Below are positions 1-64,000 of a DNA stretch of 64,000 nucleotides, piece after piece. Each line of letters opens with the position of its first letter. Positions within the stretch are counted from its first letter, which is position 1. Location: NCBI GenBank assembly GCA_000990585.1, contig LBQD01000002.1, positions 56,016 to 120,015 of the forward strand, written 5' to 3'. Source of the stretch: Candidatus Moranbacteria bacterium GW2011_GWE2_35_2- (lineage in GTDB: Bacteria > Patescibacteriota > Minisyncoccia > Moranbacterales > UBA9337). A model generated the notes under the pieces. It was not told where the DNA came from. It saw only the letters and a list, made by a program, of their open reading frames with translations, and did not search any database. The position numbers were made by a program, and so were the translations under genes.

Positions 1-1196
1 CCCAATCCCCATCCAATCGCTCTTCCTGGCACTTTCCTAAATTTATTTCCTACACCTTTTGCAAATGAGGTGATTTTTCCTGCTCCATATATTCCCATAC
101 TTCCCGCCATTAAGATACTTATCCACATAATTATCATTGGAATAATCAATGAGGCTGCTGTTGCCATGAAATCAGAACTCCCTGGAACTTCATAATTCTC
201 AGAAAATCTTTTCAAACTATCTCCACCTATTATATTTTCCCCGCCTATTCCCGATTCCATTAACCTTAGTGCCAGTAAATACATAAACATCATTACCGGA
301 CCAACAAGCGCGTAATTAAATAGATAATCCCACCATTTCCCTAATTTAGAGAAGCTGGGGAAAATCGGACCTACAAATCCCAGAGGTGCAAAAATAACAA
401 TCATCGCCAATGCAATAATTCTTACAAGAAAAATTCCTGCCAATGCAATCATTGTCACTGCCATCAGAAATGAAAAAACAATCAACATAAGTAATTTTAC
501 TGTAAGATTGGCATCACCACTAACACTCTCTTTTCCATCAGGAATAACCAAATTAACCAAATTAGATTTATTTAAAAAATGTGAAGAAATACTACTACTA
601 GTGTAATCATATCCCGGAAAAGCTTGTTCAACAAAAAAATACATCGTTACATTTGTCGTATCGATAATAAACCGTGCCACTGGAAAACTGAAATTTACCA
701 AAAGCGCCATCAAAACCACCATTAAAAGAATATTTTTTTTCATCAAGTGGTATTTATCTATTTGAAAAATTGTAGCAAAAGCACTAAAAAGTAATACTAA
801 GATAAAACTCAAATTTAAAAAATCACGTACAATTGTCCATCCAGCATAAACAGAATCGCTTCCTACAATACCATTTATATTAACCGGATTAATTGACCAA
901 TCAAATAACATTCCTGCAATCCAAATAAAAAAACTAACAAGAAGCCAAATTCCATATAACAAATAATTAAAAACTAATAATAATCCGTTTTTTGCTATAT
1001 CCCCGGTAGTTTCTAATACAAGATCAGCAGGACTCTTGAAATTATTAAGAAAATCAAGAGGAGCAGCACTAGTGTTATTAAAAATATTCCCATTAATATT
1101 ACAAGATAAACTAAATATAAAAAAACTAAAAATAAAAACTAAAAATATTTTTGCGATATTTTTCTTTCTTTTATTATTTATTATTTTTTGTTTCAT
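1..1196 (-). CDS. Polytopic membrane protein, VirB6/TrbL-like CPR family (runs off left edge)
   Basis: Not in the ORF track. Manual translation from ATG at 1196: MKQKII...YAGWTIVRDFLNLSFILVLLFSAFATIFQ...LMALLVNFSFPVARFIID; multiple TM segments and the GW-x-x-VRD-x-x-N / LLVNFS pattern of CPR VirB6-like proteins. Confidence 0.7.
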   Translation of the reverse strand, partial: MKQKIINNKRKKNIAKIFLVFIFSFFIFSLSCNINGNIFNNTSAAPLDFLNNFKSPADLVLETTGDIAKNGLLLVFNYLLYGIWLLVSFFIWIAGMLFDWSINPVNINGIVGSDSVYAGWTIVRDFLNLSFILVLLFSAFATIFQIDKYHLMKKNILLMVVLMALLVNFSFPVARFIIDTTNVTMYFFVEQAFPGYDYTSSSISSHFLNKSNLVNLVIPDGKESVSGDANLTVKLLMLIVFSFLMAVTMIALAGIFLVRIIALAMIVIFAPLGFVGPIFPSFSKLGKWWDYLFNYALVGPVMMFMYLLALRLMESGIGGENIIGGDSLKRFSENYEVPGSSDFMATAASLIIPMIIMWISILMAGSMGIYGAGKITSFAKGVGNKFRKVPGRAIGWGL

Positions 1197-1402
1197 CTTT
1201 ATATTATATCAAAACAAGAATATATTTTCTCTTTTTAAAATTATAACAGATTTTTAAAATTAAACAAAATTAAAATTTATAAATTTAATTATGTATTCTT
1301 ATGATAACTTTTTTAATAAAACAAACCCGGCTCAATAAGAGTATTTAATAGAAGAATTAATATATTTAATTTATTAGTATATATTATTAAGAGATGGTTT
1401 TG

Positions 1403-1633
1403 TGTTAATAAGTATATAAATATAAAGAGTAAAAAGAAAAAAAGCTGGAATAAGTTGTGGATAAAAGGTAAATAAAGTGAATAATAAACCGTGAGGATAA
1501 AAGTGTATAAATAAGGATAAAAGGAATATTATTATTTTTTTTTTAAAAAACAAATAAAATATTAACAAAAATAAAAATGGATATCCACAAGGATATTAAC
1601 AGTTAAACAAAGCATTTTAACAACTTATACACA
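1403..1633. promoter_or_regulatory. DnaA-box cluster, candidate oriC
   Basis: Perfect boxes TGTGGATAA (1456-1464) and TTATACACA (1625-1633); one-mismatch boxes at 1403, 1476, 1492, 1502 and 1581; very AT-rich 1200-1400 next to it. Confidence 0.65.
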
Positions 1634-1641
1634 GAAAAACA

Positions 1642-1668
1642 AAAAACCTAGTTTAGACTAGGTTTTTT
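1642..1668. terminator. Bidirectional intrinsic terminator
   Basis: AAAAAACCTAGT-TTAG-ACTAGGTTTTTT downstream of the LysM gene. Confidence 0.7.
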
Positions 1669-1680
1669 GTGGGCAGTTTT

Positions 1681-2853
1681 TTAATAAATATAACCCTTGA
1701 TAACTCGATTGGAAGTAGAAATAGTTCGTGAGCTTTTTTTCCCCCAGCCTTTATAATTCATTTCTGAAACAGTAATTGTATTTTTTCCTACACTTTCCAC
1801 GATAGCAACATGTCCCCACCAAGATTCAGAAGAAACCATAATAGCTCCTTTTTCCGGTTTTTTTCCGGTTTTATATCCCATAATTTTTGCTTGATATAAC
1901 CATGTTCCAGCATTTCCACCCCATGGGATAAAACGCCTTTGTGCAACATACCATGTGCAATAGCCATAGGGAAATATGTGTCCAGTTCCAGCTTTTCCTT
2001 CTAATTTTTTCCATCCGGAAGTGGTTGGTGTTCCACCGGAAGGGGTTGCATATTGACGACGCTCTACAACAATAGTATTTGTGTTTTGATTTTGTGCGGG
2101 AATTTCTTTTTGTCCCCCGGGAATAACAATTTCTTGTTTTTCTTTTAATTCTCCATTGGCGGGTAAATCATTAAAAGAAATTATTTTATTTTTATCCGCT
2201 TCATATTCCTTAGCGATAGAGTCAATAGTATCTCCATTTTTTACAATATGAGTTAATCCAGCAATAGGAAGGATAAATATTTGATCTCCTGGCATAATTG
2301 AATCAATATCTTCAATATCATTTGCCCATAGGATTGTGTTGATGGTAATTTTATTTTTTTGAGCTATTGAACTTAATGTGTCGCCATCTTTTACGGTATA
2401 AATTTTAACGCCGCCATTTTCTTCTGGATCTTTGAGTGTCGGACTAGATTCAGCCATAAGAACTTGATCTTGAGCAGAAGATAGTAATTTGGATTCTTCT
2501 TCTTTAGGGTTTGGATTTATTGAAGTACTTGCCATTGCCAGAGGAACTAAAACAAGGTCGTTTTTGCGCATTTCTTGACCACTAAAGAGGGTTTTTGGAG
2601 TGGTGTTGGAATTATTATTTCTCCAATATCCAAACAGAAATCCTCCCGATTTTCCTTCTGCTGCCAGATTGGTGGATATTACTAAAACGGCACTGGAAAT
2701 CACAATCACTAGAGCAGAATAGTTTCGTAGCATATGAAGAATTGAAACAGTTCGATGTCTTTTGATGAAGTTAGCAATATTTTGTTGTTTTTTATATAAT
2801 TTTTCTTGTATTTTCTTTGAATGCAATCCTTTCAGTTGACTAAAAATAAACAA
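1681..2853 (-). CDS. LysM-repeat + CHAP domain peptidoglycan hydrolase
   Basis: Two LysM repeats (YTVKDGDTLSSIAQK, HIVKNGDTIDSIAKEY); CHAP motifs GYCTWYV, WGHVAIVE, SEMNY; N-terminal TM segment. Confidence 0.9.
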   Translation of the reverse strand: MFIFSQLKGLHSKKIQEKLYKKQQNIANFIKRHRTVSILHMLRNYSALVIVISSAVLVISTNLAAEGKSGGFLFGYWRNNNSNTTPKTLFSGQEMRKNDLVLVPLAMASTSINPNPKEEESKLLSSAQDQVLMAESSPTLKDPEENGGVKIYTVKDGDTLSSIAQKNKITINTILWANDIEDIDSIMPGDQIFILPIAGLTHIVKNGDTIDSIAKEYEADKNKIISFNDLPANGELKEKQEIVIPGGQKEIPAQNQNTNTIVVERRQYATPSGGTPTTSGWKKLEGKAGTGHIFPYGYCTWYVAQRRFIPWGGNAGTWLYQAKIMGYKTGKKPEKGAIMVSSESWWGHVAIVESVGKNTITVSEMNYKGWGKKSSRTISTSNRVIKGYIY

Positions 2854-2977
2854 TAGTTGCTTACTAATAGGTTTAATTCCTTCTATATGGTTTTATTGTT
2901 AGATTGTTTGACAACAGAAAATAACTCACAGTCAAATGAATCATCCAATAAAACCCTAATAATTATTCTTGCATTCA

Positions 2978-3006
2978 AGTATAATCAGATAATGCGTAAA
3001 TGTCAA
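2978..3006 (-). promoter_or_regulatory. sigma70-type promoter of the LysM/CHAP gene
   Basis: TTGACA-17 nt-TATACT on the minus strand. Confidence 0.55.
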
Positions 3007-3121
3007 TAAAGAAAACGGAAGTTATTAACAGGTTAAAAAATAGCTTGTTAGGGCTATTTTTTAAAGGTTTTTTACTTTATAATTCAAATAAGATAAAATA
3101 AGTAAGAAGAATGTAAAAAAT

Positions 3122-4024
3122 ATGAAATTGGAAGATGTGCTTTTGGACTATTTGGAATATTTGGAAATTGAGCTTAATCGTTCCGAAAAAACAGTAGAAA
3201 ACTACCGGCATTATTTGGAACGTTTTTTTGCGTGGTCCAATATATGCCAGCCGAAACAAATTACTATGGAATTAGTAAGAAAATATAGGCTTTATCTTAA
3301 TCGTTTAGAGGATAAGAAGGGTAATACATTAAAAAGAATAACTCAAAATTATCATATTATTGCTTTGCGAAATTTTCTTAAATATTTGGCAAAAAAAGAT
3401 ATTTCTTCGCTTTCGGCGGAAAAATTGGAGGTGGGTAGGAATCCAGAGAGGGAAGTTGATTTTCTTTCGGGCGAAGAAATGAGTCGAATTCTCGGAGGTG
3501 CTTCTGGTGAGGATTTAAAAACACTCAGAGATCGCAGCATTTTAGAACTTTTGTTTTCGGCAGGACTTCGCGTAAGTGAGCTTGTAAGTGTTAATCGTGA
3601 TCAATTGAATCTTAAAACTCAAGAATTCAGTGTGCGCGGAAAAGGCTCGAAGGTGAGAATTGTATTTATTTCCGATACCGCTAAATTTTTTTTGCAAAAA
3701 TATTTAAATAAAAGAGTAGACATTGATCAAGCTTTGTTTATTCGAATTGTAAAAAATTGGCAAAATAAGGATGATCTGCGTTTAACTTCACGCAGTATTC
3801 AGCGAATAGTAAAATATTATGCACATAAAGCCGGGATTGTGAAAGATGTTCATCCACATACCCTGCGCCACAGTTTCGCGACTGATTTACTCAGCAACGG
3901 CGCGGATATTCGCTCCGTCCAAGCAATGCTCGGCCACTCCTCAATCACCACTACGCAGATTTATACACATGTTACTAACAAACAATTAAAAGATATCCAC
4001 AAGAAGTTTCATCGAAAGAAATAA
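3122..4024 (+). CDS. xerC: Xer-type tyrosine recombinase
   Basis: SAM-like N-domain; catalytic motifs AGLRVSEL, GKGSKVR, HPHTLRHSFAT, LGHSSITTTQIYTHV. Confidence 0.9.
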   Translation: MKLEDVLLDYLEYLEIELNRSEKTVENYRHYLERFFAWSNICQPKQITMELVRKYRLYLNRLEDKKGNTLKRITQNYHIIALRNFLKYLAKKDISSLSAEKLEVGRNPEREVDFLSGEEMSRILGGASGEDLKTLRDRSILELLFSAGLRVSELVSVNRDQLNLKTQEFSVRGKGSKVRIVFISDTAKFFLQKYLNKRVDIDQALFIRIVKNWQNKDDLRLTSRSIQRIVKYYAHKAGIVKDVHPHTLRHSFATDLLSNGADIRSVQAMLGHSSITTTQIYTHVTNKQLKDIHKKFHRKK

Positions 4025-4051
4025 TTTTTGCATAATATTTTTTTAATTTAT

Positions 4052-4074
4052 AAAAACAGGATATTCCTGTTTTT
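4052..4074. terminator. Intrinsic terminator
   Basis: AAAAACAGGA-TAT-TCCTGTTTTT. Confidence 0.55.
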
Positions 4075-4100
4075 AGTTATTTAAAAGTCATTGTGTTAAA

Positions 4101-6341
4101 ATGGTAATTATGAATGAATTATTAAAAGAACTTAATTCGGCGCAAAGGGAGGCTGTTCAGGCGACAGAAGGCCCAGTTTTGGTTATTGCTGGGGCTGGAT
4201 CCGGGAAAACACGAGTATTGACTCATCGGGTGGCTTATTTGATTTCAGAAAAAGGTGTGAAGGCGCAAAACATTTTGGCGGTGACTTTTACCAACAAAGC
4301 AGCACAGGAAATGAAAGAGCGAATATCGCAGTTAATAACCAGCAATAATTTGCCAAATGTCGGTACTTTTCACAGTATTTGCGTAAAAATTTTGCGCCGG
4401 GAGATTGACAAATTGGGATACAAAAAGTCCTTTAATATTTTTGATGATCAAGATCAAAAGGTTTTGATGAAAAAAATTGTCAAGGAATTGGAAATTAACA
4501 CTGAACAATTTATTCCCAATTCATTTTTGGGAATAATTAGTAAGGCAAAAAACGAACTTAGAGATGAATATGTTTTTGAGTCTCAAATTGGAGGTTATTA
4601 TGAGGAAATTGTGGCAAAAGTGTATAAGAAATATCAAAAAGAACTTCGGGAAAATAATGCACTGGATTTTGATGATTTGATTCGACTGACAATCGAAATT
4701 TTTCAAAAATTTCCTGATATATTGGAAAAATACCAAAGACTTTTTCAATATATTTTGGTTGATGAGTATCAGGACACCAATCATGCTCAATATACTTTCG
4801 TGAGACTGCTTGCGCAAAAACATTGTAATTTGTGTGTTGTTGGGGATGATTGGCAGTCAATTTACGGTTGGCGACAAGCGGATATTCGTAATATTTTGAA
4901 TTTCGAAAAAGATTATCCGGAAGCAAAAGTGATTAAATTGGAACAAAATTATCGTAGTACACAGATAATTTTAGATGCCGCTTACGGAGTGATTTCTCAA
5001 AATGTCAATCGTAAGGATAAAAAAGTATGGACTGAGAATAAAGGCGGACATTTAATAACATCATTTGAGGCAGAGGATGAACGCGAAGAGGCGGAATATG
5101 TGGCTAACGAAATTAAAAATTTTATTAGTAATCCGCCAGTCGGCGGACAATTTTCAATCCGCCAGTCGGCGGACAATTTCCAAAAAAATTCAAATAATAA
5201 AATTCGAAACTTCAAGCATCAAGAGGTATATAATTATTCTTCTTTTGCGGTTCTTTATCGCACTAACGCGCAATCACGCGCTATCGAAGAATCTTTCTTA
5301 AGAAATAACATCCCTTATCGAATTATTGGCGGCTTGAAATTTTATCAAAGAAAAGAAATCAAAGATATGATTGCCTATTTGCGCTTGATTCAAAATGGCG
5401 CTGACTATATTTCTCTGGAAAGAGTAATTAATGAGCCCAAAAGAGGTATTGGAAAGGCGACTCTGAGTAAGTGGATCGCATATGCTAAAAAGAATGGAAA
5501 GAATTTCATTTCTGTTGGATTAAATCTTAATAAAGATTGCGGATTAAATGACAGTAAAATCGAATCGATTACAAAATTTTGTGAGTTTATCGAAAGAATG
5601 CGCGAATATAAAGGAAAAATAAAAATAGCTGATTTTATCGAGAAAGTATTTATTGAAAGCGGATATGAAAAAAGCTTGTCAAATTTGGGTAGCGATGGGG
5701 AAATAAGAATTGAAAATATTCGCGAATTATTAAGTGTAGCGGGAAAATACGGACAAGAATTAACCGAACAAATGTTGGAATTATTCTTAGAAGAAGTTGC
5801 TCTAGCTTCGGATACTGACAAAATTGAGCAGAGAGAAAATTCGGTACATTTAATGACGTTGCACAGCGCTAAGGGATTGGAATTTCCAGTAGTTTTTATT
5901 GTTGGACTGGAAGAAGGAATCTTGCCACATTCTCGCAGTATGCTCGGTGGAGAAGAAATGGAAGAAGAGCGACGCTTGATGTATGTGGGAATTACCAGGG
6001 CAATGCAGAGAGTTTATCTGATTTTTACACATATTCGTATGATTTTTGGATCAAATCAAGCCAATCCACCCTCTCGATTTCTTAATGATATACCAGCATA
6101 TCTTGTGAATAATAATCAAGATATAATAATTGACAGTAAAAAAAATAATCTTGAAAGTCAGGAAAATGATGATATTAAAAAACAACAATCCGTGGGCTAT
6201 AAAGATGGACAAAGAGTAAAGCACAAAGAATTTGGCGAAGGAGTGATCATCTCTATTAGTGGAGATACTGCAACGGTTGTTTTTCCGAAGCGAGGAATTA
6301 AAAGACTCCCTCTTTTAAGTACACCTTTATCGAAAATGTGA
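4101..6341 (+). CDS. pcrA: ATP-dependent DNA helicase PcrA/UvrD
   Basis: AGAGSGKT, VDEYQDTN, LEQNYRST, TLHSAKGLEF, EERRLMYVGITRA; C-terminal Tudor-like domain; carries an in-frame repeat insertion at ~5130-5220. Confidence 0.95.
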   Translation: MVIMNELLKELNSAQREAVQATEGPVLVIAGAGSGKTRVLTHRVAYLISEKGVKAQNILAVTFTNKAAQEMKERISQLITSNNLPNVGTFHSICVKILRREIDKLGYKKSFNIFDDQDQKVLMKKIVKELEINTEQFIPNSFLGIISKAKNELRDEYVFESQIGGYYEEIVAKVYKKYQKELRENNALDFDDLIRLTIEIFQKFPDILEKYQRLFQYILVDEYQDTNHAQYTFVRLLAQKHCNLCVVGDDWQSIYGWRQADIRNILNFEKDYPEAKVIKLEQNYRSTQIILDAAYGVISQNVNRKDKKVWTENKGGHLITSFEAEDEREEAEYVANEIKNFISNPPVGGQFSIRQSADNFQKNSNNKIRNFKHQEVYNYSSFAVLYRTNAQSRAIEESFLRNNIPYRIIGGLKFYQRKEIKDMIAYLRLIQNGADYISLERVINEPKRGIGKATLSKWIAYAKKNGKNFISVGLNLNKDCGLNDSKIESITKFCEFIERMREYKGKIKIADFIEKVFIESGYEKSLSNLGSDGEIRIENIRELLSVAGKYGQELTEQMLELFLEEVALASDTDKIEQRENSVHLMTLHSAKGLEFPVVFIVGLEEGILPHSRSMLGGEEMEEERRLMYVGITRAMQRVYLIFTHIRMIFGSNQANPPSRFLNDIPAYLVNNNQDIIIDSKKNNLESQENDDIKKQQSVGYKDGQRVKHKEFGEGVIISISGDTATVVFPKRGIKRLPLLSTPLSKM
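5130..5179. repeat. Tandem pair of REP-like hairpins TCCGCC-AGTC-GGCGGA in a heptamer tract inside pcrA
   Basis: Hairpins at 5132-5147 and 5158-5173, 26-bp period. Confidence 0.85.
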
Positions 6342-6407
6342 ACAACTTAAAAAATCGCTATACGTAGAGGTTTTTGAAATGTGTATTGAAAACTTAGATC
6401 AAATAGG

Positions 6408-6845
6408 TCAAATAGTTTTGGACATCTCGATAATTCCTTGCATCTTGAATCCTTGTTTTTCCCAAAAATCTTTCGCCATAGATTGACGATGAGAGATGAG
6501 ATGAAAATTTTTTATGTCCTTATTTCGTGCAATTTTTTCAGTTTCACGAAAAAGTGCTGTTCCTACTCCATTTTTTCTTAAAGACGGGTCAACTACTATA
6601 TATTCGATGATTAAATGATTCCCGTCTTCCCATGGTTGGATTCGAGAAAAAATAAAACCAATATTTTTTTCATCTTCAGTTGCGATAAAGCAAAATCCTT
6701 TTCCGTTATTGAAAATTTCCACTAATTCTCCTTTTGCAGTTTCCTGATTCCATTTTTCATTATATGGAGCGTTTGTCATTACCTCCAAAAAAAGATTAAT
6801 GATACTATTTATGTCTTTATCGGTTTCAATTTTTTTGATTTGCAT
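6408..6845 (-). CDS. GNAT family N-acetyltransferase
   Basis: IVVDPSLRKNGVGTALF acetyl-CoA motif; FWEKQGF. Confidence 0.85.
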   Translation of the reverse strand: MQIKKIETDKDINSIINLFLEVMTNAPYNEKWNQETAKGELVEIFNNGKGFCFIATEDEKNIGFIFSRIQPWEDGNHLIIEYIVVDPSLRKNGVGTALFRETEKIARNKDIKNFHLISHRQSMAKDFWEKQGFKMQGIIEMSKTI

Positions 6846-7013
6846 AAGGTTTTTTAGTAAGCTTAGTAAATAATGATTATATTATAGCACAAATATAGAT
6901 AGCTTATGATATTATAAAATAAAAATAACAATATGTCAAGTATGCTTGGTATTTTTTACTCCCCCTCCCGAGCTATTTTTAATGCAAGTGTGATTATTAA
7001 AATAAACCATTAT

Positions 7014-7713
7014 TGTTCCACGTGGAACAATAATTACACAAAAACAATTTCTCGGAGTCATTTTTTATACTTGAATAGTTTAAATACAGATAAATGCTTA
7101 TTTTTATTAAATAAGAGGGTTAATTAATCTGAAAATATTTTAAAATTTTCTGCTATTTTTAGTATTATAGGTATTTCTGTTTAATTAATTGTTCCACGTG
7201 GAACAATATTGAAAATTACGCATTCGTATAGTAGCAGTATTTTTTTAAAAAACAATTGAGCCTCTTAGAATTTAATTGTTCCACGTGGAACAAGTTCAAT
7301 TCCGTTATAATTTTTCACGGAAAAATGAAAAATATTAATTTGTTAAGTAAAAAATAAAGCTGTTTATTTATATTTAATAAAAAAGCTTATTTTTTAATGT
7401 AAAAAACATTTAATATAGGAGTGGTAATAAATAAGAAGTTATTGTTCCACGTGGAACAATTTATAATAACAATATTTACAAAAAACAAACCTTATTGTAA
7501 ATATCTGTGTTGGTATGATAAAAATTAAATAATGTTAATTAGTTTAATATGCAATAATTCACTTTTTTCGGCCTAATGAATGTTTTTTAAATTTATAAAA
7601 TAAATTATTTTTTGTTTATAAATTTACAAAAGAGATTTTTTTGATAATAATTACGAGGCATATTTATAATTTAATATATTTTTTACTTCTATTGGATTGT
7701 TCCACGTGGAACA
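7014..7713. promoter_or_regulatory. Array of five parS centromere-like sites
   Basis: Perfect palindrome TGTTCCACGTGGAACA at 7014, 7190, 7277, 7443 and 7698; matches the Spo0J/ParB parS consensus family. Confidence 0.85.
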
Positions 7714-7753
7714 ATTTTTTAGAAAAATATTTTTTTAAAAATGAGATGAAAAA

Positions 7754-7825
7754 GGTTGATAACTTTTAGAAATATTTTAAATAAAGGGTTTTTGTTGATA
7801 AAAACTGTGGATAACTTGTGGAATA
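7754..7825. promoter_or_regulatory. Second small DnaA-box cluster
   Basis: TGTGGATAA at 7806-7814 plus degenerate boxes at 7754, 7793 and 7817. Confidence 0.5.
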
Positions 7826-7836
7826 AAATATTATAT

Positions 7837-7950
7837 TTGACAAAATGTATAATATATATTATAATATAAAGAAATAGATACCACAACGGATAAATCAAAA
7901 AAGTGTTTTTTGAATTTTTTGTTGACGGTTTGCTTTAATTTGTTTATGAT
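7837..7950 (+). promoter_or_regulatory. Tandem sigma70 promoters for the tRNA-cca operon
   Basis: TTGACA-17-TATAAT (7837-7865) and TTGACG-17-TATGAT (7922-7950). Confidence 0.65.
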
Positions 7951-7967
7951 TGATTTGCTGAAAATAA

Positions 7968-8040
7968 GGGCCATTAGCTCAATTGGTAGAGCGCTTCCAT
8001 GGCATGGAAGAGGTAGCCGGTTCGAATCCGGCATGGTCCA
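7968..8040 (+). tRNA. tRNA-Ala(GGC), CCA not encoded
   Basis: Cloverleaf; G3:U70; anticodon arm CTTCC-ATGGCAT-GGAAG; GGTTCGAATCC. Confidence 0.95.
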
Positions 8041-8159
8041 CTGCATTTAAAATAAGTTTAATTTTTTTTTATGCAGCGGCCACTCTTTGTGGTTTTTTGT
8101 TTATTTAAAACTATGATTGTGGTATTGTATAAAGAGGCGGTGCATAATTTTTTTGGTAA

Positions 8160-8231
8160 GCTCTCGTAGTTCAGTGGATAGAACAAGGGACTCCTAAGCC
8201 TTAGACGCAGGTTCAACTCCTGCCGAGAGCA
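8160..8231 (+). tRNA. tRNA-Arg(CCT), CCA not encoded
   Basis: Acceptor GCTCTCG/CGAGAGC; anticodon loop CTCCTAA; GGTTCAACTCC. Confidence 0.92.
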
Positions 8232-8243
8232 CTGTTTAATTTT

Positions 8244-9743
8244 ATGATTAAAAAAATTCCAAAACAAGTAGTTGAGGTGTTGGAAAAAATTAAAAATGCT
8301 GGATTTGAGGCATATGTTGTCGGTGGATGTGTGCGTGATTTGATTATGGATAGGCTACCTAAGGATTGGGATGTGGCGACTAACGCTAAGCCGGAAGAAA
8401 TTCTAGCTATTTTCGGAGAGGAAAACGCTTTTTATGAGAATGATTTCGGAACAGTGGGAGTAAAAATCAGGAATCAAGAATCAGGAATCAAGAATCAAGA
8501 AGAAAAGAAAGAAATTGTGGAGGTGACGACCTATCGAATTGAAAGTAAATATTCCGATCGGAGAAGACCGGACGAGGTGAAATTCGCCAAAACGCTGGAA
8601 GAAGATTTGAGTCGGCGGGATTTTACGGTAAATGCGATTGCCCTGCGAGTTACGGACTTCACAAAATTGCAAACGGGAGCGGATGGATATGAAATTATTG
8701 ATTTATTCGGAGGACGGAAAGATATTAAAGATAGGATTATTCGAGCGGTAGGTGATGCAAGTAAAAGATTTGATGAGGATGCTCTGCGGATGATGCGGGC
8801 GGTGCGCTTCCACGCGCAATTGGGGTTTGATATTGAGAAAAAAACTTTCAAAGCGATCAAAGAAAACGCTTTTTTAATGAAACATATTTCCGCGGAAAGA
8901 ATAAAAGATGAATTTTCTAAAATAATTTTGTCAAGTAATCCGGCGGAAGGAGTGGATATGCTTCACGAAATCGGGCTTTTGAATTTTGTGATTCCGGAAT
9001 TGGAAAATGGGGTGAATGTGGGACAAAACCGCCATCATATCCATACGATATACAAACATAATTTGCTGGCGCTCAAGTTTTGTCCGTCGGAAAAATTGGA
9101 AGTGCGTCTGGCGGCGCTACTTCACGACATCGCCAAACCTCAAACCAAAAGAGGCGAGGGGTATTATTCAACTTTCTATAATCACGACCATGTGGGCGCG
9201 CGCGTGGCAAAAAAGATTTTGCAGCGGCTCAAGTTTTCCAATGAAATCATCAACAAAGTTGTGCTGTTAGTGGATAACCACATGTTTTATTACAATCCTG
9301 AAGAAGTCGGGGAGGCTTCAGTGCGCCGTTTGATTCGCAAAGTAGGATTGGAAAATATGAAAGATTTAATGGATGTGCGGATCGCCGACCGACTGGGAAG
9401 CGGAACACCGAAAGCTAAACCATACAAATTGCGCCATTTGGAATATTTAATCGACAAGGTTTCCAAAGATGCGGTATCGGTAAAAATGCTGAAAATCGGC
9501 GGCAATGATCTGATCAATGAATTGAAACTTGCCCCCGGTCCGAAAATCGGAGCGATTCTGGATGTACTTTTGGCAGAGGTGATTGAAGACGCAAAAAAGA
9601 ATAATCACCAGTATTTGCTCAAAAAAGCGACGGAACTTGACAAGGAAGATCTGTCAAAATTGCGGGAGATGGCAAAAGAAAAAATAGAAGAGAAAAAAGA
9701 GGAGGATGATAAAGAGTTGAAGGGGAGGCATTGGGTGAAATGA
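8244..9743 (+). CDS. cca: CCA tRNA nucleotidyltransferase with HD domain
   Basis: VGGCVRD, DWDVAT, DLSRRDFTVNAIA, EDALRMMRAVRF, LLHDIAKP. Confidence 0.9.
   Translation: MIKKIPKQVVEVLEKIKNAGFEAYVVGGCVRDLIMDRLPKDWDVATNAKPEEILAIFGEENAFYENDFGTVGVKIRNQESGIKNQEEKKEIVEVTTYRIESKYSDRRRPDEVKFAKTLEEDLSRRDFTVNAIALRVTDFTKLQTGADGYEIIDLFGGRKDIKDRIIRAVGDASKRFDEDALRMMRAVRFHAQLGFDIEKKTFKAIKENAFLMKHISAERIKDEFSKIILSSNPAEGVDMLHEIGLLNFVIPELENGVNVGQNRHHIHTIYKHNLLALKFCPSEKLEVRLAALLHDIAKPQTKRGEGYYSTFYNHDHVGARVAKKILQRLKFSNEIINKVVLLVDNHMFYYNPEEVGEASVRRLIRKVGLENMKDLMDVRIADRLGSGTPKAKPYKLRHLEYLIDKVSKDAVSVKMLKIGGNDLINELKLAPGPKIGAILDVLLAEVIEDAKKNNHQYLLKKATELDKEDLSKLREMAKEKIEEKKEEDDKELKGRHWVK
8465..8499 (+). repeat. (AATCARG)x5 heptamer tract in-frame in cca
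   Basis: AATCAGG AATCAAG AATCAGG AATCAAG AATCAAG encoding KIRNQESGIKNQE. Confidence 0.9.
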
Positions 9744-9866
9744 TTGTAAGATATATAGCATGGAACACGAAATATGGAATTTAAAGAAAAAAATGCATTA
9801 AAATAAAACAATTTTTAAAAAACCGGCTAATCTCGATGGATTCGCCGGTTTTTTATAGGAGGTTGA

Positions 9867-10157
9867 TTATATTTTTCCGCGAAATTTCTCGTATTGGGGA
9901 AATTCGTCGAGAAATTTATTCTTCAACTTGGCGCGGAAGAAAAATCCTACTGCGTACACTAGAATAATAAGCAATGAACAACTGAAAAAAATGAAGATAT
10001 CAAGATTTACTTTGAGTGTAGATGCTATAATATCTCCTCCCAATCCTAACCCAAGTATTCCAAAGGTGAGCAGTAACCCCAAAATAATTTTGCAAGGACT
10101 GGAGTTATCTTCAAGATATTTGAGAAACTTTTCCTTTGCGATTTGCTCCGGATTCAT
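9867..10157 (-). CDS. Hypothetical membrane protein (2 TM)
   Basis: Strong SD AGGAG upstream; two hydrophobic segments; terminator hairpin at ~9820-9852. Confidence 0.65.
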   Translation of the reverse strand: MNPEQIAKEKFLKYLEDNSSPCKIILGLLLTFGILGLGLGGDIIASTLKVNLDIFIFFSCSLLIILVYAVGFFFRAKLKNKFLDEFPQYEKFRGKI

Positions 10158-10194
10158 GGTTGTTCTCCTTTGTTTTTGGTGTTGCGAATAGAAT

Positions 10195-10401
10195 TCAACC
10201 TATTTTGTAAATTAATATCACGTTTCCGTTAGGAGATTTTTGATCTGCAATTAATTCTCCATTTATGATAATATCTCCATCGGTTAGGATAATCTTATCA
10301 CCAACTTTAGGAGAAAGAAATTGTTTTTCTTTAATACAAGCACAGAATCCGTATCGTAGTAATGATTGCATTTCATCAAACGTGATAGTTTTAGTTATCA
10401 T
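10195..10401 (-). CDS. Hypothetical protein
   Basis: SD GGAGG; promoter TTGACA-17-TATATT at 10487-10459. Confidence 0.6.
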   Translation of the reverse strand: MITKTITFDEMQSLLRYGFCACIKEKQFLSPKVGDKIILTDGDIIINGELIADQKSPNGNVILIYKIG

Positions 10402-10592
10402 ACCCCCTCCTGTAGCATGTTTTTAGTAGTAAAACCCCTTCTTATTAAAGAACCTGAAAATATAACACCTTACAATGTGAGTGTCAATATGGATTGTTTT
10501 AGTTTTCAAAGTATTTATCGATTTGACTTAATTTAAGGGATAAATTAGTATATAAATAACGACGAAAATTATCGTCATTAATATATTCTGAC

Positions 10593-11333
10593 ATGAATTT
10601 AAAAGAAAGACTTAAACAACTGGATTTAGGCGAAAAGGAAATCGAAGTTTATATTTCAATACTTAAGCAAAAGCAAACCACGATCACTAGAATTGCCGAT
10701 TCAGCAGGGATCAAAAGAACTTCGGTTTACCATTGTTTGGAAAATTTGATTAAAAAAGGCTTGATAAGCAGAATAAGCAAAGATGGCAGGAATTATTATA
10801 ACGCGGAAGATCCTAAGGAAAGTTTTAGTAATATTTTGAATGAAAAAAAGGAAATCATATTGTCATTGATTCCGAAAGTAAAAGAAATATATGGACAGTC
10901 TGGGAGTTTTCCTGAAATAAAGATTTATCATAATTTGGCGGGAATTAAGAAGATATTTGAAGATCTTTTGTCATGCAAAGAAAAAATCAATAGATATTAT
11001 CTGTCCGGATTTTTATTGGAAGGTATTCTGGGAAAAGAATTTGTCGATGATTTTGTAATGAAGAGAGTAAAAAAGGGAATTAAAAGTTTCTCTTTGCGAA
11101 CGTTTGCGTATAAACCTGAAAGGGAGAAAGGAGAAATACATTCTAAGCAGCTTCGCGAAGTAAGATTTATTCCGGAAAATGTCATCATAAAGCCATATAT
11201 GGTGATTTATGATGACAAGGTGGTTGTAATTTCCACCAAAGAGGAGAAAATCGGCTTTGTGATTCAATCCAAGGAATATGCTGATGCGCAAAAGGCTCTG
11301 TTTGATATGATTTGGAACAATGCAGCGATTTAG
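10593..11333 (+). CDS. TrmB family transcriptional regulator
   Basis: LGEKEIEVY...IKRTSVYHCLENLIKKGLI wHTH; C-terminal PLD-like IYDDKVVVIS...GFVIQSKEYADAQKALFDMIW. Confidence 0.88.
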   Translation: MNLKERLKQLDLGEKEIEVYISILKQKQTTITRIADSAGIKRTSVYHCLENLIKKGLISRISKDGRNYYNAEDPKESFSNILNEKKEIILSLIPKVKEIYGQSGSFPEIKIYHNLAGIKKIFEDLLSCKEKINRYYLSGFLLEGILGKEFVDDFVMKRVKKGIKSFSLRTFAYKPEREKGEIHSKQLREVRFIPENVIIKPYMVIYDDKVVVISTKEEKIGFVIQSKEYADAQKALFDMIWNNAAI

Positions 11334-11347
11334 ATTAAAAAATATTT

Positions 11348-11656
11348 ATGAAAAAATATCATAAAATCGATGAAAAAAAGGAAAAGCTGGCATATCGAAC
11401 TTTGGCGACTTTTCGGAGCAAGGTTTTTGATGTTGTGCGCGAAATTCCAAAGGGAAAAACTTTGACATACAAGCAAGTGGCGGAAAAAGTTGGAAGTCCG
11501 AAGGCTTATCGGGCGGTGGGCAACATCCTGAACAAAAATTTCGATCCCGAAATCCCGTGCCATCGCGTCATCCGTTCGGACGGAAAAATCGGCGGGTATA
11601 ATCGCGGTGAAGATAAAAAACGGGAAATTTTGGAAAAAGAAAGGAAAACAGGGTGA
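11348..11656 (+). CDS. MGMT/Ogt family alkyltransferase (C-terminal domain only)
   Basis: IPKGKTLTYKQVA, AYRAVGNIL, IPCHRVIRSDG. Confidence 0.88.
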   Translation: MKKYHKIDEKKEKLAYRTLATFRSKVFDVVREIPKGKTLTYKQVAEKVGSPKAYRAVGNILNKNFDPEIPCHRVIRSDGKIGGYNRGEDKKREILEKERKTG

Positions 11657-11704
11657 ATATTTACCCTATAGTATTTACTTATATGTAAAAAGATTATCGA
11701 TAGA

Positions 11705-11857
11705 AAGATATTAATAATTAATGACGCGACTGGATCAGGCGCGACTCTCAATGAAACCGCGCGCAAAATCCGCAATATAGCCGATAAAAATATTAAAATT
11801 AGTGGATATTCGGTCGTGGGAAGTTATAAGGGGTTCGATGTGATTAGTGAAGTGTAG
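11705..11857 (+). pseudogene. 3' remnant of a phosphoribosyltransferase-domain gene
   Basis: KILIINDATGSGATLNETARKIR...GFDVISEV* resembles the PRPP-binding loop (hhhhDD-x-x-GSGxT); in-frame stop upstream and no start codon. Confidence 0.6.
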
Positions 11858-11890
11858 GTCTTGTTGAAAAATAAAAAAACAAACAGAATA

Positions 11891-11978
11891 ATGAAAATGC
11901 TTTTGAAAAAATATTTTGGGTTTGAGGAGTTTCGGCCTTTGCAGGGGGAGATTATTTCCAATACGTTGGCAGGGAGGG
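11891..11978 (+). pseudogene. Duplicated 5' end of recQ
   Basis: 80/88 nt identical to 13409-13496 (manual alignment). Confidence 0.85.
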
Positions 11979-12042
11979 TGATCTTGCAAAATATGCGATT
12001 GTATGATATTATACATTTAGTATAACAAATACGTTATACAAT

Positions 12043-12642
12043 ATGTTAAATTATACTAAAATTATGTCGAAAATGGCTAAAAAACTGAATATTTTACATC
12101 AAAGCGGGCAAACGGTTTTTTCTACCAATGAGCTGATGCTACATTGGAGTATCGAAAATAAAAAGATTTTGTATACTCAAATTTCCCGCGCCAAAGAGCA
12201 AGGTTTTTTGAGAACAATCCAGCGAGGTTTGTATGCTCTGGATGGTTTGGAAGTTGACAGACTGGAGTTGGCGGGAAACCTGAAAAAAAAATCGTACATA
12301 AGTTTTGAAACTGTCCTGGCAAAAAACGGATTAATCAACCAGTGGTACGGTTCATATTTTTTGGCATCGGACAGGGAAGCGGATATTGAAAATGAGTATG
12401 GAAAATTCAATTACAGAAAACTGTCTGAAAAGATTTTGAATAATCGTTTGGGGATAATCGATAGCGGTCATTATTTTACAGCTGGCACCGAAAGAGCTAT
12501 CTGCGATTATTTTTACAAAGTCGGCTTTCAACAGCTTGATGACTTGGAGGAAATCGACCAAAACAAGCTTATTGAAATATCTAAAATTTATCACAATAAA
12601 AGGTTGGAAAAAGATATTTTAAAATTAACTAAATTGTTATGA
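12043..12642 (+). CDS. Type IV TA antitoxin, AbiEi-like
   Basis: wHTH with IQRGLY; SYISFETVL; ERAICDY; upstream inverted repeat GTATAAC-N6-GTTATAC; overlaps the toxin gene (ATGA). Confidence 0.8.
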   Translation: MLNYTKIMSKMAKKLNILHQSGQTVFSTNELMLHWSIENKKILYTQISRAKEQGFLRTIQRGLYALDGLEVDRLELAGNLKKKSYISFETVLAKNGLINQWYGSYFLASDREADIENEYGKFNYRKLSEKILNNRLGIIDSGHYFTAGTERAICDYFYKVGFQQLDDLEEIDQNKLIEISKIYHNKRLEKDILKLTKLL

Positions 12643-13355
12643 AATTGGACAAAAGCGAACACAGAAGAATAATGCTAAAAATATTGGGAGATATTTCAGC
12701 CGATCCTCTCCTGGCCAATAATCTTGGTTTTAAAGGCGGCACTGCCTGTTATTTTTTGCATGGTTTGGATCGATTTTCAGTCGATCTTGATTTTGATTTG
12801 CTAGACAAAGAAAGGGAAGAGGAAATAAAAAAACGTCTTTTGGAAATTTTGAGTAAATATGGGTCAATCAAAACAAAAACTGCTATTAAGGTCAGGTATT
12901 CCGATGATTGTCAGGCTTTGAAAATAGATCTTTCAAACAGATATGAAAACAACAAGCGGAATAAATATCAAGTCAAGGATATAGTCTCGGGAATATCCTT
13001 GAAAGTTTTGCGCAAAGAAGATATTTTTGCCCATAAATTGGTGGCGCTCACTGACAGGAGCGCTTCCGGTCAAAGTGGCACTGCTTTTATCGCAAATCGC
13101 GATTTGTATGATATTTATTTTTTCTTCAAAAACGGATGGCATTATAACAAAGAAATTATTGAGTATCAAACAAATAAAAAAGTTAAAGATTATTTGGGAT
13201 ATGCCTCTAAGTTTATAGAAAAATATTCCAACGAGTCGAATATTTTGGACAGACTCGGAGATTTGGTGGATGATGAAAAAAAAGATTGGGTTAAAAAAAA
13301 TCTGAAAAGCGAAATATTGAAACAGTTGGCGATAGAAGTTAAATCATTGGATTAA
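12639..13355 (+). CDS. Type IV TA toxin, AbiEii nucleotidyltransferase
   Basis: FKGGTACYFLHGLDRFSVDLDFD, AHKLVAL, RDLYDIYF. Confidence 0.88.
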   Translation: MKLDKSEHRRIMLKILGDISADPLLANNLGFKGGTACYFLHGLDRFSVDLDFDLLDKEREEEIKKRLLEILSKYGSIKTKTAIKVRYSDDCQALKIDLSNRYENNKRNKYQVKDIVSGISLKVLRKEDIFAHKLVALTDRSASGQSGTAFIANRDLYDIYFFFKNGWHYNKEIIEYQTNKKVKDYLGYASKFIEKYSNESNILDRLGDLVDDEKKDWVKKNLKSEILKQLAIEVKSLD

Positions 13356-13408
13356 GATATTTTCGGATTTATGTAGGATAACTTACCAGACAAATAATTT
13401 TACAAAAA

Positions 13409-15571
13409 ATGAAAACACTTTTGAAAAAATATTTCGGGTTTGAGGAGTTTCGGCCTTTGCAGGAGGAGATTATTTCCAATATTCTGGCGGGGAGGGACAC
13501 TTTTGTTTTGATGCCTACCGGCGGAGGAAAATCTCTTTGCTATCAGCTTCCCGCGCTCAAATTTCCCGGAATCACGATCGTGATTTCTCCTTTGATCGCC
13601 CTGATGAAAGACCAGGTTGATTCGCTGAAGGCCAACGGTGTGGCGGCGGAATTTTTGAATTCTTCGCTTTCTGTCGGGGAAATCGGGAAAATAAAAGATG
13701 AAGCGCAGAAGGGAAAGGTCAAAATTCTTTACATTGCTCCGGAACGTATGGCGATGCGGGATTTCGAGGATTTTCTGATCGGACTGAAACCCAGTTTGAT
13801 CGCGGTGGACGAAGCGCATTGTATTTCGGAGTGGGGACATGATTTCCGTCCGGATTATCGCAATCTTCGAAGGCTCAAGGATATTTTTCCCGGCGTGCCG
13901 ATTGTGGCGCTTACCGCGACGGCAACGGAAAAGGTACGAGAAGATATTTTGAGTCAGCTCAATTTCCGAAACCACAAAACATTCATTTCCAGTTTCAATC
14001 GGGAAAATTTGTTCTTTCGCGTGGTGGAAAAAAGAAACGCTTTTCCTAAATTATTGAAATTATTGGAAAACCGCAAGAAGGACTCCGTGATAATTTATTG
14101 TTTTTCCAGGAAAGATACGGAAAAAGTGGCCGCTGATTTGCGGGCGGAAGGTTTTTCGGCGTTGGCATACCATGCCGGATTGGATTCAGCGAAGCGGAAA
14201 AAGGCGCAGGAGGCGTTTATTCGCGATAAGGCGAATATTATCGTAGCGACAATCGCTTTCGGAATGGGAATTGACAAACCGAATGTCCGCTTGGTGGTGC
14301 ATTATACTTTTCCCAAATCACTGGAAGGATATTATCAAGAAGTCGGGCGCGCGGGACGGGATGGACTTCCGGCGGAATGCGTGATGTTTTACACCTATGC
14401 CGATGCGCGTAAGCACCAATATTTCCTAAACGACATTTCCGATGAGAAATTACGCGCTCAAACGGAGAAAAAACTGCAAGAAGTGATGGATTATGCCGAT
14501 TTGGAATTTTGCCGGAGGCGGCATCTTCTTTCCTACTTTGGTGAAAAATATGAAAAGGAAAATTGTGGCGCATGCGACGCGTGTCTTTCGGATAAAAAAG
14601 AAAAAGAAATGTTTGACGCGACAATTGTGGCGCAAAAGATTCTTTCCGCCATCGTCCGAACCGGACAAAGATTCGGCGCGGGATATATTGTTGACATATT
14701 GAAAGGAAAAAATATCAAGGCGATACGGGATAGAAAACACGACAAACTTTCGGTTTTCGGCATTGTTTCCGATTTTTCAGCCGATCAACTTCGGGAAATA
14801 ACTCGTTCGCTTGTCGGAATGGGATTGGTTGAAAAAGCGTCCGGGGAATATCCTGTTTTGCAATTGACACCCCGAGGCAAGAAATTTTTAAACGACAAGG
14901 AGAAGTTGGAATTGCCGAAACCGAAAGAGGAGGAGATTTTTGATGACAGCTTCAAGGTTGAGGATGATTTTAAATATGACGGACAATTGTTTGAAAAATT
15001 GCGCTCGCTTCGGCGGGAGATTGCCAATAACTTGAACGTTCCGCCATTTGTGGTTTTTTCTGATGTATCGTTGCGGGAAATGGCGTATTATTTTCCCTCA
15101 AATGAAACCGATTTTTTGCGGATTGCGGGTGTGGGGGAATTGAAGCTCAAAAATTTTGGAAAAAAGTTTTTGCAGGAAATAAACCGGTATGCAAAAGAAA
15201 AAAACATTGCGCCCAAAGAATTTTCTTCTATTAGCGAGAAAAAAATAAAAGTGAAAAAAGAAATCGGAAGTGTTTCCGGTGGAACTTTTCGAATTACGCG
15301 GGAATTCTTGAAAAAGAAAATTTCACTAGCTGAAATTGCCAAAGAGCGTCACTTGACCGAAGGAACGATTATTTCACATATTGAAAAAATAATCAATTCC
15401 GGAGAAAAATTGGATATTGACTATTTAAAACCGGAAAAAGAAATTTTTAAAGAAGTCAAAAAAGCTTTTGAGAAATGCGGAACGGGCGCCTTAAGTCCGG
15501 TATACAGGCAACTAAATGGAAAATATGATTACGATATGATTCGGCTGGTAAGGGTGTTTTTGGAAAAATAA
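13409..15571 (+). CDS. recQ: DNA helicase RecQ
   Basis: [29 protein letters not shown], Zn/RQC, HRDC and C-terminal HTH_40-like domains. Confidence 0.96.
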
Positions 15572-15640
15572 AAAAATCCCGGAAACTTTGCTGTCATATT
15601 TGACAGACGCGATGAGTTTGCAGGATTTTTTCTGCGGAAT

Positions 15641-16006
15641 CTAGTGTAATTTAGATAAGGTACACTCTAATTCATTTAGGAATATCGGTTTTTGTACGCA
15701 GAGTATTTTGTGTTGTTTGGAAAAATTCAAACATTCCTCTGAGATATAGCCAGTGATAAGAATAATTTTTTTTTCAATTCCCGGATTGTCTTTCATTGCT
15801 AATCTGCAGACCTCCAGCCCGTTCATAGCAGGCATTCCGACATCTAGGATGATGGCGTGAAAATTTTCAAGTTTTATTTTTAACAATGCTAAATTTCCTT
15901 CAGACACAGTGATTACTTCCCATTTTTTTCCGAAAAAAGTTTTAAATATTTCCAAAATTGTTATTTCATCATCAACTACTAAAATTTTTTTCTTTTTATT
16001 TAATAT
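15641..16006 (-). CDS. Single-domain response regulator (receiver); start probably ATA at 16006
   Basis: The frame extends 5' of the track ORF to give KKILVVDDE; IILDVGMPAMNGLEV; ITGY; QKP; SD AGGAG 6 nt upstream of ATA. Confidence 0.75.
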   Translation of the reverse strand: MLNKKKKILVVDDEITILEIFKTFFGKKWEVITVSEGNLALLKIKLENFHAIILDVGMPAMNGLEVCRLAMKDNPGIEKKIILITGYISEECLNFSKQHKILCVQKPIFLNELECTLSKLH

Positions 16007-16145
16007 TTTCTTCTCCTTTTTAAGGAACTATTTGAAAACCCCTCATCATTTCTTTGTTAATTACTACGAAAAAGATATTTTAAAATTTCCCGATTATTTT
16101 TTGCTGAAATATTTCATTTGTGTATATTAAGAAATAAAAAATATT

Positions 16146-16263
16146 TTCGAAAAATCGTCACCTTTGCCGAAGAACAAAACATCGACATGATCCTCGAAAC
16201 CGAACACGAAAAAGTCATGGCCGACATCGCCCTCCTAAAATCCTTTCGCGGGAAATAAAAAAG
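16146..16263 (+). pseudogene. 3' tail fragment of an endonuclease IV (nfo)-like gene, copy 1
   Basis: FEKIVTFAEEQNIDMILETEHEKVMADIALLKSFRGK* resembles the Nfo C-terminal ILET motif; repeated at 18975. Confidence 0.55.
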
Positions 16264-16308
16264 CAGGGGCTATATTAAGCTCCCTGCTGATTTATTTATT
16301 AACCTTGA

Positions 16309-16803
16309 TTATCGTTGATTATTAATATGCTTACCACTAAGCAATCCCTCCATTAAGCCCTTCCAGTTTTTTATTAATTTTTCGTCCTCCACAATTAATG
16401 CATTGTAGCATTCCGGATAAATCATTACATCGCCCACAGTAAAAGGGGCGCCATTAGAAGATCCCATCCAAAGATCAAATGCTTTGCCAATAGCATCTTG
16501 ATGATGATTTGCATCTGTAATGATTCCAATTTTCTTTACTCCATACTGCAATGCTTTTAATACAATTACGAGACCAGTGGCTGCTTCAACGCAAACTTCT
16601 TCATCATGAGGCGAAGGAAGATTTATATCGGTTAATACAATATCAAATTCTGCAAGATTCATGCTTGGTTTGTCATGCCAACAATCACGAAATGTCTCAA
16701 AGAAATCAATGAAACTTTCCATAATAGTTAGGTCATGATCTGATAACTGCTTTCTTGCAGCTTCTTGATGAATAGGATTGTCTTCGATAATTAAAATTTT
16801 CAT
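16309..16803 (-). CDS. Atypical receiver-like domain protein
   Basis: MKILIIEDN...FDIVLTDINLP...ITDANHH; SD GGAGG before the ATG at 16803. Confidence 0.7.
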   Translation of the reverse strand: MKILIIEDNPIHQEAARKQLSDHDLTIMESFIDFFETFRDCWHDKPSMNLAEFDIVLTDINLPSPHDEEVCVEAATGLVIVLKALQYGVKKIGIITDANHHQDAIGKAFDLWMGSSNGAPFTVGDVMIYPECYNALIVEDEKLIKNWKGLMEGLLSGKHINNQR

Positions 16804-16816
16804 AGCAACCTCCTTC

Positions 16817-17023
16817 TCAGTTTTTATTAATAACATCTATGGCCCTTGCCTGAACTTCTTCATCAAGCTCGCTTATTTTGAAAAACAACTCATTCTCCAT
16901 GCCAAGATAAATAGATTGAATAACCTTATCCATAATTGCAAATACACATTTGCAATTATAAATTTCTCTCCCAGTATCATTAGCAGAAAACAACCTCATT
17001 ATAAATTGCCTCTTCTCTGTCAT
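16817..17023 (-). CDS. Hypothetical protein
   Basis: SD AGGAG; promoter TTGACA-17-TATAAT at 17140-17112. Confidence 0.6.
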   Translation of the reverse strand: MTEKRQFIMRLFSANDTGREIYNCKCVFAIMDKVIQSIYLGMENELFFKISELDEEVQARAIDVINKN

Positions 17024-17247
17024 AGCAAATCTCCTTGCGTTTTAAGCCTGCTTACTGTTTAATTGTTAAAAAACTTCCTAAGTTATATTAAGATTTTTAT
17101 CTTAACAAGCTATTATATTCCCAAATCAACAAAATGTCAATAATTCCGTGTGTTTTATTGATATATTCATAATATTGCCTTAAAATAAACCTTATTGCAC
17201 TCTAAATATTGACAATTTTATCGTTGTTTGTTAAGATGGCAGTAAAT

Positions 17248-18069
17248 ATGAGCCTAGAAAAAGACCTACAATCTATCGGCCTGGAAGAAAAAGAAGCCAA
17301 AATATACTTGGCCGCTCTTGAGCTTGGGTCGACCAATATCCAAGATCTGGCCGAAAAGGCGGACATCAAGCGCAGTACGGTCTATGAGATTTTGAAAAAA
17401 CTTGAGCCGATGGGTCTGATTACCGAATCCATCAAGGGTAAAAGGAAAACATACATCGCTTCCGGACCGGAAAAACTCAAAAAAAATATCAAAGAAAAAG
17501 AACAACTCATAAATCATATCCTTCCCGAGCTAAAATCTTTAAACAACACCGGAAATATAAAACCTAAGATAACTTATTACGAAGGCCGAGACGGACTCCG
17601 ACAAATTTATAATCTAGCGCTCGAAACCACCACTAAAAAAGTTGACTGGGTTTCGCCTATTCGGGCAGTCATGGACACGGTGGGTGAAAAGTTTCTAGAA
17701 GAATATATCGAAAAAAGAGCCAAGGAAAAATATTGGATCCGATCTATCCAAATCACTGAGCAACAAGTCGACACATACAAATATTTGGACCCAACAACTT
17801 TTGACAAAACCTACCGCCGCGTAAAATTTTCTCCGCCTGGCATCGATATTCCCAACACTATGGCTATTTGGGATAACAAAGTAGCTGTTATTAGCACCCG
17901 AAAAGAAGGATTTGGCTTCATCATTGAAAGCACTGACTATACCCGCTCCATGAAAGTTTTCTACGATCTCCTTTGGAACATCAGCAAATCCTGGGGCAAC
18001 ATGGATTTCAACAACAAAAACCCGCAAAATTCCGAGTTGACTGAAAAAGATGATACTTATTGGAAATAA
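17248..18069 (+). CDS. TrmB family transcriptional regulator
   Basis: GLEEKEAKIYLAALELG, IKRSTVYEIL, YYEGRDGL, IWDNKVAVIS; ATG at 17248. Confidence 0.88.
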   Translation: MSLEKDLQSIGLEEKEAKIYLAALELGSTNIQDLAEKADIKRSTVYEILKKLEPMGLITESIKGKRKTYIASGPEKLKKNIKEKEQLINHILPELKSLNNTGNIKPKITYYEGRDGLRQIYNLALETTTKKVDWVSPIRAVMDTVGEKFLEEYIEKRAKEKYWIRSIQITEQQVDTYKYLDPTTFDKTYRRVKFSPPGIDIPNTMAIWDNKVAVISTRKEGFGFIIESTDYTRSMKVFYDLLWNISKSWGNMDFNNKNPQNSELTEKDDTYWK

Positions 18070-18133
18070 AAAAAACCTTCTCCCATCTCAATTTACCCAA
18101 CATAACCAATCCCAATCTTTAAAAAATAATCAT

Positions 18134-18169
18134 TTAGTCAATTATATGCATATGCACAATATTGACTAA
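18134..18169. repeat. 36-bp palindrome, left flank of the PaaX/Cas2-like gene
   Basis: TTAGTCAAT-TATA-TGCATATGCA-CAAT-ATTGACTAA; related copy at 18887. Confidence 0.8.
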
Positions 18170-18233
18170 TATATCATTCGTAGCTATTATCATATTGCAT
18201 TTAACTTACTATATGCCAATCAAAAAATAAACT

Positions 18234-18851
18234 ATGCGAAAACCCTCCTTTTCAAAAAAATCACAGAATCTGCTTGAAAACTTCATCGAATCCGACACCT
18301 TCACTGCCACTGCCGGCAAATTTTTATTAATGACCTTAGCGTTAGGTGGAATTGTTTTTGCCGGAGCACTTGCTCCCGGCATCCTGCTGGCCACAAAAAA
18401 GAAAAAGCATTTTCATAAATACAATCCCAAACAGCTTCAAAATGCTATCTATAATCTCAAGAAGAGAAATCTAATTGAAATCATTCAAGAGGGTAACACC
18501 AAAACAAAAGTCCGTCTCACTAACAAGGGCAATGAGCGAGTCCGCGAATTTTGTTTTGAGACATTGAGGATAACCAAACCGAAGCGCTGGGACAAAAAAT
18601 GGCGGATTCTGATCTTTGATATACCCACCAGCCCTAAGATATATAACCAGGCACGCAATGCATTGCGAGAAAAAATAAAAAAACTGGGTTTCTACCAGAT
18701 GCAAAAAAGCGTTTGGGTCTGCCCCTATGAATGCGAGGATGAGATTCTTTTTGTCGCCGAAGCCTTTAGTGTTCAAAAATATATCGAGATTATCACCGCT
18801 GAAAAACTTCTGCATGAAAATTACCTCAAGAAAAAATTCAACTTAAACTAA
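18234..18851 (+). CDS. PaaX-like regulator with Cas2-like (ferredoxin-fold) domain, CPR stand-alone family
   Basis: wHTH (LTNKG) followed by WDKKWRILIFDIP...RNALREKIKKLGFYQMQKSVWV. Confidence 0.8.
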   Translation: MRKPSFSKKSQNLLENFIESDTFTATAGKFLLMTLALGGIVFAGALAPGILLATKKKKHFHKYNPKQLQNAIYNLKKRNLIEIIQEGNTKTKVRLTNKGNERVREFCFETLRITKPKRWDKKWRILIFDIPTSPKIYNQARNALREKIKKLGFYQMQKSVWVCPYECEDEILFVAEAFSVQKYIEIITAEKLLHENYLKKKFNLN

Positions 18852-18886
18852 AGTTCACTAAATTAAATATCATTCCTATCCACCAA

Positions 18887-18922
18887 TTAGTCAGATATGT
18901 GCATATGCATAAAATTGACCAA
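18887..18922. repeat. 36-bp palindrome, right flank of the PaaX/Cas2-like gene
   Basis: TTAGTCAGA-TATG-TGCATATGCA-TAAA-ATTGACCAA. Confidence 0.8.
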
Positions 18923-18974
18923 CAAGTTAACTTTGATGATGTACAACTACTATCATTTTTGTTAACAATTTTGC

Positions 18975-19048
18975 ATCCTCGAAACCGAACACGGAAAAGT
19001 CATGGTTAACATCACTCTCCTAAAATCCTTTCGCGGGAAATAAAAAAG
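18975..19048 (+). repeat. nfo-like 3' tail, copy 2 (direct repeat)
   Basis: 68/74 nt identical to 16190-16263; all differences are transitions. Confidence 0.9.
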
Positions 19049-19158
19049 GTGGAGAACTGCGATGAGTTTTCCACCTTCTAGTAATCTCGATGAGAGAGGC
19101 AAGAAAGTTAGATTCAACTTTCTTGCCCAAACCACAATCACCTCTATTTTTAATCACC

Positions 19159-19440
19159 TTATTCAAATTTTATTCCTAATTGAACAAGCTTATTTCTTGC
19201 CGACTCCAGTATTTTTGTGGATTTCGTTAAATATAAGTGTGCGTTATTAGCTCTTTCTTGAGAACATTTTAACTCATATTCTAATCCACACAGACCATCA
19301 GCTTGTTGCTGCAGGCGCCCTTCCAATCTTTCTAATCTATATTCAAAATATTTTTTATCGCGTTCAACTTTACTTCTAGCCATCTCGAATTCATCTATTA
19401 AGGACTTAATTTCACTAAAAAATAATCTTGGTCTTAGCAT
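19159..19440 (-). CDS. Hypothetical coiled-coil protein
   Basis: SD AGGAG; promoter TTGAAA-17-TATACT (19547-19519); heptad-like pattern. Confidence 0.6.
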   Translation of the reverse strand: MLRPRLFFSEIKSLIDEFEMARSKVERDKKYFEYRLERLEGRLQQQADGLCGLEYELKCSQERANNAHLYLTKSTKILESARNKLVQLGIKFE

Positions 19441-19610
19441 TGTTTTGCTCCTGTAGTTGAGGTGATTTTAAAGGAACTGCTTGTCATGATTCTTTTCCTG
19501 TTCTCATCATAACTCTATAGTATAGCACCATTTGGACACTATTTCAATAGTTTACTTGATATTTTAGTAATTCTGTGCTAAACTTGATATATAAGTATAA
19601 GATTTAAAAA

Positions 19611-20657
19611 ATGAACCTCACTGAACTCGACAAAAAAATCCTTTTTGAACTGGACAAGGACGGCCGGGCTAGTTTTTCCGAAATTGCCCGCATAATCGGT
19701 TCTACGCCTCAAGTCGTGAAATACCATTTTGAGCAGATGATGGAAAAAGGCTTTATCAAGCACTTTTGGGCTTTCACCGACTACGACAAGCTGGATTATT
19801 CTTTCTTTTGGGGCTATTGGCTGAAATTCGCTGGCCTAACCAAAGACAAGGAAACTGAGATGTATGCCTATTTCAACGCTCACCAGAACATTCCGATTAT
19901 CCAGCGCGCTGATGGCTACGCCGATGTTTTGATCGGAATTATTAGTCGTGACATTTTCCATCACAATGAAGTCTTGCAAGACATTTTTTCTAAATACGGC
20001 CAATTCATCACCATGTCCGATATTTTCATTGGCCTTGGTTTTGTGAAATTCCCTCGCACATATCTCGGCAATAAACCTAATGAATTCCAAAAATTCGCTC
20101 TGTCCGGCGGAACCACCGAAAAAATCAAACTGGCTGAAATTGATCGCAAAATTATTTCCTTGCTTTTGATTGACGGACGAATGGAATTTACTAAAATCGC
20201 CAAAACTTTGGGCGTTGGCACCGGTCTGGTGCACAAACATTATAATAAGCTGGAAAAAAGTGGCGTTATTACCAAAATAACTTTTACTTTAGATTATCAA
20301 AAAATCGGACTCATACTTTATCGCTGTTGCTTTAAACTCGTACAATTTGATCAAGCTCGCATTGATGAGTTATATAAATTCTGTTGCCTGCATCCCAACA
20401 TCATCAACTATGTCAAGGGAATAGGAAGCTGGGAACTACTTCTGGACATTGAAGTAGAAAACCGCGAAGCTTTGCGTGATATCATTCGCGAACTCAAAAA
20501 CCAATTCCGCGATGTCATCCAAAAAGTCGAAATCAATGAAATCTACCAAATGGACAAATTCACCCAAATGGCCATCGAATATCCCGACTTGAAAAATGAA
20601 AAGGGAAATGATAGGAAGGAAGAGCAAAATGATAAGAATGATCATTATTGGGATTAG
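19611..20657 (+). CDS. Tandem (double) Lrp/AsnC family regulator
   Basis: Two HTH repeats, LDKKILFELDKDGRASFSEIA and IDRKIISLLLIDGRMEFTKIA, each followed by a RAM-like domain. Confidence 0.85.
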   Translation: MNLTELDKKILFELDKDGRASFSEIARIIGSTPQVVKYHFEQMMEKGFIKHFWAFTDYDKLDYSFFWGYWLKFAGLTKDKETEMYAYFNAHQNIPIIQRADGYADVLIGIISRDIFHHNEVLQDIFSKYGQFITMSDIFIGLGFVKFPRTYLGNKPNEFQKFALSGGTTEKIKLAEIDRKIISLLLIDGRMEFTKIAKTLGVGTGLVHKHYNKLEKSGVITKITFTLDYQKIGLILYRCCFKLVQFDQARIDELYKFCCLHPNIINYVKGIGSWELLLDIEVENREALRDIIRELKNQFRDVIQKVEINEIYQMDKFTQMAIEYPDLKNEKGNDRKEEQNDKNDHYWD

Positions 20658-20715
20658 GACGTATGGTATAATTTATGTGTAGGATAAAAATATTGAAATA
20701 AAATAAAAAATAGAT

Positions 20716-21330
20716 ATGGCTTCAATTGTTGCGCATATTGTTTATGCGCGGAAATATTTTGAGAAGTTTGAGCCGGCTTCCTTAGATCGGGATGAGTTTT
20801 TGTTGGGCTGTGTTTTTCCGGATATTCGGCGAATTGATGAAAGCATTTCACGTAAGGACTCACATTTGCATTTTTTTCCTATTGATTTGAATTTTAAAGG
20901 ACTTTCTTCATTTGAAGCTGGTTGGAAATTTCATTTATATTGCGATATGAGAAGAGAGGAAATTCTTAATGAAATGGGATTTTATAGAATTTCCGGCAGC
21001 GATGATTTTGCTAATTTGTCGGCAAAGTTATTGGAAGATGAAATTGTTTATGATATGTATAATAATTGGGAAAAAATAAAGCATTATTTTAATAATCCGC
21101 CGGAAATTGAAACTAGAATTGGCGTAAGTAAGGAGACATTTGAATTGTGGTTTGCACTTCTTTCTAATTATGTCAAAAGAAAGCCGGATAGTAAGTCAAT
21201 GCACATTTTTCTTTCCAAGCAGCCAAAGCTTGCTGAAAAGGCGGATAGTATTGTAGAATCAATAAATCGACTTAGAGAAAATAAGAGAATAGCGGATGTT
21301 TTGAAAAAGGTGGTGGATGAGATAATCTGA
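20716..21330 (+). CDS. Hypothetical, possibly Zn-dependent phospholipase C/P1-like helical hydrolase
   Basis: N-terminal H, GCVFPDI, RKDSH, GWKFHLYCD pattern. Confidence 0.55.
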   Translation: MASIVAHIVYARKYFEKFEPASLDRDEFLLGCVFPDIRRIDESISRKDSHLHFFPIDLNFKGLSSFEAGWKFHLYCDMRREEILNEMGFYRISGSDDFANLSAKLLEDEIVYDMYNNWEKIKHYFNNPPEIETRIGVSKETFELWFALLSNYVKRKPDSKSMHIFLSKQPKLAEKADSIVESINRLRENKRIADVLKKVVDEII

Positions 21331-21424
21331 TAGCTGAGTGTTATATGTCGATAATATATATTCTTTAAATAGGGTGCAGGCAGAGTTTAATTCTTTGACT
21401 TTGACGTTAAAATAAAAATAACAA

Positions 21425-21508
21425 GCCTTGGTGGTGAAATTGGTATACACGCATGCTTCAGGTGCATGTGGCAGTGATGTCGTGCGAGTTCGAGTCTCGC
21501 CCAAGGCA
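21425..21508 (+). tRNA. tRNA-Leu(CAG)
   Basis: CATGC-TTCAGGT-GCATG; long variable arm; GAGTTCGAGTCTC. Confidence 0.95.
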
Positions 21509-21533
21509 CATAATTTTCAAAAGGTAGAAAGAT

Positions 21534-21824
21534 ATGCAGATTAAAATCGATTCAATTAAAGAAAATCCAGTCAATATCTTGCGAAGGATAGGATATATTT
21601 TTCAGCGTCATGAAGGAGATGAAATGAGTTTTGTGCGTCCTTTGGCACGCGCGGGCTTTCCGAGGTTTCATATTTATGCTAAAGTTGAAAACAGTGATTT
21701 GATTATCAATATTCATCTTGATCAGAAAAAAGAGACTTACGGAAAAGATACGAGGCATCACGGGGAATATGAAGATGATGGTGCGCTTAGTGAAGAAGTA
21801 AAAAGAATAAAAAGTATAATTTAA
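21534..21824 (+). CDS. Conserved CPR hypothetical protein
   Basis: FPRFHIY...HLDQK...HHGEY motif; lies between two tRNA-Leu genes. Confidence 0.7.
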   Translation: MQIKIDSIKENPVNILRRIGYIFQRHEGDEMSFVRPLARAGFPRFHIYAKVENSDLIINIHLDQKKETYGKDTRHHGEYEDDGALSEEVKRIKSII

Positions 21825-21830
21825 AAATAT

Positions 21831-21913
21831 GCCTGGGTGGTGAAATTGGTATACACGTTAGTCTTAGGAACTAATGGGTTTATCCCGTGGAGGTTCGAGT
21901 CCTCTCCCAGGCA
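21831..21913 (+). tRNA. tRNA-Leu(TAG)
   Basis: TTAGT-CTTAGGA-ACTAA; long variable arm; GGTTCGAGTCC. Confidence 0.95.
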
Positions 21914-21918
21914 CGTAA

Positions 21919-21976
21919 GAGTCCTTGCCCCGTTATCCCGCAGGGATTTTACGGGGTCTCCCGCGGCACCACGTAA
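21919..21976 (+). repeat. Duplicated tRNA-Leu 3' end interrupted by a GCCCCGT...ACGGGGT hairpin
   Basis: GAGTCCT [TGCCCCGTTATCCCGCAGGGATTTTACGGGGT] CTCCC..GGCAC..ACGTAA versus tRNA GAGTCCTCTCCCAGGCACGTAA. Confidence 0.65.
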
Positions 21977-22124
21977 AATAAAAATAGGAATTTTTATCAC
22001 GTGGCGCAGCCACATATAAAATAGAAAACCGCCGAAACGATGATTATGTTTCGAGCGGTTTTTTTGAAAATAAGATGTAGTTTATTTTTTGGTTCAAACA
22101 TGGAACACCTCCTTCTGGATTTTT

Positions 22125-22622
22125 TTATATCAAAAATTTTTTCTTATTTTCGCTTAAATTGACAAAATCATCGGCTTTTTCGATAAGCTTATTGCTGGTT
22201 GACTCGGCAAAGGCGATTACTTCAACGCGGCAGCCAGTGGTACTTTGAATGTATTCCATCATTGGAATGTAATCCCCGTCACCGGAAACCAAAACAATAA
22301 CATCCAAGCTTTTACTCATTTTGATTGCATCAACCGCAATTCCAACATCCCAGTCGCCTTTTTTTGCGCCACCGGGAAATATTTGTAAATCCTTGGTTTT
22401 CACTTCAAATCCGGAAGTTTCAAGTGCTTCCAAAAATTTTTCTTCCGAGCCTTCTAAAGTGCGAATACCATAGGAAACTGCACGAATAAGTTTTCTGCCG
22501 GCAGTTGCTTCTTCAAGTATTTTTTTGAAGTTTACTTTTTTGTTGTGAAGTACGCGGGCACTATAATACATATTTTGAATATCAATCAATATACCCACGC
22601 GCTGTTCTTTGAATTTAGACAT
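22125..22622 (-). CDS. NYN domain (LabA/DUF88) protein
   Basis: IDIQNMY, KGDWDVGIAVD, VSGDGDY, ADDF. Confidence 0.9.
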   Translation of the reverse strand: MSKFKEQRVGILIDIQNMYYSARVLHNKKVNFKKILEEATAGRKLIRAVSYGIRTLEGSEEKFLEALETSGFEVKTKDLQIFPGGAKKGDWDVGIAVDAIKMSKSLDVIVLVSGDGDYIPMMEYIQSTTGCRVEVIAFAESTSNKLIEKADDFVNLSENKKKFLI

Positions 22623-22666
22623 ATTTTTTGTGTTATATAAAAGCCAGTTGATCTGGCTTTTATGGG

Positions 22667-22936
22667 TTATCCTTTTAATTTAAGTTTTTTTATGATTTTT
22701 TTGTAAGCTTTTTCGTCGGTTTTTAATAGATATGCCATTAATCTTCTTCTCTTGGAAACCATTTGCAAAAGTCCTCGGCGGGAATGAAAATCTTTCTTGT
22801 TTTTCTTGAGATGATTGGTAAGTTTTTTGATGGATTCGGTAAAAAGAGCGATTTGAAATTCCGGAGATCCGGTATCTTTGTCATGCCTTTTTATTTCTTT
22901 GGTTACTTTCTGCTTTTGCTTGGGCGTAAGTGCCAT
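22667..22936 (-). CDS. rpsO: 30S ribosomal protein S15
   Basis: DTGSPEFQIALFT, KKDFHSRRGLLQMVSKRRRL; ATG at 22936. Confidence 0.96.
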   Translation of the reverse strand: MALTPKQKQKVTKEIKRHDKDTGSPEFQIALFTESIKKLTNHLKKNKKDFHSRRGLLQMVSKRRRLMAYLLKTDEKAYKKIIKKLKLKG

Positions 22937-23121
22937 AGCTTTTTTGGGCTCAACAATCGTTCCGTTTTCGTTTATTGGAGCGAAGCGCAAACCATTGTTG
23001 GCTAATTAGAATTATTAAACTGATTTGATAATAACATTAAAATTTATTTTTGGCAACAAAAAACCCTTCTACCTAAAAGAAGGGTTTGATTGTGCGGGTT
23101 TATCTTATTTTTACGTTTTGG

Positions 23122-25593
23122 TTATATTACTGCACTGGCAACAACCTTATCATTTGATTTGAGGCGCATAATACGGACTCCTTGAGTGGCTCTGCCGAGA
23201 ACAGAAATACTTACAAGAGGTATGCGAATTATTTGTCCTTGTGAAGATGTGATTATAAGATCAAAATCTTTAATATCATCAATGTTGACAATATTGGCAC
23301 CCGCCAATTTTCCGGTTTTAGTTGTTATTTTGGCGGTTTTAATTCCACTTCCTCCGCGTTTTTGAATTTTATATGATTTAATGTCGCTGCGTTTTCCAAA
23401 TCCGTTTTGAGAAAATACCATCAGCTGATTTCCTTTTTGTCCTTTTAAGACAGCATCCATACTAATAACATAATCCCCGCTGCGCAATTTAATTCCGCGA
23501 ACTCCAGCGGCAGTGCGTCCCATAGCACGAACGTCAGATTCTTTGAAACGGATTGATTGTCCGTTGGCGGTGGAAATTATTATTTCATCAGTGCTGGTTG
23601 TTGGTTTCACCCAACCGAGGCGGTCTTCTTTGTCAAGATTGATTGCAATCAGTCCGCTGCGACGAACATTTCCAAAATCTTCAATTTTTGCTTTTTTGAC
23701 AATACCTTTTTCTGTCGCCATAAAAAGATATTTATAGTCGTCGTCTTTGTTGAAAGCAATCATTTCGGTAATTTTTTCCTCTTGGGAGAGTTGAAGGAAA
23801 TTAACAATGGCTTGTCCTTTGGCTGTACGGCTTGATTCTGGAATTTCATAGGCCTTGGTTTGAAAAACTTTTCCGGTATTAGTAAAAAACATCAGGTTGT
23901 CGTGAGTCATAACTGCATTAACGCTGTCAATTACATCTCCTTCTCGGTTAGTGGCACCGATCACTCCTTTTCCTCCACGCTTTTGAACTCGATAGACTGT
24001 CGGACTCATACGTTTAATATATCCATCTTGAGAAAGTGTAATAATAGCTTCTTCATCGGCAATCAAATCTTCTTGTTTGAATTCACCGATTCCACCTTTA
24101 ATAACCTTTGTTTTTCTTGGGTCGCCGAATTTTTCCGTTAAATCGGTTAATTCTTTTTTAACAATACCTAGAATTCTACTTTTGCTTTTTAATATTGCTT
24201 CCAATTCAGAAATTAATTTTTTGATTTCTTTGAGTTCATCTTCAATCTTTTTTCTTTCTAGACCTGCCAAGGTTTGCAATTTCATTTCCAAAATAGCAGT
24301 AGCTTGAATAGCACTGAGCTTGAATTTACTCATCAAGGATTGATGAGCGATTTCTTTGGTCGAAGATTTTTTAATAGTGCTGATAACCTCATCAATATTA
24401 TCCAGCGCTTTTTTTAGTCCTTCCAATATATGCGCTCGATCTTTGGCTTTTTGTAAATCAAATTGTGTGCGACGAGTAACAATTTCTTGCCGGTGTTTAA
24501 TATATTCTTCTAAAATGGATTTAAGAGTGAGGATTCTTGGTTCGATTCCGTCCACCAACGCCAACATATTAACATTGAAATTTTTCTGCAAATCTGTCAT
24601 TGAATAGAGTTTGTTGAGAACTTTTTGCGGGTAAGCGTCTTTTTTGAGATCAACAACAATTCTGACGCCATCTTTGTCGGATTCATCTCGTAAATCTTTG
24701 ATTCCTTGAATTTTTCCTTCTTTTACTAAGTCGGCGATCTTGGTAATCAGCGCGGATTTATTGGTAGCATAGGTTATTTCGGAGACTATTATTTGAAAAG
24801 TTCCAGCTTTTGATTCTATGATATCCACTTTGGCGCGAGTAATAATTTTTCCTTTTCCGGTTGAATATGCTTCGCGAACATCTTTGGCGTTGTAAATTAT
24901 TCCTCCGGTGGGAAAATCCGGTCCTTTTACAAATTGCATCAAATCGTCAACATTCGCTTCCGGATTGTCAATCAAATGGCAAATAGCGCCGGATAATTCA
25001 GTTAAATTATGCGGAGGAATGTTGGTTGCCATACCAACGGCGATTCCCATGGTTCCATTAATGAGCAATTGCGGTAGTTTAGCAGGAAGAACAGTTGGTT
25101 CTTGGTGTGTTCCATCGAAATTGGGAATGAAGTTTACGGTTTCTTTTTCAATATCAAAAAGCATTTCTTCGGCAATGTGGGACAATTTGGCTTCAGTATA
25201 ACGATAAGCAGCCGCCCCATCTCCGTCCATTGAGCCGAAATTTCCTTGTCCCCAAACAAGAGGATAGCGGAGGGAAAAATCCTGAGCCATACGAACCATC
25301 GAGTCATAAACCGCACTGTCTCCATGCGGATGATATTTTCCCAACACTTCTCCGACGACGGTGGCGGATTTGCGGAATTTGGCGCTTGGTCTGAGTCCCG
25401 TTTTCCACATTGAGTAGAGAATTCGACGATGAACCGGTTTCATTCCGTCGCGAACATCCGGAAGGGCGCGCGAAACAATAACGCTCATGGCATAATCCAA
25501 GTAGGATTGTTGAACTTCATCGGTAATTTGACGTGAGTGAATATTTTCTTTTTTTTCTTCCTGCTCTGCAGGTTCTTTTTGAGATCTTTTCAT
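23122..25593 (-). CDS. gyrA: DNA gyrase subunit A
   Basis: [23 protein letters not shown], catalytic Tyr in AAYRYTEA, GyrA box QKRGGKG. Confidence 0.97.
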
Positions 25594-25666
25594 TCTGGTT
25601 TTATTTGAAATTGATTATTTTTTGAAAAACCCGATTTTTTATTGTTCAAATAGTCGGGTTGTATTT

Positions 25667-25930
25667 TTATTTCTCTACAAGAATCTCGGATGATTTTTGA
25701 AAAGAGTCTGTTATTAATGATTGAGTACCGGAAAATTCTTCTTTGATTTGTTCGGTTATTTTAGAAGTTGATTCATTTTGGATGCTTATGGAGGATAAAT
25801 TTTCTTTCAAGGAAAAAATCCACAAGAAAAGAATGAAAAACATTGAAATAATCATCATTACCCAAAAATAACGCACTCGAATATATTCTGGTTTTTGGCG
25901 GATTTCTTCAATTTTATGTTGAATATTCAT
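25667..25930 (-). CDS. Hypothetical single-TM protein
   Basis: KPEYIRVRY followed by one TM helix, typical of CPR genes upstream of gyrA. Confidence 0.6.
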   Translation of the reverse strand: MNIQHKIEEIRQKPEYIRVRYFWVMMIISMFFILFLWIFSLKENLSSISIQNESTSKITEQIKEEFSGTQSLITDSFQKSSEILVEK

Positions 25931-26022
25931 TAGTATTTTGTATTTTTTGCTAATTATCAATAACCCTAAATTCAGAATAATTTGTTGAATATATTAGTAA
26001 TTAAATGAGTAATTTATAAAGA

Positions 26023-26682
26023 TTACTCAATATCCATTAAAATTATTTCTAAACTTTTTTCTTCCAGATCTTTCTTTTTGAGAGTAATTTTATTGACTTT
26101 ATTTTTTGGGCAATTTCCCATTTGCGCACAAAAATCTTTTTCATCGGAAACATCCATAGTAGACCCTTTGATTTTATAGTGCATCGGAATGATGATATTA
26201 GGTTCTATTTTTCTGGCAAATTCTGCCGCTTTTTTTCCATCCAGCGTGTATTTTCCTCCAATCGGAATAAAGAGAATATCCACTGTTCCGATTTTTCCGA
26301 GTTGATCCGATGTTGGATCTGTCGCCAAATCTCCCAAAAAACAAAGGCGCATTTCTTCGGTTTCGATTGTAAAAACAATATTTTTTCCTTTTTCCGCTCC
26401 TTCTTGCGTATCATGAAAAGTTTCCAGCCCGAGGATATTCATTCCTTTGACGGCAAATTCCCCTGGGGTGTCAATAATAACAGGATTTCCTTTTAGAGCG
26501 CTAATATTATTGTGATCATTGTGTTGATGGGAAACAAAAACGGCATCCGCTTGACCGAAAGGCGGCTTGAGTCCCACGGATTTGTCAAAAGGATCAAAGA
26601 AAAAAACTACGTCTTCGGTGGCGCGTCCGCCCGGTTTGGTGTTGATTTTAAAACAAGAATGCCCGTAGTATTGAATGTTCAT
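26023..26682 (-). CDS. MBL-fold Zn-dependent hydrolase
   Basis: YYGHSCF, SHQHNDHN, FLGDL, IIPMHY. Confidence 0.88.
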   Translation of the reverse strand: MNIQYYGHSCFKINTKPGGRATEDVVFFFDPFDKSVGLKPPFGQADAVFVSHQHNDHNNISALKGNPVIIDTPGEFAVKGMNILGLETFHDTQEGAEKGKNIVFTIETEEMRLCFLGDLATDPTSDQLGKIGTVDILFIPIGGKYTLDGKKAAEFARKIEPNIIIPMHYKIKGSTMDVSDEKDFCAQMGNCPKNKVNKITLKKKDLEEKSLEIILMDIE

Positions 26683-26822
26683 CTGTTTATTTAGCTAAAT
26701 TGTTATAAGGCTATATTTAAAATGGTTTATCATAGCTATTCTAGCACCAGAAAATGGTTTTGTCGAGATAAGGGCTTTGTTGATTAAAATGGGAGATTGG
26801 GATAATATTGAAGTAAGAAATA

Positions 26823-26880
26823 AATTTACAATTTTCAATTTACAATTTTCAATCAATTTCCAATGATTCAATTTTCAATT
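26823..26880 (+). repeat. Heptamer tract (AATTTWC) upstream of trpS
   Basis: AATTTAC AATTTTC AATTTAC AATTTTC AATC AATTTCC AATGATTC AATTTTC. Confidence 0.8.
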
Positions 26881-26916
26881 GGGAAATGATTCGGGGTTGT
26901 GATTTTATAGAAGTTT

Positions 26917-27900
26917 ATGAAAAAAAGGATATTTTCAGGAATACAGCCGAGTGGAAGTTTGCATATTGGGAATTATTTGGGGGCGATCAAGAATTGGGTT
27001 GATTTGCAGGATTCTTTTGAATCGATTTTTTGCATTGTGGATTTGCACGCGATTACAGTGGCGCAAAATCCGGAAGAGTTGCGCAAAAGAACTTTGGAAA
27101 TTGCCAAAATATATATAGCTTCTGGTATTGATCCAAAAAAATCGGCAATGTTTGTGCAATCGCATGTTTCTGAGCATTCTGAGATGACATGGATATTAAA
27201 CACGCTTGCAAGAATGTCAGATTTATTTAAGATGACTCAATTCAAGGATAAGGCGCAAAAAGAAGGACAAGAAAATTCTGGCGTGGGGCTTTTTGATTAT
27301 CCGGTTTTGATGGCGGCGGATATTTTACTTTATGATACCGAGGTTGTGCCGGTGGGAGAGGATCAGGTGCAACATATTGAATTGGCGCGGACTTTGGCGA
27401 GGAGATTCAACAAAAAATTCGGGCAAACTTTTGTGGTGCCGGAGGCGAGCGTGAAAAAAGAAACGATGCGGATTATGGGATTGGATGACCCGACCAAAAA
27501 AATGAGTAAGTCGGCTTCTTCGGAATATAGCTTCATTGGACTTTTGGATGATGTTGAGTTGATCAAAAAGAAAATCAAAAAAGCCGTGACGGGAAGTGGA
27601 AGTGAAGTGAAATATTCTGATGACGAGCCAGCACTGAAAAATTTGATCAACATATTTTCCGCTTTTTCCGGAAAATCTGCCAGCGAAATAGTTTTAGAAT
27701 ACAAGGGAAAAGGTTATGCCGACTTCAAAGAAGGATTGACAAAAGTGGTTTTGGATTTTATTATTCCTTTTCAAGAAAGGTTTAATAATATTAGCGACGA
27801 ACAAGTTTTGAATATTCTCCAAAATGGAGCGGAAAAAGTTCGACCATTGGCGGAGAAAAAAATTGAGGAGGTGAAAGAACGAATAGGATTCGTTCTTTGA
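26917..27900 (+). CDS. trpS: Tryptophan--tRNA ligase
   Basis: SGIQPSGSLHIGNYLGA, VPVGEDQ, KMSKS. Confidence 0.96.
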   Translation: MKKRIFSGIQPSGSLHIGNYLGAIKNWVDLQDSFESIFCIVDLHAITVAQNPEELRKRTLEIAKIYIASGIDPKKSAMFVQSHVSEHSEMTWILNTLARMSDLFKMTQFKDKAQKEGQENSGVGLFDYPVLMAADILLYDTEVVPVGEDQVQHIELARTLARRFNKKFGQTFVVPEASVKKETMRIMGLDDPTKKMSKSASSEYSFIGLLDDVELIKKKIKKAVTGSGSEVKYSDDEPALKNLINIFSAFSGKSASEIVLEYKGKGYADFKEGLTKVVLDFIIPFQERFNNISDEQVLNILQNGAEKVRPLAEKKIEEVKERIGFVL

Positions 27901-27959
27901 ATTATCTAATTTCTAATTAACCTAATTGACCTAATAAAAATCTAAGCTCCAAATTTAAA

Positions 27960-28328
27960 TCATTTTTTCTTGAGCTTATTGTTTATTGAATTAAAAATTA
28001 GATTAAGTTCTCTTGCTTCTTGCCAAAGAATGCGTGCTTCATCTTTTATTTCCGGCAGAGCAGTTGCTATAATTCGAAACCAATATTTTGTTTCTCTCGA
28101 CTCCTTCTTGCAAATGCCTATTTTATGTTTGAAATCGTTTTTTGATTCTGCATCATCAGCCTCACAATAATTAGCTCCAACACTTGTTCCAGATCTTATT
28201 AGTTGAGAAATTATTGGCAATGTTATCGTGTCTTTAGGTAATTTTTTGCAAAATATTACAATTTTTTCTCCAAACATGGCAGTGCGTTCTTCAAGATTAT
28301 ATATTTTGTCATTTGGATTATTGGGCAT
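27960..28328 (-). CDS. Four helix bundle protein (23S rRNA IVP-like, TIGR02436 type)
   Basis: QLIRSGTSVGANYCEADDAESKNDFKHKIGICKKESRETKYW; flanked by inverted heptamer tracts. Confidence 0.9.
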   Translation of the reverse strand: MPNNPNDKIYNLEERTAMFGEKIVIFCKKLPKDTITLPIISQLIRSGTSVGANYCEADDAESKNDFKHKIGICKKESRETKYWFRIIATALPEIKDEARILWQEARELNLIFNSINNKLKKK

Positions 28329-28351
28329 TTTTAGATCAATTAGAAATTAGA

Positions 28352-29725
28352 TCAATTAGAAATTATTTTTATAAGTTCGTTGCGTTTTTCTTCCATCAGC
28401 TGTTGATTGTCGGCTTCGAGGTTGAGGCGCAATACTGGTTCGGTGTTGGACGGGCGGACGTTGAACCACCATCTTTCTCCTGGTTTGTTTGTATTCCAGA
28501 AACTAATTTTAATTCCATCTAGCTTAGTAAGTTCTCCGTCTTTATAAATTTCTTTGATTTTTTCAAGGACTGCATCTTTGTCGGCGACTTCGCTGTTGAT
28601 TTCTCCACTGTGGTAATATTTTTTCAATTTTTGGGCGAGAGTGGAAATTTTTTCTCCGGTTTCTGTCATCAAATTGAGAAGATAAATCGCTGGAAGAGAG
28701 CCCGCCTCGGCAGTGAAATTTTCTTGGAAATAATAATGTCCGGAAAGTTCCCCAGCAAAAATGGATTTTTCTTCGCGCATTTGTTTTTTGATTAGGGCAT
28801 GACCCACGCGACACTCAATGGCTTTTCCTCCGTTTTCCTCAATGATTTCTTTGACTGCCATTGATGAACGCAGGTCGTATAGTATTGTTGCGTCTGGATT
28901 TTTTTCCAGGACTATTTCCGCAATGAGTCCCGTAATCAAATCCATAGGAATTATTTCTCCTTTTTCATCCACAAAACCGAGGCGGTCGCCGTCGCCGTCA
29001 TAAGAAATTCCCAGGTCGGCTTTTTCTTCGAGAACTTTTTTTTGCAAAGCTTGTAATGTTTCCAGTTTCAATGGGTTGGCTTCATGATTAGGGAAACTTC
29101 CGTTAAATTCTTCAAAAATAGTTACTAGTTCAATGTTTTCCGGAAATTTTTTGTACAGATCCAATTCCAAAGCGCCCATTGCATTGGCAGTGTCGACAAC
29201 GATTTTGAATTTCTTGTCGCCAAGACTGAAAAAGGAAGAAAGTTTTTTTAGGTATTGATCGCGGATGTCTTTTTCAATCAACTCTCCTTTGATTTCAGTT
29301 TCCGGAAAATTATTTTCTGCAACAATGTCGCGAATTTCGTGAAGACCACTGTTTTCTCCAATTGGAACGGCATTAAAACGACAAAATTTCATTCCATTGT
29401 ACTCGGCTGGATTGTGCGAAGCGGTGAGTATGATGGCGCCTTCAACGTCCAGTGTTCCGCTGGCAAAATATACCATCGGAGTGGTGCAAAGTCCGAGATC
29501 ATAGACGCTAGCGCCTTCATCGGAGATTCCTTTTTTGAGTTGTTCAAAAAGTGCCGGGCTGGATTGGCGGATATCTCTTCCGACAGCAACCTTTTTGGCG
29601 CCAAGGAAACGAGCAAAGGCGCGACCGATTTTGTAGACAATTTCTTCGTTAATTTGACTGGGATAAATTCCGCGGACATCATAGGCCTTGAATATTTTCA
29701 GTGTTTCATTGTTAGATTGTTCCAT
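28352..29725 (-). CDS. Phosphomannomutase/phosphoglucomutase
   Basis: FKAYDVRG, TASHNP, YDGDGDR, GELSGH, VRPSNTEP. Confidence 0.93.
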   Translation of the reverse strand: MEQSNNETLKIFKAYDVRGIYPSQINEEIVYKIGRAFARFLGAKKVAVGRDIRQSSPALFEQLKKGISDEGASVYDLGLCTTPMVYFASGTLDVEGAIILTASHNPAEYNGMKFCRFNAVPIGENSGLHEIRDIVAENNFPETEIKGELIEKDIRDQYLKKLSSFFSLGDKKFKIVVDTANAMGALELDLYKKFPENIELVTIFEEFNGSFPNHEANPLKLETLQALQKKVLEEKADLGISYDGDGDRLGFVDEKGEIIPMDLITGLIAEIVLEKNPDATILYDLRSSMAVKEIIEENGGKAIECRVGHALIKKQMREEKSIFAGELSGHYYFQENFTAEAGSLPAIYLLNLMTETGEKISTLAQKLKKYYHSGEINSEVADKDAVLEKIKEIYKDGELTKLDGIKISFWNTNKPGERWWFNVRPSNTEPVLRLNLEADNQQLMEEKRNELIKIISN

Positions 29726-29852
29726 TGTTTTTATTTTTAAAATTATTAGGATGACTGTATTTTAACATATTTTAAAGAAATGAATAAAGTTTTTGTTATT
29801 CTTCCAATCAAAAAAAACAAACGCAACTTGTTTTTTTGTTTGGATTATTTTT

Positions 29853-32384
29853 TTAGGATATTTTTTCAAGAACGATATAGCGAATATCACCAGCTTCTTT
29901 TTTATTTTGAAAATAGCGAGTAAGTTTGTATTTTGATTGATTATTTTGAGTGGTATCTTGTAGGGAATTATCTTTTTCTGGCAGTGTTATTTTTAGCGTT
30001 TTTTTGAATTGCAGGATGTCTGTTTTCATATCAAAACGCAAAATGACAGTTTCCCTCCCTAATAGATTTTCTAAGTTTGCTGAATTTTTGGCGTTGCGGG
30101 TCATTTCTTCTTTTTCTTTGGAATCTGTTCCTTCATTGCGATAGGTGTATTTTTTGTTTTCTGTCGTGTCGGCCGTGATTGTTAAAAGAGGTTCGCCTGT
30201 ATTTTGATAATTTAAAATTATTCCATCAGCAATAAATCCAAATTTTTCGATATATTGTGATGTAATTAATTCTTGTGGAATGGCCGCGGCTTTGATATTT
30301 TTCTTTTTGCCTTCTGTTTTAACGGCATTGTCTAGCATTAAATTTCCAAGTTTGAGGTTTTGCAGTCCTGGAGCGACATTAAATGATCCGAAATATAATA
30401 TGTTATCATCAATTTTTTTGAATTTCAAAAAAGCTATTACTTTTCCCTTATAGCGCAAAACGTAGTATTTTTGACCGGCAGAATTTTCCAATTCTTTTTC
30501 TAAGCTGGAAATAATAGCCGAATGCATTTTTTCATTGCGTTGCCAATTCTCGTCAGCCATTTCTAGCATTTCTTTTTTGTCATTTTCATCCAATTCTTCT
30601 CCAAATCCGGAAATATCCAAATCCAAATCGCGGATCATTTCAAAATTGATTCCCTGTCCGGATTCTTGAAGGGATTTTAGCAGGGAAGACAAGATGGTTA
30701 TTTCCGAACGTTTCAGTCGCAGATTATCTATTAGTTCCGCCAATGTGGCTCTATCCGCTCCATTTCCGATGTTTTCTGAAAATCCGGTTATAATTGAACG
30801 GGCTTCTTTGAGAAGTTGTAATTTTATAGATGAACTTATGTCGAAATTCGCATTTTTTAAGAGCGTTTTTCCGATTTCCGCCGATTCCTTTTCTGCTAGA
30901 TCGATTATTTCAGCGACCTTTTCAAAAATCATAACGGCATCCTTTTTGGACATTTTTTCTCCGATATTCAGAATCTTTTTACTATCCTGCAAATCAAATT
31001 CGCAACTCAAAAAAGCTTTCAATCCGTCGAGTTTGTAATTATTCGCAAAAGAATATAATCTTTCCATTTCTCCTGAAAAACTCAGGTCATATGCGGCGGC
31101 GGCCAGCCATTGTTGTTCTCTCCAAGTAAGGTTGTGTATGCCGATGCCTGTTTTGGCGGAAAAATCGCCGGTGATTTTTTGGATAAAATCATAACTCTTG
31201 ATGGTTTGTAATCTTTTCGCGTAGTTCTCGGAGCTTTCTTCTTTTCTTTTTGGATTTTCTTGGGTGATATCCCAAGGGTAAATCCGGTCCAATGTTTCTT
31301 GTTTGTCCAAGATTGTGTACATCGTTACTTTGAAACCGTCTGGTATCTTTTTTTTATCTATTATTTCTTGTCTTTTTTTATTTTTTTCCTCTTCATCCAA
31401 AAGGTGAATGATATATTTTACTTCTTTGTAGTCTTGATTATTGGCTATGATTCCCGCTTTGTTTTTTTCCAATAGGACTACGGTTATGTTTTTTGCAGAT
31501 ATTCCTTTGAGCAGGGGCAATCCCAACGCTTTCTTGCCAATGGCATAGCGAACCCCATCTAAAGAAATATCGTAGCCTATTTCAGACAAGGGAATTTCTC
31601 TTCTTTGGATTTCGCCGCCTTTTTTTGTCGTGGCAAAGTGAAAGTCTGCCAATTTCAGCAATCCGCTGGTCAACAGGTTTTGACATTGGGTCGCAAGGGT
31701 TGTATGTGGATTTTGGTGGAAAGCTTCTTTCCCTTCGCCCAAATTGCCGATGTTTTTTCTTGTCCATTGGGCGGTTAATTTCGTGAAGTCTCCTTTTTCT
31801 TTGTCAAAAACAAGCAGGTTGCCGTCCGCATCCCTTCGTCCTTGATGATTTCGAAATATTTCAGTTGCCAAAGCCATTTCTTTTGTGCCGATTTCATCCC
31901 CATTTTCGGCTTTGATCCGGTATGACCATTTGCCGCCTAAATTTTTTCTGCCAGGCGCGGCGTATTGATCCCAATAGTTCAAATGATATTTTCCGTTCTT
32001 TATGTTATCCAAATCAAAAGCGGCTGCTTTGCTGGCGGGAACATTGAATAGTGGCATCGCTTCCGGCAACGGCTGGTTGTTCTGCCGTGCGTCGTCGTAG
32101 TCTTTTTTGGATATGACGGGCAAATTTCCCAACTGTTCAAAAAATAGTTGATAGACGTTGGAGCAATTGCGTCCATCCAGCGGGATTTCCTTTTCTTCGC
32201 AAATATTTTTTGAAACGGGCAATGTGGTGAATTTTTCCAAATCCAAAACCGGGAATCCCTCATGAAATTCCAATGATCCATTCTCTTGCAAAATTTCCAA
32301 AATTTTTTCGCGCGCTGATTCTTGTTTTTCTGCCCCGCGTTCTTGAGCGGGAATTTTCACACTGGGGAATTCAAAGGGTTTCAT
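29853..32384 (-). CDS. Large hypothetical protein with C-terminal GNAT-like domain
   Basis: 843-aa ORF; YFGSFNVAPGLQNLKLG...YIEKFGF GNAT-like segment; GLKAFLSCE motif. Confidence 0.7.
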   Translation of the reverse strand: MKPFEFPSVKIPAQERGAEKQESAREKILEILQENGSLEFHEGFPVLDLEKFTTLPVSKNICEEKEIPLDGRNCSNVYQLFFEQLGNLPVISKKDYDDARQNNQPLPEAMPLFNVPASKAAAFDLDNIKNGKYHLNYWDQYAAPGRKNLGGKWSYRIKAENGDEIGTKEMALATEIFRNHQGRRDADGNLLVFDKEKGDFTKLTAQWTRKNIGNLGEGKEAFHQNPHTTLATQCQNLLTSGLLKLADFHFATTKKGGEIQRREIPLSEIGYDISLDGVRYAIGKKALGLPLLKGISAKNITVVLLEKNKAGIIANNQDYKEVKYIIHLLDEEEKNKKRQEIIDKKKIPDGFKVTMYTILDKQETLDRIYPWDITQENPKRKEESSENYAKRLQTIKSYDFIQKITGDFSAKTGIGIHNLTWREQQWLAAAAYDLSFSGEMERLYSFANNYKLDGLKAFLSCEFDLQDSKKILNIGEKMSKKDAVMIFEKVAEIIDLAEKESAEIGKTLLKNANFDISSSIKLQLLKEARSIITGFSENIGNGADRATLAELIDNLRLKRSEITILSSLLKSLQESGQGINFEMIRDLDLDISGFGEELDENDKKEMLEMADENWQRNEKMHSAIISSLEKELENSAGQKYYVLRYKGKVIAFLKFKKIDDNILYFGSFNVAPGLQNLKLGNLMLDNAVKTEGKKKNIKAAAIPQELITSQYIEKFGFIADGIILNYQNTGEPLLTITADTTENKKYTYRNEGTDSKEKEEMTRNAKNSANLENLLGRETVILRFDMKTDILQFKKTLKITLPEKDNSLQDTTQNNQSKYKLTRYFQNKKEAGDIRYIVLEKIS

Positions 32385-32438
32385 AGTTTTTTGGCTAGGC
32401 CTTATTTACTGATCTTATTTTATCACGCAAACAAAAAC

Positions 32439-32542
32439 CGGCATAATTTCGCAGGGCAATCAGCGGGAATTGGAATAATGTTCCCAAGAGAGAGATTTGG
32501 AAAATCGTCCGAAATCCCTCCTTGCTCTGCGAAATTGCACCG
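32439..32542. repeat. Long inverted-repeat element (TTTCGCARAGC arms)
   Basis: AATTTCGCAGGGCAA (32445-32459) pairs with TTGCTCTGCGAAATT (32522-32536), 14/15. Confidence 0.6.
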
Positions 32543-32631
32543 ATTTGAACCTTCTAAGAAGTTGCATGAAAATGCAAGCTCTATTGAAGTGGCAAGCGGT
32601 CAGATGACGCGCTTGCCCAAGTCTTTTTGTT

Positions 32632-33270
32632 CTATGCCAAATGCATGGCTCTGGCAAAATTCCAGTAGGCCAAAAAGTCTTTGTCGGCATTGGCATCAGC
32701 GTGCCAATCCGACATTTCCGGGTTGGTGATTTTTTTCTCATCGTACTCTTCAGATGAGAATGTCACATACCACGGATGGAGGTACCGGAACTCCTCCTTT
32801 ATATAGAGGAGTGTTTCCCGACGCTTTTTATTTAGGGGCGTCAGTCTGTGGTACGGAAGTTTTTCCAGGATGTCCTCATACATAGAGGGCATCGGAACTC
32901 CAGTTTCGTGCGCGCCAATAAAAATAGACGCATAGCAATCCAATGTATGAAATGCTATCGACACAAGAAGATCCCTCTTGTAATCAAGATCCCCAATCAT
33001 CTCAATTACAATCTTCCCAGTTACGCAGTCAGTGTCAGCATGACACCACAGCTCGTTGCCACTGAGATCGAGTGTCATTTCTGACCTTAAAACAGCTAAG
33101 GCCTTTTCAACCCCCTTTAGAATTCGCGGAGCGAATTTCCTTGTGGACAGGGACTCTCGTGACGTGACGTATCCCTTGACGCAATCATAACCAATTTGAT
33201 GCAAGAGGATTTCTTGCTCGGAAAGGTTATTTAAAGAGGAGGCTAAACGTTTAATCCTTCTTTTATTCAT
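32632..33270 (-). CDS. Hypothetical protein
   Basis: 212 aa; SD AGGAG; boxA-like motif upstream. Confidence 0.7.
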   Translation of the reverse strand: MNKRRIKRLASSLNNLSEQEILLHQIGYDCVKGYVTSRESLSTRKFAPRILKGVEKALAVLRSEMTLDLSGNELWCHADTDCVTGKIVIEMIGDLDYKRDLLVSIAFHTLDCYASIFIGAHETGVPMPSMYEDILEKLPYHRLTPLNKKRRETLLYIKEEFRYLHPWYVTFSSEEYDEKKITNPEMSDWHADANADKDFLAYWNFARAMHLA

Positions 33271-33437
33271 GATGGTATTCTCCTGGAAGTATGTTGTTTT
33301 TAAGAAACTGAATGGCTACTATGAAATTTCGATATGTGTATCAAAGTTTCAATAATAGGGTGAACTTGTTAAATTACAACAAGTTCACCTTTAAGATATT
33401 TTTTATTTTGACTCAGAAATTTTCAAAAACTGAGTTC

Positions 33438-33947
33438 TTACAGTTCTAGCGTGAACTTCGAGGGGGCCAACTTTTCGTCCTCAAGATATTCATCGAGGAC
33501 AAAAATTGTTGCGCCGTCAGTTTTTTTGATGGCATATAACCCCAGCCAGATTAGTTCAAACACTTCCTGCTGCTGTTCTACTGGAATCACCTCCTTTAGT
33601 TTAGTCCAGAGCTTACTTTCTGGGATTTCAATAAAAGGAACTGTCGGGTCGATTTCTCCGACACCTTTCAGCGCTTTTTCAAAAAGCGACTCAAAGAGCC
33701 AAAGATCATCTTCCTCGAGCGTTGTTTCCGCCACGAGCTGGATATTAATCCTTAACGGATCAAATATCCCAAAACCCAAGTACGTTCCCTTTCTTCCATG
33801 CCAGTCGTTTTTTCTTTGGAAATAAAGTTCCCAAGAAAAATTCTGCTCTGGTTTCTCTTCTGCCCTCACCGTGGAAAAAGCCTTTCTATTAGGGGATGAG
33901 TTGAAGGCGTCGACTGCTTTGGCAAGGGCTTCTTTATAGTTTTTCAT
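33438..33947 (-). CDS. Hypothetical protein
   Basis: ATG at 33947 with SD AAGGAG; hairpin downstream (33359-33389). Confidence 0.7.
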   Translation of the reverse strand: MKNYKEALAKAVDAFNSSPNRKAFSTVRAEEKPEQNFSWELYFQRKNDWHGRKGTYLGFGIFDPLRINIQLVAETTLEEDDLWLFESLFEKALKGVGEIDPTVPFIEIPESKLWTKLKEVIPVEQQQEVFELIWLGLYAIKKTDGATIFVLDEYLEDEKLAPSKFTLEL

Positions 33948-34045
33948 GGACTTTTTCTCCTTTTTGTTTTTTCTTCTACAAAAATACAAATTATTTGTAT
34001 TCTTGATTAAAGGGGAAAGTTTTAAGCTAACTTTTCCCTTGAGTT

Positions 34046-34366
34046 TTACGCGAGGTTTCGAGACTCAGCTGTGATTTTTTTATACCAACCATATCCACCC
34101 CATAGCTCCTTTTCTCCTATTTTTAAGCTTGAGGGTCCATCATAGCCCAGATGGATTTCAGCTTCGAAGTTAGTGCGAGGGGCATCTTCCCCCAGGATTT
34201 TCATCGTTTCTTTTTTAAGGAATGACTCGTATCCTATTCCCGAAGTGTTTACGGGTGGTATCTGTCCAGTGTGCCAGTCCTTACGGAGTTGACGGAGTGT
34301 TCCGTCATAGAGGTATTCGTATTCTCCGTTACTATCGTCATCGTCTACATACAGTATTCTTAGCAT
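34046..34366 (-). CDS. Hypothetical protein
   Basis: SD AAGGAG; hairpin downstream (~34009-34040). Confidence 0.7.
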   Translation of the reverse strand: MLRILYVDDDDSNGEYEYLYDGTLRQLRKDWHTGQIPPVNTSGIGYESFLKKETMKILGEDAPRTNFEAEIHLGYDGPSSLKIGEKELWGGYGWYKKITAESRNLA

Positions 34367-34469
34367 AGGTCACTCCTTTTTAGTAATTGGGTTTTATAAT
34401 GATGAATTTTGATGGAACGTAACTTTTTATTGAAGAGGCAAGAGCGAATTATTTCGCTCTTGCCCGTAG

Positions 34470-34877
34470 CTAGAGGATTTCACCTATGACGTCAACATGC
34501 TCAAACTCATCCTCCCAGACATAGCGACAATCGTCGCATACACAACCCATCTTTTTAAAGACAGATTGTATTTTTTTTAGCAGTTTTTTGCCAACACCGC
34601 TTTCTGCGCCAATAAAGACGCCGGCGTTGACCTCGACTTCTATCTCGTGATATACGCGAGATACAGTCAATCCACTCATCAGCGTACACTCCTCCGGGTT
34701 AGTGCTTATTTTGCAACTAGAGTTGCATATTTTGCAGATAAGCGTGGGGTTATCAAAAATCTGCTCCTCAACACAAATCGGTATGGAGTAGGTGGTTTTT
34801 CCGATTTTGATTCCCACCTTCCTATTCATGGCGTAGTATTGCTTATCGATGACAATAGGGGATGTTGTTTTCTTCAT
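34470..34877 (-). CDS. Hypothetical protein with CxxC pairs (possible Zn binding)
   Basis: CKIC...C and CVCDDC; SD GAGGAG; hairpin downstream (34437-34464). Confidence 0.7.
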   Translation of the reverse strand: MKKTTSPIVIDKQYYAMNRKVGIKIGKTTYSIPICVEEQIFDNPTLICKICNSSCKISTNPEECTLMSGLTVSRVYHEIEVEVNAGVFIGAESGVGKKLLKKIQSVFKKMGCVCDDCRYVWEDEFEHVDVIGEIL

Positions 34878-35022
34878 GGCGTATCTCCTCTTTCTGGTTT
34901 TTTTGAAGGTACTTCTGAAAATTTATATTCCGACAATATAAACTTTATTGAAGGGGCAAGTAGCTATTTAGCCTTTTGCCCGTTTTTTTCACCTCCTTTA
35001 CCAGTTTTTTTGGAGGAATTTT

Positions 35023-35316
35023 TCATCCGTTTGTTTTTTTGGAGAACATTAGTTTACTTGGATTTTCTTCGTCTGATAGAAATAAATATGCATCAACTTT
35101 TATTTGCTGTCTATATTTGTTATTGATTACAGCTGTGTTTGATTCATAATTATATCCACAAAAGTGGATATTGTGTGCTTTTTTCCAATTTATCCACCCA
35201 TCATCATCTAAGATGTATAATTCTCCTTTTTGGTGTTGTTTGTTAAGATTTTTTTTTGAGCCAAAAAAACTCCAAATCAAATTTATTTCTTCACCTATAA
35301 TAAGAACATTTATCAT
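35023..35316 (-). CDS. Hypothetical protein
   Basis: SD GGAGG; promoter TTGACA-17-TATACT (35418-35390). Confidence 0.6.
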   Translation of the reverse strand: MINVLIIGEEINLIWSFFGSKKNLNKQHQKGELYILDDDGWINWKKAHNIHFCGYNYESNTAVINNKYRQQIKVDAYLFLSDEENPSKLMFSKKTNG

Positions 35317-35565
35317 GATATTTCCTCCCTATTTTTTTAATGTGCTTTTTGCCAAGACCTATCTTTTCGCTCTCTCATCTTGACTCCGCAGTATAGCAGA
35401 TATTTTCCAAATTGTCAATAATATGTGGCTAAAAATAGAGCATATTTCACTAAATTCCTATAAAAAGCCAAAAGATTATGTGAAAAATAGGCATAAAATT
35501 GTCATAACAAATTGACAAAATACTTTTTATTTAATATAATAAAGATATAAAATAGAAAAAAAATT

Positions 35566-36327
35566 ATGTTTGAACAGTCATTGATTCAATTAGGTTTGAG
35601 CTATACGCAGGCGGCAGTTTATGAAGCCTTGCTTAAAAGTGGCCCATTGCCGGCTGGAAAGATTGCCAAGAAAACTGAATTTAAAAGAGGATTGATATAT
35701 AAAATATTGGAAGAATTGGGGGAAAGCGGACTAATTGAGAAAAAAGAAGAAGAAAATAAGGTGGCGATTTTTGAGGTAAAACACCCTTTGCAATTGCGTG
35801 ATTTTGCTGAAAAAAAGCAACAAGAGGCGCGGGATGCCAAGTTGGCGTTGGAAGGAGTTTTACCAGCAATTGTTTCCGAATTCAATTTGGTGTCGCAAAA
35901 ACCGGGGATTTTGTTTTTTGAAGGGGAAGAAGGTATCAGAGAAGTGTTGGCAGATTCCCTTAGTAGTCGTAGTGAAATTTATACTTATGCTGATATGGAA
36001 TCAGTGGTTAAATATATGGATAAGATAAATAAAGATTATGTTAAAAAGAGAAATAAGCTGGGATTAAAAAAGAAAGTTGTGATGATTGATAATGAATTTA
36101 CCAGAGAGTATATGAAAAAGTATTATAAAGAGACGACTGATGTTCGATTTATTGATCATGAATTATACCCATTCAGTGCGCTTACAGAAATATATGATGG
36201 AACAATTTCATATGTGACTGCGGAAAAAGAGAATAAGATTGGAGTTATCATTAAGAATGAAAGTATATATAAAATGCAAAAAGCACTTTTTGAGTTCGTC
36301 TGGAATAATGCAAAAAAAATAGATTAA
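35566..36327 (+). CDS. TrmB family transcriptional regulator
   Basis: LGLSYTQAAVYEALL, FFEGEEGI, EIYDGTIS...KALFEFVW. Confidence 0.88.
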   Translation: MFEQSLIQLGLSYTQAAVYEALLKSGPLPAGKIAKKTEFKRGLIYKILEELGESGLIEKKEEENKVAIFEVKHPLQLRDFAEKKQQEARDAKLALEGVLPAIVSEFNLVSQKPGILFFEGEEGIREVLADSLSSRSEIYTYADMESVVKYMDKINKDYVKKRNKLGLKKKVVMIDNEFTREYMKKYYKETTDVRFIDHELYPFSALTEIYDGTISYVTAEKENKIGVIIKNESIYKMQKALFEFVWNNAKKID

Positions 36328-36415
36328 TGTATTTTGAAACATGAAACCGCACAACTTTGTGCGGTTTTGTAAGATTTTAGTGTCCAATCTAACCAAGAGA
36401 AATGTGGTGGGCAGA

Positions 36416-36673
36416 TTACATTGATGGCAGGTTGAGGTTGCCGGATTTCATTTCTTTTTGCATTTTCTTTTGAATGTTGAGCATAGCGGTGTTGATGGAT
36501 TTGAGCATATTTTTTTCCAAATCTTTGGACTCTCTAGCTTGCGGGCTAATTTGAACACTTACGACTTGCATTGCGCCGTTGACGGTGATTTTGATTCCTT
36601 TGTAATCTTCAGAGGAAGTCATCCCTTCCAAAAGCTTTTTCATTTGATACATTTGTTTCATCTTGTCGAACAT
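36416..36673 (-). CDS. YbaB/EbfC family nucleoid-associated protein
   Basis: MFDKMKQMYQMKK...IKITVNGAMQVVSVQIS. Confidence 0.75.
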   Translation of the reverse strand: MFDKMKQMYQMKKLLEGMTSSEDYKGIKITVNGAMQVVSVQISPQARESKDLEKNMLKSINTAMLNIQKKMQKEMKSGNLNLPSM

Positions 36674-36708
36674 ACGGGGTTAATTTTCAATGTTTAATTT
36701 TTAATTTT

Positions 36709-36738
36709 TCCGCCCATGGCGGACCAGCCTTGGGCTGG
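36709..36738 (+). repeat. Double-hairpin element inside an intergenic heptamer tract
   Basis: TCCGCC-CAT-GGCGGA CCAGCC-TTG-GGCTGG. Confidence 0.75.
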
Positions 36739-36939
36739 CAAACAATTTTCAATGAATAAATTTTTGAATGATAAATTAAAATTAAGATTGAAATATGTAT
36801 AATAATTATATTTTTAATAATACATTGACAAGTTTTGATTTGCAAGGGAAAATCTATAGGTACTGTATATTTATTTATTTTAACGAATTCGGCTGAAATT
36901 ATTTGTATATTTGTAGCTGATTTGTAATTTTGTAGAAAT

Positions 36940-37995
36940 ATGAAAATTGGAATTGTGGGGTTGCCGAATGTTGGAAAATCAACCCTTTTCAAAGCATTAA
37001 CCAAAAATCCGGTGGATATTAATAATTATCCGTTTTGTACGATTGAACCGAATATCGGAATTGTGAAGGTTCCGGATGAGCGGCTTTTGAAGTTGTCCGA
37101 AATGTCGCAAACGGAAAAAATTGTGCCGGCAATTGTGGAATTTGTGGATATTGCCGGGATTGTTAAGGGCGCTTCGGAAGGTGAGGGATTGGGGAATAAA
37201 TTTTTGGCGAATATCCGCGAAGTGGATGCGATTGTGCAAGTAGTGCGGGTGTTTGAAAATGGAAATATAACTCACGTGCATAATAAAATTGATCCGGTTG
37301 GTGATATTGAAGTGATTAATGCCGAACTTATTTTGGCCGATCTTGAAACAGTTTCCAAAACAGAAGCGCGAATCGAAAAAGAAGTGCGGGGAAACAAAAA
37401 AGGCGCTGACAAGCAGATGGAAGTTATCCGCAGAATAAAAGCGACGCTGGAAAAAGGCGGTCTTGCCAATGAAGCGGAAGGACTTGAAGAGGCAATGAAG
37501 GAAGAAAATGGAAAAAATATTATTCGCGATATGTCCTTGCTTACAATGAAACCTTTTTTGTATGTGTATAATGTGGCGGATGTTCAGCAAAAATTGTCTG
37601 ATGATCTGGAAAAGCGAAAACATATTAAGTTAGATGTGAAAATTGAGGAAGAATTGATCGAAATGAGCGAGAAGGAAAAAAAAGAGATGGAATTGGTGTC
37701 GCATATCGATGATTTGATAACTGCCGCCTATGATCTTTTGGGATTGCAAACATTCCTGACAACCGGAAAAATTGAAACGCGCGCCTGGACAATCAAAAAA
37801 GGTGCGACTGCTCCTGAAGCCGGCGCGGCAATTCACACAGATTTTCAAGAAAGGTTTATCCGCGCGGATATCATTAATTGGCAAAAACTTTTGGAAATCG
37901 GATCTTGGGGGCGGGCCAAGGAACTCGGCGCGGTCAAAACCGTCGGCAAGGACTACATTATGCAAGACGGAGATGTGGTGGAATTTAAGGTATAA
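36940..37995 (+). CDS. ychF: Redox-regulated ATPase YchF
   Basis: [43 protein letters not shown]. Confidence 0.96.
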
Positions 37996-38106
37996 ACAAA
38001 CTTTTTCGGAAAACCTAGTGCGTAAGGCTCGATATAGCAGGAATGGCTTGCATGATTCCAAAAAATATGATAAAATGGAATTACTAATTCCATAATCATA
38101 ATAAAT

Positions 38107-39255
38107 ATGTATACTAGAATTTACAAGCCGAATAAAGACTTGAATCAAAGTTTTTTCTTGTTTGGTCCGCGTGGAACGGGAAAAACCACGTGGTTGAAGG
38201 CTAATTTTCCCAAAGCGGTTTATTTGGATTTGCTGGAATCTAAATTAAACAGAATATTGATGGCTTCGCCTGAAAAATTGGAAAATTATATTCCAAGTGG
38301 CTATTTTGGTTGGATTATTATTGACGAAGTGCAAAAAATTCCCGCCCTTTTGAATGAAGTCCATCGTTTGATTGAAAGCAAGAAGTATAAGTTCATATTA
38401 ACCGGATCAAGCGCGCGAAGCTTGCGAAAAAAAGGAGTGGATTTGCTGGCGGGGCGGGCGCTGACATATTATTTTCATCCACTAGTCAGAAAAGAGTTGG
38501 GAGAAAAATTTTCACTTTTGTATTCATTGAAATATGGACAATTGCCGATGGCATATAATTCTTCAAATCCGGAAAAATTCCTGGATTCATATGTGCAGAC
38601 TTATTTGCAAGAAGAAATTTTGCAAGAGGGTTTGACTCGTAATATCGGCAATTTTACCAGATTTTTGGAAATAGCTTCTTTTTCACAAGGACAGGTTTTG
38701 AATATTTCTCAAATTGCCCAGGAAACTCAGTTGGAAAGAAAAACAGTGGAAAATTATTTTGGAATTTTAGAAGATTTGTTGATAGGTTTGCGCCTGCCGG
38801 TTTTTAACAAGCGCGCAAAAAGGAAGTTGATTGCTCACAGTAAATTCTATTTTTTTGACACTGGAGTGTTTCGATCGCTCCGTCCAACCGGTCCGCTTGA
38901 TAGCGAGGCGGAAATTGACGGACCGGCTATTGAAACTCTTTTTTTGCAGGAAATACGGTCACTTAATGATTATTTGGAATTGAATTATGAAATTTTTTAT
39001 TGGCGCTCGATAACAGGAGTGGAAGTTGACTTTGTGTTATATGGCGCGAAGGGCTTGTTGGCTTTTGAAATCAAGCGAAAAGCAAATATCAATAACAATG
39101 ACTTGAAGGGATTGAAAGCTTTCAAGAAAGATTATCCGGAAGCGAGGTGTTTTTTGTTTTGTTCTACGGATAAGCAGGAATATCGCGGAGATGTTACTAT
39201 AATGCCGATTGAAAAAGCCTTGGATGATATGGATAAAATCTTGCAGGGAAAGTAA
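38107..39255 (+). CDS. AAA_14 ATPase with DUF4143 (PD-(D/E)xK-like) C-terminus
   Basis: GPRGTGKT, IDEVQK, LTGSSAR, LAGRA, KFYFFDTG, EVDFV...FEIK. Confidence 0.88.
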   Translation: MYTRIYKPNKDLNQSFFLFGPRGTGKTTWLKANFPKAVYLDLLESKLNRILMASPEKLENYIPSGYFGWIIIDEVQKIPALLNEVHRLIESKKYKFILTGSSARSLRKKGVDLLAGRALTYYFHPLVRKELGEKFSLLYSLKYGQLPMAYNSSNPEKFLDSYVQTYLQEEILQEGLTRNIGNFTRFLEIASFSQGQVLNISQIAQETQLERKTVENYFGILEDLLIGLRLPVFNKRAKRKLIAHSKFYFFDTGVFRSLRPTGPLDSEAEIDGPAIETLFLQEIRSLNDYLELNYEIFYWRSITGVEVDFVLYGAKGLLAFEIKRKANINNNDLKGLKAFKKDYPEARCFLFCSTDKQEYRGDVTIMPIEKALDDMDKILQGK

Positions 39256-39368
39256 GAGCAATTAGAAATCAATGGTGAACTCGCAAAGTTTCTGCGAGTT
39301 CACCCTATTATTGAAACCTTGATTTCCAATGATTTGAAAATCGAAGTTTCATTGTAGGAGTTTTTTTT

Positions 39369-39475
39369 AAAATCAATAAAGTTTCGCAAAGCGGGGAAAG
39401 AGAGGATTTTTTCAGATCTCTCTCCTGAAATATTTTTTCTTTCCGCTAAATGCTTTGCGAAACTTTGTTGATTTT
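39369..39475. repeat. 107-bp element with 24-bp terminal inverted repeats (MITE/REPIN-like)
   Basis: AAAATCAATAAAGTTTCGCAAAGC ... GCTTTGCGAAACTTTGTTGATTTT (23/24), with internal pairing. Confidence 0.65.
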
Positions 39476-39594
39476 TTGTTTTTCTTTTTATTTGTGGTAT
39501 AATTTTAACAATAAGAAAAAATATTTTTTGAAAAAAGTGCATCCTTCTGTTTAATCGTGCGAAGTGAAAAAAAATAAACAAAAATAAAAATCGA

Positions 39595-40539
39595 ATGAAA
39601 ATTGTTAATGATTTGAATATTAGAAAGCAGGCAGATGAACTAGGCGTGAGTATTTGGCAGGCGCCAAGTTTTCTTTTTTTGCTGATGGGAATTATCGTAG
39701 TAGTGGCGATGACGGTTGTCTATTTTGCTTCAATGAATTACGGTTCGCCGGAAATTTTGATTTTCAGTGAATTTGCGGTAGTAATTATTATTTTTACTAT
39801 TGGCACTTTTATTATTCGAAATGTTGAATATATGGCAGCGGCCAACAAAATCAAATCCGAATTTATTTCAATGGCATCGCATCAACTCAAAACTCCGATT
39901 GCCGAATTGAGTTGGGCATCTGAATTGTTGATATCGAAATATAAAAAAGGATTGGGAAAAAAACAACTTGATCTTATCGGAGAAATTTCCAAAGCGAACG
40001 CACACATGTCGCGTTTGGTTGGGGATTTGCTGGACGTTGCCAGACTTGATCGCGGAGCTTTGCTTTTGGCGCAAGACAAAATCAATATCGTAAATATCGT
40101 AAAAGAAGTCCATGAAGCTGATCTTCCTTTAGCAACAGCGATGGGAGTGAAAGTGGATGTGATAATTCCCGGAAGTTTGCCGGAAATTATTGCAGACAAA
40201 AGAAGAATAAAAGTGGCAATTGATAATCTTATTTCTAACGCCATAAAATATACGGCAGATGGAGGATATGTAGAAGTTCGCTTGGAAAAAGACGGCGATA
40301 AAATCAATTTTTGCGTAAAAGATAACGGAATAGGAATTCCAGAAAAACAGCAAGACAAGGTCTTTGAGAAATTTTTTCGTAGCGATAATTCCGCTAAATA
40401 TAAAATCGAAGGAACTGGACTGGGGTTGTATATCGTGAAAAATTATGTTGAACAATCTGGCGGAAAAATTTGGTTCAAATCAATTGAAAATGTCGGATCA
40501 AGTTTCTGTTTTTCACTTCCGATTGTGAATAAAAAATAA
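39595..40539 (+). CDS. Membrane sensor histidine kinase
   Basis: Two TM; H-box ASHQLKTP; NLISNAIKY; DNGIGI; GTGLGL. Confidence 0.92.
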   Translation: MKIVNDLNIRKQADELGVSIWQAPSFLFLLMGIIVVVAMTVVYFASMNYGSPEILIFSEFAVVIIIFTIGTFIIRNVEYMAAANKIKSEFISMASHQLKTPIAELSWASELLISKYKKGLGKKQLDLIGEISKANAHMSRLVGDLLDVARLDRGALLLAQDKINIVNIVKEVHEADLPLATAMGVKVDVIIPGSLPEIIADKRRIKVAIDNLISNAIKYTADGGYVEVRLEKDGDKINFCVKDNGIGIPEKQQDKVFEKFFRSDNSAKYKIEGTGLGLYIVKNYVEQSGGKIWFKSIENVGSSFCFSLPIVNKK

Positions 40540-40556
40540 CAAATTAGTAAAAAAAT

Positions 40557-40934
40557 ATGGAAAAGAAAAAAAAGATTGTAATTATTGAAGACGAAGTAAT
40601 TTTGCGTGAGACTTTGCAGGATTTTCTTGAAAAAGAAGATTTTGACGTTGATTCCGCGGCTGATGGAGAGGCCGGAGTAGAAATGGTTATGCGAAAAAAT
40701 CCGGATTTGGTTTTACTGGATATAATTTTGCCGAAAAAAAACGGCTATGAGGTTATTACTGAACTTCGAGAAAATCAAACTACGAAAGACGTGCCTATAA
40801 TTTTACTTACAAATTTGGGCAGTATCCGCGATATTGAAAAAGCTTTGGCATTAGGTGCAACTACTTATTTAGTGAAAGCGGATTATCAGCTGAAAGAAAT
40901 CGTAGAAAAAATAAAAGGAGTATTGGAAATGTAG
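40557..40934 (+). CDS. Response regulator receiver protein
   Basis: IVIIEDE, DLVLLDIILP, LTN, YLVK. Confidence 0.92.
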   Translation: MEKKKKIVIIEDEVILRETLQDFLEKEDFDVDSAADGEAGVEMVMRKNPDLVLLDIILPKKNGYEVITELRENQTTKDVPIILLTNLGSIRDIEKALALGATTYLVKADYQLKEIVEKIKGVLEM

Positions 40935-40946
40935 GAAAAAACAAAA

Positions 40947-42713
40947 ATGAAAATTGAAAACAAACAACTCAGGGATTTTTTGTTGGATACGGATATTGTC
41001 AAAAAAGATTCCTTGGAAAAATTTTTCAAAGATGCGGAAAAAAACGGCAAAGCGTTGGGTGATTTGCTTTTGGATAACAAATTGATAGATGAAAATGAGT
41101 TGAGAAAATTGTATTCTTATATTCTTGGAATACCTTTTGTTGATTTATCCAAGGATATTATTTCTTCCGATGTTTTGCAAATTATACCGGAACCTATTGC
41201 TAAAAAATACAATATTGTCGCGTTTGAAAAAAAAGGGAATGAATTGAAAGTGGCAATGTTGAATCCTGAAGATATTCAGACGATTGATTTTATCAGAAAA
41301 AAAACCGGACTCAAAATTATTCCTTGTTTGGCAACACAAGAGAGTATAAAATCTGTAATTCGCCAGTATGAAAAAAGTTTGAAAGCGGAATTTGGAGATA
41401 TTATAGATAAAAACGCTGAACGAATGACGGTTGAAAATCAGGAGGATGGAGAAGGTATTGGAGAGGATTTGGAGAAAATGGCTCAAGGTCTTCCGGTAAT
41501 TCGTGTTGTGGATACCTTACTTAAACACGCAATATTGCAATCGGCTAGTGATATTCATATTGAGCCGGATGAAAAAGAGGTCATCGTTCGCTATCGCATA
41601 GACGGAATTTTACACGACGCGATGGTTTTACCAAAACAAGTTTTACCAGGAATTGTGGCGAGAATAAAGGTTTTATCCAATTTGAAATTGGACGAGCATC
41701 GTTTGCCACAAGACGGAAGATTCAAAATAATCAAAGACGAATATAAAATTTCTTTTCGCGTAAGTATTTTACCTGTTTTTGACGGCGAGAAAATTGTTAT
41801 GCGTCTTTTGGATGAATCTTCCAAGGGGTTAACTTTGGAAAAGATGGGACTTCAAGGACGACCTCTGGAAATTATTCATCGAGAAATTAAGAAACCCAAT
41901 GGAATGATATTGGTTACCGGACCGACCGGATCGGGAAAAACCACTACACTTTATACAATAATGGATATTATCAATACTCCGGGAGTTAATATTAGTACAG
42001 TTGAAGATCCGGTTGAATATCGGATGCCGAGAGTAAATCAAACACAGGTTAATCCGAAAATCGGACTTACATTTGCCGCGTGTTTGCGAGCACTTCTTCG
42101 TCAAGACCCGGACATTATTATGGTGGGTGAAATTCGTGATAATGAAACTATGGAAATTGCTTTGCATGCGGCAATGACGGGGCATTTGGTACTATCAACA
42201 CTGCATACTAATAGTGCTGCCGGAGCCCTTCCTCGTCTTTTGGATATGGGAGCGGAACATTTTCTTGTTGCTTCGACAGTTAATGTGATTATTGCACAAC
42301 GCTTGGTTCGTAAATTGTGTCCGGAATGTAAGCAAGAATATAAAATGGATAAAAAAGAAGTAAAAACATTGGAAGATAATTTTGATATAAAAACAGTTTT
42401 GGAATATTTGAAAGTTTGCGAGCAAACAAAAGGGTTTGTAAAAAAAGATGATAATTGGGAAGATATTCGTTTTTATAAGGCAAAAGGATGTGATCAATGC
42501 GGTAATGAAGGATTTCATGGAAGAGTGGGAATTTATGAAGTTTTAGATATTGATCCGGATATTGAAAAATTGATTACTCAATCCGCATCAACCGAAACTA
42601 TTGAAAAGAAAGCGATGGAAAATGGAATGTCGACAATGATTGAAGACGGATTAAGCAAGGCGGTTCAAGGACTTACTACGATAGAAGAAATTATGAGAGT
42701 AACAAAAGAATAA
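40947..42713 (+). CDS. pilB: Type IV pilus assembly ATPase PilB/GspE
   Basis: ASDIHIEP, GPTGSGKTTTLY, EDPVEY, LRQDPD, TGHLVLSTLHTN, CxxC. Confidence 0.93.
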   Translation: MKIENKQLRDFLLDTDIVKKDSLEKFFKDAEKNGKALGDLLLDNKLIDENELRKLYSYILGIPFVDLSKDIISSDVLQIIPEPIAKKYNIVAFEKKGNELKVAMLNPEDIQTIDFIRKKTGLKIIPCLATQESIKSVIRQYEKSLKAEFGDIIDKNAERMTVENQEDGEGIGEDLEKMAQGLPVIRVVDTLLKHAILQSASDIHIEPDEKEVIVRYRIDGILHDAMVLPKQVLPGIVARIKVLSNLKLDEHRLPQDGRFKIIKDEYKISFRVSILPVFDGEKIVMRLLDESSKGLTLEKMGLQGRPLEIIHREIKKPNGMILVTGPTGSGKTTTLYTIMDIINTPGVNISTVEDPVEYRMPRVNQTQVNPKIGLTFAACLRALLRQDPDIIMVGEIRDNETMEIALHAAMTGHLVLSTLHTNSAAGALPRLLDMGAEHFLVASTVNVIIAQRLVRKLCPECKQEYKMDKKEVKTLEDNFDIKTVLEYLKVCEQTKGFVKKDDNWEDIRFYKAKGCDQCGNEGFHGRVGIYEVLDIDPDIEKLITQSASTETIEKKAMENGMSTMIEDGLSKAVQGLTTIEEIMRVTKE

Positions 42714-42778
42714 TTTGTTAGTTTTTGAAATCGTTTTATATTTTTTAGAAAAGACGAAGCTAATAAGCTAAAAGTAAT

Positions 42779-44005
42779 GTGATTATGTCGAAATTTGCGT
42801 ACACAGCCAGAAGTGCCAATGGTCAATCTAAAGGAGGCGAAATCACTGCCAAGGACGAAAGAACAGTTGCCGCGCAATTGCGAAGCGAAGGTTTTTTAAT
42901 TACCTCGATTAAAATTTTGGATGAAGAAAAAACAGGAGTCAAAGTGCGTTTTTGGGATCGTTTAACAACTATTCCATTAAAAGAAAAAATGATTTTTGCC
43001 AGAAATCTTAGTGTTATGATAGCATCCGGGCTCACAGTTTCCCGCGCTGTGAATAATTTGGCAACTCAAGTTAAAAGCAAGAAGTTCAAATTAATTTTGG
43101 AAGATATATATAATGAAATTCAAGGCGGAGTAAATCTTAGTGATTCTTTGGCGAAATATCCGCGCGTATTTGATGATCTTTTTGTAAATATGGTTCGCGT
43201 GGGAGAGGTTGGTGGAAATTTGGAGGAAGTTTTAAATATTATTGCTACGCAATTGGAGAAAGAACATGAATTAAAAAGCAAAGTTATCGGGGCGTTGATT
43301 TATCCAGGAGTTATTTTGACGTTAATGTTGGGAATTGGTATTTTAATGCTAACATTTGTTTTACCGAAAATATTAGGAGTATTTGCGGATATGGACGTTG
43401 TTTTGCCCCCAATGACCCGTTTCGTTATTGGACTTAGCAACTTTTTTAGAGATCACTACGTTATTGTTTTTGGAATTGTTTTTTTTATTGTTGTCGGTAT
43501 GAAAATTTTTCTACAAACAGGATTTGGAAAAAAAACACTTGGATTTATTTTGATAAAATTTCCGGTAATAAAAAATATTGTAATAAAGGTTAATTGCGCA
43601 AGATTTTCCAGAATATACAGTTCATTGCTCAAAAGCGGAGTTTCTTCGATAGATGCTTTGAATATTGTAGCAAATACGCTTGGAAATTTTTATTATAAAA
43701 AAGCGATTCGAGACGGGATTGAGGAAATTCAAAAAGGTGTGGCTCTTAGTGTTATTATTTCAAATAATGGAATTATATTCCCGGTTATGGTTTCTCAGAT
43801 GATGGAGGTGGGAGAAGAAACAGGAAAAACTGATGATATGCTTCTTAAAATAGCAGAATTCTATGAAGAAGAAGTTAACCAGATAACAAAAAATCTTTCT
43901 TCGATTATTGAGCCGATTTTGATGATCTTTATCGGGGGAGCGGTGGGAGCTTTTGCCATTTCAATGCTTCAGCCAATGTACAGTTTGATGGAAAATATCA
44001 AATAA
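42779..44005 (+). CDS. pilC: Type IV pilus inner membrane platform PilC/GspF
   Basis: Two T2SSF repeats (GEVGGNL, GEETGK), ALIYP, IEP. Confidence 0.92.
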   Translation: MIMSKFAYTARSANGQSKGGEITAKDERTVAAQLRSEGFLITSIKILDEEKTGVKVRFWDRLTTIPLKEKMIFARNLSVMIASGLTVSRAVNNLATQVKSKKFKLILEDIYNEIQGGVNLSDSLAKYPRVFDDLFVNMVRVGEVGGNLEEVLNIIATQLEKEHELKSKVIGALIYPGVILTLMLGIGILMLTFVLPKILGVFADMDVVLPPMTRFVIGLSNFFRDHYVIVFGIVFFIVVGMKIFLQTGFGKKTLGFILIKFPVIKNIVIKVNCARFSRIYSSLLKSGVSSIDALNIVANTLGNFYYKKAIRDGIEEIQKGVALSVIISNNGIIFPVMVSQMMEVGEETGKTDDMLLKIAEFYEEEVNQITKNLSSIIEPILMIFIGGAVGAFAISMLQPMYSLMENIK

Positions 44006-44034
44006 TTTTTACGAATTATGAATTAATTGGGAAT

Positions 44035-45429
44035 ATGCGAATTATAAATAAAATGCAAAAAATAAAACATAAAACTAAAATATCCTTTAATAAAGGGTTT
44101 ACTATTATTGAAGCTTTGGTAGTTCTTTCTATTTTTTCCATTATTCTTGTGACTTTTTATTCCACTTTTACTCTCGGAACGCGGTATATAATTGATGCAA
44201 AAAATCGCTTAGGGGCAATTTCATTGGCGAATCAAAAAATGGAAATTGTCCGAAATCTTCAATATGACGATATCGGAACGCTTACCGGAGTACCACAAGG
44301 AGTTCTTGACGATGATTATTATGAAAATGTTAACGCAGTAAGCTATCACGTCAAAACAGATATAAGTTTTATTGATGATGTTTTTGATGGTACTGAAGGT
44401 GCAGATGTTGTCGCAACGGACTATAAAACAGTTAGGATAAGTATTTTATGGGGAGATGAGGCGGCGTCTAGGCAAGTTTTTTTACTTTCGGATTTTGTTC
44501 CTCCGGGAATAGAAACTAATATTGGCGGAGGAACATTGCGTGTTAATGTTATTGACACTCCTGCTAATGGACTTTCGGATGTAGCGGTCAATATATCCAG
44601 CGCTTCCAATGGTATAAATATATCCACATCTACTGATTCAAGTGGAACAGTTTTACGTCCCGGAATGCCAGCCGGGGATGATTATGTGATAAGTGTTTCG
44701 AAAGAAAATTATGAAAGCATAACGACTTTGCCATTGAGTCCGGATTCTGATTATGATCCGGTGGCCGATCAGAATGCTTCAATAATTGAAGGAAGTCTAA
44801 ATATAAAATCAATTATCATTGATCTTTTAGCTGATATTAATATTACAGCAGAAGATTTTTTTGGAAATCCTATTCCAAATATTTCTTTTAATCTTAATGG
44901 AGGAAGGTTGGTTGGTAATAATATTTCCGAAGGAATGCCGGGATCTTTGGAATATAATTACAATGAAGATTTATCCACTGATTCAAGTGGGGAAATAAAT
45001 ATTGATAATGTAAGTCCCGGTTTTTACGTTTTTACTCTTCCTGATGAGATAGAGGGTTATGAATTTTATGAAATGATCCCGAATGATGATATAGACAGCG
45101 ATACTTTTGTAGTAGATCCGGGATCTGATATTGACGTGAAAGCGATTTTATTGGATGAGAGTTTTGATTCTTTGTTTGTTTCGGTTTCGGATATTAGTAG
45201 CGGAACGGCAATTGAAGGTGCCAAAGTGCATCTTACTAACAATTTATTGGGATATGACATTTCTCTTATTGCCGATAAATTTGGTAAAGTTTATTTTCCT
45301 CAAGATGAAACTCCACTTGTAAAAGATAGTTATGAATTGTCAGTTAGTGCCGATGGATTTAATGATAATAATTCAACAATAAGCATAGACGGACTAAATA
45401 TGTCATATATTCAGCTCACACCTCAGTAG
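44035..45429 (+). CDS. Prepilin-type protein with carboxypeptidase-regulatory-like beta domains
   Basis: Class III signal KG|FTIIEALVV; acidic beta-rich C-terminus. Confidence 0.8.
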   Translation: MRIINKMQKIKHKTKISFNKGFTIIEALVVLSIFSIILVTFYSTFTLGTRYIIDAKNRLGAISLANQKMEIVRNLQYDDIGTLTGVPQGVLDDDYYENVNAVSYHVKTDISFIDDVFDGTEGADVVATDYKTVRISILWGDEAASRQVFLLSDFVPPGIETNIGGGTLRVNVIDTPANGLSDVAVNISSASNGINISTSTDSSGTVLRPGMPAGDDYVISVSKENYESITTLPLSPDSDYDPVADQNASIIEGSLNIKSIIIDLLADINITAEDFFGNPIPNISFNLNGGRLVGNNISEGMPGSLEYNYNEDLSTDSSGEINIDNVSPGFYVFTLPDEIEGYEFYEMIPNDDIDSDTFVVDPGSDIDVKAILLDESFDSLFVSVSDISSGTAIEGAKVHLTNNLLGYDISLIADKFGKVYFPQDETPLVKDSYELSVSADGFNDNNSTISIDGLNMSYIQLTPQ

Positions 45430-45433
45430 GTTA

Positions 45434-46081
45434 TTGAATAAAATAAATAAAATGATTTCTAAAAAAAACAAGATAGGAATGTCTTTAGTTGAAATGATTA
45501 TGGCTATTGCGATTTTTTCTATCGGAATTGAAGGCTTTTCGTTACTTTTTGTGAAGAGTTGGAAAATAAATTCATTTGTTATTGAGGAAGGGGAGGCATC
45601 AATGATGGCATCGCGTGGTGTTCAAAAAATTGTAGATGTGGCTCGAAGAGCTCGGCAAGCTGATAATGGATCATATCCGATCGTTTCCGCTAACGATAAT
45701 GATTTTATTTTTTATTGCGATATTGATAAAGATGGAGTAACTGAAAGAGTTCATTATTATAGGAATGAGAATAGTTTGTTGGTTGGAGTTACTAAGCCTG
45801 GTGGAATTCCTCCTGTTTATTCGGCAGGAGATCAATCAGTTCAAGTTATTGCTAACTATATTGCCAATGATGTCGGTCATCCAATTTTTTCATATTATGA
45901 TGAAAATTATCCCAGTGATGAAGTCAATAATCCAATGTCGGTTCCGGCATCCGTGAGTGATATACGGATGGTAAAAATACATTTGATGATAAATATCGAT
46001 CCGAATAACGCTCCTGATTATATAAATATTCAATCATTTGCGACACTTAGAAATCTTAATGAATATGATCGTGCTGATTAA
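45434..46081 (+). CDS. Minor pilin (prepilin N-methylation domain)
   Basis: IG|MSLVEMIMAIAIF. Confidence 0.8.
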   Translation: MNKINKMISKKNKIGMSLVEMIMAIAIFSIGIEGFSLLFVKSWKINSFVIEEGEASMMASRGVQKIVDVARRARQADNGSYPIVSANDNDFIFYCDIDKDGVTERVHYYRNENSLLVGVTKPGGIPPVYSAGDQSVQVIANYIANDVGHPIFSYYDENYPSDEVNNPMSVPASVSDIRMVKIHLMINIDPNNAPDYINIQSFATLRNLNEYDRAD

Positions 46082-46099
46082 TAAAAAATATATTTATTT

Positions 46100-47608
46100 A
46101 TGAAAAATCAAATCAATTATTATAAAGGAAGCGCTTTGGCATATATTTTAATTATAATGTCGGCAGTTATGATTATTTTGGTTTCAATGATTCAATTTGT
46201 TGTATCTCAATTGAAATACAGTCAATATGAAGCAGCCAGAGAAGAAACTTTGCAAATTGCTGAAGCTGGAATTTATTTTTATCGCTGGTATTTGGCGCAT
46301 GAGGTTGAAGGAAAAACAGCCTCTCAGGTGAAAGATTTTTGGGAGAATCAAAGCCCTCTTGGCGTTAGTGATCCGTACGTGAGAGATTACAAAGATCTTC
46401 AAGGTGGTGTTATAGGTCAATATAGTATCGAAGTAATTCCTCCCGATCCTAATTCTACAATCGTGGTTGTTCAATCTACTGGTTGGACGGTAAAAAAACC
46501 AACACTGCAAAGAACAGTGCGTGTGCGATTCAGGCGTCCTTCGTGGAGTGAATATATGGTTTTAAGCAATGCCAGTATTCGTTTTGGTGATGGTACGGAA
46601 GTTTTTGGATTGTTGCATTCTAATGGAGGAGTAAGATTTGACGGAATAGCTCATAATATTGTTTCTAGTTCGCAAGAAACTTATGTAGATCCGGATACCG
46701 GAATAACTCGTCCGGGAGTTTGGACATCATGGGATGATGAATATAATGATAATATGGATGGTGAGGTGTTTGGCGCAGGGAAGGAATTTCCGGTTTCGGA
46801 AGAAGATTTTAACGGAGTGTCAGCTGATTTAGCTCTGATGAAATCGGATGCAAATGTTGGAGTTAATGGCAGTATATATTTTGGGCATGGGGGAAAGGGT
46901 CAACACATAATTTTAAATGATGATGGAACTTTTGAGGCAAGAACAGTAAATCAATATGATTCATTTACAAAATCGATAATTAATTACGCGAATGCATGGT
47001 CAACGCATAATATACCAGATGGGGGGGTTATTTTTGTGGAAAATAATGTTTGGTTGGATGGAAAGATAAATAATGTTCGAGTGACTGTAGCGGCGGCGGA
47101 TATTGTTGGAGGTGATGGAGCGAGTGTTTATATAGGTAATGATATTAGCTATACGAATTATGACGGAAGTGATGTATTGGGAATAATAGGTCAAAATGAT
47201 ATTGAGATAATTAAAGATAGTGAAGATAATCTCAAAATAGATGCAGCTATGATTGCTCAGGCGGGAAGAGTAGGTAGAAGTTTTTATTCTACATATTATA
47301 AAGCGGGAAATGGAGGAGAAAAGGGATGGAAGATTAAAAGTGGAAATTCTTTTGAATGGGGAAATGGAAGCGGGTGGTATTTTTGTCCGTGTGACGATCT
47401 TTCTTGCTGGGACCATAAAGACACGATAACTGTTTATGGAGCAATAGCAACTAACAATCGATATGGATTTGCAATTTTAGATTCATGTCCACGTTCGTCG
47501 GGATACGTAAATCGAAATTTGATCTATGACAATAATTTACTGTATTATCCGCCACCATATTTTCCAGCCAGTCCAGAGTATTCCCTAGATATGTGGGATG
47601 AGTTATAA
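46100..47608 (+). CDS. PilX-like minor pilin/adhesin
   Basis: KG|SALAYILII lacking E5; QIAEAGI; C-terminal YDNNLLYYPPPYFP. Confidence 0.75.
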   Translation: MKNQINYYKGSALAYILIIMSAVMIILVSMIQFVVSQLKYSQYEAAREETLQIAEAGIYFYRWYLAHEVEGKTASQVKDFWENQSPLGVSDPYVRDYKDLQGGVIGQYSIEVIPPDPNSTIVVVQSTGWTVKKPTLQRTVRVRFRRPSWSEYMVLSNASIRFGDGTEVFGLLHSNGGVRFDGIAHNIVSSSQETYVDPDTGITRPGVWTSWDDEYNDNMDGEVFGAGKEFPVSEEDFNGVSADLALMKSDANVGVNGSIYFGHGGKGQHIILNDDGTFEARTVNQYDSFTKSIINYANAWSTHNIPDGGVIFVENNVWLDGKINNVRVTVAAADIVGGDGASVYIGNDISYTNYDGSDVLGIIGQNDIEIIKDSEDNLKIDAAMIAQAGRVGRSFYSTYYKAGNGGEKGWKIKSGNSFEWGNGSGWYFCPCDDLSCWDHKDTITVYGAIATNNRYGFAILDSCPRSSGYVNRNLIYDNNLLYYPPPYFPASPEYSLDMWDEL

Positions 47609-47651
47609 TATAAGTGAAAACCACTAACAAAAAACAAACAATAAATAAAAA

Positions 47652-48740
47652 ATGTCTTTTTTTAATAAAAAAATTATTGATTTTTCCGATAATGCTTTTG
47701 GTTTGGATTTGAGTGATTTATCGGTGAAGGTTGTACAGATGGAGGAGTCGGGAAAAATTTTAAAAGTTAGAAGTTTTGGGAGTGAAAAAATAGCGCCGGC
47801 AAGCATATCTGACGGAGAAATTTTGAATAAAAAAAATGTTATCGATGCTATTGAAAAGGCGATAAAAAATGCCGGACCGAAAAAAATAAAAACAAAAAAA
47901 GTAATTTGTTCCTTGCCTGAAACGAAGGCTTTTTTGCGTATAATCAATATTCCAAAAATAAATTCGGATGAGGTAAGAGAAGCGATAAAATGGGAGATCG
48001 AGGCAAATATTCCGGTAGCTCTCGATCAGGTTTATTATGACTGGCAAGTGCTTGATGAAAAATTGGGCACAAATATGGAAAATAAGATGAGTATTTTGGT
48101 CGTGGCTGTTTCAAGGAAAACGATAGATCAATTTATTGAAACATTGGAAGCAGCCGGATTGGAGGTTATTGGGCTAGAAATTGAATCTGTCGCTCAATCG
48201 CGCAGTCTTTTGAGCGGATCGAAGCAAGACGGAACTGTTTTAGCTGTTGATCTGGGGGATCGAAGGAGTAGCATTTCAATATCTTATAATGGAATTCCTT
48301 GCTTTACTTCGAGTAATCCGGTTTCCGGGCAATCAATTAGTGGGGTTATTGCAAAGAATTTGAATATTTCATTTGAGGAAGCGGAAAAGATTAAATTTGC
48401 CAAAGGAATAGGTTCTTTTGTTAAAGGGGACGGAATATTTTTGGCAGTGAGTCCGGTAATTGAAAATCTTATTTCCGAAATTGAGAAATCTTCTGATTTT
48501 TATTTGTCAGGCTTGCAATATTCAAAGAATGTTGATCGAGTGATTATTTGCGGGGGAGGAGCTAATACTAAAGGATTGATTCCATATTTGTCAAAAAGAT
48601 TGAGCAAAGAAGTTGAAATAGGCAGCCCATGGATTGCGGAGGATATAAAAAATAAAATTCCCATAATGAACAAAGATGAATCTGTACAATATGCGACTGC
48701 GATAGGACTAGCTCTTATGAATTATATTTCAAAGCGGTAG
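47652..48740 (+). CDS. pilM: Type IV pilus assembly protein PilM
   Basis: FGLDLSDLSVKVV, VDLG, ICGGGA, YATAIGLA (actin-like fold). Confidence 0.9.
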   Translation: MSFFNKKIIDFSDNAFGLDLSDLSVKVVQMEESGKILKVRSFGSEKIAPASISDGEILNKKNVIDAIEKAIKNAGPKKIKTKKVICSLPETKAFLRIINIPKINSDEVREAIKWEIEANIPVALDQVYYDWQVLDEKLGTNMENKMSILVVAVSRKTIDQFIETLEAAGLEVIGLEIESVAQSRSLLSGSKQDGTVLAVDLGDRRSSISISYNGIPCFTSSNPVSGQSISGVIAKNLNISFEEAEKIKFAKGIGSFVKGDGIFLAVSPVIENLISEIEKSSDFYLSGLQYSKNVDRVIICGGGANTKGLIPYLSKRLSKEVEIGSPWIAEDIKNKIPIMNKDESVQYATAIGLALMNYISKR

Positions 48741-48800
48741 TTTTTTTATATAATTTTAAAAGGAGGTTATCAATAATCTTTCTAAATAAAATATCAACAG

Positions 48801-49361
48801 ATGAATATATATTTAAATCTTTTGCCGGAAGAAAGAAAAGAAAAGCTAAAAAGAAAAAAACTTTTCTGGCTTATTATCAGGCACGAATTATTGCTTTGTT
48901 TCGCTGGATTAGTCTTTTTGGCAATACTTTTTAGCGCTAATTTTATTCTTAATTTGCAAAAAAAATCTTTAGACAATATTTATGCAATGGAAATATCTCG
49001 TAAAGAATATCGCGAAATAGAAAAGTATGAAAAAGCATTCGAAGAAGAAAATATTAAAATAGATAATTTTTTTATGTTACAAAAAAAACATCTCGATTGG
49101 CTGAATGTCTTGAATGAATTGGCCAAGGTTTTTTCGGATGATATAAAATTAAGCGAATTTGTTTCCGAGGATATAAAAATAAGTATTGCCGGAAAAGCCA
49201 GCACTCGTGAATCTCTATTAGATTTGAAAAATAAAATAGAAAATTCCGAATGTTTTTTTGAAACGGAAATTCCACTTTCAGATATTGTCGCTAAAAATAA
49301 TATTGATTTTGAAGCAGAGTTCAAAATAGAAGAAAAATGTATAAAAACAAAAAATAAATGA
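48801..49361 (+). CDS. pilN: PilN-like protein
   Basis: LNLLP motif + TM; follows pilM. Confidence 0.8.
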   Translation: MNIYLNLLPEERKEKLKRKKLFWLIIRHELLLCFAGLVFLAILFSANFILNLQKKSLDNIYAMEISRKEYREIEKYEKAFEEENIKIDNFFMLQKKHLDWLNVLNELAKVFSDDIKLSEFVSEDIKISIAGKASTRESLLDLKNKIENSECFFETEIPLSDIVAKNNIDFEAEFKIEEKCIKTKNK

Positions 49362-50029
49362 TAAATTTTTGGAAAAAACAAAAGCAAAATATACTTATTC
49401 TAGGACTTCCGCTTATCGGTTTGGGTATTGTATTTTTTTTAATAATTCCACAAAAAAGAAGTATAGAGTATAGGGTTAATGAAATTCAAAAAATGATTGT
49501 ACGACATGAGGATAAAATTAAGAAAATTTCAGAAATTGATAGAATGAGACAACAATATGAACTTATTGAAAAAAGCGAAAAAGATATCGGTATTATTTTT
49601 TCTTCTGATAAGGTTGTTGAGGTTATAGAAAAAATTGAAAAAATGGCCGAAGAAACGGGAAATAAAATTTCTATCGAAATTAATGAAATTGAAAAAGATG
49701 AAAAAAAATCAACTGATAATAAAAAACAAAATAATATTTTGCAGCCAGCGGTGGAAAATTATATTACTATGAAGATAAAAATAGAAGGAAGTTTTCGAAA
49801 TTTAGTCGAATTTGTCAATAAAGTAGAAAAATTTGATTATTATGCAGATATTTTTTCATTACAAACAACAATTGAGAAGCCGACATCTGTGAATTATAGC
49901 GGTTCTTATATTAATCCGTTTGTCGGGGGTGTGGCAGTGCCTAAAGAAAAAGAAGTTGAAAAATTAATAAATGAACAAGGAGAAAGGATTATATATTCGA
50001 CGCTCAATATTTTATTTTATATGAATTGA
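49358..50029 (+). CDS. pilO: PilO-like protein
   Basis: N-terminal TM, coiled coil, IEGSFRNLVEFVNKVE. Confidence 0.7.
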   Translation: MINFWKKQKQNILILGLPLIGLGIVFFLIIPQKRSIEYRVNEIQKMIVRHEDKIKKISEIDRMRQQYELIEKSEKDIGIIFSSDKVVEVIEKIEKMAEETGNKISIEINEIEKDEKKSTDNKKQNNILQPAVENYITMKIKIEGSFRNLVEFVNKVEKFDYYADIFSLQTTIEKPTSVNYSGSYINPFVGGVAVPKEKEVEKLINEQGERIIYSTLNILFYMN

Positions 50030-50035
50030 AAATGT

Positions 50036-50368
50036 ATGAATATAGAAAGTATAAAAAAAATTAATTTTAAAAATAAAGCGAAAAATCTTTTTTCTATATG
50101 GGAAAAGTATAACAATATGATTTTTATTGTATTTTTTTGCGTACTTTCTACATACGGAGCATTTTTAATATATCAAAGCTTGTATGATTCTACATGGAAT
50201 GAAAATCAAAAAAAAGAGTATATTTTGTCGCAACAAAAAAATATTAATTTTAATGAAGGTAAGTTGATGGAAATTATAGATGAAACGAATAGAAAAAGAA
50301 ATGAATATGAAAAAAATGTATTCTTGGGAAAAGATATTTTTATTCAACCTTTATTGGAAGTGGAATAA
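50036..50368 (+). CDS. Hypothetical single-TM protein at end of the pilus operon
   Basis: One TM; operon position. Confidence 0.65.
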   Translation: MNIESIKKINFKNKAKNLFSIWEKYNNMIFIVFFCVLSTYGAFLIYQSLYDSTWNENQKKEYILSQQKNINFNEGKLMEIIDETNRKRNEYEKNVFLGKDIFIQPLLEVE

Positions 50369-50414
50369 TGTGAAAAATAAAAAACGGCAAATGCCGTTTT
50401 TTATTCATACTTTG

Positions 50415-50486
50415 TGCCCTTGTCAGGACTCGAACCTGAAATGCTTGGTCCGAAGCCAAGCGTGATATCCATTTCACCACAAGGGC
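50415..50486 (-). tRNA. tRNA-Arg(TCG)
   Basis: CTTGG-CTTCGGA-CCAAG; GGTTCGAGTCC. Confidence 0.93.
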
Positions 50487-50501
50487 TGGAATATTTTTTT
50501 G

Positions 50502-50573
50502 GGCGAGTAGAGGGAATCGGACCCTCGTACCTGGTACCACAAACCAGTGTTCTACCATTGAACTATACCCGCC
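50502..50573 (-). tRNA. tRNA-His(GTG)
   Basis: G-1/C73; CTGGT-TTGTGGT-ACCAG; T-loop TCCGATT (non-canonical). Confidence 0.9.
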
Positions 50574-50596
50574 ATCTGATATTTTAAATTTCAAAT

Positions 50597-50686
50597 TGTT
50601 CTACCTCAACCTTGTTTTATTATTGCTTGTCCGCCTTTGGAGGAAACTATACCCGCCATGGAAACTATACCCGCCATCTGATATTT
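50597..50686 (-). repeat. Duplicated tRNA-His 5' fragments with a hairpin insertion
   Basis: AACTATACCCGCCAT at 50645 and 50663 matches 50561; CTTGTCCGCCTTTGGAGGA inserted between ATTG and AACT. Confidence 0.75.
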
Positions 50687-50688
50687 CG

Positions 50689-50760
50689 TACCCTCGCCAG
50701 GAATCGAACCTAGATAACCAGCTTAGAAGGCTGGTGTTCTATCCATTGAACTACGAGGGC
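50689..50760 (-). tRNA. tRNA-Arg(TCT)
   Basis: CCAGC-CTTCTAA-GCTGG; GGTTCGATTCC. Confidence 0.93.
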
Positions 50761-50818
50761 TTTGTGTATCCAGAGGGATTCCCACTCTTGCGAGTGGTCG
50801 CCCGAGAGGGCGAGAACC
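50761..50818 (-). repeat. Duplicated tRNA-Lys 3' end with a 32-bp double hairpin in the T-loop
   Basis: Sense strand GGTTC[TCGCCC TCTC GGGCGA CCACTC GCAA GAGTGG]GAATCCCTCTGGATACACAAA. Confidence 0.85.
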
Positions 50819-50822
50819 TTTG

Positions 50823-50895
50823 TGCATCCAGAGGGATTCGAACCCCCGACCATATCCTTAAGAGGGATCTGCTCTACCGACTGAGCTATGGATGC
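50823..50895 (-). tRNA. tRNA-Lys(CTT)
   Basis: Anticodon loop CTCTTAA; GGTTCGAATCC. Confidence 0.92.
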
Positions 50896-50938
50896 ATAAG
50901 ACAGTAATGATTTTATCAGTAAAAAAACAATTAGTCAA

Positions 50939-52198
50939 TTAAATCCCATTGGCTTTTTTGTATTCATTCCATTGTTTTTTCGACCAATCTTCGGGTTTTT
51001 CTGTTAGTTTACTTTCTTGCCCAGGATGTGGATATTTATTCGGTGAATCATAGTTACTACGAAAGGTTTCATCTAAAACAACTTTTCCATTGAGCGAGGT
51101 TACTTTTTGGGTAAAATAGGTTTTCATTGAACTATCAGGATTTCTTTCCGTAATATGCGGACCGTCAATTTTTACAACTCTTCCGTCATCAGTTCCATAA
51201 AATTGAAAAATTAATTCTGTCCCATTTAATTTTGTTTGAATCAAAATATTTCCCGGAGTGTTGTTAATAAAACGTAAATCCGGGAGAGGAACATAAATTG
51301 TGGCATCCATACCTTGGGGATTATAGTAAGAAACCGGATAAGCGTGATTTCTGCGCGCGGTTATTTCTAATCCACTATAAATAGCGGCGCGAAAAACGGT
51401 AGTGGAAACTTGGCAAATTCCGCCTCCAAATTCCGGCTCTGTTTTGTCATTTTTAATTACTAATTCCGGAAGGTATCCATGTTCTCCATCAACTTCACCT
51501 AAAATTTCAACAAAAGAAAATTCTTCCCCTGGAGCGAGTAATATTCCGTCGAATCTGCCGGTAGCCACTTTGATATTATGAATTCTGTTTTTAGGTGAGC
51601 CGCTAAAATTTGATTTTCCTTCCCCTATAAGATTATTTATTCCTAATTGTGAAATTTTATCTTCTTTTATCTTTGGCTCAATTTCAGTAAATGGTAATGT
51701 TATTTCTTTTGTTAAAGTTTTTTTTTCACCAATCATTGCGGATAATAGTTGGATACTTTTTGCAATGTCAAGATGGATGCCATTTTTACCGGGCGCAAAC
51801 GCAACAACTTTTTCATTTTTTATTTCTAACTTTGCATTTACGGGGTCTTTATCACAACGCCTTGCTAAGTCAGTAAGGAATGTTTCTATTTTATTATGGT
51901 TAACTTTTTGAATGTCTATGTTTTTCAAATGGTATTTTTTTTCAATGTCTTGGGAAAAAAAACAAAAAAAATCTTGCGAGTGGCAAAAATTTATATTTTC
52001 AATTTCAGAATTATAAGAATTTTTATAAACTAATTTTGTTGATATTTCAACCCATTCCGAGATTTCTTTTTTAGAAATTTCTTCTTCAAAGCTCGATACT
52101 TTCAAGATAATATTTTCTGATTCCATGGTTGCTAAAACTGGACATAGTGGTATGCCGATAAAAAAAACAAACAAACTGATTTTGATGTATAGTCTCAT
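50939..52198 (-). CDS. VanW family protein
   Basis: NRIHNI, GGGICQVSTTVFRAA, RRNHAY, DATIY, DLRFINNT. Confidence 0.9.
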   Translation of the reverse strand: MRLYIKISLFVFFIGIPLCPVLATMESENIILKVSSFEEEISKKEISEWVEISTKLVYKNSYNSEIENINFCHSQDFFCFFSQDIEKKYHLKNIDIQKVNHNKIETFLTDLARRCDKDPVNAKLEIKNEKVVAFAPGKNGIHLDIAKSIQLLSAMIGEKKTLTKEITLPFTEIEPKIKEDKISQLGINNLIGEGKSNFSGSPKNRIHNIKVATGRFDGILLAPGEEFSFVEILGEVDGEHGYLPELVIKNDKTEPEFGGGICQVSTTVFRAAIYSGLEITARRNHAYPVSYYNPQGMDATIYVPLPDLRFINNTPGNILIQTKLNGTELIFQFYGTDDGRVVKIDGPHITERNPDSSMKTYFTQKVTSLNGKVVLDETFRSNYDSPNKYPHPGQESKLTEKPEDWSKKQWNEYKKANGI

Positions 52199-52288
52199 AT
52201 TATACAGAATAAATTAAAAATTGCTTTTTAACAAGAAAACGCCAGTTTGATAAATGGCGTTTTCTTTGTTCGTTGATTTTTTTAAATA

Positions 52289-52828
52289 TTAAAACCCTCG
52301 AACTTGAATTCTTTTTACTTGGTTAGTTGCAGCCTTGGGAAGTTTGATAGTAAGAATTCCGTTTTTAAGCGAGGCTTCTGATTTGTCAGGAAGAACATCG
52401 ACTGGTAAAACAACCGAACGAGAAAACGATCCCCAATAGCATTCTTGATAGTAGTAATTCTCTTCTTCGATATCTTCTTCGGTTTTTCTTTCTCCTTTGA
52501 TGGTTACCATATCATTATTAATGGAAACTTCCAGATCTTCGGGTTTTACTCCGGCTATTGTTGATTTTATAATAATGTCATTATCAGTTTGATAAACATC
52601 GATTGTAAGTTGACCTTCTCCGTCATTGTCTCCGGTGTCATCATTACTCCATTGACGTTCCTCGTTTTGTACTCGCGCTTGATTTCGAAAAGGGTTATTG
52701 CTAGGCATTGTTATTTCTGATTCCTCGTCTTCGGAAAAAACATTCATTGCGCCCATTTCTCTTTCGTCATTTTCAATTCTTTTGGATCCAGTAAGTCTTT
52801 CCAGAAATGATTTTTTTTCTTTAGTCAT
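52289..52828 (-). CDS. Hsp20/alpha-crystallin small heat shock protein
   Basis: IDVYQT, YWGSFSRSVVLP, LKNGILTIKLPK. Confidence 0.92.
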   Translation of the reverse strand: MTKEKKSFLERLTGSKRIENDEREMGAMNVFSEDEESEITMPSNNPFRNQARVQNEERQWSNDDTGDNDGEGQLTIDVYQTDNDIIIKSTIAGVKPEDLEVSINNDMVTIKGERKTEEDIEEENYYYQECYWGSFSRSVVLPVDVLPDKSEASLKNGILTIKLPKAATNQVKRIQVRGF

Positions 52829-52920
52829 ATTTTTAAATTTTTCTTAATTTTTTTCTTATGCGCTTTTAGATGCATAAACCTTCGCATCTTTCCAGCATTC
52901 TTATTATAATTTGAAAGCGG

Positions 52921-53484
52921 TTATGATGCAAGTTTGTGTTTGGCTGTGAATAAGTTCCAGATATTGAGCAAAATAATTATGGCAAGTAGAAGAGGGATAG
53001 CTAATGGGAATGTTTTTTCTCCCAACAGGACAATTAAATTGTATAAGGAATGAATGAAGAATGTGAATAAAACGGGTTTTAGGGTGATTTTGTTTGGAAT
53101 TGAATAATATGCGATTATGCCAAAAGTGGCAATATGCAGAATGGCTATTTGTATTAATATTTGAGTGGTAAAAAATTCCAAAGGAGAAAAATTGTAAATA
53201 AAAGTCAATTCAACAAAAGAAAATCCTGCTCCGGCAATAAAAGTATTCAATAGTGCCGATTTTTCTTTGGAATATAGCAGGATTTTTTTTGAAATTATGA
53301 TGTATTTTGATATTTCCTCAATCAAGACAAATAGGAAAATAGAAAAGGAAAAATGAGTAAAAACAGTTGAAAAATAGGCAGGGGAGAATATTATTCCGAG
53401 AAAAGTTTGCAATAGAATTTCTGCAATTAAAGCAAAGCCAGCGGCAAAAATTCCCCAGAAAAAAGATTGAATTATTTTTTGCAT
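52921..53484 (-). CDS. PrsW-like intramembrane metalloprotease
   Basis: IEEISKY, GAGFSFVE, LH, HSLYN. Confidence 0.75.
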   Translation of the reverse strand: MQKIIQSFFWGIFAAGFALIAEILLQTFLGIIFSPAYFSTVFTHFSFSIFLFVLIEEISKYIIISKKILLYSKEKSALLNTFIAGAGFSFVELTFIYNFSPLEFFTTQILIQIAILHIATFGIIAYYSIPNKITLKPVLFTFFIHSLYNLIVLLGEKTFPLAIPLLLAIIILLNIWNLFTAKHKLAS

Positions 53485-53488
53485 TTTA

Positions 53489-56191
53489 TTATTTCAATTT
53501 CTCAAGATATTTTTCCAGCTCGGAGATTTTTATTTGCGCTTCTTTTAATTTTTTCTGTTCTTGCGCGACAATTTGGGCGGGCGCTTTTTGAACGAAAGAT
53601 TTGTTGTTTAATCTGCTTTCCATATCTGAAATATATTTTTTTAGATTTTCAATTTCTTTTTCGGCAGCGGTTTTTTCTTTTTGAATGTCGATCAATCCTT
53701 CCAGTGGAATAAAAATGTTGACTCCGGCAACAACTGTATGAGCGCAGTCGCTTGGTTTTTCTCCAGTTTCAATAATTTCAATTTTTTCAACTCCGGTGCG
53801 AAGATTTTTGATTAAATTTTCTTGAGAATTAAGCAAGTCTTTATTTTTTATCAAGCCAAATTCTACGGAATTTTTTGTGTCAAAAACAACTTTTATTTTT
53901 TTACCGGGTTCGATTTTGTTTTCACTGCGTAAGTTCCGAATGGCGATTATAATTTCTTTTATCAGATCAAATCTCATTTCGTCCGTTTGGGTTGCACTAG
54001 CAAGTTTCCAATAGCTTTCTTTTTCAGGATATTTTTCCGATATAAGCAGGGTTTCTTTCCCTAAAATACTCCAAATATTTTCCGTGACAAAAGGGGCGTA
54101 AGGGTGAATAATTTTCAAAATATCTTCCAGTAGCATGTTTAAGATGATATTTTTTTCCGTTTTATTGTTTTCAAATTTGCTTACTTCAACATACCAATCG
54201 GCGAAATCATTCCAAACAAATTCTCTTATTTTTTCTATTGCCAGGGAAAAATTATAAGTTTCTATTTCATTTATTATTTCTTCAATCAGATTCGACATTT
54301 TCTGCAATATCCAAAAGTCCGCCAAAGTCAGCTTGTTTTTGTTCAATTCCTGATTTATGATTTTCGATTCCTGATTTTTATTGATGATATATCGGCTAAT
54401 GTTCCAAAGTTTATTGATGAAATTTCGGGCGCTTTCGATTTTTTCTTGGTAAAATTTACTGTCGCTTCCCGGAGAAATTCCTGAAATTAAACTAAGACGA
54501 AGTGCGTCCGTTCCATATTTTTTTGAAATATCAATCGGATCGATGTTATTTCCGGCTGATTTGGAAAATTTGTCTCCTTTTTCATTGCGAAGCATTCCGT
54601 GAATGTAGACATTTTTAAAAGGGATTTCATTCAGGCAATAGGTGCTCATTAAAATCATCCTTGCCATCCAAAAGAATAAAAGCTCCGAACCCATCTGCAT
54701 CCAGCTGGTTGGGTGGAAAATTCCCCTTTCTTTTTCGGTGAGGGTGGAAAATGTCCAAAGTCCACTGGAAAACCAAGTATCAAGGGTGTCCGGATCTTGT
54801 TTTACAGTGCCTCCGCAGAGGGGACATTTCTCCATGTCGGATCCGCTTACGAAAGGTTTTTGACAATCCGGATTTTGGCAATACCAAACAGGGAGTCTAT
54901 GCCCCCACCAAACTTGGCGGGAAATGCACCAATCGCGCAAATTATCAATCCAATTGAAATATATTTTCTCAAATCTGCTCGGAGTTATGGTTATTTTTTG
55001 CGTGCTTTCATTATTCAGTCCTGTTTCGACAGCTTCTTTCATCAATTCTTTAAGGGTTTTGTTTTTGCCGGGAATTTTTTTGTTGACGGCGACAAACCAT
55101 TGAGTCATTGGCAGAACCTCCACGATATCCCCAAAACGGTCGGAAGTGCTGACATTTTGCGTAATTTCTTCTTCTTTTTCGAGTAGTCCTGCGCTTTTTA
55201 TCCACGCAACTATTTTTTCTCTAGCTTCTTTGACAACGAAGTTTTGATATTGACCCGCTTTTTCGTTCATTTTTCCATTTTGGTCGATAACCTGAATAAG
55301 TTTAATTTCATTGCCGGCCGAAATTTGTTTTTCGCGCATTTCGAAATCAACCATTGAGTGAGCGGGTGTTACGCCAACCGCTCCGGTTCCAAAATTCATA
55401 TCAACCGAATCTTCGGCAATAATTTTTATTTTCAAATCGATTCCGCTTCCGGCAAAGTCATGAACTTCAAATGTTTGCCCGATATATTTTACGTACCTTT
55501 CGTCTTTCGGATTGACTGCAACGGCGGTGTCGCCCAGTTTTGTTTCCGGACGGGTGGTGGCGATGGCAATCGGAAAGTTTTGGCAGTATTTGAAGGTATA
55601 TATTTTTCCAATTCTTTCTTTGTATTCAAGTTCATCGTCCGAGCAGGTGGATTGTCCTTTGACCGACCAATTAACCACGCGATGTCCTCGGTAAATGAGT
55701 CCGTCTGTGTACATTTTTTGAAAAACTTCATTAACTATTTTGCTTCGGGTTTCGTCGAAAGTGTATGCCAGACGCGACCAATCGCAACTCGTTCCCATTT
55801 TTCGGATTTGTTGCAAAATGGTGGATTTGGAATTCTCGGCAAAAGAACGAATTTCTTCCAAAAGTTTTTCCCGACCCAATTCTTTTCGCGGGTCTTTAAT
55901 TCCTCTTTCAATAAGAATTTTTTCCACTTTGGCCTGTGTGGCAACGGCCGCATGGTCAGTTCCGGGAAGAAGTAAAACCTTTTTCCCTTGCATTCTCTGG
56001 TAGCGAGCCATGATGTCCATCAGGGTATTTTCCATGGCGTGTCCCAAATGCAAAACACCGGTCACATTAGGAGGGGGCATCATGATTGAATAAGGCTCAC
56101 CTTCTAGGTTGTCCGGATTGAAAAAACCGGAATCTTCCCATTTTTGGTATATCCTATCCTCGTTTTCTTGAGGATCATATTGTTTTTCCAT
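53489..56191 (-). CDS. valS: Valine--tRNA ligase
   Basis: PPPNVTGVLHLGH, DWCISRQVWWGH, KFSKS (KMSKS variant), C-terminal coiled coil. Confidence 0.96.
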   Translation of the reverse strand: MEKQYDPQENEDRIYQKWEDSGFFNPDNLEGEPYSIMMPPPNVTGVLHLGHAMENTLMDIMARYQRMQGKKVLLLPGTDHAAVATQAKVEKILIERGIKDPRKELGREKLLEEIRSFAENSKSTILQQIRKMGTSCDWSRLAYTFDETRSKIVNEVFQKMYTDGLIYRGHRVVNWSVKGQSTCSDDELEYKERIGKIYTFKYCQNFPIAIATTRPETKLGDTAVAVNPKDERYVKYIGQTFEVHDFAGSGIDLKIKIIAEDSVDMNFGTGAVGVTPAHSMVDFEMREKQISAGNEIKLIQVIDQNGKMNEKAGQYQNFVVKEAREKIVAWIKSAGLLEKEEEITQNVSTSDRFGDIVEVLPMTQWFVAVNKKIPGKNKTLKELMKEAVETGLNNESTQKITITPSRFEKIYFNWIDNLRDWCISRQVWWGHRLPVWYCQNPDCQKPFVSGSDMEKCPLCGGTVKQDPDTLDTWFSSGLWTFSTLTEKERGIFHPTSWMQMGSELLFFWMARMILMSTYCLNEIPFKNVYIHGMLRNEKGDKFSKSAGNNIDPIDISKKYGTDALRLSLISGISPGSDSKFYQEKIESARNFINKLWNISRYIINKNQESKIINQELNKNKLTLADFWILQKMSNLIEEIINEIETYNFSLAIEKIREFVWNDFADWYVEVSKFENNKTEKNIILNMLLEDILKIIHPYAPFVTENIWSILGKETLLISEKYPEKESYWKLASATQTDEMRFDLIKEIIIAIRNLRSENKIEPGKKIKVVFDTKNSVEFGLIKNKDLLNSQENLIKNLRTGVEKIEIIETGEKPSDCAHTVVAGVNIFIPLEGLIDIQKEKTAAEKEIENLKKYISDMESRLNNKSFVQKAPAQIVAQEQKKLKEAQIKISELEKYLEKLK

Positions 56192-56288
56192 GATATTTTC
56201 TGCGAGCTACAAATAATATTTTTTCAATATTGTTATATTATCAGTAAACAAGGGAAAATTCAAGTAATTAGCTTTGCACGAGCTTTGT

Positions 56289-56346
56289 TTGACAAAAACC
56301 TTGGTGGGTGTAAAATATATATTCTGATTATGAAAGTTCTTTACAC
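56289..56346 (+). promoter_or_regulatory. Promoter + boxA-like motif of an orphan gene
   Basis: TTGACA-16-TAAAAT followed by AGTTCTTTACAC. Confidence 0.5.
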
Positions 56347-56411
56347 GGGTTAATTTGCGATTCAGGTTGCTTTAAATATATAAACCAAAAAACGATTAGG
56401 AGGACAGAAAA

Positions 56412-56885
56412 GTGGACAAAATACTAGAAGAGAAGGTCGGAAACGAATGGAATCCTATTGTTTACGTCGACCGCACTGGCCGTCCTGCGTATCCGGATTT
56501 CGTAAAAGAGGTAAAACATTTGAAGCTCGAGCTTGTCGGTCCTACGGATTTCGATGTAAGAAAAATTGAGCTGTGGCTTCACTCCAAGCAGGTGAATGGT
56601 TGTGCCATAGGCACCGAGATCTACGAAGATCTTCTTACCAAGAAATTGCTTGAAGGCTGTCTCGGTTTCGCTGATCTTCAGGTTATACAGGAGAGAGGTA
56701 TCGGATTTTTTAGGAAGTACTTTTTTGGTAAATCAGTGTTCGGCTGGAAGTCTGTCGTTCTGGATTGTCGTGGCAGACTCAATGTCCCATATCTCTTCGA
56801 GGGTGGCGACGAGGTGGAATTGTTATGGCGCTGGCTTGACGATGACTTCTATTCCCACAACCCTGCCTTGCGTTTTGCAAATTAG
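56412..56885 (+). CDS. Hypothetical protein with DGR variable-region-like C-terminus
   Basis: SD AGGAGG; ends VPYLFEGGDEVELLWRWLDDDFYSHNPALRFAN. Confidence 0.7.
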   Translation: MDKILEEKVGNEWNPIVYVDRTGRPAYPDFVKEVKHLKLELVGPTDFDVRKIELWLHSKQVNGCAIGTEIYEDLLTKKLLEGCLGFADLQVIQERGIGFFRKYFFGKSVFGWKSVVLDCRGRLNVPYLFEGGDEVELLWRWLDDDFYSHNPALRFAN

Positions 56886-57047
56886 CTCTCAAGATTTTGT
56901 TTTCTAGATCTAGCTCTCTTGAAAATTAGTCCTCGTGGCGAATTTTTTGAGCCTTACATTGAATATTCCATGTAAGGCTTTTTTTATGCTAAAACAAAAT
57001 AGTTATTAGTAAGACGTTTAGCTGATTACGATAAGAATTATGTAAGT

Positions 57048-58304
57048 TTATCCTAGTTTCAAATTCGCGTCGGCTTCCAGATTTTTCCAGTTTTGCTGGG
57101 CGTTTTCTTTTTCTTGGGCGGACATTTTTTGCCAGCGAAAAGCGGCGGCGCTAGCGATCATGGCGGCGTTGTCGCCGGTTAGTGAAATATCCGGAATTAT
57201 ATAGGAGGTGGCGGGTAATTTTTCTTCTATATTTTTTCCCAGTTGTTTGCGAAGCTCTTTATTGGCACTCACTCCACCGGCAAGCATTATTGTTTTGGGG
57301 TTGTACTGCTGGGCGGCTTTGATGGTTTTGTGGACAAGGACATCGATGGCGGCTTGCTGGAATTCACAAGCCATTTCTTCAATGACCAATGACCAATTAT
57401 CAATTTTCGATTTATTTTCTTGAAATTTTTTCATTTGGTACAAGACCGCGGTTTTAAGTCCGGAAAAAGAAAAATTGAAATCTTTCGAGTGTAGCATCGG
57501 ACGGGGCAGCTTTATTTTATGGGAAGAATTTGTTTTTGATTTTGAAATTTTGTCATTGGAAATTGTTTGGAAATTGGAAATTGGAAATTTGAAATTTGCA
57601 GCAGCAGCTGCTGCAATAGCTGGTCCTCCTGGATATCCCAAATCCAGAATTCTCGCCACTTTGTCAAAAGCTTCGCCGGCGGCATCATCCAATGTTTGTC
57701 CGACGATTTCATATTGCAGATGATCCTTCATCAAAACTAATTGCGTGTGGCCACCGGAAACGACCAAGCATAAGACAGGGAATTTTATACTGGAATTTTT
57801 AATTTTTAATTTGTAATTTTTATTGAATTTTAAATTATTTAATTTTGAACTAATATGTTTTTGTTTTGAAATTTGATTATTTGAACTTGAAAATTGTTTG
57901 GAAATTGGAAATTGAGAATTGGAAATTTCGCCAATGAAATTGGCGTATATGTGTCCTTCAATATGATGAATTCCAAGAAGCGGTTTTTTCCATTTGTATG
58001 CTAATGTCTTCGCGGTGTTGGTGCCGACAAGAAGTGCCGGAATAAGTCCCGGTCCGGCGGTAACGGCAATTAGGTCAATTTCTTTGGGAGTAATTTTAGT
58101 AGTGTCGAGAGCTTCTTTGAGGACGGGAAGAATATTTTTGAGATGTTCGCGCGCCGCCAAATTCGGCACTACGCCGCCCCATTTAGCATGAAGTTTTACT
58201 TGTGAAGAAACGATATTGGAAAGCACGTTCAAATTGTCATTATCAAAACTAATGACAGCAATCGCGGTTTCATCACAAGATGTTTCGATGGATAAAATAT
58301 TCAT
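57048..58304 (-). CDS. tsaD: tRNA threonylcarbamoyladenosine transferase TsaD with low-complexity insertions
   Basis: IETSCDET, HHIEGH, VSGGHT, DDAAGEAFDKVA, FSFSGLKT, DNAAMI. Confidence 0.95.
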   Translation of the reverse strand: MNILSIETSCDETAIAVISFDNDNLNVLSNIVSSQVKLHAKWGGVVPNLAAREHLKNILPVLKEALDTTKITPKEIDLIAVTAGPGLIPALLVGTNTAKTLAYKWKKPLLGIHHIEGHIYANFIGEISNSQFPISKQFSSSNNQISKQKHISSKLNNLKFNKNYKLKIKNSSIKFPVLCLVVSGGHTQLVLMKDHLQYEIVGQTLDDAAGEAFDKVARILDLGYPGGPAIAAAAAANFKFPISNFQTISNDKISKSKTNSSHKIKLPRPMLHSKDFNFSFSGLKTAVLYQMKKFQENKSKIDNWSLVIEEMACEFQQAAIDVLVHKTIKAAQQYNPKTIMLAGGVSANKELRKQLGKNIEEKLPATSYIIPDISLTGDNAAMIASAAAFRWQKMSAQEKENAQQNWKNLEADANLKLG

Positions 58305-58345
58305 ATATCTATTCTAACATAAAACCGCCCTCAGGCGGCTCATTT

Positions 58346-58400
58346 TGGTAGCGCTACGGAGAATCCCAGTCCGCTGGTCACCCGTCAGGGAGAGAACTCC
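58346..58400 (-). repeat. Duplicated tRNA-Glu 3' end with a 28-bp double hairpin in the T-loop
   Basis: Sense strand GGAGTTC[TCTCCC TGAC GGGTGA CCAG CGGA CTGG]GATTCTCCGTAGCGCTACCA. Confidence 0.85.
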
Positions 58401-58406
58401 TCTTGA

Positions 58407-58481
58407 TGGTAGCGCTACGGAGAATCGAACTCCGGTTACCAGGATGAAAACCTGGTGTCCTAACCACTAGACGATAGCGCC
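58407..58481 (-). tRNA. tRNA-Glu(TTC), CCA encoded
   Basis: CCAGG-TTTTCAT-CCTGG; GAGTTCGATTCTC; ends ACCA. Confidence 0.95.
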
Positions 58482-58561
58482 TTGCATATTATGTTTATAT
58501 CATCAAAAACCTAATTTTTAATAATATTTTTCTTATTTGATAATCTCTCCTTTGAGCATCG

Positions 58562-58634
58562 AGGATGCCACCCTGGCGGGTGGTCACCTGTTAGGGTGAA
58601 AAACCTGGTGTCCTAACCACTAGACGATAGCGCC
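58562..58634 (-). repeat. Duplicated tRNA-Glu 5' half with a 32-bp double hairpin in the anticodon
   Basis: Sense strand GGCGCTATCGTCTAGTGGTTAGGACACCAGGTTTT[TCACCC TAAC AGGTGA CCACCC GCCA GGGTGG]CATCCT. Confidence 0.85.
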
Positions 58635-58728
58635 AAAATTGAAATTTAACTTTATCCAGCATAACACAGATAAAAAATAAATCAAGGGTTAGTGGCAGAT
58701 TTTTTATTTTGGGTGTAAAATTACAATT

Positions 58729-59340
58729 ATGGAGCAAACAGGACAACAAATTTTTCAATTTCTTTCCCAATATGGGTATTGGGTGATGTTGCCTTTGATG
58801 ATTGTCGAAGGACCGATAGCGACTATTTTTGCGGCGACTTTGGCGGCACTCGGTGCTTTTAATGTTTGGATTGTGCTTATCTTTTCGATTTTGGGAGATT
58901 CGGTCGGAGATGTTTTGCTTTATGGTGCCGGATATAGGTGGGGAATGGGATTTGTGCGGAATTTTGGAAAATATATCGGCATTACGGAAAAATTGGTTCT
59001 CAAAATGGAAAAATATTTTGCCAGTCATGGAGGAAAAACTATTTTCGCGGTCAAATCGACCACCGGACTTTGCTGGGCGACTTTTACGGCGGCAGGGATC
59101 GTGAAAATGGATTTTCGAAAGTTTTTGAAATATTCTATTTTAGGCGGGGTGGTATGGAGCGGATTTTTGGTGGCGATGGGATATTTTTACGGCTATCTGT
59201 GGAGGGAAATCAGCCAATACATCGATTGGATCGGCTGGGCAATTGGAGGAGTAGCAGTAGTTTCATTTTTCGGCATAACTTTGTACAAAAAATACGAATC
59301 CAAAGAACTTTTTAAAAATAATAATGGAAATAATATATAA
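58729..59340 (+). CDS. DedA family membrane protein
   Basis: YGYWVM..VEGP, LGDSVGDVLLYGAG, AGIVKMDFRKF. Confidence 0.88.
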   Translation: MEQTGQQIFQFLSQYGYWVMLPLMIVEGPIATIFAATLAALGAFNVWIVLIFSILGDSVGDVLLYGAGYRWGMGFVRNFGKYIGITEKLVLKMEKYFASHGGKTIFAVKSTTGLCWATFTAAGIVKMDFRKFLKYSILGGVVWSGFLVAMGYFYGYLWREISQYIDWIGWAIGGVAVVSFFGITLYKKYESKELFKNNNGNNI

Positions 59341-59401
59341 AAAAGTAGAAGTATAAGATCCTGCTTTTTTTCTTGTCCAAAATTGAAAAATGGCATAAGA
59401 T

Positions 59402-60241
59402 TTGAGTATGATTGAGAATGCGAAAAAAATATTTGGTAAAGTTAAGGGCGCGGCGTTTGCCGACCCTTATGTTTTATATAAAAAAGAAAAACATCTTTTG
59501 AATCAGCCATTTTTTTTTCAAGGAAACAACGGTAAATCGATACTGTTGATTCATGGATGGACGACCACGCCGTATGAGTTGCGTCGGCTGGGAACATATT
59601 TGAATAAAAACGGATATACGGTTTATGCGCCGATGCTTTCCGGGCATGGAACAACTTCAAATGATTTGGAAGATGTGAGGTGGACGGACTGGGTTTATGA
59701 TGTTGAAATAGCTTATGAAAAACTTGCCAAAGAAAATGAAAAAGTTTTTGTAGTGGGAACTTCGATTGGGGCGAGCCTGGCTTTGATTTTAGCAAAAAAA
59801 CATCCGGAATTGTCTGGTATTGTTTTGATGGCGACTCCGTATAAATTGCGTTTGGAAAAAATAGTGGAATTTTTCATAACAATCGAAAGTAAATTTAGAA
59901 AATATCGAAAAAAGTTTTATCCGCCAACTTTTGGAAAAAGAGAAACGATTACGCGCTTAATTTCCTATCAAACCTATCCGATTAAAAATGTACTGGAGGC
60001 AGCGGAGGTTGTGCGGGAGGCAAGAAGAAATTTGAATTTGGTGAAGCAACCATGCTTATTGATGCAATCGACCAGTGATCATATTGTTTGCCGCAAAAGT
60101 ATGGAAAAAATTTACATTCAAATCAGTTCAAAGATAAAAGATATGAAATATATCAAAAGAGCTTATCATACTTTTATTTCCGATATCAAAAATGAGTATG
60201 TTTTTGATGATATTTTGGATTTTTTAAACCGATGCACATAG
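59402..60241 (+). CDS. Alpha/beta hydrolase (carboxylesterase/monoacylglycerol lipase-like)
   Basis: LLIHGW, LSGHG, nucleophile GTSIG, D (STSDH) and H (AYH). Confidence 0.85.
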   Translation: MSMIENAKKIFGKVKGAAFADPYVLYKKEKHLLNQPFFFQGNNGKSILLIHGWTTTPYELRRLGTYLNKNGYTVYAPMLSGHGTTSNDLEDVRWTDWVYDVEIAYEKLAKENEKVFVVGTSIGASLALILAKKHPELSGIVLMATPYKLRLEKIVEFFITIESKFRKYRKKFYPPTFGKRETITRLISYQTYPIKNVLEAAEVVREARRNLNLVKQPCLLMQSTSDHIVCRKSMEKIYIQISSKIKDMKYIKRAYHTFISDIKNEYVFDDILDFLNRCT

Positions 60242-61383
60242 CGATTTTTACCAACAATTATCTTCCCAATCCGTATGGCGTTTCGGGTTCAATTGAAAGT
60301 TTCCGCAAGGAATTTGAGAAGATGGGGCACACGGTATATATTTTTGCTCCCGCCTGGAAAGGATATGAGGATGAAAATCCGAACGTTTTTCGTTATCCTT
60401 CTTTGGATATTGCCATAAAATTTCGTTTTCCACTTCCGATTCCATATTCCCACAAGATGGACAAAATCATTGCGGAATTGGATTTGGACATTATCCACTG
60501 CCAGCATCCCAATCTTCTTGGATTGGCGGCGAGCAAATGGGCGCGTAAAAAAAATATTCCTTTGATTTTCACTTGGCATACTTTGTATGATCAATACACA
60601 AATTTCGTTCCTTTTGTGCCAAAGAAAATGGCGGCAGATTGGATAATCAAAAAAGCGGCAAAATATGCCAATCAGGCGGATGCGGTGGTTGTTCCTACTC
60701 TTTCAGTGAAAAATATTATTCAAAAATGGGGAGTGTCCAACGAAAATATCGTTGCGATTTCAACCGGGGTGGATGAAAAGGATTTTGAAGGTGCCGATGG
60801 AGAGAGTATTCGAAAAAAATACAATATTAGCGAGGATGAAATTTTACTGCTTTTGGTTTCTCGATTAACGGAAGAAAAGAATATGCAATTTTTGTTCGAA
60901 GCGATGTTTGATGTTTTGAAAAAAAAGAGTAATGCGAAGTTTTTGATTGCCGGAGGCGGGTATTTGCAAAAAGTTTTGGAAGAAAAAAGCAAAGATGAAA
61001 AATTGGACAGCAGAATATTTTTTTCCGGAGAAGTCGGTCGCGATCAAGTGAAGAATTTTTATGCCGGAGCGGATATTTTTGTCTATGCTTCTAAAAGCGA
61101 AACGCAGGGGATGATTATTTCCGAGGCGATGTATTCCGGGCTTCCGGTGGTGGCGGTAAACGCGACGGGTATTTGCGATTTGGTTATTGATGGAAAAACC
61201 GGATACTTGGTAGCTGAAAATAAAAAAGAATTCAGTGATGCGGTTTTTGATTTGGCTGGCGATGAAAATAAAAGAAAATTGTTTGGTGAAAATTCCAAAA
61301 AAGTAGCTATGGAAAATTACACTTCAAAAGTTTGCGCAAAAAAAATGATTGAGTTGTATGAAAGGATAAAGACAAAAAAATAA
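60232..61383 (+). CDS. GT4 glycosyltransferase (diacylglycerol glycosyltransferase-like)
   Basis: IAIFTNNYLP..GV, FTWHTLY, SKSETQGMIISEAM. Confidence 0.85.
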   Translation: MHIAIFTNNYLPNPYGVSGSIESFRKEFEKMGHTVYIFAPAWKGYEDENPNVFRYPSLDIAIKFRFPLPIPYSHKMDKIIAELDLDIIHCQHPNLLGLAASKWARKKNIPLIFTWHTLYDQYTNFVPFVPKKMAADWIIKKAAKYANQADAVVVPTLSVKNIIQKWGVSNENIVAISTGVDEKDFEGADGESIRKKYNISEDEILLLLVSRLTEEKNMQFLFEAMFDVLKKKSNAKFLIAGGGYLQKVLEEKSKDEKLDSRIFFSGEVGRDQVKNFYAGADIFVYASKSETQGMIISEAMYSGLPVVAVNATGICDLVIDGKTGYLVAENKKEFSDAVFDLAGDENKRKLFGENSKKVAMENYTSKVCAKKMIELYERIKTKK

Positions 61384-61410
61384 TAAAATATTTTTTCTTT
61401 ATAATCTCTC

Positions 61411-61438
61411 TGTCATTTCCGCGAAGGCGGGAATCTAG
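61411..61438. repeat. dRS3/REP-like palindrome
   Basis: TGTCATTTCCGCGAAGGCGGGAATCTAG resembles the GTCATTCCCGCG-N-GCGGGAATC repeat family. Confidence 0.55.
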
Positions 61439-61528
61439 AAAATTTCTAATAAAAAAAAGCGCCCCGTCACTTTATTTCGATGCGCTGTCGAATAAGATCA
61501 GGGGCTAGGGGCGGGGGAGGAGTTATGT

Positions 61529-61702
61529 TTAATGAGTTGTTTTTTCCAAAAATTTTTTAAAAGTATTTCCAACGGTACCGTCGGAAAACTTTATTTTTAC
61601 CCTTTTTTCCCCTTGGCAGTTGCCAAGGGTATCGAGTATGATAACAACCTCTCCATGAAGGTTATCATTTGGATGTTCTTCAGAAATTTCATATTTTTTC
61701 AT
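61529..61702 (-). CDS. Small hypothetical protein (57 aa), below the ORF-track cutoff
   Basis: MKKYEISEEHPNDNLHGEVVIILDTLGNCQGEKRVKIKFSDGTVGNTFKKFLEKTTH; SD GGGGAG; boxA-like AGTTTTTGAAAA; TTGACA upstream. Confidence 0.55.
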   Translation of the reverse strand: MKKYEISEEHPNDNLHGEVVIILDTLGNCQGEKRVKIKFSDGTVGNTFKKFLEKTTH

Positions 61703-61797
61703 ATTTTTTTTCTCCCCATCTTTTATGGTATTTTCAAAAAACTCCCTCCGTTCCCATATGCCGATTTTTACTCAGAATTTGATTTTTGTCAAGGATT

Positions 61798-63951
61798 TTA
61801 TTCTAAATGCACGTTTTGTTTGAATTTTTTCAGTTCTTTTTGCAGGAGTGGATGGTTTTCCAACTTGGGATCATTTTTGAGTAGATTGAGCGCTTCTTGG
61901 CGGGAAATTTCGATTAGTTTGATATTACCCAGGTTTTCCATTGTAATATCGGGCAATCCCGATTGGCGCGAGCCCAGAAATTCTCCCGGACCGCGAAGTT
62001 TCAAATCCTTTTCCGCGATATCAAATCCGCTGGAATATTTTTCCATAGTTTTCAATCTGGCATTAGATGACGCGCCGAAAAGAAAACAATATGATTGAAA
62101 ATCTCCGCGTCCCACGCGTCCGCGAAATTGGTGAAGCTGAGAGAGTCCGAAGCGGTCGGCATCCTCGATAATCATAATCGTGGCATTGGGAATGTCGACT
62201 CCAACTTCGACAACGGAAGTGGAAACCAAAATATTATATTCTTTATTCTTGAAAGCTTGCATTGTTTCTTCTTTTTCTTTTGATTTCAATCTTCCGTGGA
62301 GCAGGCCCAATTTCAAATCGGGAAATATTTTTTCCGATAATCTTTGGTGTTCGCTCACGGCCGCTTTGACTTCGCTCATGGCTTTGGACTGCTCCACGAG
62401 CGGTAAAATGACAAAAACTTGTCGACCTTGTTGAATTTGATCGCGAACAAAGTCATATATCTTTTTTCTTTCAATCGGCGCGACAACTTTTGTGATGATT
62501 TCTTTTCTGTTTTTCGGCATTTCGTCCAAAAGGGAAATATCCAAGTTGCCAAAAAATGCCATCGTCAAGGTTCTGGGTATCGGAGTGGCGGTCATAGTTA
62601 ACAGATGAGGTATTTTGTTCTTTACTCCATCAGATATTTCAGTTGTTTGCTGTTGGAGAAAAGCGCGCTGTCCGACACCGAACCGATGCTGTTCATCGAC
62701 AATAACCAACGCCAGTTTTCCAAACCGCACATCTTTTTGAATCAAAGCGTGAGTACCTATTACTATACTCATCTTCATTTCTTTTATAAATCGAAGTAAA
62801 TCATCGCGCTTTACTTTTGTAGTATTTCTGGAAAAATTTTCAATTTTCAATTTATAATTTTCAAACAATTTTAAATTTTTAATGTCTGAATTTTTATTAT
62901 GCGATATTAGTTGATAAGAGTTTGTTAATAGAGAAATATTTATATTATAGTCTTTAAATATTTTGCAAAAACTTTCAAAATGTTGGAGGGCGAGAACTTC
63001 GGTGGGTGCCATAATGGCGACTTGATGACCGAAAGAAGCGACCTTGAGAGCGGCAATGGCGGCGACAATGGTTTTTCCGCTTCCCACATCTCCATTGAGC
63101 AAGCGATTCATTGGGTGGGATTTTTCCAGATCGGACAGGATTTGCTTTGTTGCTTTTTTTTGCGCGCCGGTAAGTTCAAACGGCAATCCCTTGATGAATT
63201 CATCAGTTATATTTTCTTTATCTTTGATCGCAACTGCGCTTTCATTTTCCCACTGCGAGCGGATTTGCAATGATTTCAATTGTAGGAGAAACATTTCGGA
63301 AAAGGCGAATCTTTTGCGGGCGATTTTGAAATGGTTTTCGGTTTTTGGGAAATGGGCAAAAATCAAAGATTTTTTCAAGTCGTGCAGATTGAGTTTCTCC
63401 ACGATTTTTTCGGGAAGCGGATCGTCAATCTCAAAATCACTTTGAAAAATATTTCCGATTTGCCAGCGGATCCATTTGGAAGAAATGCCTTCCGTTTCCG
63501 GATAAATTGGAACCAGTCGTCCGGTATGGGTAGCATCGCGCGAAGAAAATTCCCATGCCGGATTGGATATGGACAAACCTTTTTTTCCGAGTATTATTTT
63601 TCCGCTTAGACGTAGCTCCTTGCCTTCTTTCAATGCACTCGCCAAATAGCGCTGATTGAACCATACCGCTTGAATACTTCCGCTGTCATCGGAAATGACC
63701 GTTTCAGTAAGTTGCATTTTTCTTTTGGTCCAGCTTTTTCGGGCATTGACCGAAATAATTTTTCCAATAACAGTAGCTTGTTCTCCGACAACGACTTCGG
63801 AAATTGGAATAACCTTGGAATAATCCTCATAGCGAAAAGGCAAATGAAAAATCAAATCACGCAGAGTAAAAATCCCCAGTCTGTGAAGCGCTTTGATGTG
63901 AGAAACTCGAATCCCGGATATTTCTTCAATTTTTTGTTCCAAATCAACCAT
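61798..63951 (-). CDS. recG: ATP-dependent DNA helicase RecG
   Basis: GDVGSGKT, DEQHRFGV, MTATPIPRT, QLHQFRGRVGR, LRGPGE. Confidence 0.96.
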   Translation of the reverse strand: MVDLEQKIEEISGIRVSHIKALHRLGIFTLRDLIFHLPFRYEDYSKVIPISEVVVGEQATVIGKIISVNARKSWTKRKMQLTETVISDDSGSIQAVWFNQRYLASALKEGKELRLSGKIILGKKGLSISNPAWEFSSRDATHTGRLVPIYPETEGISSKWIRWQIGNIFQSDFEIDDPLPEKIVEKLNLHDLKKSLIFAHFPKTENHFKIARKRFAFSEMFLLQLKSLQIRSQWENESAVAIKDKENITDEFIKGLPFELTGAQKKATKQILSDLEKSHPMNRLLNGDVGSGKTIVAAIAALKVASFGHQVAIMAPTEVLALQHFESFCKIFKDYNINISLLTNSYQLISHNKNSDIKNLKLFENYKLKIENFSRNTTKVKRDDLLRFIKEMKMSIVIGTHALIQKDVRFGKLALVIVDEQHRFGVGQRAFLQQQTTEISDGVKNKIPHLLTMTATPIPRTLTMAFFGNLDISLLDEMPKNRKEIITKVVAPIERKKIYDFVRDQIQQGRQVFVILPLVEQSKAMSEVKAAVSEHQRLSEKIFPDLKLGLLHGRLKSKEKEETMQAFKNKEYNILVSTSVVEVGVDIPNATIMIIEDADRFGLSQLHQFRGRVGRGDFQSYCFLFGASSNARLKTMEKYSSGFDIAEKDLKLRGPGEFLGSRQSGLPDITMENLGNIKLIEISRQEALNLLKNDPKLENHPLLQKELKKFKQNVHLE

Positions 63952-64000
63952 AAATTCAGTATATAGCATTTGGTATTTTGGATAAAGTATTTCCTGATTA

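Follow-up and report, generated by a model that had tools for sequence, protein, structure and literature searches.

Results

The window, the whole stretch of 64,000 nucleotides of Candidatus Moranbacteria DNA analysed here, holds nine tRNAs and no other match in an Rfam scan. Five tRNA fragments carrying hairpin inserts and one intergenic copy had been predicted from this DNA, and we find all six in place, with the fragments adjoining intact tRNAs called by ARAGORN and Rfam. On the plus strand, intact tRNA-Leu(TAG) (21831..21914) is followed by what remains of the 3' end of an earlier tRNA-Leu(TAG) (21919..21971); a 33-nt insert (21924-21956), containing a CCCCGT...ACGGGG hairpin, interrupts this relic at about 61|62. 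An intergenic double hairpin (36709..36738), also on the plus strand, lies in an AATTTTC-like tract. The remaining features are on the minus strand. Intact tRNA-His(GTG) (50501..50572) has a 5' duplicate (50597..50686) in which 11 nt of leader and tRNA positions 1-12 (50686-50663) precede an extra 18-nt slippage repeat, a hairpin (50644-50630) and D-loop bases (50605-50597). Next to intact tRNA-Lys(CTT) (50822..50895), a 3' duplicate (50761..50821) consists of GGTTC, a double hairpin (50813-50782) at C56|G57 and tRNA 57-73. Intact tRNA-Glu(TTC) (58407..58481) lies between a downstream 3' duplicate (58346..58400), with a double hairpin (58393-58366) also at C56|G57, and an upstream 5' duplicate (58562..58634), which has its native leader and comprises tRNA 1-35, a double hairpin (58599-58568) at 35|36 and tRNA 36-41. 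Spacers at these sites measure 3-80 nt.

The inserts were found only in truncated fragments adjoining an intact gene, never within an otherwise complete tRNA, which speaks against a tRNA intron or intervening sequence. A three-way junction formed by fragment and insert was not the predicted minimum for the Lys or either Glu fragment.

The common architecture proposed for three inserts and the intergenic copy holds for the true double hairpins of the window, namely Lys, both Glu fragments and 36709-36738; Leu and His carry other hairpin types. Their predicted positions are borne out as well, with two inserts at C56|G57 and, at upstream Glu (35|36) and 36709, the site TT|CA. The His insert has just one hairpin, an imperfect one (-1.9 kcal/mol), and then unrelated sequence; its insertion site lacks 4 tRNA bases. 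The Leu insert belongs to a different, long hairpin family. The right arm of the Leu relic does not match the adjacent Leu(TAG) and has the same sequence as the 3' part of the old Leu(TAG), which the congener G003 retains uninterrupted. The Leu fragment did not arise by local duplication: it is the end of an older, displaced tRNA. The intact gene at 21831..21914 is probably the incoming copy, because its acceptor stem differs from that of the relic downstream.

No intact nuclease gene occurs at the sites of the window. The 80-nt spacer between the intact Glu(TTC) gene and its 5' duplicate (58482..58561, minus strand) occupies the slot that a GIY-YIG gene fills in complete cassettes, and is possibly the decayed 3' end of such a gene. 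When 148 tRNA-upstream regions were compared with it at the DNA level, the GIY 3' end of a Glu cassette matched best, with a weak score of 58 that 0 of 200 shuffles reached (best shuffle, 56); a protein profile search of the spacer for a GIY-YIG remnant was negative (0.2 bits).

The duplications are real, not assembly artefacts. Four of them are common to sister genomes. A Logan contig of run X1 spans 50724-58464, including the Lys and downstream Glu fragments, with zero differences, and contigs of 175-179 nt from X1, X2 and X4 cover 58452-58626, in a comparison made at the level of contigs with runs that may be source samples. The His duplication is spanned by no piece among the Logan contigs listed. 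Short repeats break contigs in the region, and paralogous loci hold N gaps. RNA runs contained at most 0.07 of the words.

Comparison of orthologous loci, which the original prediction had proposed as a check, revealed empty alleles for His, Lys, upstream Glu and 36709. The Leu relic is present in G001 and G002. The His duplication lacks the 18-nt repeat in G001 and is absent from G002 and G003. The Lys site is empty in G001, G003 and the relative of run X5, and filled in G002 with other hairpin stems. At downstream Glu, G002 and G003 are filled at the identical site, with stems that are different yet pair; upstream Glu is filled in G002, which therefore carries both Glu fragments, and empty in G003. 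The 36709 site is filled in G002 and empty in G001. The orthologous Glu(CTC) locus is empty in G001 and has the 3' part only in G002; G000 carries a nuclease of one subclade at 35|36, and in G003 the D-loop contains a different hairpin together with a nuclease from a second subclade.

Insertion had been thought to be coupled to local duplication, and this stands in part. At Leu(TAG) and at the Arg(TCG) locus of G003, the tRNA was replaced instead: what is left in fragments is the former resident tRNA, and a different, incoming copy provides the intact gene. Native leaders precede 5' fragments and native trailers follow 3' fragments. In 28/39 cassettes, found by a search that favours identity, the 5' fragment and the intact copy next to it are identical, as simple local copying would also produce. 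The unit is tandemly repeated at Arg(GCG), Lys(TTT) and Gly(TCC).

The module is a double hairpin of about 30 bases, with the form YC-N4-loop-N4-GA followed by YC-N4-loop-N4-GR, and its stems covary. In the architecture first described, TC...GA then CCA...TGG, the second hairpin is more generally YC...GR, so that CCA...TGG is one variant. The first pair of this second hairpin is C-G in 24 and T-A in 22 modules, counted among modules selected for pairing. By pattern and pairing scans, strict double hairpins number 17 genome-wide, against 0-3 per shuffle (20 order-4 Markov shuffles, contigs C1-C4). Nine of the 17 are no more than 300 bp from a tRNA (such stretches make up 1.9% of the genome), and the same number sit in tRNA fragments, in line with the enrichment over genome-wide density that had been anticipated. 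The other 8/17, 6 of them within long ORFs, are also away from nuclease genes and mostly have 7-base repeats. The module is not tRNA-specific.

Insertion occurs without target duplication, mostly at TTN|NA, and in tRNAs at 56|57, 35|36 and 34|35; orientation is always tRNA-sense. In 32 non-redundant exact insertions, a set selected for zero overlap, T or C stands at -2 and A at +2 in 32/32. Exceptions to the YN|NA rule are TT|CG (L131, L137) and AG|GA (L132, L368). A palindrome is centred on the T-loop site. Among 48 tRNA-end duplications of four congeners, 39 have a module at the edge by a motif test; a strict hairpin test flagged 25/48 only, because it missed second stems of 4 bp. Together with the filled and empty congener alleles, this agrees with the predicted non-autonomous element with a site preference, a fixed orientation and a coupling to duplication. 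Outside the genus the T-loop junction is uncommon: a narrow pattern matched 2/401 phylum genomes and a wider one 14/201 genomes of the order. Among the non-genus matches inspected, those in G480, G575, G515, G507 and one of G013 are in tRNA-like fragments, and those in G525, G445, G594, G458, G585 and the second of G013 are not. In viral contigs the pattern matched once, away from any tRNA.

A complete form of the element is present at the paralogous Glu(CTC) locus of this genome (C3:127757-128250), where a fragment, a hairpin, an 84-aa GIY-YIG gene (C3:127842-128096), an intact tRNA and a hairpin fragment follow one another, the nuclease gene being the sole ORF; G515, of another family, also carries the complete cassette. 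The nuclease is a small (<150 aa) single-domain protein that matches PF01541 above the cut-off, and its fold is nearest to UPF0213 proteins and next to the branched-DNA nuclease Slx1. In NCBIfam, the three small nucleases had no match above the cut-off. GIY-YIG had been among the gene types suggested for a co-occurrence check, and we found a link: 103/160 loci of nuclease relatives have a tRNA within about 700 bp, 123/123 of these tRNAs are on the strand of the gene, and a split tRNA fragment occurs at 51/160 loci, against 0 in a reversed-tRNA control. This double hairpin also stands at Glu 35|36 in the nearest homologues, just upstream of the start codon. In a tree of 87 columns with weak deep forks, a single supported clade (99/90), which crosses phyla, unites the nucleases that have the long CCCGCC-type hairpin, and Glu/double-hairpin nucleases group together more weakly (90/86). 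In the examined loci, no 56|57 fragment was seen to be separated from an intact tRNA by a nuclease gene.

Across 41 genomes, in which kin are not independent, module counts track GIY-YIG counts (rho 0.40, nominal p 0.009). The association with the four-helix-bundle family PF05635 is weak (rho 0.24, p 0.13); its 3 matches have flanking 7-base repeats, and none is at the hairpin sites examined.

Discussion

Our data document the anatomy of the cassette, its alleles with and without an insert, insertion that is precise and duplicates no target, original tRNA ends outside with a working copy inside, and the link to the nuclease. We favour the reading, with a probability of roughly 0.6, that the elements of the window are non-autonomous relics of a selfish GIY-YIG/double-hairpin cassette. 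Its complete form comprises, in order, the native leader, the tRNA 5' part, a hairpin, a nuclease gene of about 85 aa, an intact tRNA, a short spacer, a T-stem, a hairpin, the tRNA 3' part and the native terminator. The nuclease may bind the hairpin in single-stranded DNA and nick next to it; the cut end, being tRNA sequence, could then invade a resident copy of the tRNA gene; the host would integrate the cassette, by recombination or by repair synthesis, with a crossover in the long arm (tRNA 1-35 or 57-73). The old tRNA gene would be split with a whole copy supplied, so that the cell survives. A donor of the same species would leave identical copies and a foreign donor would replace the tRNA body. 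Short forms could arise by loss of the nuclease gene, by recombination between repeats (excision or tandem gain) and by conversion between tRNA paralogues, and the module may also move by itself into other TTN|NA sites. The GIY-YIG domain hydrolyses DNA and is not known to rejoin it, so every joining step in this scheme is assumed.

A distinctly less probable reading, which still deserves weight, is that the module is a free MITE-like element moved by an unlinked factor: tRNA loops would simply match TTN|NA, hits would survive only where a whole tRNA is preserved by tandem duplication, and the GIY-YIG genes would merely share the hot spots. This would account for the copies in long ORFs and in 7-base repeats (6/8 non-tRNA copies here, 8/20 sampled sites in relatives), for the A at the right flank in 65/71 contexts, whichever the tRNA, and for G028, which has 9 module-pattern matches and no PF01541 match; the non-tRNA copies with 7-base repeats hint at another mobiliser. 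Against it, a module lies exactly at the edge of the 39/48 end duplications, with few empty, so that the two processes, duplication and insertion, either coincide in one event or are closely tied. Moreover, hairpin type follows nuclease subclade, and the position of the module before the nuclease start is fixed.

We consider it improbable that insertion is RNA-templated, with a reverse transcriptase of the host copying a transcript of hairpin, nuclease and tRNA into a nicked tRNA gene. Reverse transcriptase genes do occur in 4/4 congeners, many 5' duplications start exactly at tRNA +1, and the tRNA-sense orientation has no exception. However, both reverse transcriptases of this genome, a gene type that the original prediction had listed for a co-occurrence check, belong to unlinked diversity-generating retroelements with their own template and variable repeats (mismatches at A, 17/17 and 13/16), and G028 carries modules without a reverse transcriptase match. 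A mature-tRNA template is further disfavoured by leader bases within the His and Ser duplicates and by encoded CCA, which is not in excess (0/14 intact tRNAs with a 3' duplicate vs 26/136 others, in a test that missed the Glu(TTC) loci, of which that of G000 has CCA). A precursor-RNA template would still be conceivable.

Slightly less probable again is peel-and-paste transposition of a minimal two-hairpin element by an HUH enzyme (RAYT or IS200/IS605), the route first suggested. IS200/IS605 and REP elements behave in a similar way, with two hairpins, a conserved motif 5' of the site and no duplication of the target, and Y1_Tnp occurs in 20/41 relatives. Yet none of the four genus genomes (86-97% complete), those richest in T-loop insertions, yielded a Y1_Tnp match or any RAYT/IS200 gene, module and Y1_Tnp counts are uncorrelated (rho 0.12, 41 genomes), and tRNA duplication is left unexplained.

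It is very unlikely that no dedicated enzyme is involved and that replication slippage and template switching at tRNA palindromes create and spread the hairpins. The tandem unit repeats, the 18-nt repeat at His and the palindrome centred on the T-loop site are what such a process would leave, and slippage does explain the tandem copies. As the origin of the insert it is largely refuted, since the insert is unrelated to local sequence and keeps one consensus across families and named phyla. An assembly artefact, which contig-breaking repeats and N gaps might suggest, is negligible given that independent assemblies and other species hold the same structures, with substitutions.

Should the cassette reading be right, a large number of 'hypothetical' stand-alone GIY-YIG genes would gain a substrate and a role, tRNA fragments and the rapid turnover of tRNA genes in ultra-small bacteria would be explained, and an element would be seen to move without a transposase, integrase or reverse transcriptase of its own. 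More tentatively, it is possible that an 85-aa nuclease and a 30-base double hairpin constitute a minimal mobile class that uses tRNA genes as universal homology anchors, swaps working tRNA genes between genomes or isoacceptors, and frees a bare, scar-free hairpin of programmable site that invades essential genes in frame. As the pairing of nuclease and hairpin varies between subclades, it offers a testable source of small, site-specific DNA nickases that extends beyond Ssn, which is compared below. Exact test substrates are defined by the sister-species alleles: empty, with the 3' part only, and with two different cassettes at the same tRNA.

A full-text search, with most subscription journals outside its coverage, found no published description of a hairpin/GIY-YIG/split-tRNA system. 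In integrative elements that use tRNA att sites, incoming DNA restores the tRNA and the displaced original end stays at the border. A displaced end lies at the element border here too, but it contains a hairpin, there is no integrase, the cargo is 55-310 bp, and both 5' and 3' ends are used. Rickettsia palindromic elements, of about 150 bp, are tolerated in frame in housekeeping genes; palindromes are similarly kept here, although they are about 30 bp and tied to a nuclease and tRNA splitting. SegB is a GIY-YIG nuclease. This homing endonuclease, whose gene is enriched next to tRNA genes, drives amplification of a tRNA-containing segment (PMC13096335). It is phage-encoded and free-standing, and the accessible text of that paper reports no hairpin module or split tRNA, whereas here the nuclease-only domain is chromosomal. 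REP/REPIN elements with RAYT and IS200/IS605 miniature elements (cited in PMC11893778) are likewise short non-autonomous palindromes mobilised in trans without target duplication; in contrast, no Y1/HUH gene was found in the genus here, and insertion is coupled to tRNA duplication and replacement.

The closest parallel is the Ssn/SRM system (SsnA, cd10448), in which a single-domain GIY-YIG gene of about 90 aa has oriented short hairpins on its flanks in a repeat-gene-repeat arrangement, the hairpins (NTS/SRM) also stand alone in many copies, and SsnA cuts single-stranded DNA just upstream of an oriented hairpin, according to the main text of PMC11893778. The word 'tRNA' appears 0 times in that main text, whereas the module here is a double hairpin inside split tRNA ends. 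The SRM motif was found at 0/160 nuclease loci and 0/6 window sites, with the SRM-flanked paralogue L050 scoring 1 as a positive control. The best reading is probably that the cassette works like Ssn-SRM but outside that clade. SRM-flanked proteins, our proxy for cd10448, form a separate long-branch clade (100/99) in the 87-column tree, whose deep forks are weak.

Split tRNA genes in the window

Nine tRNAs are called in the window by ARAGORN and Rfam. As the original prediction described, Leu(TAG), His and Lys(CTT) each have a neighbouring partial tRNA copy with an insert, and Glu(TTC) has one on either flank. The Lys insert, both Glu inserts and an intergenic copy at 36709 each consist of a pair of adjoining hairpins, 28-32 nt in length (the module). 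The hairpin inserts predicted in the other two fragments hold in part: the His insert has a single imperfect hairpin followed by a tail, and that at Leu is a longer hairpin belonging to a different family. These structures are not assembly errors, since positions 50724-58464 are matched exactly by a 7.7-kb Logan contig (a contig-level comparison, with a run that is possibly the source sample) and the same structures occur, with substitutions, in sister species.

A split-match search of the genome recovered 16 tRNA fragments with an interruption, which belong to 9 of the 42 tRNA calls and in 10 cases are broken at position 56|57, against two matches with reversed tRNAs as a control; the Leu fragment was overlooked because its sequence differs from that of the neighbouring tRNA. 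Under strict criteria the genome has 17 double hairpins, compared with 0-3 per shuffle in 20 shuffles. Nine of the 17 have a tRNA within 300 bp, and such zones make up 1.9% of the genome, so the module does exceed its genome-wide density at tRNAs. The remaining eight, one of which may be a chance match, lie mostly within AATTTTC-like tracts, and six are inside ORFs of 291-697 codons, whose N-termini may resemble KsgA, MiaB and MetRS. The module is therefore strongly enriched at tRNAs, yet not limited to them. A looser pattern is present in 33 of 41 related genomes, and the T-loop junction occurs mainly in the window's genus.

Window 5132-5173, within a 746-aa ORF (4101-6341), contains single hairpins of the first-stem type, two in tandem with a spacer of the 7-base type between them. 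A second repeat, starting CACGTAAAAT and ending CACGTGGCGCAGCC, stands 3' of several tRNA ends (window 21970-22012; source genome G000, contig C4 after Leu(GAG) and Val(TAC) and contig C3 after Ala(TGC)) and is tandem in congeners. At C1:152999-153171 of G000 there are two unusual tRNA calls, one a 91-nt 'Lys(TTT)' whose variable arm is long and the other an 'Ala(AGC)', with none like them among the congener tRNA loci compared.

Module form and insertion site

The consensus of 69 non-redundant modules reads TC-N-N-CC, a loop of 3-4, GG-N-N-GA, then YC-N-N-CC, a loop, GG-N-N-GR. In this set, which was preselected for pairing, both sides vary at pair 3 (C-G 23, A-T 19) and pair 4 (G-C 22, C-G 19) of the first hairpin and at pair 1 of the second (C-G 24, T-A 22). 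Glu 56|57 is an orthologous site at which three congeners carry three different stems, all of which pair. The predicted tRNA-sense orientation was borne out, with the TC-hairpin first in 19 of 19 asymmetric cases.

From 404 tRNA calls, 163 raw matches were filtered to zero overlap and a double hairpin, giving 32 non-redundant exact insertions at 56|57 (14), 35|36 (10) and 34|35 (6), and also at 12|13 and 36|37. Zero bases are duplicated or lost in these 32, a set filtered for zero overlap, and all 32 have T or C at -2 and A at +2. A tRNA-independent count found A at +2 in 65 of 71 module contexts; TT|CG and AG|GA are exceptions to the site.

Filled and empty alleles

Orthologous loci were compared for empty sites across the congeners G001, G002 and G003. 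The upstream Glu(TTC) site is filled in G000 and G002 and empty in G003; the Lys(CTT) 3' site is filled in G000 and G002 and empty in G001, G003 and a relative in sequencing run X5; the His 5' site is filled in G000 and G001 and empty in G002 and G003; and the 36709 module is present in G002, the G001 allele being empty. Filled alleles keep the native leader ahead of the 5' fragment, and behind the 3' fragment they keep the native trailer. The fragments are therefore the ends of the original gene, with the working tRNA sitting within new material.

This working copy is sometimes foreign. The acceptor end of the Leu relic is unlike that of the Leu(TAG) next to it and identical to the uninterrupted 3' part of the old Leu(TAG) in G003, where it stands behind yet another Leu(TAG) body; also in G003, a different Arg(TCG) gene lies between two halves of the genus-typical Arg(TCG); and the Lys(CTT) body of G001 and G002 is that of their Lys(TTT), whereas G000 and G003 differ. 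Four congeners hold 48 tRNA-end duplications, at 29 of 150 tRNA genes, and the module core lies at the duplication edge in 39 of the 48, versus 45 of 5135 random flank positions; among the nine without it, two touch N gaps and three show no hairpin of the module family. The proposed coupling of insertion to local duplication thus stands as regards the duplication edges, but not where the working copy is foreign, at Leu(TAG) and at Arg(TCG) of G003. In cassettes that combine the module with a small nuclease gene and an intact tRNA, the fragment is identical to the intact copy in 28 of 39, which same-species donors, conversion or local copying would produce.

The Arg(TCG) gene beside His is split repeatedly, its halves being separated by a 168-nt insert or by a different Arg(TCG) gene (loci L022 in G003, L028 in G006 and L023 in G023; an X5 contig at window 50450-50468). 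At locus L039 (G030:C17), an intact Lys(CTT) tRNA lies within ~21-nt inverted repeats, which are themselves placed in the T-arm of an earlier Lys copy, an arrangement that resembles a miniature composite element.

A linked GIY-YIG nuclease

A GIY-YIG gene, one of the companions suggested at the outset, does accompany the module: at Glu(CTC) on C3 of G000, an 84-aa GIY-YIG gene lies between a 5' fragment and the intact tRNA, in the same layout as at the window's Glu(TTC). Across 160 loci of its relatives (the best 80 of 115 in genomes and the best 80 of 276 in metagenomes), a tRNA adjoins the nuclease gene in 103, the tRNAs beside nuclease genes are co-oriented with the gene in 123 of 123 cases, and split tRNA fragments occur at 51 loci, versus none in the control. 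Most of the named hosts are Patescibacteria; some are Bacteroidota or belong to other groups. A single-sequence model (pLDDT 76) predicts a fold nearest UPF0213 proteins and next Slx1, and Tyr, Tyr, Arg, His and Glu stand where the catalytic set is expected. The 80-nt Glu spacer of the window may be what is left of such a gene; a DNA test was suggestive, and a protein test found no GIY-YIG remnant in it.

Two different GIY-YIG genes stand in tandem at locus L137, each with an 8-nt tRNA start and a double hairpin in front of it, and a single intact Glu tRNA follows them. At L050 (G000 C1:140590-140960), an Ssn-like GIY-YIG gene is flanked by SRM, the hairpin repeat of Ssn nucleases, and an SRM-like palindrome at G000 C2:228285-228330 holds a hairpin module in its own loop.

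Mechanism and comparison with known systems

The anatomy, polymorphism, precision and nuclease linkage of the cassette are direct observations. As to how it moves, we favour, with a probability of roughly 0.6, a route in which the nuclease would nick hairpin-bearing DNA, by analogy with SsnA and SegB, the nicked end, being tRNA sequence, would invade a resident tRNA gene, and host repair would integrate the unit and restore a whole tRNA. The SsnA cut in ssDNA falls just upstream of an oriented hairpin (PMC11893778), and amplification of tRNA segments is driven by SegB (PMC13096335).

The main rival, a free 30-base element served by another mobiliser, draws support from the module copies inside genes and from a relative's genome, G028, that has modules and no GIY-YIG match; we consider it unlikely. 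With regard to nicking by the cassette's own nuclease, hairpin type tracks nuclease subclade in a tree of few columns and weak deep forks, and the Glu 35|36 double hairpin recurs at the nearest nuclease homologues among the best matches. At the orthologous Glu(CTC) of G003 the nuclease belongs to a different subclade and the hairpin, in the D-loop, is also different; G001 is empty there. The RAYT/IS200-type (HUH) and reverse-transcriptase links initially proposed find no support, no Y1 transposase having been found in the window's genus and both RTs of G000 being diversity-generating retroelements (C3:4663-7144 and C3:95411-97932, whose template/variable repeat mismatches fall at A in 17/17 and 13/16).

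The Ssn-SRM pair works similarly, but the cassette lacks the SRM motif; the RAYT-REP pair also works similarly, but the cassette has no HUH protein; and a tRNA-att island is alike, but the cassette is without an integrase. A literature search found no published description of a nuclease-hairpin-tRNA cassette. The module and cassette are real, and are a variant, itself new, of the small-nuclease-plus-hairpin kind.

Diversity-generating retroelements usually carry a stem-loop past the variable repeat, and C3:5326-5340, just beyond the variable repeat of the first of the two, holds a lone hairpin of the module's first-stem type. Genes for PF05635 four-helix bundles stand between mirrored 7-base repeats at G000 C3:17200-17950 and C2:83900-84400.
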